Positions 1 to 64,000 of a stretch of 64,000 bases of DNA are shown one piece after another. Within the stretch, counting starts at the first letter, position 1. Each line of letters starts with the position of its first letter. The DNA lies in the NCBI RefSeq assembly GCF_003918875.1, contig NW_025765076.1:186001-250000 (forward strand), read 5' to 3'. This DNA is from Haliotis rubra (lineage: Eukaryota). Position numbers and translations under genes: made by a program. Below the pieces are notes generated by a model that saw only the letters and a program-made list of their open reading frames with translations, ran no database searches and had not been told where the DNA came from.

Positions 1-36
1 GTTATCAAATACAATTTATAACATTTTGTGTTTGCA

Positions 37-3000
37 TGAAATGACTGGCAGTGACCAACGAAATGACTGGCAGTGACCAACGAAATGACTGGCAGTGACC
101 AACGAAATGACTGGCAGTGACCAACGCAATGACTGGCAGTGACCAACGAAATGACTGGCAGTGACCAACGAAATGACTGGCAGTGACCAATGAAATGACA
201 GGTAGTGGACAATAAAATGACTGGCAGTGACCAACGAAGTGACTGGCAGTGTTTCCAACGAAATGACTGGCAGTGACCAATGAAATGACTGGCAGTGACC
301 AATGAAATGACTGGCAGTGACCAACGAAATGACTGGCAGTGACCAATGAAATGACTGCCAGTGACCAACGAAATGACTGGCAGTGACCAACGCAATGACT
401 GGCAGTGACCAATGAAATGACAGGTAGTGGACAATAAAATGACTGGCAGTGACCAACGAAATGACTGGCAGTGACCAACGAAATGACAGGTAGTGGACAA
501 TGAAATGACTTGCAGTGGCCAACGAAATGACTGGCAGTGACCAATGAAATGACTGGCAGTAACCAATGAAATGACAGGTAGTGGACAATGAAATGACTGG
601 CAGTGACCAACGAAATGACTGGCAGTGACCAACGAAATGACTGACAGTGACCAATGAAGTGACTGGCAGTGACCAAGGAAATGACAGGTAGTGGACAATG
701 AAATGACTGGCAGTGACCAACGAAATGACTGGCAGTGACCAACGAAATGACTGGCAGTGACCAATGAAGTGACTGGCAGTGACCAATGAAATGACAGGTA
801 GTGGACAATGAAATGACTGGCAGTGACCAACGTAATGACTGGCAGTGACCAACGAAATGACTGGCAGTGACCAATGAAGTGACTGGCAGTGACCAATGAA
901 ATGACAGGTAGTGGACAATGAAATGACTGGCAGTGACCAACGAAATGACTGGCAGTGACCAACGAAATGACTGGCAGTGACCAACGAAATGACTGGCAGT
1001 GACCAACGAATAGACTGGCAGTGACCAACGACATGACTGGCAGTGACCAACGAAATGACTGGCAGTGACCAACGAAATGACTGGCAGTGACCAATGAAAT
1101 GACTGGCAGTGACCAATGAAATGACTGGTAGTGACCAATGAAATAAGTGTCAGTGACCAATGAAATGAATCTTAGTGACCAATGAAATGACTGGTAGTGA
1201 CCAATCAAATGAAAGGTAGTGACCAATGAAATAAGTGTCAGTGATAAATGAAGTAAGTGTTAGTGACCAATGAAATGACTGGCAGTGACCAATGAAATAA
1301 GTGTCAGTGACCAATGAAATGAATGGTTGTGACCAATGAAATGACTGGTAGTGACCAATGAAATGAATGGTAGTGACCAATGAAATAAGTGTCAGTAATT
1401 AATGAAGTGAGTGTTAGTGACCAATGAAATGACTGATAGTGACCAATGAAATAAGTGTCAGTGACCAATGAAATGAATGGTAGTGACCAATGAAATGACT
1501 GGTAGTGACCAATCAAATGAATGGTAGTGACCAATGAAATAAGTGTCAGTGATTAATGAAGTGAGTGTTATTGACGAATGAAATGACTGGTAGTGACCAC
1601 TGAAATGACTGGCAGTGACCAATGAAATGACTGGTAGTGAACAATGAAATGACAGATAGTGACCAAAGAAATGACTGGTGGGGATTAATGAAATGAGTGG
1701 CAGTGACCAATGAAATGAGTGGCAGTGACCAATGTAATGAGTGTTAGTGACCACTGAAATGACTGGTAGTGACCAATGAAATGACTGGTACTGGCAAATG
1801 AAATGGGTGTTAGTGACCAATGAAATGACAGGTAGAGATCAATGAAATGACTGGTAGTAACCAATGAAATAAATGTCAGTGACCAATGAAATGATTGGCA
1901 GTGACCAATGAAAAGACTGGTAGTTACCAATGAAATGACTGGTAGTGACCAATGAAATGACTGGTAGTGACCAATGAAATGAGTGTTGGTGAACATTGAA
2001 ATGACTGGCAGTGACCAATGAATGAGTGGTAGTTATCAATGAAATGACTGGTAGTGACAAATGAAATAAATAATAGTAACCAATGAAATGACTGGCAGTG
2101 ACCAATGAAATGACAGGTAGTGACCAAAGAAATAAATAATAGTAACCAGTTAAATGACAGGTAGTGACCAATGAAATGAGTGTCATTGACGAATGAAATG
2201 AGTGGTAGTGACCAAGGAAATGACTGGAACTGACCAATGAAATGACTGGTAGTGACCAAGGAAATGACTTGCATTGACCAATGAAATGACTGGCAGTGAC
2301 CAATGAAATAAATAATAGTAACCAATGAAATGACTGGCAGTGACCAATGAAATGACAGGTAGTGACCAATGAAATAAATAATAGTAATCACTGAAATGAC
2401 TGGTAGTGACCAATGAAATGACTGGTAGTGACAAATGAAATGACTGGTAATGACCAGTGAAATGATTGTTAGTGAACAACGAAATGACTGGCAGTGACCA
2501 ATGTAATGAATGATATTGATCAATGAAATGAGAGTTAGTGATCGATGAAATGAGTAGTAGTGATCAATGAAATGAGTGTTAGTGACCAATGAAATGACTG
2601 GTAGTGACCAATGAAATAAATGTCATCGACCAATCAAATGAGTGGTAGTGACCAATGAAATGACTGTAAGTGACCAATGAAATGAGTGGTAGTGACCAAT
2701 GAAATGACTGGTAGTGACCAATGAAATGACTGGTACTGACCAATCAAATGAGCGTTAGTGACCAACAAAATGGCAGGTACTGACCAATGAAATGACTGGC
2801 AGTGACCAATGAAATGGCAGGTAGTGACCAATGTAATGAGTGTTAGTGACCAATGAAATGAGTGTTAGTGACCAATGAAAAGAGTGTTAGTGACCAATGA
2901 AATGAGTGTTAGTGACCAATGAAATGACTGGTAGTGACCAATGAAATGAGCGGTAGTGACCAATGAAATAAGTAATAGCGACCAATGAAATGACTGGCAG

Positions 3001-3185
3001 TGATCAATAAAATATCTGAAAGTAATCATCGAAATGAATCAATGGAATGACTGGAAGTAATGAATGAAATGACTGACAGTGATCAATGAAATGACTGACA
3101 GTAATCGACAAAATGACTGAAAGTAATCATCTAAGTCATTGACAGTAATAATCGAAATGAATCAAGGGAATGACTGGCAGTAATC
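37..3185. repeat. 22-bp minisatellite (GAAATGACTGGCAGTGACCAAY)n, intronic in gene A
   Basis: Direct tandem repeat visible in sequence; built from two related 11-mers sharing TGAC; homogeneous at 37-1130 and increasingly degenerate toward 3185. Confidence 0.97.
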
Positions 3186-3251
3186 AATGTACATACCTTG
3201 AGAGGTGTCAAAGTAACCTAGCCAGGAGATGATTCCCCTATCATTACATAC

Positions 3252-3530
3252 CTTGGGAGGTCTCACAGAAATGCCCTGTGTTGCTGCCTTCACAGCCCTG
3301 GACACAGTGTCCTGTCTGGAAACTGCATATGTGCTTCTTACAGTTCCTGCTGCAGGTTAGATGACACCGGTCACCATACTTTCCACGGATGCATCCTTCT
3401 GAACATCTTCCAGTCTGTTTGTCACAGTAAACTTTCTGTCCGTCATAAGGGGCACAGTAACGACTGCAGTTCAGTTTACAGTTGTCTCCGTACTTCCCCA
3501 CAGGACACCCCTGTCCCCTTACACCTCCAA
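3252..3530 (-). CDS. Gene A exon 2: Cys-rich EGF-like (MEGF10/SREC-type) repeats, phase 1-1
   Basis: Acceptor tttcAG at 3532-3531, donor GTATGT at 3251; 279 nt open frame (V)GGVRGQGCPVGKYGDNCKLNCSRYC...CDKQTGRCSEGCIRGKYGDRC...CETSQ with CxxGxYGxxC motifs. Confidence 0.88.
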
Positions 3531-3762
3531 CTGAAAGGGAGAATGAGTTAGGTGAACCATACCGTGACTAGAAACAAATATACATTCATACAAGCTGCTG
3601 AACAGGGATCAAGGAGTGTACCTGCCCAGTGCCTGGGAAGTCAAGTAATTACTGGCTTCGACCCAAATCTGCTAATCACTTGTATAAACTATTCCCTTGT
3701 GTAAACAATGTCTGTGCATCTCACTCTTTCATCTCCTGTTTCTTATCCAGTTTATTGTATAT

Positions 3763-4250
3763 ATACTACTCCCTTAAANNNNNNNNNNNNNNNNNNNNNN
3801 NNNNNNNNNNNNNNNNNNNNNNNNNNNNNNNNNNNNNNNNNNNNNNNNNNNNNNNNNNNNNNNNNNNNNNNNNNNNNNNNNNNNNNNNNNNNNNNNNNNN
3901 NNNNNNNNNNNNNNNNNNNNNNTCTCAACAACTGCAAACCTTACGCAGATGGGTTGCACGAGGATCAAGCATCAAATTGCTGAAAAGCATGTGCAAATAT
4001 CGTACATGTGAACAGATGCGTTTTAGTGTAAAGTTTGTTAAAACTTCGTCAATTTTCACTGAGTTTCACCATTTATTGAACTCGTGACAATAATCATTTC
4101 AACGTTTCGATTTTTTTTACAGCACATTGGTACATGTGTAAACAGTACCTTTAAACAGTGTGGAATATTTTGCAAAATATAGTTTAGAACAGTTGACTGA
4201 AGTAAGTGGCTACATTTACACTAGCGAGTCTAAACTTTTGATGGGTAGTA
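3763..4250. mobile_element. Possible Tc1/mariner-type MITE spanning the gap
   Basis: Left TATACTACTCCCTTAAA and right TTTTGATGGGTAGTATA form an imperfect inverted pair ending in TA; the gap hides most of the left arm. Confidence 0.4.
3779..3922. other. Assembly gap (144 N)
   Basis: Run of N. Confidence 1.
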
Positions 4251-4717
4251 TACATGCAACACTGCAAGTAAATAGCCCAGAGACGTTGTGACATACAGTA
4301 AAAAAGAAGTTGTCATCCATAATTCTTCCAGTGTAGACAGTACGTATGGAACTGTGTTACTTTCTGTGTTTAAAACTTGTTTCACAACAAGAGAGAATTA
4401 GTAATCAACACAAAATGAAATCTTTCTACGTCACCAGCAACCAAAGCCACGGGCCCTCGCGAGAAATATTGTAGTTAATATTGCATGTTTCCAGTTTTAT
4501 GAGAACTGCATGTCAGCACTATGAGGATGTGCATATATCTGTGAATACCGTAGTAGTGTGTGATTGTTTATAGAAAATTCCCTATTGAAAATGGCAGTTA
4601 AAGCGTTAATATTTTAAAGTTCTGAGTCAGTTGATGTTTAGTGCTGTACTCTGTGCCAGTAGTTGATAATAACGTGATGCTAACTGTATGTAGATAGTTC
4701 ACACAGCATTAACTTAC

Positions 4718-4751
4718 CCAGTAGTAGGAATACCAGAACTCTGTCCAACAT
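4718..4751 (-). CDS. Gene A exon 1: signal peptide
   Basis: ATG at 4751, MLDRVLVFLLL then G|GTAAGT donor (phase 1); splicing to exon 2 gives MLDRVLVFLLLVGGVRG-QGC, a typical cleavable signal peptide. Confidence 0.8.
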
Positions 4752-4786
4752 TGTTCTTATGTCTGCATCACCCCTTCTGGAACGGT

Positions 4787-5065
4787 AACGTTGACGTGAG
4801 ACTGTGTCTGATGAAGCGTCACACACTGGGATGGACCTCGACGTGCCAGAGGGGCAGTTGATCTTCACCCCTCCTGAAACAGTGACGTTGACGTGAGACT
4901 GTGTCTGATGAAGCGTCGCACACTGGGGTGGACCTCGACGTGCCAGAGGGGCAGTTGATCTTCACCCCTCCTGGAACAGTGACGTTGACGTGAGACTGTG
5001 TCTGATGAAGCGTCACACACTGGGGTGGACCTCGACGTGCCAGAGGGGTAGTTGATCTTCACCCC
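4787..5065. repeat. 97-bp tandem repeat, about 2.9 copies, in the probable 5' UTR of gene A
   Basis: GTTGACGTGAGACTGTGTCTGATGAAGCG recurs at 4790, 4887 and 4984. Confidence 0.93.
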
Positions 5066-5334
5066 TGCCTTACAAAAGCAGCCTAATTCATGTTAGACTC
5101 AACTTGTGATGGGTGAGGACAGTCAGCAGGCGTGGCCGTGCGGTCTGTATACCACATGGGTACAGTCGGACACAATAAACGTGCGTCACAGCCAATGACA
5201 ATGCTTGTACGATCTAAATCAAATGGATTGACTGTAGCCTTTTAGCTATCATAATGACACAAACACATTTCAACTAATTATCTGTGTTTTGAGTTATAAA
5301 TGGCTTTTACATGTTGCATCCGTGTGGGTTAGTT

Positions 5335-5480
5335 ATTGGGTGTGCTGTTTTACGCCGCACTCAGCAATAGTCCAACTATATGGCGGCCGTCTGTAAATAA
5401 TCCAATCATGACCAGACAACCCAGTGATAAACAACATGATCATCGCTGTACGCAGTTGAGCCTGACCACGGGATCCTTTC
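5335..5480 (+). repeat. Short interspersed repeat, copy 1 (SINE/MITE-like)
   Basis: TTTTACGCCGCACTCAGCAATAGTCCAACTATATGGCGGCCGTCTGTAAATAATC...ACCAGACAACCCAGTGAT; related copies at 5703-5880, 44935-45100 (rev) and about 48310-48410 (rev). Confidence 0.75.
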
Positions 5481-5702
5481 GGATGTTGGTAAACATGTGG
5501 CGCGAAAAGCGAACGGTTTAACAACGGCTGCCCTAATCCCTTCCCTACACCCCTCCAGTCCCTGGTGCCACGTGTATCAAGTCACACACCAACACTGGTT
5601 TAATGCTGTCTTGTACATGGCGTCTTAAGACATACTCTGGACACCCAATTAAACAACCGTCAAAGCTTTCAGATTAGAAGGGAACCCCTGCAACAGACGC
5701 TA

Positions 5703-5880
5703 TGCACTCAGCAATATTCCAGCTTGATGACGGTGGCCTATAAATAATCGAATATGGACCAAACAATCCAGCTTTTCTAAACAGCATGACCATCGCTCTA
5801 CGCACATGGGATACGGTGACTAGTGTCAAGTAAATCAGCGAGTCTGACAAGCCAATCCCGTTTCTCGGCCTCTTTCGACA
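5703..5880 (+). repeat. Short interspersed repeat, copy 2
   Basis: GCACTCAGCAATATTCCAGC...TAAATAATCGAATATGGACCAAACAATCCAG...CAGCGAGTCTGACAAGCCAATCCCG aligns by eye to copy 1. Confidence 0.75.
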
Positions 5881-7150
5881 ATGTGTACACTTACTGGTGT
5901 ATTCCCCCAGGACGCAATCAGATAATACAAACACTGTACAATATGTACACTTACTGGTGTATTCCCCTAGGACGCCATGAGATAATACAAACACTGTACG
6001 ATGTGTACACTTACAGGTGTATTCCCCAGGACGCCATGAGATAATACAAACACTGTACAATGTGTACATTTACTAGGTTATTTGCCCATGACACCATGAG
6101 ATAATACTAACACTGTACAATGTGTACATTTACTGGAGTATCCCCCAAGACCCATGAGATAATGCAAACACTGTACAATGTGTACACTTACTGGTGTATT
6201 CCAAAGGACGTCATGAGATAATACAAACACTGTACAATGTGTACATTTACTAGGGTATTTTCCTAAGACGTCATGAGATAATACAAACACTGTACAATGT
6301 GTACATTTACTGGGGTATTTGCCCAGGACGCCATGAGATAATACAAACAGTGTACAATGTGTACACTTACTGGTGTATTCCCCAAGACGCCATGAGATAA
6401 TACAAACAGTGTACAATGTGTACATTTACTGGGGTATTTGCCCAGGACGCCATGAGATAATACAAGCACTGTACAATGTGTACACTTACTGGTGTATTCC
6501 CCAGGACGCCATCAGATAATACAAACAGTGTACAATGTGTACATTTACCAGGGTATTTTCCTAAGACGTCATGAGATAATACAAACACTGTACAATGTGT
6601 ACATTTACTGGGGTATTCCCCAAGACGCCATGAGATAATACAAACAGTGTACAATGTGTACACTTACTGGTGTATTCCCCAAGACGCCATGAGATAATAC
6701 AAACAGTGTACAATGTGTACATTTACTGGGGTATTTGCCCAGGACGCAATCAGATAATACAAACACTGTACAATGTGTACACTTACTGGTGTATTCCCCA
6801 GGACGCCATCAGATAATACAAACACTGTACAATGTGTACATTTACTGGGGTATTTGCCCAGGACGCCATGAGATAATACAAACAGTGTACAATGTGTACA
6901 CTTACTGGTGTATTCCCCAAGACGCCATGAGATAATACAAACAGTGTACAATGTGTACATTTACTGGGGTATTTGCCAAGGACGCCATGAGATAATACAA
7001 GCACTGTACAATGTGTACACTTACTGGTGTATTCCCCAGGTCACCATGAGATAATACAAACACTGTACAATGTGTACACTTACTGGTGTATTCCCCAGGA
7101 CGCCATGAGATAATACAAACACTGTACAATGTGTACATTTACTGGGGTAT
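5881..7150. repeat. 59/60-bp minisatellite, about 21 copies
   Basis: Unit TGTACAATGTGTACACTTACTGGTGTATTCCCCAGGACGCCATGAGATAATACAAACAC; two variants (CACTT..GGTGTATTCC and CATTT..GGGGTATTTG) largely alternate. Confidence 0.96.
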
Positions 7151-7418
7151 ATGTGGTGACGAGGAATAAGCTGAATTAATGGAAATAGTCCAAACAAACT
7201 TACAAGATGAATGTCTGATGCATCCAAAATCTTTCCTCGTCCTGACATGTCACTAACCAACGATTGATCTGTGCTGTTGACAAGACCCTTCTTTCGGTAT
7301 TATGAAACAGGGCAGACAATTCAAAATACTGCAGTGTCACATTGACATTGCTGTGAAGGTACACTTCAACACAAGTGAAATGAGTGCGCACAGTCTCTGT
7401 TGTCATGAACGCGCGTGC

Positions 7419-7482
7419 GAGAGAGAGACAGAGAGAGAGACAGAGACAGAGAGAGAGAGAGAGAGAGATAGAGAGAGAGAGA
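7419..7482. repeat. (GA)n microsatellite
   Basis: Direct observation. Confidence 0.95.
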
Positions 7483-7871
7483 GTTATACAACAACCTTAT
7501 CGAATCCCCCACCCGACCCCCAACCCCTTTGAAAAAAAAATAGCAATGGCTAAATTCAATATGTGTAAGTAGAATGTAAAAAAAATGTATACTTGAACAT
7601 AAATGCTAATTAATAGATATCCAAAAAATAATAATGCAAAATAAGAAAAAAATGATATAATCAAAACAATTCAGACAGACCTGTGTGCAGTATCCTTCTT
7701 TCACATATGTAATTTAAGCGGTCTTTCGTTTTGTTTAGCGTGCACCAGGCGCAGACTTAAGGCTGATACAGTTCGGCCTCATGTCGATATGGACAAACAA
7801 TATCCTGTTATATGTAATACAGAACCTGACTTTATCCATCGCCAACCGGACCCCCGTACACGCCTAGTTAC

Positions 7872-10800
7872 CAAGTTCAAGTTCAAGTTCAGTTTATTCT
7901 CAAATAACCACGTTTGGTGGTACAAGAGAAAATCAAACATAATCCATTTAAATACATATAAATAAACATGACAAAATGACAGGTAGAACAGTTTAAAATG
8001 AAACAGAATTATGCCATAAATTAAGATCTATTAAGTAATTTATTGTCTATAGAAAGAGATGATTGAGGTTTAACCATTTTTGACAAAGAGTTTATCTAAT
8101 GCTAGCAGATATTTGGATAGATTTCTTATTTCTTTTGAATTTCTACTATTAAATATTTTCTTCAATGTTGATAAATTGGGGAAGTACATGTGTCTAGTTG
8201 GTAAATATTTCTATCTAATATCTGTAAGGGCTTCACATCTAAATAAGTAATGAAATTCGCCGCCTATTGCTGGTGAATTGCAAAGTTTACATGTTCTGTT
8301 TTTTCTTGCGATACCATGCCAACGACCAGTTTCTACCGGGAGATTGTGATTACAGGTTCTGTATTTCAAAATAGAAGAGTAAATATACGCTGGGAAGAGA
8401 AGATAGTTTTCAAATATGGGAGTATCTTTAATATGTTTATAATAAAATCCCTTAGAGCTATTTTCAATATCAGCTTTCCAACTTTGTTGGAACTGGTCTT
8501 TTAATACAGTCTCCACTTGTGAAACTAGCCATTGGCATGGTACGCTTACAGGGTTATAGAATACAAAAGATAAGCCACATTTATCTAATAAAGATTTAAC
8601 ATGATGCATCCAGGGATCAAAATCATTCTCAAAGATACTTTGTGCATATGCATAATTGTTGATCAGTTTTGATAATTTCTGCTGCATTCCAGGATTATTA
8701 AGTTTATGCCAATAACAAATAATACGCTTAGCTGCAGTGATATATAAAGGAAATCTTCCGAGTTCTCCATATACCATAAAAGTAGGGGTAGAATTTCGTA
8801 AACCGCTGGCCAATTTCAAAAATTTCAAATGTTTTTTCAATTATATTTAAATTTTCATATGCCCAAGTTTCGCAGCCATACAAAAGAATTGGGGCTATCA
8901 TAACATCAAATGCCTTAAGTAAACAGTCCAACAGGATATTATGATTTCTAGATTTTTTTAAAAGACAAAACATTGCTTTGGATGCGCTTGCTGCAAGGTT
9001 TTTGATTGATAGATAAAATTTCCTATTTCTACTAAATGTCACTCCAAGATAAGTATAGTTATCTACAATTTCAATTGGAGATTGTTCAAAGACAAAATTA
9101 AGTTTACTATTATTAGCAGGGCCACTTCCAAAAATTAAGACTTTCGTTTTATCAAGATTCACTTCTAATTTCCAAATTTTACAGTATTTGCTAAAAGAAT
9201 CTAAGGTACTCTGTAGTTCGGATGCAGAATCAGCAAACAGGACAGTGTCGTCGGCATAAAGAAGTACAATAAATGATAGACATAACTGTATGTTTACATT
9301 CTCGAGCATAACACTTTTACAACTGTCATCGATGAGAAATTGTTCTAAATCATTTATGAATAAACAAAATAAAAGAGGTGAAAGATTTTCCCCTTGGCGG
9401 ACGCCCGAATAACACTGAAAATAATCTGAGACCTTATCATTTGAACATACACAAGATTTGATATTTGCATACATGTTTTGTATAAGCGTAAAAAATTTAC
9501 CTGTAATTCCATTGTTAACTATTTTTTGCCAAAGTCCAATCCTCCATACATTATCAAAAGCTTAAGAAAAATCAATGAAAGCACAATATAACTTTCTTTT
9601 ACAGGCCTTTAAAATCTGAGTAAGCATGTTCAAAACAAATATGTTGTCGTTTGTGGAATGTTCTTTCCTAAAGCCTGCCTGCGCAGGGGTTAAAATATTG
9701 TTTGTTTCCAAGAAAATGTTCAGTCTGTTGTTCAATATACTAGTGAAAAGCTTTCCAAAGCAGCTTAAAATAGTGATTGGTCTATAGGCATTGGGGTCTG
9801 ATTTCTGGCCTTTACCTTTGTATATAGGTCTGATAGTGCCAGTCAACCATGCTTCGGGCATTATTCCTGTGGATAATATCACATTGAAATAATCAACAAA
9901 CAAAGGACCAAGTAGATCAGAGGAATCAATAAGATAGTCATTTTCAATGTTATCAATACCAGAAGATTTATTTATTTCGTTTTAGCTTTTTGATAGCATG
10001 TGTCACTTCTATCAAGGTAATATCATCATTTAATATGTGATCATCATAATCTTTAATTTCTTGATTTATTTCACAATCAGGAGTAGTCTGTTTACTATTG
10101 ATATGCTTGAAATGTTCAAAAAATTCTTTTATGTCTGGTATTTCAGAATAATAATATTTTTTACCTTTTGTTAGTATTTTCCAGAATTCTTTAGGGGAAT
10201 GCTTTTTTTTTTCTTACCAAGTGAGAGAATTCATTTTATACTTGTTTATATGCTTATTCAGACATTTCTTATATTCTTTTGAACATCGGCGATATTCAGC
10301 CTTATTAGAATTCGTCTTACTTTTAAAATACCAACGTTTTGATTTTTGAAAGCATTTGCGTTTTTCTCGGCATTCTTTTCCAAACCAAGGCTTATCATTA
10401 CAATCTCGTTTCGACACTGGTGGAGGCGAGCGTCTCACACCAAATGTTGCACGAGCTGCGTCAGCCAGAAGGTGCACTACCCCAGAGGCAAAGTCATTGA
10501 CTGCACGTGCTGGGTCGTCTTGACCTGATGTTGATTGCAATAAATGGGTTAATTCCAGGACAGAGATTTTGTTAATATTATTTACAAATGTTTTTGCTTC
10601 ATTTATGTCATACCGCTTTGGTTTTGTAGAAACTTCTTTTGGTGAATTGTTTGTTACATTTTCCCGCCTATTCTCAGGTGGTTTTGAGTTAGAGTTTAAT
10701 CCTATATTTAATGAGAAAGTGATGGGAGAGTGAACATCTGAATACAAAGGTGAAAAATCAATAACATCAAACTCAACAAAACATGGAAGACATTGTGGCG

Positions 10801-12330
10801 AGGATAAAACATAGTCAATTAAACTTGAGTCATTACATGTCACTTTACCTTTATCCTTATCTTTGTCTAGTCTCCCATTGCATATAAACATATTAGTGGT
10901 TTTACAAAGCTCTATGAGCTTAGGTCCTGAAGCATTAACCCTTCCTAAATCTTGGTTAGCTCTTGTTATAGGGAGAAAGGAGGCATAAAGAATATTTTCA
11001 GGTTCAAAAATATCTGTCATAGTTTCAATATCAATATCAAGTTCTTCAATTATATGCTTATCAACTGTGCAATACTCTTTCAATAGTCTAGTCCTAGCAT
11101 TGAAATCACCCATAAGTAAAATGTAATCACTCTTAGCAAGCATTTGTAAAATAGATTGTTCTACAAGGGGAAACATATCATCTTTTGCATATCTAGAACT
11201 ATCTGGTGGTAAATACACATTACCTAGGTAAAGATCATTATCAATATTAAGCAATTCTTTAGATATTCTATACCAGATAACATATTCACATTCATGGTTA
11301 TATAATGAGATATGGTCAGAAAAGGTGTTTCTTACTGCTAACCCAATACCACCAGACTTCCTACGGAAGCCTGGTCTATGGTGAAGATATAATTTGTAGC
11401 CTTCAATTTCTAGCTCATCAAGCGAATCTGTTTTCGTTTCCTGTAGGCCAATTATGTCAGCACTATTTAATAGAGACCTGAATTCAGGATACTGCAGTTT
11501 TCTTCTTAGACCACATACATTTAGACTGATAAATTTTAGTTTACTGGCAGAACTTGATGAATCATCCTTAGTAGCAGTTTCATTACTAAACTGGTTGATT
11601 GATGTAGGTTGTGTCTGTGGTATACTGTATTCTCCAGCTTCAGCGGTGTGAACTGACTTAAGGGGAGTTGTGCTGGTGTGGAGTTCATCAGTCTGGCTAG
11701 TGGAATTATTATCATAAGCATGTAGCATAGTATCTGATGATAATTCTGATACATCAATAGTGTTTATGTTCATTACAGATTCATCATATACATCATTTGT
11801 CAAAGTGTTGTGATCCTAGCTAGCATCTTCATTGTTATATGCAGCATCAATGTTACCAGCATCATTCATATGGGTTGAGGATTCATATACGCACATGTTT
11901 TTATCTGAGAGACATGGACTTTCAGGGGTAATAGATGTGTTGCTAACAGTGTTAGCATCAGCATTATTAGGCATTGTATGTTCAACACTTGTATCATTCA
12001 CATAAGAAGTTGATCTATAAATGTTCTTAGGTGGAGGAATAGCATGACTATCATCACTTATTATGGTATTGTAAAGGGTACTTGGATGGTGATCATTATA
12101 CATACAGTGTATATTACTATGTGTATCAACATTAGACATACTTTTACACTCACTAGTGTCCACACAAGGAAACATAACACAATTAGTGACAGTCAAAGGA
12201 GTAACACAATGAACAGTGCATGTATTTACACTGAGGTGCATATCATTTAGATAGCTGGAAGTATTCACAAGGGAAGATGCTTCATGTGTACCGTGGACAT
12301 AGCATGTAGCATTTGTCATAGCTGACAATA
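7872..12330 (-). mobile_element. Non-LTR retrotransposon (LINE), APE endonuclease + RT ORF2, frameshifted; RTEX/L2-CR1-like
   Basis: APE motifs (SLNVCGL, IGLQET, VYLPP, MGDFNAR, SLIDY, SDVH) in 10214-11803; RT motifs (YRPITILS, QAGFR, FIDFS/KAFD, GVRQGENLSPLLF, LLYADD, YTYLG) in 9562-9903 and 8728-9474; C-terminal HNLPVETGRW...CKLC...EFHYLFRC in 8211-8840; 3' end AATAAA followed by (CTTGAA)n tail near 7872-7898. The 5' boundary is uncertain. Confidence 0.93.
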
Positions 12331-14337
12331 GTAACCGTAGCGTTACACAACATTGCCTATATGCGGATGACAGGAGTCATTCGGTCGGTAGCAGGCGATA
12401 TATCATTCATGACGCAACCCCCAAACTTCTCTTTACAATATCTCCTAAGTGCAGGGCATGTAATGACAATGCACCTCTGGCAGGCGTAAACGAAAGAACT
12501 AAAGAAAGCTGTCAATATGTTTCAATGAAAATATTAGGAGCAGAATGGTTTATACAACTTCTCTCCAGTGGGATGAAATACACCAGCCGACACGCGTCAG
12601 TGTGTGACAGAGTAAGTTAGTGTGTTGGTGATTTGTTGGGTTAGTGAGTGAGTGAGAACCCAGATAGCACGACGTCATCGGTCCGTCCGTGGCTACAGTA
12701 GGCAAGCCGACAGTGGCTAATAGGTGGCGGCCCGCTCGCAGTGCGCCGGCTTGTTTGTTGTAACAATGTTCCATTTATTTTCGTAAACAAGAAACGTTAT
12801 TTACGGTGAAATCCAGTGCTTGATATGAGAGTGTATATTTAACGATTCTAACACATACATTTACAAGAAAGAAATAAACAATTCCGATTTTCGATACAGA
12901 GGTTTCCAAAAAGTACCCGATACTAAAGAGTCATTGTTCTTTTCAGAATAATATAAGAACTACAGACTATTGTTTCGCGTGCTAATTATACATAATCAAA
13001 TTTTACATGGCTTTACTATCCAGAATTTATTAATGATTTATATGAATCACGTATATATTTTAATCATGGCCAGTTGGGAGTTTTCATTAGTATCAAAGTT
13101 AGAGAGGAAAACTACTGATGTAAATATCTTGAAATTGACGAAATTATAGGTTATTTATATAGCGCACATATCCAGACAACTAGTGCATGCTCAAGGCGCC
13201 GTTATCCAGTGAAGGAAATATGATCTACATTTCCAGTTGTACGCAATGAAATTCATGATATATATTTAGATCATGATTATGATATCTTGAAACGTATTGC
13301 GGATATCTAGAACTGCATTCCTCATATACGATTTATACATATACATATAAGTGGCGGGTGTTAATACATATAACACATTCATGTAAATTGGTGTCGTTAA
13401 ATTAAATACAAATATCAATAATTAATCATTGCTCGTTGTTACCTTTTTTGATATCACACTATCATTGTAGGATTTCAGTAATTGCACTTTGAATATGATA
13501 AAGCACCTAAAATATATCCAATTATTTACAGATTTGTTGAAAATTGAGTGAGTGAGTGAGTTTTTAGCCACAGGAAATGTGCTTCACATATATTGAAAAG
13601 AAATGACCTGTAATGTCATCATAAACGTGAAATCAGCTTGTCACGCGATTCAGTAAATGATGTAGTTGTTTTTAAAGTTTTAAGCCTTATATAAACATTT
13701 CATCATGTTCCTGATATACATATATACATAACATACATGTCTCAAGAAAAGTTCTAAAATCTTACCTACAATCACATAATTTCTGTTTCCCTTGCTTATT
13801 TATCGAATGGCAACAAGTTAATCAGCATACAAAAGTTGGCCATAAGTGAGAAATCACTAGTGAAATTTCCATAGACTTACATGTTCATTAACTCTTAATA
13901 CAAATTTTCAAAAATTGAATAGAAGTTATTTCATTTTGGCATTTTGCAAATATCTTGGAAATCATCTTCAGTTAGATACGTGTTCCTAATTTTCTTCCAT
14001 CTTTCCGTTGATTAGCTATGGAATTACTCATGATTAAGCACCATACATAAGTACAACTGTTAATCTATCCCACAGACAGCCATGGTAAACCTGGTTGGTG
14101 TGTCTAATATAGGTCGTTTAAATAGTTGCAGTTTTCTTTATAATCATCGGGAAACTGAATGGGAATTATATAGATGTAGTTGAGATGATTTCCCAGCTGG
14201 AAGATAAGTATTGAAGGCAGTTCGTCCGAAACTAAATTTATGCAAATTATTCTTGCAAGAGTTAATTAACATACAAGTCTATGGGAATTTCACTAATGAT
14301 GACTCACTTATGGCCAACTATTGTATGTACAGTGCCG

Positions 14338-14763
14338 TGCACTCCTTTAACAAGGCGGCCAATTGGATTATGCATTGTGGAAACAAACCTAAGTTGATAT
14401 ATGTGTGTCATTAGATAAATAGTGGTCGGAAAACTACACTGAAATTAAGTACGCAGTGTAGTTTCAAATTTTTAAAGATCCATCCTAAATTCACTTCATG
14501 AAGAATTATTTACGCTACACTGAAATAGCATGTACACAGAGTCGTGCAAAAGTATTCGCCACTTGAGTGTAGCCAAAATAATGTTCATGAAGTGAGTTCA
14601 GGATGGATCTTTGTAAAATTTGACAGGCAAACTTGAAATCACCTCTGCACACATAATTTCAGTTCAATTTTCCGACAACAATTTAACTGAAGGCATCACA
14701 TTTAGCACCTTGCGTATGGTTCCACAATTCGCAATCCCATACGCCGCCATGTTAGAGGAGCTC
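14338..14763. mobile_element. Foldback/MITE-like long imperfect palindrome (~425 bp)
   Basis: CACTCCTTTAACAAGGCGGC pairs with GCCGCCATGTTAGAGGAG; AAAGATCCATCCTAAATTCACTTCATGAAGAATTATTTTACGCTACACT pairs with AGTGTAGCCAAAATAATGTTCATGAAGTGAGTTCAGGATGGATCTTT. Confidence 0.8.
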
Positions 14764-14806
14764 TGACAGTGATGTAGAGGGAGTGGACAATGAAGTAGAT
14801 TATTTC

Positions 14807-15836
14807 ATGGATAAACTTAGAGAATGGGTACTGAACAGTTCAACGCCAATAGTACATGTAAACAGCCTACTGGCTCTATCTACTCAGACCATATTTTCCT
14901 ATGCTTCCCAGGGATGGGAGGACACTGCTTCAAACCAGAAGAACATACATCATTAAAAAATATAGCTGGGGGTAAATATCACCATTTTGGGATTGAAGCT
15001 GGAATTAAATAAAAACTGTCAAAACTGAATGGCTTACATCCATATGATGAACTTCATCTCCAGGTGAACATTGATCGATTACCTATATTCAAAGTACAAA
15101 TCACTCCTTCTGGCCAATTTTAGGTCTTATTCGAGAAAAAATTGAACCAGAACCATTTGTTATTGGCTTGTGGTTAGGGTCATCAAAACCAACTGACATC
15201 AATTCTTACCTGCAGCATTTCATTGATGAAATGAAAGATGTCATGGTCAGTGGTGTAACTGTGGGAAATAAATGCTATACGGTTATCATAGAAAATTTTG
15301 TGTGTGATATCCCTGCACGTGCACTTGTTAAACTCACCAAAGGACATAGTGGCTACCATGGATGTGATTGCTGTGAACAACCAGCAGAATATTTTATTCA
15401 CAGAATGACATTCCCTGATGTGAATGCTAGACTCAGAACTGATGTAGCTTTTGGTGAAATGTCATGTGAAGAACATCATCGCGGTGAATCCAGGTTGAAG
15501 GAATTAAACACAGGAATGGTAACACAATTCCCGCTTGACTACATGCATCTTATTTGCTTAGGCATAGTAAAGAAAATCATCAGTATCTGGACTAGAGGAC
15601 CATTACATGTCCGCATCGGAAGTGCAACTACAAACTTGTTGTCCAATTCTATCTTGGCCCTTGGCTCATTTTTGCCTCGAGAATTTGCACGGAAGGGAAG
15701 AAAATTTGAAAAAATTGAAAGATGGAAGGCTACAGAATTAAGAACATTTCTTTTATATACCGGACCTGTAGCCCTAAGAGGGAAATTGTCAAACATTATG
15801 TACAAAAACTTCATGATGCTTTCAGTTGGTGGGTGA
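14807..15836 (+). pseudogene. CMC/EnSpm-like DNA transposase fragment
   Basis: Broken frames give LREW...LPRDGRTLLQT, YHHFGI, LQVNIDRLP, FWPILG, then FVCDIPARALVKLTKGHSGYHGCDCC, FPLDYMHLICLG, RWKATELRTFLLYTGP, motifs of animal EnSpm-type transposases; stops, frameshifts and 3' truncation. Possible left terminus CCCAGATAGCAC near 12659. Confidence 0.88.
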
Positions 15837-17049
15837 AACATGGTCGGGAGTGCACGCTATGGCCACTCCACAAAATATACTTGATCGTATTATACTTGAC
15901 CTCCCTGAAGTCACACAAGATAGAGCTTTATTGATTATTGTTTATTCAGATCAAAGTACTTCAAGTTAGAAGAAGAAAAGTATAATCACAACCTGATGAT
16001 GGCAATGACAACTTACAGAACACTGGCTACAAATGTTTCTTCTGTACAACAGCTACTGTCTTACAATATTTACACGGAGTATGTCATTAAGTTACTACAG
16101 AAATTGTTTACGCAGCAGATATATATTTGAATAATTTTAATGGCGATACGTTCATAATGACAATATGTACACATGCATAAATCACATAAACTGTAAACCG
16201 TCTAGTATATACACAATCCAACATCCGGGGCGTGGACAGGGGTGACACATTTGACACAAGTTGCATCCAAAGATATCAGGGAATATGTTGTACTCTGACC
16301 TGCCAGATCCCCCAAGCCTGCGCAGCACCACCATTATTCAATAAGAAATATAAATATATTTAATACACAAGGAAGCTGATTAACAAACGTGTACTAATGT
16401 TGACATTTTCATTTATGCACATATGTTCCAGAAGCTACATAACTCATGATTTGATGGATTGTGTTGTCACTGCGCTAAACAATTACTTAACCTTTGTGTC
16501 TCGACCCGATAGATTCACAAATGAGGAAGTCGATACATAGTTCAGCTTGCTCAGTAATCTATTACCTCAAGTCTGATTACGTTTAAAACAGGTCTTCAGA
16601 TGGATGGGTGATGATGCAAGCGAATGCGGCTGCTCTTAATGATCCAGTATGTGACAGCAGGGACGGTTTGTACAAACACAATATTCATATAACCGTTCAT
16701 TGAATGAAATTACATTTGGAACGTCGATTACCAGTTATACATTATGTTTGCCACAGTACAACTTTGTCTGTCTGACAGGAAGCCACACACGCCCAGTAAT
16801 CATTTCATCCCTCATTCTGGAAGACAGGAAAGAGAGTTGGGACAGTATAGTGTAATATTACACCTTCCGCAACTCAGGCTTGCAGGACATACGGTTTCAC
16901 ATGAGAGCTAGCACACACAGGAAGAAATACATCTTGTAATATACCGATTTCCTTATTAATATTAAACAATATGTTTATTATATTTTCTTTATTATTTCAA
17001 ACAGAGCTCACAAAATCAGACTGATTTCAGTGTCACGAGTTAAGAAGAT

Positions 17050-20000
17050 ACATCTGATGTCCTTGGCAAGGGTTCATAGACACAACGGACGTCCTTGTCA
17101 AGGGTTGATAAATACAACTGATGTCCTTGTCAAGGTTGATAGACACAAATGATGTCATTGTCATGGGTTGATAGACACAACTGATATACTTGTCAAAGGT
17201 TGATAGACACCACTGATGTCCTTGTCAAGGGTGGATAGACACGATTCATGTCCTTGTCAAGAGTTGATAGACACACCTGATGTTCTTGGCAAGGTTGATA
17301 GACACACCTGATATCCTTGTCAATGGTTGATAGACTGAACTGATGTCCTTGTCAATGGTTGATAGACGCAACTGATATCCTTGTCAATGGTTGATAGACG
17401 CAAGTGATGTCCTTGTCAAGCGTTGATACACACAACTGATATCCTTGTCAATGGTTGATAGACACAATTGATGTCCTTGTCAAGAGTTGATAGACACAAA
17501 TGATGTCATTGTCATGGGTTGATAGACACAACTGATATCCTTGTCAAAGGTTGATAGACACCACTGATATCCTTGTCAAGGGTGGATAGACACACCTGAT
17601 GTTCTTGGCAAGGTTGATAGACACAACTGATATCATTGTCAAGGGTTGATAGACGCAACTGATGTCCTTGTCAAGCGTTGATAGACACAACTGATATCCT
17701 TGTCAAGGGTTGATAGACACAATTGATGTCCTTGTCAAGAGTTGATAGACACAAATGATGTCATTGTCATGGGTTGATAGACACAACTGATATCCTTGTC
17801 AAAGGTTGATAGACACCACTGATATCCTTGTCAAGGGTGGATAGACACGATTCATGTCCTTGTCAAGAGTTGATAGACACACCTGATGTTCTTGGCAAGG
17901 TTGATAGACACAACTGATATCATTGTCAAGGGTTGATAGACACAACTGATATCATTGTCAAGGGTTGATAGATACAACTGATGTTCTTGGCAAGGTTGAT
18001 AGACACAACTGATGTCCTTGTCATGGGTTGATAGACACAACTGATGTCCTTGTCAATGGTTGATAGACACAATTCATGTCCTTGTCAAGAGTTGATAGAC
18101 ACAACTGATGTCATTGTCAAGGGTTGATAGATACAACTGATGTCCTTGTCAAGGGTTGATAGACACAACTGATGTCCTTGTCATGGGTTGATAGACACAC
18201 CTGATATCCTTGTCAATGGTTGATAGACTAAACTGATGTCATTGTCAATGGTTGATAGACACAAGTGATGTCCTTGTCAATGGTTGATAGACGCAACTGA
18301 TATCCTTGTTAATGGTTGATAGACGCAACTGATGTCCTTGTCAAGCGTTGATAGACACAACTGATATCCTTGTCAATGGTTGATAGACGCAACTGATGTC
18401 CTTGTCAATGGTTGATAGACACAACTGATGTCCTTGTCATGGGTTGATAGACACAATTGATGTCCTTGTCAAGAGTTGATAGACACAAGTGATGTCCTTG
18501 TCAATGGTTGATAGACGCAACTGATGTCCTTGTCAAGCGTTGATACACACAACTGATATCCTTGTCAATGGTTGATAGACACAATTGATGTCCTTGTCAA
18601 GAGTTGATAGACACAAATGATGTCATTGTCATGGGTTGATAGACACAACTGATATCCTTGTCAAAGGTTGATAGACACCACTGATATCCTTGTCAAGGGT
18701 GGATAGACACAAATGATGTCATTGTCATGGGTTGATAGACACAACTGATATCCTTGTCAAAGGTTGATAGACACCACTGATGTCCTTGTCAAGGGTGGAT
18801 AGACACGATTCATGTCCTTGTCAAGAGTTGATAGACACACCTGATGTTCTTGGCAAGGTTGATAGACACACCTGATATCCTTGTGAATGGTTGATAGACT
18901 GAACTGATGTCCTTGTCAATGGTTGATAGACACAAGTGATGTCCTTGTCAAGGGTTGATAGACACAATTGATGTCCTTGTCAAGAGTTGATAGACACAAG
19001 TGATGTCCTTGTCAATGGTTGATAGACGCAACTGATGTCCTTGTCAAGCGTTGATACACACAACTGATATCCTTGTCAATGGTTGATAGACACAATTGAT
19101 GTCCTTGTCAACAGTTGATAGACACAAATGATGTCATTGTCATGGGTTGATAGACACAACTTATATCCTTGTCAAAGGTTGATAGACACCACTGATATCC
19201 TTGTCAAGGGTTGATAGACACAACTGATGTCATTGTCATGGGTTGATAGACACAACTGATATACTTGTCAAAGGTTGATAGACACCACTGATGTCCTTGT
19301 CAAGGGTGGATAGACACGATTCATGTCCTTGTCAAGAGTTGATAGACACACCTGATGTTCTTGGCAAGGTTGATAGACACACCTGATATCCTTGTCAATG
19401 GTTGATAGACTGAACTGATGTCCTTGTCAATGGTTGATAGACACAAGTGATGTCCTTGTCAATGGTTGATAGACGCAACTGATATCCTTGTCAATGGTTG
19501 ATAGACGCAAGTGATGTCCTTGTCAAGCGTTGATACACACAACTGATATCCTTGTCAATGGTTGATAGACACAATTGATGTCCTTGTCAAGAGTTGATAG
19601 ACACAAATGATGTCATTGTCATGGGTTGATAGACACAACTGATATCCTTGTCAAAGGTTGATAGACACCACTGATATCCTTGTCAAGGGTGGATAGACAC
19701 ACCTGATGTTCTTGGCAAGGTTGATAGACACAACTGATATCATTGTCAAGGGTTGATAGACGCAACTGATGTCCTTGTCAAGCGTTGATAGACGCAACTG
19801 ATATCCTTGTCAAGGGTTGATAGACACAATTGATGTCCTTGTCAAAGAGTTGATAGACACAAATGATGTCATTGTCATGGGTTGATAGACACAACTGATA
19901 TCCTTGTCAAGGTTGATAGACACCACTGATATCCTTGTCAAAGGGTGGATAGACACGATTCATGTCCTTGTCAAGAGTTGATAGACACACCTGATGTTCT

Positions 20001-23000
20001 TGGCAAGGTTGATAGACACAACTGATATCATTGTCAAGGGTTGATAGACACAACTGATATCATTGTCAATGGTTGATAGATACAACTGATGTTCTTGGCA
20101 AGGTTGATAGACACAACTGATGTCCTTGTCATGGGTTGATAGACACAACTGATGTCCTTGTCAATGGTTGATAGACACAATTGATGTCCTTGTCAAGAGT
20201 TGATAGACACAACTGATGTCATTGTCAAGGGTTGATAGATACAACTGATGTCCTTGTCAAGGGTTGATAGACACAACTGATGTCCTTGTCATGGGTTGAT
20301 AGACACACCTGATATCCTTGTCAATGGTTGATAGACTAAACTGATGTCATTGTCAATGGTTGATAGACACAAGTGATGTCCTTGTCAATGGTTGATAGAC
20401 GCAACTGATATCCTTGTTAATGGTTGATAGACGCAACTGATGTCCTTGTCAAGCGTTGATAGACACAACTGATATCCTTGTCAATGGTTGATAGACGCAA
20501 CTGATGTCCTTGTCAATGGTTGATAGACACAACTGATGTCCTTGTCATGGGTTGATAGACACAATTGATGTCCTTGTCAAGAGTTGATAGACACAAGTGA
20601 TGTCCTTGTCAATGGTTGATAGACGCAACTGATGTCCTTGTCAAGCGTTGATACACACAACTGATATCCTTGTCAATGGTTGATAGACACAATTGATGTC
20701 CTTGTCAAGAGTTGATAGACACAAATGATGTCATTGTCATGGGTTGATAGACACAACTGATATCCTTGTCAAAGGTTGATAGACACCACTGATATCCTTG
20801 TCAAGGGTGGATTGACACAAATGATGTCATTGTCATGGGTTGATAGACACAACTGATATCCTTGTCAAAGGTTGATAGACACCACTGATGTCCTTGTCAA
20901 GGGTGGATAGACACGATTCATGTCCTTGTCAAGAGTTGATAGACACACCTGATGTTCTTGGCAAGGTTGATAGACACACCTGATATCCTTGTCAATGGTT
21001 GATAGACTGAACTGATGTCCTTGTCAATGGTTGATAGACACAAGTGATGTCCTTGTCAATGGTTGATAGACGCAACTGATATCCTTGTCAATGGTTGATA
21101 GACGCAACTGATGTCCTTGTCAATGGTTGATAGACACAACTGATGTCCTTGTCATGGGTTGATAGACACAATTGATGTCCTTGTCAAGAGTTGATAGACA
21201 CAAGTGATGTCCTTGTCAATGGTTGATAGACACAACTTATATCCTTGTCAAAGGTTGATAGACACCACTGATATCCTTGTCAAGGGTTGATAGACACAAC
21301 TGATGTCATTGTCATGGGTTGATAGACACAACTGATATCCTTGTCAAAGGTTGATAGACACCACTGATGTCCTTGTCAAGGGTGGATAGACACGATTCAT
21401 GTCCTTGTCAAGAGTTGATAGACACACCTGATGTTCTTGGCAAGGTTGATAGACACACCTGATATCCTTGTCAATGGTTGATAGACTGAACTGATGTCCT
21501 TGTCAATGGTTGATAGACACAAGTGATGTCCTTGTCAATGGTTGATAGACGCAACTGATATCCTTGTCAATGGTTGATAGACGCAAGTGATGTCCTTGTC
21601 AAGCGTTGATACACACAACTGATATCCTTGTCAATGGTTGATAGACACAATTGATGTCCTTGTCAAGAGTTGATAGACACAAATGATGTCATTGTCATGG
21701 GTTGATAGACACAACTGATATCCTTGTCAAAGGTTGATAGACACCACTGATATCCTTGTCAAGGGTGGATAGACACACCTGATGTTCTTGGCAAGGTTGA
21801 TAGACACAACTGATATCATTGTCAAGGGTTGATAGACGCAACTGATGTCCTTGTCAAGCGTTGATAGACACAACTGATATCCTTGTGAAGGGTTGATAGA
21901 CACAATTGATGTCCTTGTCAAGAGTTGATAGACACAAATGATGTCATTGTCATGGGTTGATAGACACAACTGATATCATTGTCAAGGGTTGATAGATACA
22001 ACTGATGTCCTTGTCAAGGGTGATAGACACAACTGATGTCCTTGTCATGGGTTGATAGACACAACTGATGTCCTTGTCAATGGTTGATAGACACAACTGA
22101 TGTCATTGTCAAGGGTTGATAGATACAACTGATGTCCTTGTCAAGGGTTGATAGACACAACTGATGTCCTTGTCATGGGTTGATAGACACACCTGATATC
22201 CTTATCAATGGTTGATAGACTGAACTGATGTCATTGTCAATGGTTGATAGACACAAGTGATGTCCTTGTCATTGGTTGATAGACGCAACTGATATCCTTG
22301 TTAATGGTTGATAGACGCAACTGATGTCCTTGTCAAGCGTTGATAGACACAACTGATATCCTTGTCAATGGTTGATAGACGCAACTGATGTCCTTGTCAA
22401 TGGTTGATAGACACAACTGATGTCCTTGTCAATGGTTGATAGACACAATTGATGTCCTTGTCAAGAGTTGATAGACACAAGTGATGTCCTTGTCAATGGT
22501 TGATAGACGCAACTGATGTCCTTGTCAAGCGTTGATACACACAACTGATATCCTTGTCAATGGTTGATAGACACAATTGATGTCCTTGTCAAGAGTTGAT
22601 AGACACAAATGATGTCATTGTCATGGGTTGATAGACACAACTGATATCCTTGTCAAAGGTTGATAGACACCACTGATATCCTTGTCAAGGGTAGATAGAC
22701 ACAATTCATGTCCTTGTCAAGAGTTGATAGACACACCTGATGTTCTTGGCAAGGTTGATAGACACAACTGATATCATTGTCAAGGGTTGATAGACACAAC
22801 TGATATCATTGTCAAGGGTTGATAGATACAACTGATGTCCTTGTCAAGGTTGATAGACACAACTGATGTCCTTGTCATGGGTTGATAGACACAACTGATG
22901 TCCTTGTCAAGGGTTGATAGACACAATTGATGTTCTTGTCAAGAGTTGATAGACACAACTGATGTCATTGTCAAGGGTTGATAGATACAACTGATATCCT

Positions 23001-26000
23001 TGTCAAAGGTTGATAGACACCACTGATATCCTTGTCAAGGGTGGATAGACACACCTGATGTTCTTGGCAAGGTTGATAGACACAACTGATATCATTGTCA
23101 AGGGTTGATAGACGCAACTGATGTCCTTGTCAAGCGTTGATAGACACAACTGATATCCTTGTCAAGGGTTGATAGACACAATTGATGTCCTTGTCAAGAG
23201 TTGATAGACACAAATGATGTCATTGTCATGGGTTGATAGACACAACTGATATCATTGTCAAGGGTTGATAGATACAACTGATGTCCTTGTCAAGGTTGAT
23301 AGACACAACTGATGTCCTTGTCATGGGTTGATAGACACAACTGATGTCCTTGTCAATGGTTGATAGACACAATTCATGTCCTTGTCAAGAGTTGATAGAC
23401 ACAACTGATGTCATTGTCAAGGGTTGATAGATACAACTGATGTCCTTGTCAAGGGTTGATAGACACAACTGATGTCCTTGTCATGGGTTGATAGACACAC
23501 CTGATATCCTTGTCAATGGTTGATAGACTGAACTGATGTCATTGTCAATGGTTGATAGACACAAGTGATGTCCTTGTCATTGGTTGATAGACGCAACTGA
23601 TATCCTTGTTAATGGTTGATAGACGCAACTGATGTCCTTGTCAAGCGTTGATAGACACAACTGATATCCTTGTCAATGGTTGATAGACGCAACTGATGTC
23701 CTTGTCAATGGTTGATAGACACAACTGATGTCCTTGTCAATGGTTGATAGACACAATTGATGTCCTTGTCAATCCCAAGTTGATAGAGCACAAGTGATGT
23801 CCTTGTCAATGGTTGATAGACGCAACTGATGTCCTTGTAAAGCGTTGATACACACACAACTGATATCCTTGTCAATGGTTGATAGACACAATTGATGTCC
23901 TTGTCAAGAGTTGATAGACACAAATGATGTCATTGTCATGGGTTGATAGACACAACTGATATCCTTGTCAAAGGTTGATAGACACCACTGATATCCTTGT
24001 CAAGGCTGGATAGACACAATTCATGTCCTTGTCAAGAGTTGATAGACACACCTGATGTTCTTGGCAAGGTTGATAGACACACCTGATATCATTGTCAAGG
24101 GTTGATAGACACAACTGATATCATTGTCAAGGGTTGATAGATACAACTGATGTCCTTCTCAAGGTTGATAGACACAACTGATGTCCTTGTCATGGGTTGA
24201 TAGACACAACTGATGTCCTTGTCAAGGGTTGATAGACACAAATGATGTCATTGTCATGGGTTGATAGACACAACTGATATCCTTGTCAAAGGTTGATAGA
24301 CACCACTGATATCCTTGTCAAGGGTGGATAGACACAATTCATGTCCTGTCAAGAGTTGATGAGGAACACACCTGATGTTCTTGGCAAGGTTGATAGATTA
24401 CCAACTGATATCATTGTCAAGGGTTGATAGACACAACTGATATCATTGTCAAGGGTTGATAGATACAACTGATGTCCTTGTCAAGGGTTGATAGACACAA
24501 CTGATATCATTGTCAAGGGTTGATAGATACAACTGATGTTCTTGGCAAGGTTGATAGACACAACTGATGTCCTTGTCATGGGTTGATAGACACAACTGAT
24601 GTCCTTGTCAATGGTTGATAGACACAATTCATGTCCTTGTCAAGAGTTGATAGACACAACTGATGTCATTGTCAAGGGTTGATAGATACAACTGATGTCC
24701 TTGTCAAGGGTTGATAGACACAACTGATGTCCTTGTCATGGGTTGATAGACAACACCGATATCCTTTGTCAATGGTTGATAGACTAAACTGATGTCATTG
24801 TCAATGGTTGATGACACAAGTGATGTCCTTGTCAATGGTTGATAGACGCAACTGTTATCCTTGTTAATGGTTGATAGACGCAACTGATGTCCTTGTCAAG
24901 CGTTGATAGACACAACTGATATCCTTGTCAATGGTTGATAGAGCCCGCAACTGATGTCCTTGTCAATGGTTGATAGACACAACTGATGTCCTTGTCATGG
25001 GTTGATAGACACAATTGATGTCCTTGTCAAGAGTTGATAGACACAAGTGATGTCCTTGTCAATGGTTGATAGACGCAACTGATGTCCTTGTCAAGAAGCG
25101 TTGATACACAACTGATATCCTTGTCAATGGTTGATAGACACAATTGATGTCCTTGTCAAGGAGTTGATAGACACAAATGATGTCATTGTCATGGGTTGAT
25201 ATAGACACAACTGATATCCTTGCCAAAGGTTGATAGACACCACTGATATCCTTGTCAAGGGTGGATAGACACAACTGATGTCATTGTCATGGGTTGATAG
25301 ACACAACTGATATCATTGTCAAAGGTTGATGAGACACCACTGATGTCCTTGTCAAGGGTGGATGAACACGATTCATGTCCTTGTCAAGAGTTGATAGACA
25401 ATACCTGATGTTCTTGGCAAGGTTGATAGACAATACCTGATATCCTTTGTGAATGGTTGATAGACTGAACTGATGTCGCTTGTCAATGGTTGATAGACAC
25501 AAGTGATGTCCTTGTCAATGGTTGATAGACGCAACTGATATCCTTGTCAATGGTTGATAGACGCAACTGATGTCCTTGTCAATGGTTGATAGACACAACT
25601 GATGTCCTTGTCATGGGTTGATAGACACAATTGATGTCCTTGTCAAGAGTTGATAGACACAAGTGATGTCCTTGTCAATGGTTGATAGATCGCAACTGAT
25701 GTCCTTGTCAAGCGTTGATACACCTAACTGATATCCTTGTCAATGGTTGATGAGACACAATTGATGTCCTTGTCAGAGTTGATAGACACAATGATGTCAT
25801 TGTCATGGGTTGATAGACACAACTTATATCCTTGTCAAAGGTTGATAGACACCACTGATATCCTTGTCAAGGGTTGATAGACACAACTGATGTCATTGTC
25901 ATGGGTTGATAGACACAACTGATATCCTTGTCAAAGGTTGATAGACACCACTGATGTCCTTGTCAATGGTTGATAGACACAACTGATGTCCTTGTCATGG

Positions 26001-29000
26001 GTTGATAGACACAATTGATGTCCTTGTCAAGAGTTGATAGACACAAGTGATGTCCTTGTCAATGGTTGATAGACACAACTGATATCCTTGTCAAAGGTTG
26101 ATAGACACCACTGATGTCCTTGTCAAGGGTGGATAGACACGATTCATGTCCTTGTCAAGAGTTGATAGACACACCTGATGTTCTTGGCAAGGTTGATAGA
26201 CATACCTGATATCCTTGTCAATGGTTGATAGACTGAACTGATGTCCATGTCAATGGTTGATAGACACAAGTGATGTCCTTGTCAATGGTTGATAGACGCA
26301 ACTGATATCCTTGTCAATGGTTGATAGACGCAAGTGATGTCCTTGTCAAGCGTTGATACACACAATTGATGTCCTTGTCAAGAGTTGATAGACACAAATG
26401 ATGTCATTGTCATGGGTTGATAGACACAACTGATATCCTTGTCAAAGGTTGATAGACACCACTGATATCCTTGTCAAGGGTGGATAGACACAATTCATGT
26501 CCTTGTCAAGAGTTGATAGACACACCTGATGTTCTTGGCAAGGTTGATAGACACAACTGATATCATTGTCAAGGGTTGATAGACACAACTGATATCATTG
26601 TCAAGGGTTGATAGATACAACTGATGTCCTTGTCAAGGGTTGATAGACACAACTGATATCATTGTCAAGGGTTGATAGATACAACTGATGTTCTTGGCAA
26701 GGTTGATAGACACAACTGATGTCCTTGTCATGGGTTGATAGACACAACTGATGTCCTTGTCAATGGTTGATAGACACAATTCATGTCCTTGTCAAGAGTT
26801 GATAGACACAACTGATGTCATTGTCAAGGGTTGATAGATACAACTGATGTCCTTGTCAAGGGTTGATAGACACAACTGATGTCCTTGTCATGGGTTGATA
26901 GACACACCTGATATCCTTGTCAATGGTTGATAGACTAAACTGATGTCATTGTCAATGGTTGATAGACACAAGTGATGTCCTTGTCAATGGTTGATAGACG
27001 CAACTGTTATCCTTGTTAATGGTTGATAGACGCAACTGATGTCCTTGTCAAGCGTTGATAGACACAACTGATATCCTTGTCAATGGTTGATAGACGCAAC
27101 TGATGTCCTTGTCAATGGTTGATAGACACAACTGATGTCCTTGTCATGGGTTGATAGACACAATTGATGTCCTTGTCAAGAGTTGATATTAGACACAAGT
27201 GATGTCCTTGTCAATGGTTGATAGACGCAACTGATGTCCTTGTCAAGCGTTGATACACACAACTGATATCCTTGTCAATGGTTGATAGACACAATTGATG
27301 TCCTTGTCAAGAGTTGATAGACACAAATGATGTCATTGTCATGGGTTGATAGACACAACTGATATCCTTGCCAAAGGTTGATAGACACCACTGATATCCT
27401 TGTCAAGGGTGGATAGACACAACTGATGTCATTGTCATGGGTTGATAGACACAACTGATATCATTGTCAAAGGTTGATAGACACCACTGATGTCCTTGTC
27501 AAGGGTGGATAGACACGATTCATGTCCTTGTCAAGAGTTGATAGACACACCTGATGTTCTTGGCAAGGTTGATAGACACACCTGATATCCTTGTGAATGG
27601 TTGATAGACTGAACTGATGTCCTTGTCAATGGTTGATAGACACAAGTGATGTCCTTGTCAATGGTTGATAGACGCAACTGATATCCTTGTCAATGGTTGA
27701 TAGACGCAACTGATGTCCTTGTCAATGGTTGATAGACACAACTGATGTCCTTGTCATGGGTTGATAGACACAATTGATGTCCTTGTCAAGAGTTGATAGA
27801 CACAAGTGATGTCCTTGTCAATGGTTGATAGACGCAACTGATGTCCTTGTCAAGCGTTGATACACACAACTGATATCCTTGTCAATGGTTGATAGACACA
27901 ATTGATGTCCTTGTCAAGAGTTGATAGACACAAATGATGTCATTGTCATGGGTTGATAGACACAACTTATATCCTTGTCAAAGGTTGATAGACACCACTG
28001 ATATCCTTGTCAAGGGTTGATAGACACAACTGATGTCATTGTCATGGGTTGATAGACACAACTGATATCCTTGTCAAAGGTTGATAGACACCACTGATGT
28101 CCTTGTCAATGGTTGATAGACACAACTGATGTCCTTGTCATGGGTTGATAGACACAATTGATGTCCTTGTCAAGAGTTGATAGACACAAGTGATGTCCTT
28201 GTCAATGGTTGATAGACACAACTGATATCCTTGTCAAAGGTTGATAGACACCACTGATGTCCTTGTCAAGGGTGGATAGACACGATTCATGTCCTTGTCA
28301 AGAGTTGATAGACACACCTGATGTTCTTGGCAAGGTTGATAGACATACCTGATATCCTTGTCAATGGTTGATAGACTGAACTGATGTCCATGTCAATGGT
28401 TGATAGACACAAGTGATGTCCTTGTCAATGGTTGATAGACGCAACTGATATCCTTGTCAATGGTTGATAGACGCAAGTGATGTCCTTGTCAAGCGTTGAT
28501 ACACACAACTGATATCCTTGTCAATGGTTGATAGACACAATTGATGTCCTTGTCAAGAGTTGATAGACACAAATGATGTCATTGTCATGGGTTGATAGAC
28601 ACAACTGATATCCTTGTCAAGGTTGATAGATAAACACCACTGATATCCTTGTCAAGGTGGATGGATTTACACCTGATGTTCTTGGCAAGGTTGATAGACA
28701 CAACTGATATCATTGTCAAGGGTTGATAGACGCAACAGATGTCCTTGTCAAGCGTTGATAGACACAACTGATATCCTTGTCAAGGGTTGATAGACACAAT
28801 TGATGTCCTTGTCAAGAGTTGATAGACACAAATGATGTCATTGTCATGGGTTGATAGACACAACTGATATCATTGTCAAGGGTTGATAGATACAACTGAT
28901 GTCCTTGTCAAGGTTGATAGACACAACTGATGTCCTTGTCATGGGTTGATAGACACAACTGATGTCCTTGTCAATGGTTGATAGACACAATTGATGTCCT

Positions 29001-30080
29001 TGTCAAGCGTTGATAGACACAACTGATGTCATTGTCAAGGGTTGATAGATACAACTGATGTCCTTGTCAAGGGTTGATAGACACAACTGATGTCCTTGTC
29101 ATGGGTTGATAGACACACCTGATATCCTTGTCAATGGTTGATAGACTGAACTGATGTCATTGTCAATGGTTGATAGACACAAGTGATGTCCTTGTCATTG
29201 GTTGATAGACGCAACTGATATCCTTGTTAATGGTTGATAGACGCAACTGATGTCCTTGTCAAGCGTTGATAGACACAACTGATATCCTTGTCAATGGTTG
29301 ATAGACGCAACTGATGTCCTTGTCAATGGTTGATAGACACAACTGATGTCCTTGTCAATGGTTGATAGACACAATTGATGTCCTTGTCAAGAGTTGATAG
29401 ACACACCTGATGTTCTTGGCAAGGTTGATAGACACAACTGATATCATTGTCAAGGGTTGATAGACACAACTGATATCATTGTCAAGGGTTGATAGATACA
29501 ACTGATGTCCTTGTCAAGGTTGATAGACACAACTGATGTCCTTGTCATGGGTTGATAGACACAACTGATGTCCTTGTCAAGGGTTGATAGACACAATTGA
29601 TGTCCTTGTCAAGAGTTGATAGACACAACTGATGTCATTGTCAAGGGTTGATAGATACAACTGATGTCCTTGTCAAGGGTTGATAGACACAACTGATGTC
29701 CTTGTCATGGGTTGATAGACACACCTGATATCCTTGTCAATGGTGGATAGACTGAACTGATGTCATTGTTAATGGTTGATAGACACAAGTGATGTCCTTG
29801 TCAAGGGTTGATAGACGCAACTGATATCCTTGTTAATGGTTGATAGACGCAACTGATGTCCTTGTCAATTGTTGATAAATACAACTGATATCCTTGTCAA
29901 TGGTTGATAGACGCAACTGATGTCCTTGTCAAGCGTTGATAGATACAACTGATGTCCTTCTCAAGGGTTGATAGACACAACTGATGTCCTTGACAAGGGT
30001 AGATAGACACAACTGATGTCCTTCTCAAGGGTTGATAGACACTAACTAATCTTCGTGTCAAGGGTTGATAGACACAACTG
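17050..30080. repeat. 32-bp satellite array, ~13 kb (about 400 monomers) with higher-order blocks
   Basis: Unit GGTTGATAGACACAACTGATGTCCTTGTCAAK (31-bp variants occur); diagnostic variant strings recur at about 2.1-kb offsets. Confidence 0.98.
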
Positions 30081-30086
30081 GTTCTC

Positions 30087-30390
30087 CTATTCAAGTGGCG
30101 ATATGTACCCGACAGACGATCTAGGACGAGAGACATGGCCGCCCTTCCTAAGTTCAGTGTACGAGCCTCTTCCTGACTTATCCTTGACACCAGTCATCAG
30201 TTCTCCAGGGTAGCAGTCTGCTACAACAGGAATGTCGGGAGCCTCCTCCCTACCGGTGCCTTGGTTCTGGTCTGGTTCCACAATGTCCTCCTCTCTGATG
30301 TCCTCGTAGTGATGTAGCTCCAGGTAGTCGTGGATGGCGATGTCTGCCTGCTCCAGCTTAGCTTCCAGTTTCTGATCATCAACTTTATTC
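30087..30390 (-). CDS. Gene B last exon: cytoplasmic tail with Tyr motifs
   Basis: Acceptor ttacAG at 30392-30391, phase 2; (R)NKVDDQKLEAKLEQADIAIHDYLELHHYEDIREED...GSYTELRKG...VGYISPLE*, TAG at 30089-30087. Confidence 0.82.
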
Positions 30391-30804
30391 CTGTAACAAT
30401 CCCATTTAAGGTTATTGGGATATGTTCTCTATGTACATGATTGAAGTATATTACACGATTACAACGTACGGGAGATTGATGGGGCAATGGACGATAGCTG
30501 AACGTAAGCTGATAAGTTACATTACTATGCTTTAGTCTGTGTACATATCAGATTCTACCTATTTGTCATAAGTGAGTGTGGATGGGTGAGGTTTACACCG
30601 CACTCAAAGTGATGCAGGAACCCTGTGTCGAACCCATGGGGAGCAGACTGTCAAACTGAGAATAACATTCAGGCAGAATGCCAACATAATCGGAATCTCA
30701 CACGACCATGGGGCACAACTCTGCTCTGATGACTGTCAGACGTCATCGTGGTAGACCACTGAGTATACTGCTTGCTCAAAATCCTGTTGCGAATGTCAAC
30801 TGAC

Positions 30805-30929
30805 CGTGTGGGACACATTCCCTTTACGGTAGCAGATGTAGCCAGCGGTACATGCAGCCAGGAGGATGAAGACGACAAGCACAACCGATGTCACCGTGAC
30901 GGCGTTGGAGGCATCAGACACAGGTTCCC
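30805..30929 (-). CDS. Gene B transmembrane exon (phase 1-2)
   Basis: Acceptor ttccAG, donor GTCAGT; (G)EPVSDASNAVTVTSVVLVVFILLAACTAGYICYRKGMCPT(R): hydrophobic helix followed by RK; phases match both neighbouring exons. Confidence 0.87.
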
Positions 30930-31298
30930 CTGGAAGATGAATCAATAGTTATACTTACACATTTCACAGTTGTCTACGAAGCAATCACACCGCAAAACAG
31001 GGAATCAAGGTCGCATTAAAATCACCATAATTGTCTCCGTGATATTAATTACAGATGCAGCAAAGATGGTTGGGGTATTCCTAGTATTTATTGTTACGAT
31101 CTTTGTTGTTGTAATCAATATCAACATTTAGAACAAAGTTCCATGACATGCGATTTGTGATCTTTGACATGCGTGACATGCAACATTTTTGAAAGGACTT
31201 GAACACATAGGCGGAAGAATACAGAACATCGTGAACATAACTATTTTACGTCTGTGTCACATGTACGAGATCTGGTACCTACGACTGAAGATGTGTAC

Positions 31299-32209
31299 CT
31301 GGTTCACACGATCCAGACGGACAATCAGATGTTCGGCAGTTGTCGGTGCAGTTATCGCCGCACCTGGATCCAGTCGAGTTGCATCCCTGTACACAGACCC
31401 CGGATGTCACATCACAAACACCACCCGCACACCCGTCACACCCTGTGATACAAGATGTGTTACATGCTTCCTTGAGGCATTTCCCACATCCTACAACACA
31501 CGCACCTGCCTGGTTACACCTCTGGTGTTGACAGTTAGGCTGCATCGCCGTGAACACTTGGGGCCATACCAGCCATCAACACAACCGTAGACACACTCGC
31601 CAGTCTGGCTGTGACACTCAGGTGGACATGAATCTCCATCTGGACATTGTCCACCCGTGGTCAGGGAGGGGTTAGGTCGACAGGTGTCACTGCATGCTTC
31701 AGTACAGTCGTCACCATAGAAACCTTGTCTGCATCCCTCTGTACAGCCACTCTCACATCCTCCGACACAGTTCTCGCATGAGTGTCTACACTCTACTCCT
31801 GAATAAGGAGGATGACACTCCTCACAGGTTCCTGTGATCCTGTTGCAGGACTTACATCTGCTGGAACATGTCTTACATCCTGCTCCGTAGTAGGAGTGGC
31901 TGCAACCAGAGAAACAAGCTCCAGCCACCTGACAATACTCCCCATCACATCCACCTGGGCACCTGGTACAGCCTACCTGGAGAGTGTCACATGGCCTCTG
32001 ACAGGTGAGACCCTGGAATCCAGGTATACAACCATCAGTACATCTCCCAATACCTTTGTCAGGGAGCAGCTCACACGTGTGGTACCTGCACCTGCTGCTG
32101 CAATCATCCTGGCAGTTGGGGCCGAAATATCCTCTGTGGCACTTTGTACTGCATCGACCTGTCTGTTCATCACACTCAGTACAATGCTGGATGTCGGGAC
32201 ATTTAGCAC
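31299..32209 (-). CDS. Gene B extracellular Cys-rich EGF-like exon (MEGF10/SREC/Draper-like); 1-nt frameshift near 31538
   Basis: Acceptor tcacAG at 32211-32210, donor at 31298; ORFs 31491-32243 and 31279-31557 join (CSRRCS/PNCQHQRC); repeated CxxGxYGxxC and CxxxTGxC motifs. Confidence 0.88.
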
Positions 32210-32882
32210 CTGTGAATATAATCCCCAAATATATAACTGACAAATCTGAAACTTTATAGTGCTCATAAGTTCTACTTGTATACAGTTACCATCGTCTTGA
32301 GCAATACATCTGTACAATATGTGAGAGGATCATGGCGATCTTGCTTTATATGCCCACATGGTCATGAAATTAAATACTAGGATCCCAAAAAGACATTTCT
32401 CAATCCAGTGACATACAGTAGGTAACATGTACCACAGATCCTCAAATGAAGCAGTATCAATCAACGCATAAGCGAGAGATTACGAAGTGTTATGTCTGTA
32501 AAGTCCTGTGCATGTGTACATAGAACCAATAGCTAATACTTGTACTTGGACGTAACCATAATAACTGTAATGCATATGAACAGATTACATACCCAGCTTA
32601 CAGTCTGCATTTGAAACATACACAACCACGCTGATATGAAGCCTTCCTGCCAGGAACCTATGTTTATGGCTTGGAATCCCAGCTTCTAGGTAAGAACAAT
32701 GTTCATGGCTTTCGCCAAGATGGCACGCATCATAGATCAGACTTTGCTTCCATGATCAGATTTACACGTCGACTCATAACTGTTTGAAGTTGCATTAAAC
32801 TAAACCCATTCACTAAACCCATTCACCTCACTCACTTAATTATGACACGATTTACTTGTATACCCACTCACTCATTCCTTAC

Positions 32883-32934
32883 CTTGGGAGTAAATGACTA
32901 TGTACGCCGTGACTACGAGTTGAAGGAATGGCAT
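32883..32934 (-). CDS. Gene B signal-peptide exon
   Basis: ATG at 32934, MPFLQLVVTAYIVIYSQ then G|GTAAGG donor, phase 1; upstream acceptor tttcAG near 32942. Confidence 0.78.
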
Positions 32935-33551
32935 GGTGTACCTGAAACTTCAAGAGAACAGTTGACGAAAGTTCGGTTTTGTTCATGCACTGGAAGGCAG
33001 GACTCAACAAATAGTATCAACAACATCCGCAACTAAATTCGAAAAATGTACTTACTTTTGACTATACCTATAAAACATCCTCACTCGTTCGAACACGATA
33101 TGCACAATGTGTTTGTTTGAAGGCCCGATACTGGATTGGCTGACACTAGTTTCACTGTTAGGGTCAGCAGCTTGTTTCGGCTTCCTGGTAATAAATGATA
33201 GTCATTGATAGAGCACCAAAACAATAGAGAGCAATGTCAAGGCGACCTGTATGATGTGTGTGTTTGTTACAGACTGTGCGAGTCGTCTCTTGGTCCCATG
33301 GTTGTGTGTAGCGGCAGGCTCTCCTTCCAGTTTCACCCATTTGGAGTTCATCTTTACAAACACAAAACGAAAGTACTTCATGGTTGGTTGAAGATGTCAA
33401 ACCAATTATTAAGGGGAGAAACACATTTTCCCTCAACCAAAACAACAAATTTGAAGGATCACTAACATTCTCGCCATTACCTGAATATCATTATTGAGCT
33501 GTAATGTTAGCCTCAAGTAAGTAAATGATATTTCTCTGGGTAGTCAGCCAT

Positions 33552-33670
33552 CGCTGTGCTACACTACCAGGGTCTCACTCTCTCTGCTGTGGGTAGTTGG
33601 GATCAACGCTGTGCTACACTACTAGGGACTCACTCACTCTGCGGTGGGTAGTTGCGATCAACGCTGTACT
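33552..33670. repeat. 55-bp tandem repeat, about 2.2 copies
   Basis: CGCTGTGCTACACTAC at 33552 and 33607; partial third copy at 33662. Confidence 0.85.
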
Positions 33671-34136
33671 TTCAATTCCCTGTTATGACATCTGGTAGCA
33701 CGGCGGAGGAAGGACATGCCTACGCCAATATACACAAACATAACGTTAATTCCCGGTTATATTGTGGAAAATCAAATTGGGAATAGGTTTGCAACAACCA
33801 CGACAGATTGAATCACACTCGACATTATACAGTTCAATGTTTCACACACACGCACGAATTCCTTGTTTTATTCCATTATATTCTTACCTATGTATGCCCC
33901 GTGCGATTTAAGTGCTGCTTATTGATGTCACATGAGTTAGAAGGAACGTATTGTATAAAATTATCATGGTTTCTCTTTCGGTGTCAAGTTCTTTTTCCGG
34001 ATAAATATACAGCAGGGTGTTTAGGAAACGAACTAAGCATTATTTCTGATTCCTGACGCGGTTCCGCAGCAGGATTTATACCTGTCGCTGTTATCGATTA
34101 TACTCAACTGTAGGCATTGACCTAAACTTTACAAAT

Positions 34137-35577
34137 ATACTCTCCCCAAAAAGAAACGGATATAGGAATTTTAACTGTATTTTTATGTTTATTTTGAAAC
34201 ATCTTGAAGGCTTTATGAGTCAATGAACTATAGCGAAATTGCACACTGGGAATGCAGACTTATCCGTCGTTGGCACCAACTCGAGGAAAGTCAGTTTGAG
34301 TGTCACACGGAGACGTGTGGTGGCGCTGAAGTCAATACCTAGTGTGATCACCGTGGGCATCCAGAACTGCACGGCATCGCCTCGGCATCGAACGAATATA
34401 AGTCCCAGAATCTTGTGTTGCCAAATCGCAGCCCACTCAGCCTGTAATGCCTGTGTAGTTGCTGAAGTGTCTGGGGCTGAGGGTTACGGCGTCGCATCCG
34501 TCTGTCCAGGGCATATCCCACAGATGTTCGACCGGGTTTCAGTCCGGTGATCTTGAGGACCAGGGGAGCACATTGATGTTGTGGTTCTGGGGGAAGTCTC
34601 CAGTGTGACGTGCTGTGTGGGGCCTGGCATTGTACTGTTGAAACAACTCCCTCTGGCGATCAATGATTGGAAGGAGGTGTGGGCGTAGGATTTCGTCACA
34701 GTACCGTTGAGCTGTCAGGTTGCCCTGGATCATCACCAAATCACTTCTCCTACGGCAGGTGATCGTTCCTAACATCATAACCCAGCCCCGGTGGAATCTG
34801 TCTACCTGGGGAACGCAAGCGTCGGTCTCGTCGACGTCTGTACACCCGCATTCTTCCATCGCGTCGTTCCAATAGAAATCGTGATTCATCACTGAACCAG
34901 ATTCTACGCCAATTCGGTAGGTTTCAGGCCTGAACGTTGGTGCACCATTGAATGTTGTTGTCGAAGCACAGGGCCAAAATAAGGTCTTCTGGCACGTAAA
35001 CCAGCCTCTCAACCTGTTCCTGACGGTCTGTGCAGAAAGCCTCCTCAATCCGGGTATTTGTGGAGCGGTACTGGTCGCCGTAGCTGTTCGATGACGCAGG
35101 TGATGTATCCGGATGTAGCGATCCTGCGCCGCAGTGGTCGCTCGAGGCCGCCCATTACGAAGGGCATCTGCTACCGAATTCCGCCGGCGATATCTCTCCC
35201 AGAACCGTGAAATGGTGCTTTGGGGAACATTCATGCGTCTGGCAGCTGCGCGTTGAGACAAGCAAACCAATGGCGATATGACGGTTGGCTTTACTTAGAC
35301 GTGGCATTTTGCGTTCGTCAACAATATTCCAAATACAGTGAATAATCGACAGACACCGATCAACCTCTAATACCCATCATTGAGACTATCTGATCCCCAA
35401 CTTTCACGTGCATTGCATGTGAATTGTGTATTCTGTGACACTACACGCCGAAATTGAAAATCATGCTGTTAAATACGGGTATTTTACGGATGGTGCGTTT
35501 TGTTGTGATGTTTCAAAACATAACACCATATGACTCATAAATAGAGCAAAACCTTGTGTAAAATAAATCACGTTTTA
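34137..35577 (-). mobile_element. Decayed Tc1-family transposon; transposase pseudogene 34332-35307
   Basis: MPRLSKANRHIAIG start, HTH, GRPRATTAAQDRYI, FQQ(Y)NARPH, WSSRSPD*NPVEHLW, C-terminal GDHTRY*; TA-CTCTCCCCAAAAAGAAACG terminus near 34137; the other end looks truncated. Confidence 0.92.
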
Positions 35578-35622
35578 ATTCATTGCACTCAGTACAATGC
35601 TGGTTGTTGGGGCATTTAGCAC
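35578..35622 (-). pseudogene. Gene C: 5' stub of an EGF-like exon paralogous to gene B
   Basis: Acceptor ctacAG then GTGCTAAATGCCCCAACAACCAGCATTGTACTGAGTGCAATGAA (AKCPNNQHCTECNE) versus gene B GTGCTAAATGTCCCGACATCCAGCATTGTACTGAGTGTGATGAA; similarity stops at the Tc1-derived sequence. Confidence 0.82.
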
Positions 35623-36398
35623 CTGTAGATGAATATACCTTATAAACAATGAAAGTTCTTTGCTATAAAATGATCGGTCAGTAATTTATTTCAAAACACA
35701 TGATCACTTGATTCATTTTTACCATGCTGCGGCGCGTGTGTATCTCTGAAAGGTCTTACGACAGCTCGAAATGTTACTACCAAAAATAGGAAATGGTCGG
35801 TTTGACAAGTACAGTGACGCGGTATCAAGTGAAGATCTTTACATGGGTGATATCAAAAGTCATCGATCTACTCGACAATGACAACTGATCTGCTATATTT
35901 CCACAGAGTGGCGTACTTTAGAAACGTTTCTTTTATCAGTATTTAACCACATCTAACAAAATACAAGGATCGGTTAAAGCCACTATTGTGTGGATCCTGG
36001 TATCATAATTGTCAAACAATGAACTATGGATTTGAATGTTGACTATAGAATGTTAACTGAATGTATGTTGCTTTCACCTATATTTAATAAACATTCCTGT
36101 TTTGCCTGAGATCATCTCTGCTTGTATTTTCAGGCGTGGAGATCCAGAAGCTAGTTCCCCGAAATAATTCTAGGTTTGAACGGTCACACAGCAAGACAAA
36201 GGAGCTGAGACAGATGTTAGCGTAAGCTCAACCGGTACAAGTTGGGCACACCTAACCGACAGGCTGTGTTACCAACAAACATCGTCAACTAGTATCATTT
36301 TTAACAACTCATTACAATTCTGATGCCAGCATGTTTACGACCCCATGATAATGTCTGATCTGTTCTGTCACAAACAAATACGTTACACATCTGCTCAC

Positions 36399-36450
36399 AT
36401 GTTGAGGTGATAATCACGTGTGCAATCACCAAGATCCTCACAGGCCACAT
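36399..36450 (-). pseudogene. Gene C signal-peptide exon
   Basis: MWPVRILVIAHVIITST then T|GTGAGC donor; 52 coding nt and phase 1, same as the gene B signal exon; upstream tttcAG acceptor at similar distance. Confidence 0.68.
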
Positions 36451-37002
36451 TGCCTTCCTGAAACTGAAACGAACTGAACTCAAACAACATTATATGTCCA
36501 GTTAGTGGATGCAGTTCCATCAAACCTTGACTTTCATCTCCATATCTCATACATACAATGATATAATGATCAAAACTTGAACAGACACGTGTAATATCAA
36601 TGTCGTCAAAGATCTTTAATGCAACAATTGATCTAACTAACCAATGTTCCGTTACAAGATATTCCCACATGATAATCTTCAGCAGATCTGTGATTCAACG
36701 GTGAAAATATGGCGAGTGTATTGGGGGTCGGTGTTTAGAATATATTATTAGATTTTACATTGAATTTATGTCACAAAACGACAAGGAAGTTTTACTCTTA
36801 GATAGGGAACGAGTGTGACGTTTTGTGCCATATCTATCATGAAACTGAAAATGTCTGTTTGTAATGATCGTGCTTCATCAAATTGTGCATTTGTATCATA
36901 GGGCCAAAGTCATGGTAATAACAATAATAACTTCACGTATTTCCTGGTAATGCACCTTTTTTAATACCCCATAAATTTGTACTCCTAATTTAGATTTATG
37001 TA

Positions 37003-37288
37003 TCAAGGCACAGGCAAACTGTAGGGCAAATAGTGTTGAGCAACAGAGAGAAAAATGCCACGAGTGCCTCTTAAAATGTTGAATTGAATATACTTTACCT
37101 GAGTAACTATCAAATATAAGTTTTGAAACCTTGGAGCACAACTCTGCGTGGAAATGGGTGTTTACCTTGGATGGTGGCGATAGTTTTTTTTGTCACTAAA
37201 AATATTTTTCGAAAGCCAAGGAAGACATTTTTTCACTTTTCTCTCTGTTGCGCAATCCTATTTGCGCTATAATTTGCCTGTGGTCAAG
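37003..37288. repeat. Inverted repeat pair (~55-bp arms, ~175-bp spacer), MITE-like
   Basis: CACAGGCAAACTGTAGGGCAAATAGTGTTGAGCAACAGAGAGAAAA pairs with TTTTCTCTCTGTTGCGCAATCCTATTTGCGCTATAATTTGCCTGTG. Confidence 0.8.
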
Positions 37289-38544
37289 GTCACTCTACAA
37301 TATGTTATTACATACATGTTCATGCCGTGAATTACTGGGTTGTCTTTATCTAACTTGACTGTTTACAGACAATACTCACACATAGGTGGAACATTGACGA
37401 TGTTGTCTTTGAACAACAAGCCGATGTCTCTCAAGTTGGCCTTGGACTCACCTTGCCGATGAAAGAATGAACAAAGCTTCTACACATGGAAAGCTATGGG
37501 ATATATAACCTGCACATCTGTACAACAAAGGAACTCCACACCACTGATGTTCCAAAACACGCGTGAATTGAAAGAAAATGTTTTCTTTTGGAACAAATCG
37601 CATCTTTAAAGGAAATATACACCACCATTGACAGTAAGTCTGTTTCTGCAAGCACCATGTGACTGTAACCTGGGCCAGGCTACGCTGACAACTTCGCTGA
37701 TATCTGGCATTGTCTTTGGCAGTGACTCGTGCTGATGATGTGGTCCAGATCGTACAATGGACGTTCGTAAACATTAATATGGTATAAAAATGAAGACCAT
37801 TCGTCAAGGAACATAGAATCCAGTATCAGATCTCATTACAACCGTTTAAAGTACTTGTCCAACAGTCAGGAAATTTCTCTGTTTGAATGAAAAACATTTG
37901 ACTAGGCCTTGATGGGGAAACCTTGAAAGAAGGAAGATAAAACTGGGTCTTTCCAGATATTTGAATGTACTTTATAGAAACTGAGCTTGGGGTGATGGAA
38001 CAGAGGTTGTCATTATTTCCAGCTTCTACACATGGGAAGCTATAGGATATATAACCTGCACATGTGTACAACAAAGGGTCTCCACAGGAACATATCGGTA
38101 CCACAGGTACATATCGGTACGACAGGAACATATCGGTACAACAGGAGACCCAGAGTCACACAAGAAGAAACTACACACCTTTTCCTCAGCATTACGAAAC
38201 CTCTACAGTGTATAATTCCGGCTAAATGATAAGCAAGTGTTTATGAATCACATGATACCAGTGTTAGCCTGCCCACCCGTTCTACCCGAAGTAAAACATG
38301 CAAAGGCCAGTCGGTTGTTCTACTGCATTTGTCAACTGACTTTTGACTCCACATCTCTTCAAGGGCGTGTCACGATGCCTAGTGTCAAATCCGACAGATT
38401 TCGATATTATCCTGCCAACAGTAAAACGGTGATTACAGAAAACATCACAAATCATGTTATTATATTTTTGGCATTAAAATGACATGTCATAAACTAATGC
38501 ACAGTTACTTTATTCTAGCAGCATACATATACAGCAGCATGACC

Positions 38545-39030
38545 CCACAGCCCCATAGATGTACACCATCGAGACCCCACAGTCCAATAGATGTACAACA
38601 TCGAGACCCCACAGTCCAATAGATGTACAACATCGAGACCCCACAATCCAATAGATGTACAACATCGAGACCCCACAATCCAATAGATGTACAACATCGA
38701 GACCCCACAGTCCAATAGATGTACAACATCGAGACCCCACAGGGAAATATTTGTACAACATCGAGACCCCACAGTCCAATACATGTACAACATCGAGACC
38801 CCACAGGGAAATATTTGTACAACATCGAGACCCCACAGTCCAATACATGTACAACATCGAGACCCCACAGGGAAATATTTGTACAACATCGAGACCCCAC
38901 AGGGAAATATTTGTACAACATCGAGACCGCACAGGAAAATATTTGTACAACATCGAGACCCCACAGGAAAATATTTGAACAACATCGAGACCCCACAGAG
39001 AAATATTTGTACAACATCGACACCCCACAG
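38545..39030. repeat. 32/33-bp minisatellite, about 15 copies
   Basis: TGTACAACATCGAGACCCCACA followed by GTCCAATAGA or GGGAAATATT. Confidence 0.95.
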
Positions 39031-39612
39031 GGAGGATTTTGTGCACTGTCGCGAGTCACTAGTGACCAGATCTCCGCCAGTCAGTCAGTGTCCTGGCATG
39101 TTCTGGTACAGTATACAAAACCCAACGACTTACCACTGGCTTAGTCGAGTTCTGGGTGAATAGACACCGCGCGATTAGCAATGAAAGAGCTTAGGTGACA
39201 CTTGGTGAGTGAATCAACTTGTCATAGTGGGCAATACTATTCACATACTTGTTGTGGGTGAATAGTATTTCAAGATCTGTCATATAGACCGTTATGTCTC
39301 CCACTCGATCGCCTCCATGGTGTACTGCATAGCAAGTAGTCTATGGTTTGATCCATTGGCCCCAGCCTACTACAGTCCGTTTGATTTCATTTGAGACCGA
39401 TCAATTGCTCACAAACAACAAAATCTAACATCTGCAACAAAACCAAATTTCGCACAGTCACATGAAATCGACAGACCAACTCTGACGATTTGCCTTATAA
39501 GTTTGGACACCGGAAAAAATGGTGGTTTAACAAACAATCATTATTTTGTAGTAACTTTTGCCATTTTGTACGAAGGGGGACCACTTGCTGGTAGAACACC
39601 CAGGTAATCAAG

Positions 39613-39750
39613 NNNNNNNNNNNNNNNNNNNNNNNNNNNNNNNNNNNNNNNNNNNNNNNNNNNNNNNNNNNNNNNNNNNNNNNNNNNNNNNNNNNNNNNN
39701 NNNNNNNNNNNNNNNNNNNNNNNNNNNNNNNNNNNNNNNNNNNNNNNNNN
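39613..39750. other. Assembly gap (138 N)
   Basis: Run of N. Confidence 1.
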
Positions 39751-40489
39751 CGCGCACGCACACAAACATGCAGTCACAATTTTTCATGCTGATTTAATCA
39801 CATCCGCGTTGATTCCGACCCAATGAGAGGGTGGTGGTTCAGGGGTGTTTCTGGGTGACCGGGCTGACATTGTGTTAACGTATTACACCAACCCAACAAA
39901 CACATCACGACAGATACGTACCACAGATACGTCGTGATCATCAAACACGCCTGTGTTAGGTGGGGCTACAAACTCCGCCCTCCATTCAAAGCATTTTGTA
40001 GGAGAGCGTACAAGAGTGTGCAGGTATGTGCAAATGTGTGCCAATGACATGCCACATCACTATACAGATAGCTGGCGATTTGGCGGGAAGCACCTCGTTA
40101 TGAAAGGAAATCCGGAGGCCCGGTACAGCCTGTCTATTAATACTCTTACATTGTAGTGTGTACATTCACATTGTCAAACGTTCATGAATGTCTCTGTACA
40201 GTGTGTGTGGATATGTCACAAGCAGTATTAATCCCTATGCGGGGATCACAAATAATGTGTGCATTCGTCGTGCTCGAGGAAATGAGTGTAGAGATCTTTA
40301 GAGGGGCTTAAAAACCATAGAACAAACTCACAACAGAATCAAGGTCTTATGTAACTGTCAAACCTCACACGACACAGGGTTGATCTTAAGCATGATATTT
40401 CACTAAACAGAAAGCCAGAAATTACTGGTCTACAGTTACTGTCTAAAGTCAAGCAGTTGTTACATAAAGAACAGTCAGAGATTGAGCAT

Positions 40490-40585
40490 GGTTTTACACC
40501 GCTTGTATCTATGTCCTGGCTTCACGCGGGGACTCGAACCCCGGCCTTCATTGTGAAGAGCGAACGACTTAACCACCAGGTTGTC
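40490..40585 (-). mobile_element. tRNA-derived SINE head (tRNA-Val-like), not a functional tRNA
   Basis: Minus strand CCTGGTGGTTAAGTCGTTCGCTCTTCACAATGAAGGCCGGGGTTCGAGTCCCCGCGTGA: A-box-like TGGTTAA and B-box GGTTCGAGTCC; no complete acceptor stem seen. Confidence 0.6.
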
Positions 40586-41867
40586 TTGCTGTCCGGCTGA
40601 TTTTGGACATCGAGAGACCGGGGTGTTGACCACACCATGTCAGCTTTCTGCAGTTTCTAACCTGACAGTTGTTTCATCAACAGCGGGATGACTACTGTAC
40701 TTTCACAAACAACTACACGTCTGTGTAGGACGACGCCTGTGTCAGCTCACATGCCCAAACTGTGACTGGACATGACGGTGATTGGCGGGGAACAGGCCCG
40801 TTTCCTGCCGCTCATGTATTTGTTATACGCTTGTATGTGTCAGTAAAAAATGAGGTTTTCACATATGTTAAGTAAGTTACACTTGTGTATTCAGCCATAT
40901 GACACAGACGAAAGACGAACATGTATTGCAAATGGTTTTATTTTACTGTTTCATTTTTCATCTCACTCCTGAAACAGAATCCCTGTGTGCCATTGGCCAA
41001 ACGTGTGACACTCGAAAAACAAGGAAGGTAGAGAAGCTAGGATACGCTAACCTCCGCGGTCGATCTTGAGAATGCCTAGAAAGGTCATCTTGATTTCAAA
41101 AGAGTGGTGGGAAGACGTTTAGACATATCCCACAGAGATTTAATACCTGTTCAAAATAGAAGGTCATGCGGTAAAGCTAAATTAGATCTGAACTCAAGGC
41201 CACTCATCACATTCTTTGTGAGGGGACCCTACCTGTGTTACTTAACTACATAAACATACTTTACCAGAGGGAATTTATCTACCAGAAAGCATTCAGAAAT
41301 AAGAATTGCACCGGTTTTTACCGCATCAAAAGTCACAAGTGATACAACGAAAATCACACACTGTATCCGCGGCAGTTCAGTAGCAAGACGTACATGCAAA
41401 AAACACCAACTACAATGTTTTACATTTTGGTGCAGGTACACTGGATCTAAGAAATAAAACACAGTGAACACATGTACAGCCAGTGCAAGTAAACTAGAGA
41501 CCATCTGCATCCGGGAACGGGTGCAAAGTCGCTCTTTAATATATGTCTGACATGACATTGTGTCAATATCCGAGGCTTGCCGAGGATATTTGTACTTTTA
41601 TCAAGGAGTGTTGATATATTTGATATCAGAAGACACGAGGGTGAGATTCTATTTATCATCAAAATCACTCTTCATTAGTTTTTAATTAAAAATGTACATC
41701 TCTGAACACAGTACTGCCATTAGATTTGCAGTGCAGCGATGTCATAGCATTGTGGCGTCATCAAGTCCATGACGCCATATCATTGTCAGGGCATTGCACT
41801 GTCAAAACGAAATCAGTTTTTGATGATAAATCGAGTTACACAATTGTCCAGGTGACATGCGTCATAC

Positions 41868-44270
41868 CTAAAACAGCGACAGTATTCGATCATGTTTCTT
41901 TGTTCGTGCAATGTCTGCTGCTGTTGCGCCATTTTTGTTTACATCCTTGACGTCTACACCCGGCAGCGGGAGGAGGTACTGCACCATCTGCACATTGCAT
42001 TCCTCATCCCCTCCAGCACAAGCGACGTGGAGGATGCTGTGACCGTCATCATCAACAACAGTTAAATCACAACCTTCCTGTAGAAGGAGATCCAACACGT
42101 CTATGTGACCTCCCTCTGCTGCCACCATGGCTGCTGTCTTCCCGTAGCGGCCTCTGCTGTTGATGTCAATAGACGTGTCCATCAGGACCTTCTCCACAAT
42201 GTCCTTGTTTCCTCCACTAGAAGCCAGATGCAGTATGTTGTTATTGTAATCATCCACCAGCTTCATGTCGCCCCCTTCTTTTAAAAGTAAGTCAAATATA
42301 ACTTTACAACCGCGGTTGGCTGCCACCATTAATGGCGTCCTTCCCTCTCGCCCAGCACTGTTGATGTTGAAAAGGTGTTTGAAGAGCAGATAGTTGACAA
42401 TGCTCACATTATCTCGGATGCAGGCCAGTTGGAGCATATTATCACCATAACTGTCCACGAGTAGAAGACGTGCATGTTCTCTCGTGAGTAGGTCCAACAC
42501 GGGTCTGTTTCCCTGACGTGCCGCCAACATGGCTGGTGTCTGTCCTCGGCGGTCTCTCGTGTCGATGTCAACAAGTTCAAGTTTCAGGAGTTCATTCACC
42601 ATCTTCACATTGTTTCCTAAGCAGGCCAGATGTAGGATGTTCATTCCATCAGCATCAACGTGTGAAACATCGCCCCCTTTACACACTGTGAAGTAGAAGA
42701 CGTCAATGTTGTCAAACTCAGCCGCCATCATCATGGGAGTGCGGCCATGTTTTCCTTTACAGTTGATATCAAAATACCCTTCAGAGACAATATACTTCAC
42801 CATCTCTGTGTGTCCTCCCATACACGCCACGTGGAGGATGTTGTCGTCATCCTCATCCAATACAAACACATCACACTGTTTTGTCAACAGGTACTTGAAC
42901 ACTTCTATATTGCCATTCTCAGCTGCCATCATCATGGCAGTTCGCCCTTTGTATTTCCCCCTTTTGTTGACGTCAAAGTTGAACCTTGAGAGTACATATT
43001 CCACCATATCCACATGACCCCACGACAGGCTGCATGGAACACAGTATCTTCTTCATCATCATCAAGAGACAAATCGCATCCTTCACCCATAAGAAAATCG
43101 AAAACATCCTTACGGCCACTCTCTGCCGCAAGGATCAACATCCTCCTATCATTCAGTCCTTCCGTAACATCCAGTGAAGCGATGTGCATTATCATTGGTA
43201 GATCCCCTCCCACACAGGCAACATAAATAAGCTTGTTCCCAAAGCTGTCTCTAATGGTGATGTCCCCTCCTTTACGCCTGACGACCTCAAAGGCCTCCTT
43301 GTGCCCTGTCTCGGCTGCCGCCATCAGAGGAGTCCTCCCCTTTCTGTCCGTGCCATGGATGAGGGCCCTGCGCTGGTTTCTGTCACATGTGTGCTGCACC
43401 ATACTCCCGTTACCGCCCCTGCACACCACATGGAGGATGTTGTTGCCATCAACGTCTTCCAGAGATCTGTCTCCTCCGTCTCGTAAGAGTAAGTTGTACA
43501 CCTCTTTGTGTCCATACTCTGCAGCAACCATCAAGGGCGTTCTTCCATCATTCCTCCTACTGTTGATGCCCACAATGCGTTTTGAGAGGATATGCTGTAC
43601 AATGTGTACCTTTCCTCCAGCACAGGCCACGTGGAGGATGTTCATCCCCTTGTCATCCAGCAGCGACGTCTGGCCTCCTTTCTCTATGATCAGGTCGAAA
43701 ATCCGTTTGGAACCCGTCCACGCTGCCTTCATTAGCGGTGTCCTGCCCAAGTTCCCTCTACAGTTGATATTGAATATCCGACGTGAGAGCAGATCTTCAG
43801 CAATAAACAGATGGCCTTTAAGACATGCCAGGTGGAGAAGGTTGTCACCGTCATCTCCAACAAGTCTCATGTCGCAGTGTTTGTTGTTTACAAGTTCCAA
43901 GTAGACGTGTTTGCACCCATGACGTGCTGCCAACATCACCGGCGTCAATCTGCTTTTGCCTTTTACATTGATGTCAATAGTTCCTTCAGAGAGAATCAAC
44001 CTGACTATTTTGAGATTATTTCTGACGCAAGCAATATGCAGAATGGTGTTATTGTCTTCATCCACTGCCGACAGATCGGCTCCCTTCCGGCGGAGTAGCT
44101 TAAACACGTCCACGTGCTGGCCATCTGCTGCTGCCATCACTGGTGTCCTGCCGTTTGACCACCGGGTGTTGATGTCAACTCCATCTCGCCGTAAGATGCG
44201 AGTGACTTCATCCACGCTCCCCGAGCAGCAGGCACCGTACAGATCCGCGTTGTTGGTGGTACAGGACATC
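41868..44270 (-). CDS. Gene D: single large exon encoding ~800-aa ankyrin-repeat protein (~23 repeats); 1-nt frameshift near 43018
   Basis: ORFs 42932-44314 and 41868-43013 join at ACRG/GHVDMVEY; repeated GRTPLMxAA and NILHVAC motifs; acceptor tgtcAG at 44272-44271 followed by G-ATG. Confidence 0.93.
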
Positions 44271-44601
44271 CTGACAGAGACATAGGCAGTGATTACTACG
44301 TCTGTCAAACACACTACACTCTGGACTCAAGTCCTTCTATGAGTTTCTAATGCTGTGGTATTGATGCAATATTCTATCATAAAACACCATACACAATGTA
44401 AATCTATATACAATGTCATGTATCTACATTTCGTTCTGTGGTAAATATCCATAATATTGTGTCATGATGACCTTCAGAGTTACCTGTTGTCCTGCTTTGT
44501 TTGTAGAATCAATCGACTTTTCTCTATTAATCTCAGTTAATCCTAAGAATTGCTTACCTCTCTGTCTCACCTGCTTGCCTTGATCAGGCGGCTCGGCGGG
44601 G

Positions 44602-44819
44602 TCAGTAGCGCCTACTGAACGTATAATCGCAGTAAACAGACAACATGTATGTAATATCCTGATAGCTTGCATTATTAAACTGTGAATGTACGTGGTCGAC
44701 CGACAATGAATAGTTCTTTGGCGTCAGCAAGTTGTCAATGAATGATGTTACTGCATGTAGACATTCGTTACTGCACCCTGTCCTTCTGGACTGCATTCGA
44801 GCAGTGACGATGTATGCAC
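44602..44819 (-). CDS. Candidate terminal exon of mucin gene F (~72 aa, 3 Cys, two N-glycosylation sequons)
   Basis: Acceptor aaatAG at 44821-44820, phase 1: (G)AYIVTARMQSRRTGCSNECLHAVTSFIDNLLTPKNYSLSV...NNASYQDITYMLSVYCDYTFSRRY*. It overlaps an alternative signal-peptide-like ORF (44672-44558). Confidence 0.45.
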
Positions 44820-44934
44820 CTATTTGTTCATGTACCAATCCTTCACTCCGAAGTATTGTTAATTAATAATTAACTCATTCCAAAGTTTTGTCATTCATCT
44901 GAAACCAAACACTCCGTCACATTCGTCCTTATCT

Positions 44935-45100
44935 ATTTTTGTCGTACGAGTTGACTAACAGGACGTGGTCAGGCTCGCTGACTGGGTTGATGCATGTAAT
45001 TATATCCCAGACCGTTTATAGATCGATGCTCATGATGTCAATCACTTGATTGTCTGTTTCAAACTGGGATATTTAAAGACCCCCGATGGGAAATATTCTT
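44935..45100 (-). repeat. Short interspersed repeat, reverse copy
   Basis: GTGGTCAGGCTCGCTGACTGGGTTGA...GATCGATGCTCATGATGTCAATCACTTGATTGTCTG is the reverse complement of the family at 5335 and 5703. Confidence 0.7.
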
Positions 45101-45173
45101 TGTCCGGGGTTAAATAAAGTTTTGAATGAAATACATTTGTGAAATGATTGAGACAATAAAGTTTGATATTTGC

Positions 45174-47581
45174 CCGGTGTAGATGTATTTGCCCATGTGG
45201 GTGTAGATGTGGTACATGAGGGAGTAGATGTGGTCCATGTGGGTGTAGATGTGGTCCAGGTAGGTGTAGATGTGGTCCATGTAGGTGTAGATGTGGTCCA
45301 AGTGGGTGTAGATGTGGTCCATGTGGGTGTAGATGTGGCCTTTGTTGGTGCAGATGTGGTCCATGTGGGTGTAGATGTGGTCAATGTAGGTGTAGATGTG
45401 GTCCATGTGGGTGAAGATGTGGTCCATGTGGGTGTAGATGTGGTCCATGTGGGTGTAGATGTGGTCCATGTGGGTGTAGATGTGGTCCAAGTGGGTGTAG
45501 ATGTGGTCCATGTAGGTGTAGATGTGGTCCATGTCGGTGTAGATGTGGTCCATGTGGGTGTAGATGTGGTCCATGTAGGTGTAGATGTGGTCAATGTTAG
45601 TGTAGATGTGGTCCATGTGGGTGGAGATGTGGTCTATGTGGGTGAAGATGTGGTCCGTGTGGGTGTAGATGTGGTCCATGTAGGTGTAGATGTGGTCCAT
45701 ATCGGTGTTGATGTGGTCCATGTAGGTGTAGATGTCGCCTTTGTAGCAGTAGATGTGGCCTTTGTAGCAGTAGATGTGGCCTTAGTCAGCGTAGACGTGG
45801 TCCATGTGGGTGTAGATGTGGTCCATGTCGGAGTAGATGTGGTCCATTTGTGGTATAGATGTGGTCTTAGTCGGTGTACATGTGGTCTATGTAGGTGCAG
45901 ATGTGGTCCATGTGGGTGTAGATGTGGTCCATGTGGGAGGAAATGTGGTCTATGTGGGTGTAGATGTGGTCCATGTGGGTGTAGATGTGGTCCATGTGGG
46001 AGGAAATGTGGTCTATGTGGGTGTAGATGTGGTCCATGTGGGTGAAAATATGGTCCATGCCGGTGGAGATGTGGTCCACGTGGGTGAAGATGTGGTCCAT
46101 GTAGGTGTAGATGTGGTCCATGAGGGTGTAGATGTGGTCCACGTGGTTGAAGATGTGGCCCATGTAGGTGTAGATGTGGTCCATGTGGGTGTAGATGTGG
46201 TCCATGTGGGTGGAGATGTGGTCTATGTGGGTGAAGATGTGGTCCGTGTGGGTGTAGATGTGGTCCATGTAGGTGTGGATGTGGGTCCTTATGTGTGGTA
46301 TGTGGTCCATGTAGCAGTAGATGTGGCCTTAGTCAGCGTAGATGTGGTCCATGTTGGTGTAGATGTTGCCTTAGTAGCAGTAGATGTATGGCCCATGTAG
46401 GTGAAGATGTGGTCCATGTAGGTGTAGATGTGGTCCATGTAGGTGTTGAAGTGGTCCATGTAGGTGTAGATGAGGCCTTAGTAGCAGTAGGTATGGCCCA
46501 TGTAGGTGTAGATGTGGTCCATGTAGGTGAAGATGTGGCCTTTGTAGCAGTAGATGTGGTCCATGTAGGTGTTGATGTGGTCCATGTAGGTGTAGAAGTG
46601 GTCCATGTCGGCGTAGGTGTGGTCCATGTGGGTGTAGATGTGGTCCATGTCGGAGTTGAAGTGGTCCATGTAGGTGTAGATGAGGCCTTTGTAGCAGTAG
46701 ATGTGGCCCATGTCAGTGTAGATGTGGTCCATGTGGGTGTAGATGTGGTCCATGTGGGTGTAGATGTGGTCCATGTGGGTGTAGATGTGGTCCATGTGGG
46801 TGTAGATGTGGTCCATGTGGGTGTAGATGTGGTCCATGTGGGTGTAGATGTGGTCCATGTAGGTGTAGATGTGGTCCATGTGGGTGTAGATGTGGTCCAT
46901 GTGGGTGTAGATGTGGTCCATGTCGGAGTAGAAGTGGTCCATGTAGGTGTAGATGAGGCCTTTGTAGCAGTAGATGTGGCCCATGTCAGTGTAGATGTGG
47001 TCCATGTGGGTGTAGATGTGGTCCATGTGGGTGTAGATGTGGTCCATGTCGGAGTAGAAGTGGTCCATGTAGGTGTAGATGAGGCCTTTGTAGCAGTAGA
47101 TGTGGTCCATGTAGGTGTAGGTGTGGTCCATGTTGGTGTAGACGTGGTCCATGTAGGTGTAGATGTGGTCCATGAGGGTGTAGATGTGGTCCACGTGGTT
47201 GAAGATGTGGTCCATGTCGGAGTAGAAGTGGTCCATGTAGGTGTAGATGAGGCCTTTGTAGCAGTAGATGTGGCCCATGTCAGTGTAGATGTGGTCCATG
47301 TGGTTGTAGATGTGGTCTATGTGAGTGTAGATGTGGTCCATGTGGGTGTAGATGTGGTCCATGTGGGTGTAGATGTGGCCCAGGTGGGTGTAGATGTGGT
47401 CCATGTGGGTGTAGATGTGATCAATGTGGGTGTAGATTTGGTCAATGTGAGTGTAGATGTGGTCTATGTGGGTATAGATGTGGTCCATGTAGGTGTAGGT
47501 GTGGTCCATGTTGGTGTAGGTGTGGTCCATGTGGGTGTAGACGTGGTCCATGTCGGTGTAGATGTACTTCTGTAGTTGTAC
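45174..47581 (-). CDS. Gene F: probable mucin-like exon, 21-bp repeat encoding about 114 x TTSTPTW (variants TATKATS); a few frameshifts
   Basis: Unit length is a multiple of 3; common variants are synonymous in this frame (CCC/CCT/CCG, ACA/ACT/ACC/ACG, TCT/TCA); acceptor gtttAG at 47583-47582; possible GC donor at 45173; same strand as flanking genes. Confidence 0.65.
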
Positions 47582-48773
47582 CTAAACCAAAGTGCATCTG
47601 TCACGTTCAAGTCGGGCATGACAATTCCTCAATGAACGTGCAACTCAATGGAATGACTGATGCATTGATGCAATATGAGGTATGTACTTTATGATAGCAA
47701 TTGCGCTCTGAACAGAGACAAATCTTCACTGCTTTTTGTCCACCTTGGAAAGGTTTGACAATATTCACGCGCCGACAAGTTACATTAAATACGTTAAGGA
47801 CGTTATATAGAAATGTCTCCATGCCTTATTTGTTCCCGAAAGTACTGTACAAGAGCCACTTCGCCACGACATGTCCCCCAGTATGTGTTTGTCTGTTGAA
47901 ATAACAAATGCTGCTTAACTGTGAGGGAAAGTCTTCTGAAGAAAAGAACTTACACTGGTGCCCGAGCAAGTCAGTACTTGTGTATATCGACCTCAGTCCT
48001 GTACGTCCTGAATCAAGGGTGGCAAATCATCGATTACAGATTACAAATCACTAACAAATACGCAAACACTATTACAACCGACCCGCTCCACGTGAAGCTT
48101 TTCACGTGTGACGGCCAAACAGCAGGCGCTTTATACTCACTTCAAAAACTCACGTTACGCTTTGTCATTGGTTTTCCGGTCGAGCTGGTGGCTGAATAAT
48201 TCCGAGTGTTATTTTTGTTTATTGAACACACAAAGATAAGAAGCAGGACGCAATGCATGATTCCATAAAATACGGACCTCAGTAATCCAAATGTTGTGAA
48301 CAGAGTTGGTTCGACTCAGTCACGTGTTTGTCAGAGCGTCGTTGTACCGGAAGTGTTGATCTTAATATCAATCACTGGATTGTCGGGTCCTATTCCTGGC
48401 AGTACAGACTGGTATTAGGAATACACAACGCCTTTCTGAAAGTGGTTGGACGCAACATCATGTTAATAATATATTTTCTATTATACTTTCTTGGTAAAGT
48501 ACAAGTCGTAGTACTATGTGGGTGCCATGCCATGTAGACGCCGCCACGAAGATGGGATACCGCCATAACATGACCGTCGAATATAAAACAGATTTTATCA
48601 AACTGTATCCAGTATTAGCTCATTGTATGTGTAGACGCTATGCGTCCAGTGGAGGATTGGAGGATAAAATCTATTTATATGTTGCGTTTGTAAGAAATAT
48701 GGAATGGATAGTATTACCATATACGTCATAACAGCAGCTACATTAATATATTTAACGTTGTTAACTTGGTTAA

Positions 48774-48923
48774 NNNNNNNNNNNNNNNNNNNNNNNNNNN
48801 NNNNNNNNNNNNNNNNNNNNNNNNNNNNNNNNNNNNNNNNNNNNNNNNNNNNNNNNNNNNNNNNNNNNNNNNNNNNNNNNNNNNNNNNNNNNNNNNNNNN
48901 NNNNNNNNNNNNNNNNNNNNNNN
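48774..48923. other. Assembly gap (150 N)
   Basis: Run of N. Confidence 1.
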
Positions 48924-48939
48924 GAAAAGTTTTTGTCAG

Positions 48940-49157
48940 AGAGAGCATGTGTATACGTGTGAGAGAGTGAGTGTGTGTATACGTGTGCTAGAGACTGTAT
49001 GTACGTGCGAGACAGAGTGTACGTATTGGGGAGGGTGTATACGTGTGAGAGAGTGTGTGTATACGTGGTAGAGACTGTATGTACGTGCGAGAGAAAGTGT
49101 GTGTGTACGTATGGGGGGAGGGTGCATATGTGTGAGAGAGTGTGTGTATACGTGTGT
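48940..49157. repeat. GT/GA-rich degenerate tandem repeat
   Basis: GTGTATACGTGTGAGAGAGTG...GAGACTGTATGTACGTGCGAGA repeated about 3 times. Confidence 0.8.
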
Positions 49158-49845
49158 TTGTTAAGCCCTGTGCCGGCCATTCACAACTGTGCGCGGACCG
49201 TTGTATAGATCCATTATCTGACATTCTCAATCGATAATACAGTTTCCTTACAGCGTCTCACTTTATCCAGCATTAAGTTTCTGTAGTGTCTTAAAGGCTT
49301 CCTAACTCACATTGAAATGTTTGAAAAGGTTCAAGTATTTCAGTCCCCTGAGCTCACAACTACATAACAGCTGGTGAATGCCACTCTTCGTCAGCACAGT
49401 GTCAACACGTGCAGCGATCCCGGCTATGGACATGCATACATGCATAAGTGGATCATGACAACACAAGGTATGCATTCTGTCAGTGGTGGCACACATATTG
49501 TCGATTTATTAAACAGGCACACTCCGTTCATGGTCTGCCAGTTATATACAATACACGCATCACACTCGGTCATACAGCAAGCGTGGATACGTCTGTAGTA
49601 TCAGGATCATGGTTGGGTTTAGGGACAGAAACACCATTCTCGTTATGTGATTTTAATTTACTAATCATAAACTTGTTTTACAGAAGAAAAGCACAGCTAG
49701 TAAAACAGGAAACAAAAGGACAACGAAATCGAAATATTTGCAGTTTTGATACTATATAGAACTATTTTCCCGTCACCAGGGATCTGTACTTCTCATCATA
49801 TGGGTGGATGTCCAGCTGGGACAGAGTGGACAGAGATGACCAGCA

Positions 49846-52321
49846 TCACGTGGACATGCTGTCGGAGAGAGACTGGTGACCCTGTTCTCTGGCTACCATG
49901 GCAGCTGTAGACCCGAAGTGGTTTCTCGCCTCCACGTCGACCATGTCCATCTGGATGATGTGGTTCACCATCCCCTCATTCCCTCCACTGCATGCAACAT
50001 GGAGGACGTTGTCCCCATTCACTGTCAACACAGACACGTCACATTCTTCACTGACGAGAAAGTCAAACACCTTAATGTGCCCATGCTTTGCTGCCAACAT
50101 GAGCGGTGTCATTCCCAGGAGTTCTGTACAGTTGATGTCGACCAAGTCGCGCAGTACCACGTACTCCACCATCGCCAGGTGGCCGCCGCTGCAGGCAACG
50201 TGCAGCAGGTTATCGCCTTCGTCATTCACGAGAGACACATCGGCTCCCCGTCTGATCAGAAGGTCCACCACGCTGACATAACCCATGCGTGCCGCGACCA
50301 TCACTGCCGTCCGCCCGTACTGGTTCCTGGTGTCCAGGTTTACATGGTATTTGTACAGGATGTGCTTCACCATGTCCACGTGACCTCCATAGCAAGCCAC
50401 ATGGAGGATGTTGTCCCCGTGGTCACTGACCAGTGCCACATCGCCGCCTCTGCTGACCAGCAGGTCAAACACTCCTTTATGACCCCAGCGAGCGGCGATC
50501 ATGACAGGGGTTCGGCCGTACTCGCCTCTGCTGTTGATGTCCACGACATGCTTGGACAGGACATACTTCACAATGTCGGCGTTGCCGCCGATACACACCA
50601 CGTGGAGGATGTTGTTGTTGTAGTCATCCACCAGAGACACGTCACCACCTTTACTGATGAGCAAGTCCAGCACGTCTCTGTGTCCCCCCTCAGCTGCTGC
50701 CATCAGCGGCGTTCCCCCGTACTGACCTCCACTGTTGATGTCTACGATGTCCAGAGATATGATGCACTCCACCATCGTCACGTGTCCTCCAATACAGGCA
50801 ACATGAAGGATGCTGTCGCCGTTGTCGTCAACACATCCCAGGTCACTTCCTTTACAGACAAGAAAGTAAAACACATCTCGATGTCCAGACTCGGCAGCTA
50901 GCATCACCGCAGTCCTCCCATACCTGCCTCTGCTGTTGATGTCAGCATTACTCAGTGAGAGGACGTATTTCACCATTTCTACATCATCTCCCAAGGAAGC
51001 GATGTGAAGGATGTTGTTACCGTCATCGTCCACCAAGGATGGGTCACCGCCTTTACGTACGAGGACATCAAACACTTGTCTGTTTCCCGCTAAAGCTGCC
51101 ACCATGAGTGGCGTCCGTCCCCCCTTCCCCCGACAGTTGATGTCAAACAGATCCAGACTGAGGACGTGCAGCACCGTCTCATCATGGCCTCCAAGACAGG
51201 CTATGTGGAGGAGGTTGTTGCGATCGGCATCAGTCACAGACAAATCACACCCATGCTGTTTAAGTACACCAATTACTGTTGTGTGACCCCTCTCTGCTGC
51301 AACCATCAGCGGTGTGCGTCCATTGCTTCCTGTACTGTTGATTCCAGAAATGTTGTCGGAGATGACACGCCGTACAATCTCCACACATCCACCACGACAC
51401 GCCATGTGAAGTATGTTATTGTTGCTAGTGTCTTTTAGCGACAGGTCAGCTCCTTTACTGACCAGCAAGTCGAACACACCTCTGTGACCTCCCTCTGCTG
51501 CAAGCATCAATGGCGTCTGTCCGTTGCCTGATTTACTGTTGATACGGGAGATGCGTTTAGAGAGAAAATGGAGCACCATGTTGTTACTTCCACCCCGACA
51601 CGCCGCATGGAGGACGTTTTCACCATTAGAGTCCACAAGTGATACATCACCACCATTATCAACAAGTACTTTTAACACGCCCTGTGTCCATACATTGCCG
51701 CAATCATCACGGGTGTCCGCCCATTCATTCCCCGACAGTTGACGCCGACAATGTGCTTAGACAGGATGTGCTTGACCATAGGCACATTGTCTCTATGACA
51801 GGCCAGGTGTAAGATGGTGTCGCCTTGTTCGCTCAGTAGAGACAGGTCCGCTCCAACCCTCTCCAGGAGATCAAACAGACTAACATGTCCACCCCATGCC
51901 GCTTTCATGACTGGTGTTCGTCCAAACTTTCCTCGACTGTCTATATCTATAAAGTTTTGTGAAAGGATGTATTTCACTATCTCTATATTACCTCCCAAAC
52001 AGGCGAAGTGGAGAATGTTGTCATCATCATTGCTCAAGCGAGTTACGTCACTTCCGTTTGTAACAAGGAAGTGGAACACCTCGTCATGTCCACACCTGGC
52101 TGCTAGCATCACCGGTGTCCTACCGACCCGCCCTTCAGCGTTCACGTCAGTTTGAGCACTGGACACCAGGTGTTGGACTTGTTGCAACTTGCCTCTTTTA
52201 CAGGCGACGTGGAGGTCACTGTCAGAACTCGCCTCGCGTGGTGGAGGAGGGACATGATCGACATTGATGTGACCTTCACCTTCCGAAGATGGAGGAGGAG
52301 AGGGAGCGCTGTCTGTTGTCT
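49846..52321 (-). CDS. Gene E: large ankyrin-repeat exon (~825 aa, ~23 repeats, Pro-rich linker at N-terminus); 1-nt frameshift near 51680
   Basis: Acceptor ttgcAG at 52323-52322 (phase 1); ETTDSAPSPPPSSEG...HVPPPPREASSDSDLHVAC; ORFs 51672-52394 and 49846-51678 join at MYGHR/GVLKVL. Confidence 0.93.
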
Positions 52322-52524
52322 CTGCAACATCAAATATATATTCAAACCATGCATGACTGTTTTGCCTAAAACCAAGCTGTAGCTCAGCTGACAACAGCTA
52401 AGACAGACACTTACAAGTTGAGTTTTTCTGATATGCAACTCTTGATATTAGTGGCATTATAACTTGACAAATTCAATGATATGTGAGCTGACATCACCTT
52501 GCGTAGAGTCGATGGTGACCATAC

Positions 52525-52562
52525 CTTCAAGTCTGCCAGGATTCTCCATCACGATGTCGTAT
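52525..52562 (-). CDS. Candidate small upstream exon of gene E
   Basis: atgcAG acceptor, G|GTATGG donor, phase 2-1, (R)YDIVMENPGRLE in frame with the ankyrin exon; contains a possible start Met. Confidence 0.45.
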
Positions 52563-53389
52563 CTGCATTAGTCCTTCTGTCTGCAGCCAGACTCACAAAG
52601 ATGAACGATGCTTGTAGTGCACTAAAACTGAATCAAAAGAAATTTAAAGCGAATCATTTCTACGAATGTACAATCATTGTTTGACAAAGGATGTTAAGCA
52701 GTTGACTTTCAGCCGACTGGGACCATTTCTAGATATGTTGGTGTCGGAGATGTGAGACCACAAAGTTATTTTCAAAATTGTCATTGTTGAAAATGTTCTA
52801 AAATAGGTACTTCACTTCGTATAAACTCCTGACTTTAAAATACATTGATGCCTCATGTCATACAAAACTGACGGCCTGTCCCCCCAAGTAAATCAGACTG
52901 CATTATTGATATAGATCTACCAGCACGTCCATGTTGGCAACCCTGCAGGTGATGGTGATACAGTATTTTCAAAACCTGGAAAGATGCATTATATTTGGGA
53001 TATTAGTTTACCCATATACATGCCCTACTCTGCCGGTAATACATTTAATTATAAAAAGTAAGACCCGGTGGGTCAACACTGCCTCCTCCAACGCCCCTGC
53101 CAAACTACTGTTTCCTGTAAACACTCGGCTCTGGAGCGGACAATGCGGGGACAAAAACACGACCCACGCCATCGCGATATGACGTCACGGTGTCCGTCAG
53201 GCCTGATCACACCAACAATATCGGGGGAGCATATTGACAGTCAGCCAGTAGGCATTTATGTCACCGCAATCTTCTGTCCATGTTGTAGGCATTGACACAA
53301 ACAATCAGCTGGATTCAGTTCTGACCTTGAAACGATCAAGGTCAAATTGGAATAATTTATCACGGTGACCTGGAACAGAATGATATGCC

Positions 53390-53990
53390 AAACCCTGCCT
53401 TAACACGTCAATCCTACCTTAACACGTCAATCCTGCCTTAACACGTCAACCATGCCTTAACACGTCAACCCTGCCTTAACACGTCAATCCTGCCTTAACA
53501 CGTCAACCCTGCCTTAACACGTCTAGCATGCCTTAACACGTCAACCCTGCCTTAACACGTCAATCCTGCCTTAACACGTCAACCCTGCCTTAACACGTCA
53601 AGCATGCCTTAACACGTCAACCCTGCCCTGCCTTAACACGTCAACCATGCCTTAACACTGACCCTGCCTTAACACGTCAAGCAAGCCTTAACACGTCAAC
53701 CATGCCTTAACACGTCAACCCTGCCTTAACAAGTCAACCCTGCCTTAACACGTCAACCCTGCCTTAACACGTCAAGCATGCCTTAACACGTCAACCCTGC
53801 CTAAACACGTCAACCCTGCCTTAACACGTCAAGCATGCCTTAACACGTCAACCCTGCCTTAACACGTCAAGCATACCTTAACACGTCAACCCTGCCTTAA
53901 CACGTCAACCCTGCCTTAACACGTCAAGCATGCCTTAACACGTCAATCCTGCCTTAACACGTCAACCCTGCCTTAACACGTCAAGCATGC
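53390..53990. repeat. 20-bp minisatellite, about 30 copies
   Basis: CCTGCCTTAACACGTCAACC and variants. Confidence 0.96.
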
Positions 53991-54289
53991 CACCATGTGT
54001 TTCATCGTTCCATGCTAACAACAGACATAGAGGACAACATGGAACATTCACAAGAAATACGAGTATCAATACAACACAGGATTTCATATACGACTAAGTT
54101 GTGAATTACGAAAAGAATAAGTCACGATCACCGTACCTGTAGCGCCCAACTCTGTCCCAGGACAAACTCCCCCGACGGTCTAACACAGGACAGGTGACAG
54201 GTTGTACGTATTGTATATACACGTGCAAGCCTGGGCATGGCACACCTGAACGTGAAGACTGACAATGTGTCCGGTAAGTATGTTAAGTA

Positions 54290-55850
54290 CAGTATGTTGT
54301 GTTGGTACTGCTGGATATGTAGTACCGCCAGCTATGAGGTAACCATTACTCTGTTACTGTTGTAAGTATGCCAAGTACAGTGTTGGTAATGCTGGATATG
54401 TAGTACCGCCAGCTATGAGGTAACCATTACTCTGTTACTGTTGTAAGTATGCCAAGTACAGTGTTGGTAATGCTGGATATGTAGTACCGCCAGCTATGAG
54501 GTAAACCATTACCTGTTACTGTTGTAAGTATGCCAAGTACAGTGTTGGTACTGCTGGATATGTAGTACCGCCAGCTATGAGGTAACCATTACTCTGTTAC
54601 TGTTGTAAGTATGCCAAGTACAGTGTTGGTACTGCTGGATATGTAGTACCGCCAGCTATGAGGTAACCATTACTCTGTTACTGTTGTAAGTATGCCAAGT
54701 ACAGTGTTGGTACTGCTGGATATGTAGTACCGCCAGCTATGAGGTAACCATTACTCTGTTACTGTTGTAAGTATGCCAAGTACAGTGTTGGTACTGCTGA
54801 TATGTAAGTACCGCCAGCTATGAGGTAACCATTACTCTGTTACTGTTGTAAGTATGCCAGGTACAGTGTTGGTACTGCTGGATATGTAGTACCGCCAGCT
54901 ATGAGGTAACCATTACTCTGTTACTGTTGATGCCAAGTACAGTGTTGGTACTGCTGGATATGTAGTACCGCCAGCTATGAGGTAACCATTACTCTGTTAC
55001 TGTTGATGCCAAGTACAGTGTTGGTACTGCTGGATATGTAGTACCGCCAGCTATGAGGTAACCATTACTCTGTTACTGTTGTAAGTATGCCAAGTACAGT
55101 GTTGGTACTGCTGGATATGTAGTACCGCCAGCTATGAGGTAACCATTACTCTGTTACTGTTGTAAGTATGCCAAGTACAGTGTTGGTACTGCTGGATATG
55201 TAGTACCGCCAGCTATGAGGTAACCATTACCTGTTACTGTTGTGGCATGCCAAGTACAGTGTTGGTACTGCTGGATATGTAGTACCGCCAGCTATGAGGT
55301 AACCATTACTCTGTTACTGTTGTAAGTATGCCAAGTACAGTGTTGGTACTGCTGGATATGTAGTACCGCCAGCTATGAGGTAACCATTACTCTGTTACTG
55401 TTGATGCCAAGTACAGTGTTGGTACTGCTGGATATGTAGTACCGCCAGCTATGAGGTAACCATTACTCTGTTACTGTTGATGCCAAGTACAGTGTTGGTA
55501 CTGCTGGATATGTAGTACCGCCAGCTATGAGGTAACCATTACTCTGTTACTGTTGTAAGTATGCCAAGTACAGTGTTGGTACTGCTGGATATGTAGTACC
55601 GCCAGCTATGAGGTAACCATTACTCTGTTACTGTTGATGCCAAGTACAGTGTTGGTACTGCTGGATATGTAGTACCGCCAGCTATGAGGTAACCATTACT
55701 CTGTTACTGTTGATGCCAAGTACAGTGTTGGTACTGCTGGATATGTAGTACTGCCAGCTATGAGGTAACCATTACTCTGTTACTGTTGTAAGTATGCCAA
55801 GTACAGTGTTGGTACTGCTGGATATGTAGTACTGCCAGCTATGCCACAAC
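54290..55850. repeat. 81-bp tandem repeat (76-bp deletion variant), about 19 copies
   Basis: GTTGGTACTGCTGGATATGTAGTACCGCCAGCTATGAGGTAACCATTACTCTGTTACTGTTGTAAGTATGCCAAGTACAGT; starts at 54301 and 54382. Confidence 0.96.
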
Positions 55851-56924
55851 CATTACTATGTTGACAACACAGTTAAAATGTTGTTGTTGTGTAGAGAATG
55901 CGGGAATATGAATGTTACGTATACTGTGTTACTCACCAAGTGATAATGTAAAGTAGTAAATTAACTCGTCACCAAATCGAAGCGACTGTCGGTCCTTGTC
56001 GTCACGACTGTAATGTAATCAGTTTTAGCATTGTCATTTAAAACTAACTGACAAGTGATGATACCAAGGCTGTAGGCCTAACACCACGATAGACATGGAG
56101 TTTTAGTACACGTCTATTAAATACAGATGCACATCAATATCTTATATACTGGATTCACCTATGGCTTCTAAATATGTTCCACGAGCAGGCAGTTTTCAAG
56201 ATCCCGTCCTGTAGCAGTTTTTTCCCCAGATCATTATCATTATTATAAAATATAGCGCCGAGTTCCAGCTTGGCTGCTCACAGGCACTTTTTGTTTTCCC
56301 TCGATCATAGGATGTCAATCTCAACGACACATGGTATTCTCAATCTCAACTCCCTGGGGACCATACTAGGCAAGTTAATGTGGCTTTCCCATCCTTACGA
56401 GATAGTAACCAAACACACGCTCCGATTAAAAGATCTTTATTTGCAAAACCTTTTTTGTATGGAAATTAAGCAGCTCTGGAACACATAATTACACAATAAA
56501 TAACAGGTGTAACTATCAGTTAAAGTCTTTAATTTTACCCGATAATCATATCTATCATCCATTAAGATCTATCATCCACACAATCAGACACAGAAATCAT
56601 GCTGCACAATACAATGGCGTGATACGTCATCCAAGGGCAATGTCCCCTTGTCTAGACATTAGCCACATTATAGTTACATAGTCTGTAAACATACGTATAA
56701 ATGTACATTTCGAAGGAATAAATATAGATAATTATGCACAGAATGTGTTCATTAAAGTTGAAATTCCCATGCCGTCCTACACATATATTACAGTTTAATG
56801 CTTACCTTTGTGCTGATATCAAGGCGCCATTCGAAACTGCCACACGAAGAAAATGTCATTTTCATCAACATGACTGAAAAATACATGGAGAATAAATACA
56901 GTTTTAGACATTAGATACATACTG

Positions 56925-56928
56925 AACA

Positions 56929-56966
<38 letters not shown>

Positions 56967-56990
56967 CGCATGCACGCACGCACGCACACA
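56925..56990. repeat. (CA)n/(CACG)n microsatellite
   Basis: Direct observation. Confidence 0.93.
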
Positions 56991-57899
56991 TATGAGCACA
57001 TGTACATGCGCACACAGTTACAGGGACGCGCGAATCTGAATCCGTACGTTACACTCGCTCACGACATCTCACGAAACAGTGCATGCAATATTGCCAACCC
57101 ACGTATTTTATTCATTCATTTACCAGAAGTGATAAGTTGTTCAGCTAAATGATTATATATAATGATTATATGATTTTATATAAATATAGTCACAGTGTTA
57201 AAACGTCGGGTGAAGTTAAAACAAATATATTCAACGCATATCTCCTTCGTCTTATCAGTATATGGTTTCCGTTAATGATTTGCGATCAAAGGGAGATAAT
57301 TCACGTCATTTACAGCGCCAAACATGACAAGACCATATGATCAGTGTCATTGTCCAAGGAAGTTAACGATGTTATTTATTATTCCGTGGTATGTAGCTGT
57401 CTCTCTACATGAAGCGACAAAAAGATAGCATGACCGAGCTAAACTAACCACTGATCTGATGTTATGGATTTCTTTTTTTATTTAAATCATATTTATTCTC
57501 CAAATTGAATGGGATTGGTCGACAGGCACAGCCAATTTGAACACTTCTCCATAAAGTTTACATATCATATTTAGATACCTGTGTTTATTGTTGAAAGTAT
57601 TCAGCCACAGCTCACAAGTCACACATACATAAACACCTACATATTCAGTACCAAACAAAAACGGTGCATACATGAACTAACATGCCTACACATATTCGCT
57701 GCCCCACATAGATATATATTCTTCACAAATATTAAAAAGTTAACCTAAAGGTTTTAGATTTAACAATAAATAAATGCAGTAGATTCGTTGTATATAGTAC
57801 TGAATCCAAGTCATGTACATTATATGTAACGTATTATTAAGAATAGTTTCGACATAGAAAAGAAAGTTATGTCCGTGTCCAACAAGAGCAGGAAGACTA

Positions 57900-60800
57900 C
57901 ACGAGAATATGGTGTTTGAGTGCATTTAAGTCACTGCATGTTAACCTGAGGTGGGAATGGATACTGACGGGAACATGATGTTTGAGTACATGTAAGTCAC
58001 TGCATGTTAATCTGAGGTGGGAATGGATACTGACGGGAACATGATGTTTGAGTACATTTAAGTCACTGCATGTTAACCTGAGGTGGGAATGGATACTGAC
58101 GAGAACATGATGTTTGAGTACATTTAAGTCACTGCATGTTAACCTGAGGTGGGAATGGATACTGACGAGAACCATGATGTTTGAGTACCTGTAAGTCACT
58201 GCATGTTAACCTGAGGTGGGAATGGATACTGACGAGAACATGGTGTTTGAGTACCTGTAAGTCACTGCATGTTAACCTGAGGTGGGAATGGATACTGACG
58301 AGAACATGGTGTTTGAGTACCTGTAAGTCACTGCATGTTAACCTGAGGTGGGAATGGATACTTACGGGAACATGATGTTTGAGTACATGTAAGTCACTGC
58401 ATGTTAATCTGAGGTGGGAATGGATACTGACGGGAACATGATGTTTGAGTACATTTAAGTCACTGCATGTTAACCTGAGGTGGGAATGGATACTGACGAG
58501 AACATGATGTTTGAGTACATTTAAGTCACTGCATGTTAACCTGAGGTGGGAATGGATACTGACGAGAACCATGATGTTTGAGTACCTGTAAGTCACTGCA
58601 TGTTAACCTGAGGTGGGAATGGATACTGACGAGAACATGGTGTTTGAGTACCTGTAAGTCACTGCATGTTAACCTGAGGTGGGAATGGATACTGACGAGA
58701 ACATGGTGTTTGAGTACCTGTAAGTCACTGCATGTTAACCTGAGGTGGGAATGGATACTGACGGGAACATGGTGTTTGAGTACATTTAAGTCACTGCATG
58801 TTAACCTGAGGTGGGAATGGATACTGACGAGAACATGGTGTTTCAGTACCTGTAAGTCACTGCATGTTAACCTGAGGTGGGAATGGATACTGACGAGAAC
58901 ATGGTGTTTGAGTACCTGTAAGTCACTGCATGTTAACCTGAGGTGGAATGGATACTGACGAGAACATGGTGTTTGAGTACATTTAAGTCACTGCATGTTA
59001 ACCTGAGGTGGGAATGGATACTGACGAGAACATGGTGTTTGAGTACCTGTAAGTCACTGCATGTTCACCTGAGGTGGGAATGGATACTGACGAGAACATG
59101 GTGTTTGAGTACATTTAAGTCACTGCATGTTAATCTGAGGTGGGAGTGGATACTGACGAGAACATGATGTTTGAGTACCTGTAAGTCACTGCATGTTAAC
59201 CTGAGGTGGGAATGGATACTGACGAGAACATGATGTTTGAGTACCTGTAAGTCACTGCATGTTAACCTGAGGTGGGAATGGATACTGACGAGAACATGGT
59301 GTTTGAGTACCTGTAAGTCACTGCATGTTAACCTGAGGTGGGAATGGATACTGACGAGAACCATGATGTTTGAGTACCTGTAAGTCACTGCATGTTAACC
59401 TGAGGTGGGAATGGATACTGACGAGAACATGGTGTTTGAGTACATTTAAGTCACTGCATGTTAACCTGAGGTGGGAATGGATACTGACGGGAACATGGTG
59501 TTTGAGTACATTTAAGTCACTGCATGTTAACCTGAGGTGGGAATGGATACCGACGAGAACATGATGTTTGAGTACATTTAAGTCACTGCATGTTAACCTG
59601 AGGTGGGAATGGATACCGACGAGAACATGGTGTTTGAGTACATTTAAGTCACCGCATGTTAACCTGAGGTGGGAATGGATACCGACGGGAACATGGTGTT
59701 TGAGTACCTGTAAGTCACCGCATGTTAACCTGAGGTGGGAATGGATACCGACGAGAACATGGTGTTTGAGTACATTTAAGTCACTGCATGTTAACCTGAG
59801 GTGGGAATGGATACTGACGAGAACATGATGTTTCAGTACCTGTAAGTCACTGCATGTTAACCTGAGGTGGGAATGGATACTGACGGGAACATGGTGTTTG
59901 AGTACATTTAAGTCACTGCATGTTAACCTGAGGTGGGAATGGATACTGACGAGAACATGGTGTTTGAGTACCTGTAAGTCACTGCATGTTAACCTGAGGT
60001 GGGAATGGATACTGACGAGAACATGGTGTTTGAGTACCTGTAAGTCACTGCATGTTAACCTGAGGTGGGAATGGATACTGACGGGAACATGATGTTTGAG
60101 TACCTGTAAGTCACTGTATGTTAACCTGAGGTGGAAATGGATACCGACGAGAACATGGTGTTTGAGTACCTGTAAGTCACTGCATGTTAACCTGAGGTGG
60201 GAATGGATACTGACGAGAACATGGTGTTTGAGTACCTGTAAGTCACCTGCATGTTAACCTGAGGTGGGAATGGATACTGACGAGAACCATGATGTTTGAG
60301 TACCTGTAAGTCACTGCATGTTAACCTGAGGTGGGAGTGGATACTGACGAGAACATGGTGTTTCAGTACCTGTAAGTCACTGCATGTTAACCTGAGGTGG
60401 GAATGGATACTGACGAGAACATGATGTTTGAGTACCTGTAAGTCACTGCATGTTAACCTGAGGTGGGAATGGATACTGACGGGAACATGGTGTTTGAGTA
60501 CATTTAAGTCACCGCATGTTAACCTGAGGTGTGGAATGGATACTGACGAGAACATGGTGTTTGAGTACCTGTAAGTCACTGCATGTTCACCTGAGGTGGG
60601 AATGGATACTGACGAGAACATGGTGTTTGAGTACCTGTAAGTCACTGCATGTTCACCTGAGGTGGGAATGGATACTGACGAGAACATGGTGTTTGAGTAC
60701 ATTTAAGTCACTGCATGTTAATCTGAGGTGGGAGTGGATACTGACGAGAACATGATGTTTGAGTACCTGTAAGTCACTGCATGCTAACCTGAGGTGGGAA

Positions 60801-63800
60801 TGGATACTGACGAGAACATGGTGTTTGAGTACCTGTAAGTCACTGCATGTTCACCTGGAGGTGGGAATGGATACTGACGAGAACATGGTGTTTGAGCACA
60901 TTTAAGTCACCGCACGTTAATCTGAGGTGGGAATGGATACTGACGAGAACATGGTGTTTGAGCACCTGTAAGTCACCTGCATGTTAACCTGAGGTGGGAA
61001 TGGATACTGACGAGAACATGGTGTTTTTGAGTACCTGTAAGTCACTGCATGTTAACCTGAGGTGGGAATGGATACCTGACGAGAACATGGTGTTTGAGTA
61101 CCTGTAAGTCACTGCATGTTAACCTGAGGTGGGAATGGATACTGACGGGAACATGGTGTTTGAGTACCTGTAAGTCACTGCATGTTAACCTGAGGTGGGA
61201 ATGGATACCGACGAGAACATGGTGTTTGAGTACCCGTAAGTCACCGCATGTTAACCTGAGGTGGGAATGGATACTGACGAGAACATGGTGTTTGAGTACA
61301 TTTAAGTCACTGCATGTTAACCTGAGGTGGGAATGGATACTGACGAGAACATGGTGTTTGAGTACCTGTAAGTCACTGCATGTTAACCTGAGGTGGGAAT
61401 GGATACTGACGAGAACATGGTGTTTGAGTACCTGTAAGTCACCGTACGTTAACCTGAGGTGGGAATGGATACCGACGAGAACATGGTGTTTGAGTACATT
61501 TAAGTCACCGTGCATATGTTAACCTGAGGTGGGAATGGATACTGACGAGGAACATGGTGTTTGAGTACATTTAAGTCACTGCATGTTAACCTGAGGTGGG
61601 AATGGATACTGACGAGAACATGGTGTTTGAGCACATTTAAGTCACTGCATGTTAACCTGAGGTGGGAATGGATACTGACGAGAACATGGTGTTTGAGTAC
61701 CTGTAAGTCACCGCATGTTAACCTGAGGTGGGAATGGATACTGACGAGAACATGGTGTTTGAGTACATTTAAGTCACTGCATGTTAACCTGAGGTGGGAA
61801 TGGATACTGACGGGAACATGGTGTTTGAGTACATTTAAGTCACTGCATGTTAACCTGAGGTGGGAATAGATACTGACGAGAACATGGTGTTTGAGTACCT
61901 GTAAGTCACTGCATGTTAACCTGAGGTGGGAATGGATACTGACGGGAACATGGTGTTTGAGTACCTGTAAGTCACTGCATGTTAACCTGAGGTGGGAATA
62001 GATACTGACGAGAACATGGTGTTTGAGTACCTGTAAGTCACTGCATGTTAACCTGAGGTGGGAATGGATACTGACGAGAACATGGTGTTTGAGTACATTT
62101 AAGTCACTGCATGTTAACCTGAGGTGGGAATGGATACTGACGGGAACATGGTGTTTGAGTACATTTAAGTCACTGCATGTTAACCTGAGGTGGGAATGGA
62201 TACTGACGAGAACATGGTGTTTCAGTACCTGTAAGTCACCGCATGTTAACCTGAGGTGGGAATGGATACTGACGAGAACATGGTGTTTGAGTACCTGTAA
62301 GTCACTGCATGTTAACCTGAGGTGGGAATGGATACTGACGAGAACATGGTGTTTGAGTACCTGTAAGTCACTGCATGTTAACCTGAGGTGGGAATGGATA
62401 CTGACGAGAACATGGTGTTTGAGTACCTGTAAGTCACTGCATGTTAACCTGAGGTGGGAATGGATACTGACGGGAACATGGTGTTTGAGTACATTTAAGT
62501 CACTGCATGTTAACCTGAGGTGGGAATGGATACTGACGAGAACATGGTGTTTGAGTACCTGTAAGTCACTGCATGTTAACCTGAGGTGGGAATGGATACT
62601 GACGGGAACATGGTGTTTGAGTACATTTAAGTCACTGCATGTTAACCTGAGGTGGGAATGGATACTGACGAGAACATGGTGTTTGAGTACATTTAAGTCA
62701 CTGCATGTTAACCTGAGGTGGGAATGGATACTGACGAGAACATGATGTTTGAGTACATTTAAGTCTCTGCATGTTAACCTGAGGTGGGAATGGATACTGA
62801 CGAGAACATGGTGTTTGAGTACCTGTAAGTCACTGCATGTTAACCTGAGGTGGGAATGGATACTGACGAGAACATGGTGTTTGAGTACATTTAAGTCACT
62901 GCATGTTAACCTGAGGTGGAAATGGATACCGACGGGAACATGGTGTTTGAGTACATTTAAGTCACTGCATGTTAACCTGAGGTGGGAATGGATACTGACG
63001 AGAACATGGTGTTTCAGTACCTGTAAGTCACTGCATGTTAACCTGAGGTGGGAATGGATACTGACGAGAACACGATGTTTGAGTACATTTAAGTCACTGC
63101 ATGTTAACCTGAGGTGGGAATGGATACTGACGAGAACATGGTGTTTGAGTACCTGTAAGTCACTGCATGTTAACCTGAGGTGGGAATGGATACTGACGAG
63201 AACATGGTGTTTGAGTACATTTAAGTCACTGCATGTTAACCTGAGGTGGGAATGGATACTGACGGGAACATGGTGTTTGAGTACATTTAAGTCACTGCAT
63301 GTTAACCTGAGGTGGGAATGGATACTGACGAGAACATGGTGTTTCAGTACCTGTAAGTCACTGCATGTTAACCTGAGGTGGGAATGGATACTGACGAGAA
63401 CACGATGTTTGAGTACATTTAAGTCACTGCATGTTAACCTGAGGTGGGAATGGATACTGACGAGAACATGGTGTTTGAGTACCTGTAAGTCACTGCATGT
63501 TAACCTGAGGTGGGAATGGATACTGACGAGAACACGATGTTTGAGTACATTTAAGTCACTGCATGTTAACCTGAGGTGGGAATGGATACTGACGAGAACA
63601 TGGTGTTTGAGTACATTTAAGTCACTGCATGTTAACCTGAGGTGGGAATGGATACTGACGAGAACATGATGTTTGAGTACATTTAAGTCTCTGCATGTTA
63701 ACCTGAGGTGGGAATGGATACTGACGAGAACATGGTGTTTGAGTACCTGTAAGTCACTGCATGTTAACCTGAGGTGGGAATGGATACTGACGAGAACATG

Positions 63801-64000
63801 GTGTTTGAGTACCTGTAAGTCACTGCATGTTAACCTGAGGTGGGAATGGATACTGACGAGAACATGGTGTTTGAGTACATTTAAGTCACTGCATGTTAAC
63901 CTGAGGTGGGAATGGATACTGACGAGAACATGGTGTTTGAGTACCTGTAAGTCACTGCATGTTAACCTGAGGTGGGAATGGATACTGACGAAAACATGGT
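57900..64000. repeat. 66-bp satellite, more than 90 copies, runs off the right edge
   Basis: TGTTTGAGTACCTGTAAGTCACTGCATGTTAACCTGAGGTGGGAATGGATACTGACGAGAACATGG. Confidence 0.98.

Follow-up and report, generated by a model that had tools for sequence, protein, structure and literature searches.

A co-oriented tandem cluster of EGF-like receptor and ankyrin-repeat genes in abalone: three probable protein designs from shared exon-sized modules

Overview

The window analysed here, a 64,000-nucleotide stretch of Haliotis (abalone) DNA with ~96% identity to H. rubra, carries a tandem cluster of co-oriented genes, with collinear orthologous loci in H. asinina, H. rufescens and H. rubra. The cluster is likely to be a Haliotis-conserved arrangement in which three related protein designs have been made from the same exon-sized modules, recombined locally. 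The first design would be the cytosolic, ankyrin (ANK)-only proteins of genes E and D, with ~24 repeats arranged as ~67-aa double repeats. The second would be type I receptors of an SREC/MEGF-like kind whose short tail carries tyrosine motifs (gene B and the dead fragment C). The third, represented by gene A, would be a chimeric type I receptor with a two-module EGF-like ectodomain, one transmembrane (TM) helix and a cytoplasmic ankyrin array. Local duplication and exon shuffling may have recombined the modules. The first-pass annotation counted six gene units on the minus strand; five of them (E, D, B, C and A) are real and all lie on that strand, and the sixth, ‘mucin F’, is a repeat array.

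The ankyrin-array genes E and D

49846..52549, minus strand: gene E, a predicted cytosolic ankyrin-array protein of ~842 aa (Pfam Ank, E 1e-110; orthologues; splice sites read from sequence)
41868..44269, minus strand: gene D, a single-coding-exon cytosolic ankyrin-array protein of ~800 aa (Pfam Ank; orthologues)

Both genes encode ankyrin repeats, with Pfam Ank_2 matches of 1e-110 for E and 1e-60 to 1e-66 for D, and off-diagonal self-matches reveal the double repeat as a period of ~201 nt. Exon 1 of gene E (52549-52498; the ATG, 17 codons and 1 nt) is conserved in H. rufescens, and exon 2 (52321-49846), which begins in phase 1, holds a linker, the ~24 repeats and the stop codon. The proteins have their own starts and possess neither a signal peptide nor a TM segment, and their ANK exons share a starting point (…DLxxAC…) with the ANK exon of the fused genes described later in the text. 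A Pfam search found no nSTAND3 domain in D, E or the fused proteins P0278 and P0182.

One base is absent from a G run in each gene, near 51684 in E (by comparison with three species) and near 43020 in D. H. asinina and H. rufescens have intact, collinear orthologues of gene D, at 801 and 803 aa, and of gene E (P0001, 88%; P0005, 83%). The dN/dS ratio is 0.12-0.16 for E and 0.18-0.19 for D. The birth-and-death turnover proposed for the family at the outset is not borne out by these two genes, which are stand-alone, cytosolic 1:1 orthologues with low dN/dS under purifying selection. D and E do not look like members of a fast-evolving recognition repertoire.

Gene B, a relic and the scavenger receptors

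30087..32934, minus strand: gene B, a 463-aa SREC/MEGF-like type I receptor (RNA contigs with GT-AG joints; orthology)
32934-32883, minus strand: gene B exon 1, signal peptide
32209-31299, minus strand: gene B exon 2, Cys-rich EGF-like ectodomain, phase 1-1 (RNA joints)
30929-30805, minus strand: gene B exon 3, TM
30389-30087, minus strand: gene B exon 4, tail with YLEL, YEDI, YTEL and YISP
35579..35637, minus strand: relic C, a 59-bp remnant of the start of a B-type ectodomain exon, comprising the acceptor and the first ~17 codons (85% identity to 32166-32220)

RNA contigs confirm that gene B, as first described, is a transcribed and spliced gene with an EGF-like ectodomain, a TM segment and a tyrosine tail. 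The assembly is short by one base after 31538; each of four independent sets of reads or contigs, including two RNA sets, contains that base, and the frameshift is an assembly error. The rebuilt coding sequence is 1392 nt long with no internal stops, and the orthologue is a 463-aa gene of H. asinina with 86% aa identity.

Relic C is also real, being a copy of the start of the gene B ectodomain exon, and its translation reads GAKCPNNQHCTECNE. It lies at the site occupied in H. asinina by an intact first B-type copy (P0121) and is what is left of a lost B-type copy. The copy-number variation that had been suggested for checking is seen in the B-type genes, of which there are two in H. asinina and one plus the relic here. 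A transposase-like ORF (weak HTH match) at 34539-35270 adjoins the relic.

The gene B family shares with SCARF1/SREC-I and MEGF10/Draper/CED-1 a type I layout of signal peptide, Cys-rich EGF-like chain, one TM segment and a YxxL-type tail, and its relatives are named SREC-, MEGF6/10/11-, CED-1- or draper-like at NCBI. The top Foldseek match of a model of the family is the N-terminal fragment of SCARF1 (8hna; E 2.2e-5, probability 0.99), followed by laminin-type EGF modules, the model having a mean pLDDT of 62 and the TM-scores being low. From this model, a type I protein whose ectodomain is a chain of EGF-like modules, the mark of SREC/SCARF, can be ascribed to the gene B family with moderate confidence. 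The differences are several. The EMI domain of MEGF10/Draper/CED-1 is absent, no Pfam family being matched at E <=10 by the gene B exons or at E <=1 by eight full-length relatives. There is no NPxY in the rebuilt protein, and the spacing of the tyrosines in its four motifs is not that of an ITAM. The tail of ~80 aa contrasts with the long Ser/Pro-rich tail of SREC, and the modules, as read from their sequence, are spaced C-x3-C unlike the C-x-C of classical EGF. No sequence homology of the Cys-rich modules to SCARF1 or any PDB chain was detected with phmmer or a 24-sequence profile, and no Pfam EGF model matched them.

Gene A and the fused EGF-like–TM–ankyrin receptors

3252..4751, minus strand: gene A, 5' part of an EGF-like–TM–ankyrin receptor gene (homology to fused RefSeq models; splice sites read from sequence)
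4751-4718, minus strand: gene A exon 1, signal peptide, phase 1
3530-3252, minus strand: gene A exon 2, 12-Cys ectodomain, 279 nt, phase 1-1

The signal-peptide exon and the Cys-rich ectodomain exon attributed to gene A were both found on the minus strand. The signal peptide and the two-module, 12-Cys ectodomain on a phase 1-1 exon are those of the fused receptors: the ectodomain has 78% aa identity to that of P0058, and 11 fused proteins have all 12 cysteines in common. The gene A ectodomain is homologous to the gene B repeats, and a profile built from the A-type module matches B-type proteins with E values of 1e-9 to 1e-11. The locus is collinear with locus L005, and dN/dS is 0.30-0.39. The window ends within the satellite that fills gene A intron 2, and the TM, micro-exon and ANK exons are expected, from the fused homologues, to lie beyond the window start; this copy of gene A, with those exons outside the window, could be a truncated one.

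The earlier suggestion that ectodomain and ankyrin modules might be fused in one receptor stands as far as gene predictions go. RefSeq models of a signal peptide–EGF-like–TM–ANK protein occur in four Haliotis species, and gene A is the 5' end of such a gene.
H. asinina: P0058, P0037
H. cracherodii: P0032, P0047, P0051, P0182, P0279-81
H. rufescens: P0278, P0284, P0289, P0290
H. rubra: P0293
The exon map of P0037 runs from the signal peptide through the ectodomain (1-1), the TM segment and two micro-exons to the ANK exon. The P0058 model is a chimera of two tandem fused units, the true unit being ~504 aa. Of the 120 closest ANK homologues, only 5 have the ectodomain. As a predicted protein joining both parts, the EGF-like–TM–ankyrin architecture appears to be an undescribed receptor type. 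The names that RefSeq gives to the fused receptors, ‘ankyrin repeat domain-containing protein 50-like’ among them, are misleading.

The EGF-like modules of such a receptor may bind an extracellular ligand and its ankyrin array may act as an intracellular docking platform, in which case the ANK-only neighbours would be soluble versions of the platform, serving as adaptors, regulators or competitors.

The likeness to Notch that was drawn initially extends to the overall layout, with EGF-like modules outside the cell, one TM helix and ankyrin repeats inside, but not to the Notch-specific LNR, NOD and RAM modules. A language-model feature search also placed Notch clusters nearest to the fused A-type proteins (0.89), which is a lead only. 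No LNR, NOD/NODP, RAM or PEST element was found, Pfam returning ANK families only in P0278 and P0182 and nothing in residues 1-200 of P0037, and the precomputed Pfam lists do not include PF00066. Unlike Notch, with its seven ANK repeats, the fused proteins have ~10 to 20 or more, their ectodomain is of only two small modules, the array starts ~25-45 residues after the membrane and its sequences come from an array family expanded in abalone. The same kind of array is found in the NLR-like nSTAND3–ankyrin proteins of abalone. One of them, P0093, has an nSTAND3 NTPase and aligns to E at 41% identity over 91% of its length. The D, E, A-type and P0037-type proteins have no NTPase domain.

An enrichment of ANK domains has been described on one non-syntenic chromosome of H. 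gigantea and on its H. asinina counterpart (PMC12627906), where the genes bear the automatic names also seen here (ankyrin, PP6 regulatory subunit). ANK genes are loosely tied to defence and stress resilience in Haliotis in PMC12627906 and PMC5405107, the searched text of which makes no mention of EGF-like partners, fused receptors or this locus.

Satellite arrays and gaps

45193..47565, strand not applicable: 21-bp minisatellite (‘mucin F’), 113 copies, intergenic between E and D (TRF)
17046..30080, strand not applicable: satellite of 32-bp units, 13 kb, beginning just past the gene B stop codon (TRF)
36..3189, strand not applicable: 22-bp satellite with a 123-bp higher-order part, filling gene A intron 2 (TRF)
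3779-3922: N gap, gene A intron 1
39613-39750: N gap, intergenic between gene D and relic C
48774-48923: N gap, intergenic between E and the 21-bp array, in low-complexity or satellite sequence

The proposed mucin gene or mucin stalk proved to be non-coding minisatellite. The consensus unit, on reading, is open in five of six frames, and the TTSTPTW frame contains five stops and a frame switch in mid-array. The 113 copies here compare with 286 in H. rubra, an array 2.5 times longer. H. asinina has no array, the flanking sequences there meeting at a lone proto-unit. A mucin, with its long uninterrupted Pro/Thr/Ser-rich ORF, signal peptide and conservation, is ruled out by the stops, the frame switch, the absence from H. 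asinina and the difference in copy number. This array, like the other large ones, is a satellite expansion specific to its lineage. The 32-bp satellite, which is probably part of the gene B 3' UTR or downstream region, has ~5 copies in H. asinina (proto-repeats at L003 21285-21452) and is expanded here; an RNA contig extends 128 nt beyond position 30090. The 22-bp satellite has grown from a ~56-bp proto-repeat that directly follows the ectodomain exon in H. asinina (L005 34829-34884). All three N gaps are intronic or intergenic, and recognisable exons are uninterrupted by them.

Clustering, exon phases and alternative explanations

The phase-1 boundaries noticed at first reading are confirmed: the ectodomain exons of B (by RNA) and A are phase 1-1 and the ANK exon of E likewise begins in phase 1. 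The introns that border the signal-peptide, ectodomain and ANK exons are of phase 1. EGF-type and ANK-type genes are interleaved at two separately sampled places on one H. asinina chromosome, or at three if the P0037 locus, which has only a fused gene, is counted. Co-clustering of the two families is seen on one chromosome arm and not at the two loci sampled on other chromosomes, of which L008 is EGF-only and L010 ANK-only.

These two loci lend some weight to the view that the adjacency is incidental, two independently expanded families having met in a duplication-prone region with the fused genes as by-products and with B, D and E not working together. The ANK family is very large (2251 matches among the candidates scored), ANK genes accumulate on particular abalone chromosomes (PMC12627906), and, as noted above, D and E start on their own and are not membrane proteins. 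We nevertheless regard this explanation as unlikely: the interleaved order is kept in H. asinina, with E-D order also in H. rufescens and H. rubra, a block of two B-type genes followed by an A-type-ANK gene ([B][B][A-ANK]) is present twice on H. asinina chromosome CM074529.1, and four species share the fused genes, whose evolution is constrained. It is quite improbable that the fused proteins are annotation artefacts, in which a predictor joined an EGF–TM gene to a neighbouring ANK gene and gene A is a small secreted or membrane EGF-like gene. Such errors do occur, since P0058 demonstrably merges two tandem units, a separate 178-aa model spans the ectodomain and TM part of its second unit, and gene D is an ANK exon standing alone with its own ATG. 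Against this, the architecture is common to two subfamilies with just 34% identity, along with a TM-to-ANK linker that can be aligned between them and has conserved micro-exons, and it recurs in independent predictions in four species. Compact genes such as P0037 (4.3 kb) could not accommodate a second promoter or tail exon, and NAGNAG isoform pairs, whose members differ by one residue where the signal-peptide exon is joined, would fit models built with transcript data.

Least probable of all is a decaying locus in which B, D and E have become pseudogenes in this species. Each does have one single-base deletion relative to intact orthologues, but the base missing from B is recovered in every independent data set, there are no other stops or indels across 6.4 kb of coding sequence, and dN/dS is 0.12-0.27. 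The frameshifts in D and E are, by inference, probably assembly errors as well. The favoured reading remains the conserved cluster of shared modules, its genes D, E, A and B all being under purifying selection as measured by dN/dS.

Significance for abalone biology

Molluscs have no adaptive immunity and depend on expanded receptor families that are mostly known only by their automatic names. Within one small region, the locus shows different proteins being put together from an ectodomain, a membrane anchor and an ankyrin platform, and it picks out the EGF-like–TM–ankyrin design from under the names that obscured it. It also carries two warnings for work on this genome, in which satellite arrays can mimic coding mucins and single-base deletions in the assembly can mimic pseudogenes. 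A broader and tentative proposal, which we hold to be possible rather than probable, is that abalone have a class of single-pass surface receptors joining an SREC-like EGF ectodomain to a long ankyrin array in the cytoplasm, that these arose and diversified through phase-1 exon shuffling in clusters with ANK-only and EGF–TM–Tyr paralogues, and that together with the nSTAND3–ankyrin genes they might form a lineage-specific repertoire for innate recognition and signalling. Abalone are farmed animals with serious disease problems. If the fused proteins are real receptors, their small ectodomain and defined cytoplasmic scaffold would offer a tractable entry to ligand recognition and downstream signalling in these animals.

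Repeats, mobile elements and the supposed mucin gene

Satellite DNA makes up about half of the window. The satellites and the ORFs related to, or resembling, mobile elements are as follows.

36-3189, satellite with a 22-bp unit, itself at 36-3013
5878-7150, satellite with a 119-bp unit
8211-12328, minus strand, LINE (non-LTR retrotransposon) that encodes endonuclease and reverse transcriptase, split into several ORFs
15168-15836, plus strand, 222-aa ORF that has a Cys/His-rich motif and matches no Pfam family
17046-30080, satellite with a 32-bp unit
34539-35270, transposase-like ORF, unclassified, with a weak HTH match
45193-47565, satellite with a 21-bp unit ('mucin F')
53391-53984, satellite with a 19-bp unit
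54299-55862, satellite with an 81-bp unit
57901-64000, satellite with a 66-bp unit

The 222-aa ORF may be a fragment of a transposase. The gene E region is ~96% identical to H. rubra DNA, and the window is collinear with both H. asinina and H. rufescens DNA at 82-87% identity. A homologue search with the 610-aa ankyrin ORF gave hundreds of matches to Haliotis proteins and nothing closer outside the genus.

The 21-bp array had been taken for a mucin gene, F, in the first-pass annotation. Its consensus unit, read by eye, is stop-free in five of the six frames. Along the array itself the frame encoding TTSTPTW meets five stops and switches mid-array into another frame for ~450 bp. The array is missing from H. 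asinina, where the flanks abut around a single 'acatctacacc' proto-unit, and its copy number differs 2.5-fold between the window (113) and H. rubra (286). The mucin gene was rejected on these grounds; the array is a hypervariable, non-genic minisatellite between genes. Short proto-repeats also sit at the H. asinina sites matching the 32-bp and 22-bp satellites. The three large gene-adjacent satellites (36-3189, 17046-30080 and 45193-47565) have expanded from between one and about five copies of the H. asinina proto-repeats. The assembly gap at 48774-48923 adjoins a CA-rich low-complexity tract (48924-49180), and its H. asinina counterpart is a 40-bp satellite (locus L002, 13114-14595); a repeat tract of this kind probably accounts for the gap.

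Frameshifts in the gene models

Genes E, D and B are each split in the window into two overlapping ORFs, and each is exactly one base short of its orthologues: E reads GGG where the orthologues have GGGG, a G run in D is one base short and B lacks one T. Public contigs from four runs, two DNA-like and two labelled 'RNA?', were aligned to gene B only; one of the latter two (X9) gives spliced contigs. All four restore one extra base after 31538, and the frameshift in B is therefore an assembly error. Those in D and E are likely to have the same origin.

The ankyrin genes E and D

Pfam ankyrin matches are very strong for both E and D, and a sequence screen of the two found neither a signal peptide nor a transmembrane (TM) segment. 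Their orthologues are intact in H. asinina and H. rufescens, on the same strand and 4-4.5 kb apart, with lengths of 754 aa for E as annotated and of 801 and 803 aa for D. Against these two species, over ~750-800 codons, dN/dS is 0.12-0.19 for E and D, and both are therefore genes under constraint. Off-diagonal matches within the arrays give a period of ~201 nt, bearing out the 'ankyrin dimer' repeat noticed in the first reading of the sequence. The D reading frame lies in one coding exon and opens at an ATG of its own (44269). The frame of E stays open 5' of the annotated start to an acceptor conserved in three species, and a putative first exon of 17 codons (MENPGRLEGMVTIDSTQ), whose ATG is at 52549, has a conserved counterpart in H. 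rufescens; it is from this conservation, rather than from RNA, that we infer a two-exon gene. The start point of the array is common to D (NADLYGAC), E (SDSDLHVAC) and the ankyrin exons of the fused genes described below, '…(D/N)(T/Y)DL…A…'.

Two annotations of E orthologues deserve mention. That in H. rubra (L007, 10001-12266) is annotated as two proteins of 486 aa and 218 aa; the split does not coincide with the frameshift in the window and so points to an indel error in the H. rubra assembly as well. In H. rufescens the linker 5' of the ankyrin array (L001, 8382-9910) carries ~25 in-frame copies of a 60-bp (20-aa) repeat (SSDSDHHGACVPPVPPQRTS), and the annotation lists this expanded linker as a 528-aa product of its own.

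Gene B and relic C

Mapping of RNA to fix the gene models had been proposed, and for B the contigs supply two GT-AG joints, placing intron 1 at 32882-32210 and intron 2 at 31298-30930; a loose contig end places the last exon's acceptor at 30389. The coding sequence was rebuilt with N (translated as X) for the missing base, which the reads give as A on the plus strand. It comprises 52 + 912 + 125 + 303 = 1392 nt and encodes an intact protein of 463 aa with no internal stop, made up of a signal peptide, a Cys-rich ectodomain exon of 304 codons, a TM exon and a tail. An RNA contig extends 128 nt beyond 30090, as would be expected if the 3' UTR reaches into the 32-bp satellite. The tail contains the motifs YLEL, YEDI, YTEL and YISP, and neither NPxY nor ITAM spacing was found in it. 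Across 24 B-type proteins (alignment A2) the tails share a conserved double-tyrosine 'YQxLxxYxEI', followed by 'VLAD', 'YTxL' and a C-terminal 'YxxP', none of which fits the canonical ITAM, ITIM or NPxY pattern.

H. asinina has two copies in tandem, of which the second is the orthologue of B. This orthologue is also 463 aa long and has 86% aa identity, a dS of 0.26 and a dN/dS of 0.27. The first copy, P0121, is 460 aa long, and all that the window retains of this first copy is relic C, 59 bp at 35579-35637 adjoining the transposase-like ORF.

Relatives of B are named SREC-, MEGF6/10/11-, CED-1- or draper-like by NCBI. For the Cys-rich exons, and likewise for eight relatives of full length, Pfam gave no family even at permissive thresholds. 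Searched against PDB sequences, neither a single protein, nor the A-type module, nor a profile built from 24 sequences gave a meaningful match. In structure, the AlphaFold model of P0121 (mean pLDDT 62) is matched best by human SCARF1 and next by laminin-type EGF modules. The description 'EGF-like, SREC-like' is therefore supported for the B family at the level of the predicted fold only.

Gene A and the fused proteins

The first-pass annotation had suggested a search for proteins carrying both the EGF-like module and the ankyrin array. The 120 closest ankyrin homologues were screened for TM segments and for regions resembling the B ectodomain; in five of them the ankyrin array is preceded, in this order, by a signal peptide, a Cys-rich module and a TM helix (P0058 and P0037 of H. 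asinina; P0032, P0047 and P0051 of H. cracherodii). Targeted searches added further predicted fused proteins from H. rufescens (P0278, P0284, P0289 and P0290), H. cracherodii (P0279-81 and P0182, the last with 5.5 ectodomain modules as well as the ankyrin array) and H. rubra (P0293). Word-based searches that took the N-terminal regions of P0058 and P0037 as queries matched Haliotis proteins alone, a result that the limits of the method make uninformative on other molluscs. A profile of the A-type module picks up B-type ectodomains, with E values of 1e-9 to 1e-11, as well as many molluscan MEGF-like proteins.

Gene A has the 5' part of such a gene. Its ectodomain exon (3530-3252) shares 78% identity with the P0058 ectodomain and has 12 of 12 invariant cysteines, and a signal-peptide exon lies at 4751-4718, with the N gap at 3779-3922 inside intron 1. 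The two introns on either side of the 279-nt ectodomain exon are both in phase 1, so that this exon is symmetric (1-1), as is that of B, in keeping with the phase-1 module exons described from the sequence at the outset. In H. asinina the ectodomain exon is followed after ~150 bp by a TM exon and after ~2.5 kb by an ankyrin exon. The matching space 3' of the gene A ectodomain exon is taken up by the 22-bp satellite as far as the window edge, and the remainder of the gene must, on this reading, lie outside the window or else be missing.

The exon structure of the fused genes was obtained by exact-block mapping of P0037 and P0058. P0037 has six exons, for the signal peptide, the ectodomain, the TM helix, two micro-exons and one ankyrin exon. 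The 830-aa RefSeq model of P0058 (L005, 10001-37725) joins the ankyrin exons of two tandem fused units 22 kb apart. The ankyrin ORF of the first unit stops after 328 codons, and the true unit is ~504 aa, in line with the 499-521-aa proteins of other species. The AlphaFold model of the N-terminal 200 residues of the fused proteins (pLDDT 48) predicts no more than the signal-peptide and TM helices, and its quality is too low to support a fold search. The fused EGF–TM–ankyrin architecture is a prediction from gene models; a literature search for a described receptor of this kind found no relevant paper.

Relation to known families and genomic clustering

The ankyrin arrays of the cluster genes share homology with the arrays of nSTAND3-ankyrin proteins, such as the ANK E homologue P0093, which has an nSTAND3 domain, whereas the cluster genes have no NTPase. 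A literature search for nSTAND3 in oysters found no relevant paper. An Atlas feature search gave a similarity of 0.89 to Notch. Membership of that family was rejected because no Notch-specific module is present; of the Notch layout proposed earlier, the predicted order of EGF-like ectodomain, TM segment and ankyrin array stands, and the likeness is one of layout only.

The co-clustering, for which a genome-wide test had been proposed, holds regionally. One strand of H. asinina carries, in succession, E, D, a B-type gene (460 aa), a B-type gene (463 aa) and two A-type fused units, with another EGF-like exon on the opposite strand upstream. A second block ~58 kb off is inverted and reads B-type, B-type, A-type-ankyrin; it recurs on an unplaced scaffold, probably a haplotig. 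This chromosome also has a further fused gene, P0037, at a distance of 2 Mb. On another chromosome a B-type pair has no ankyrin neighbour within 10 kb, and on a third an ankyrin array has no EGF neighbour.

One abalone chromosome is described as enriched in ankyrin genes (PMC12627906), and such genes have been loosely tied to defence or stress resilience (PMC12627906; PMC5405107); the text searched in these papers mentions neither EGF partners nor a fused design. With interleaved blocks on one chromosome and two unassociated loci on others, the EGF–ankyrin association is therefore real but regional, the four or five loci sampled being too few for statistics, and the genes of the cluster might conceivably serve in recognition, signalling or immunity.
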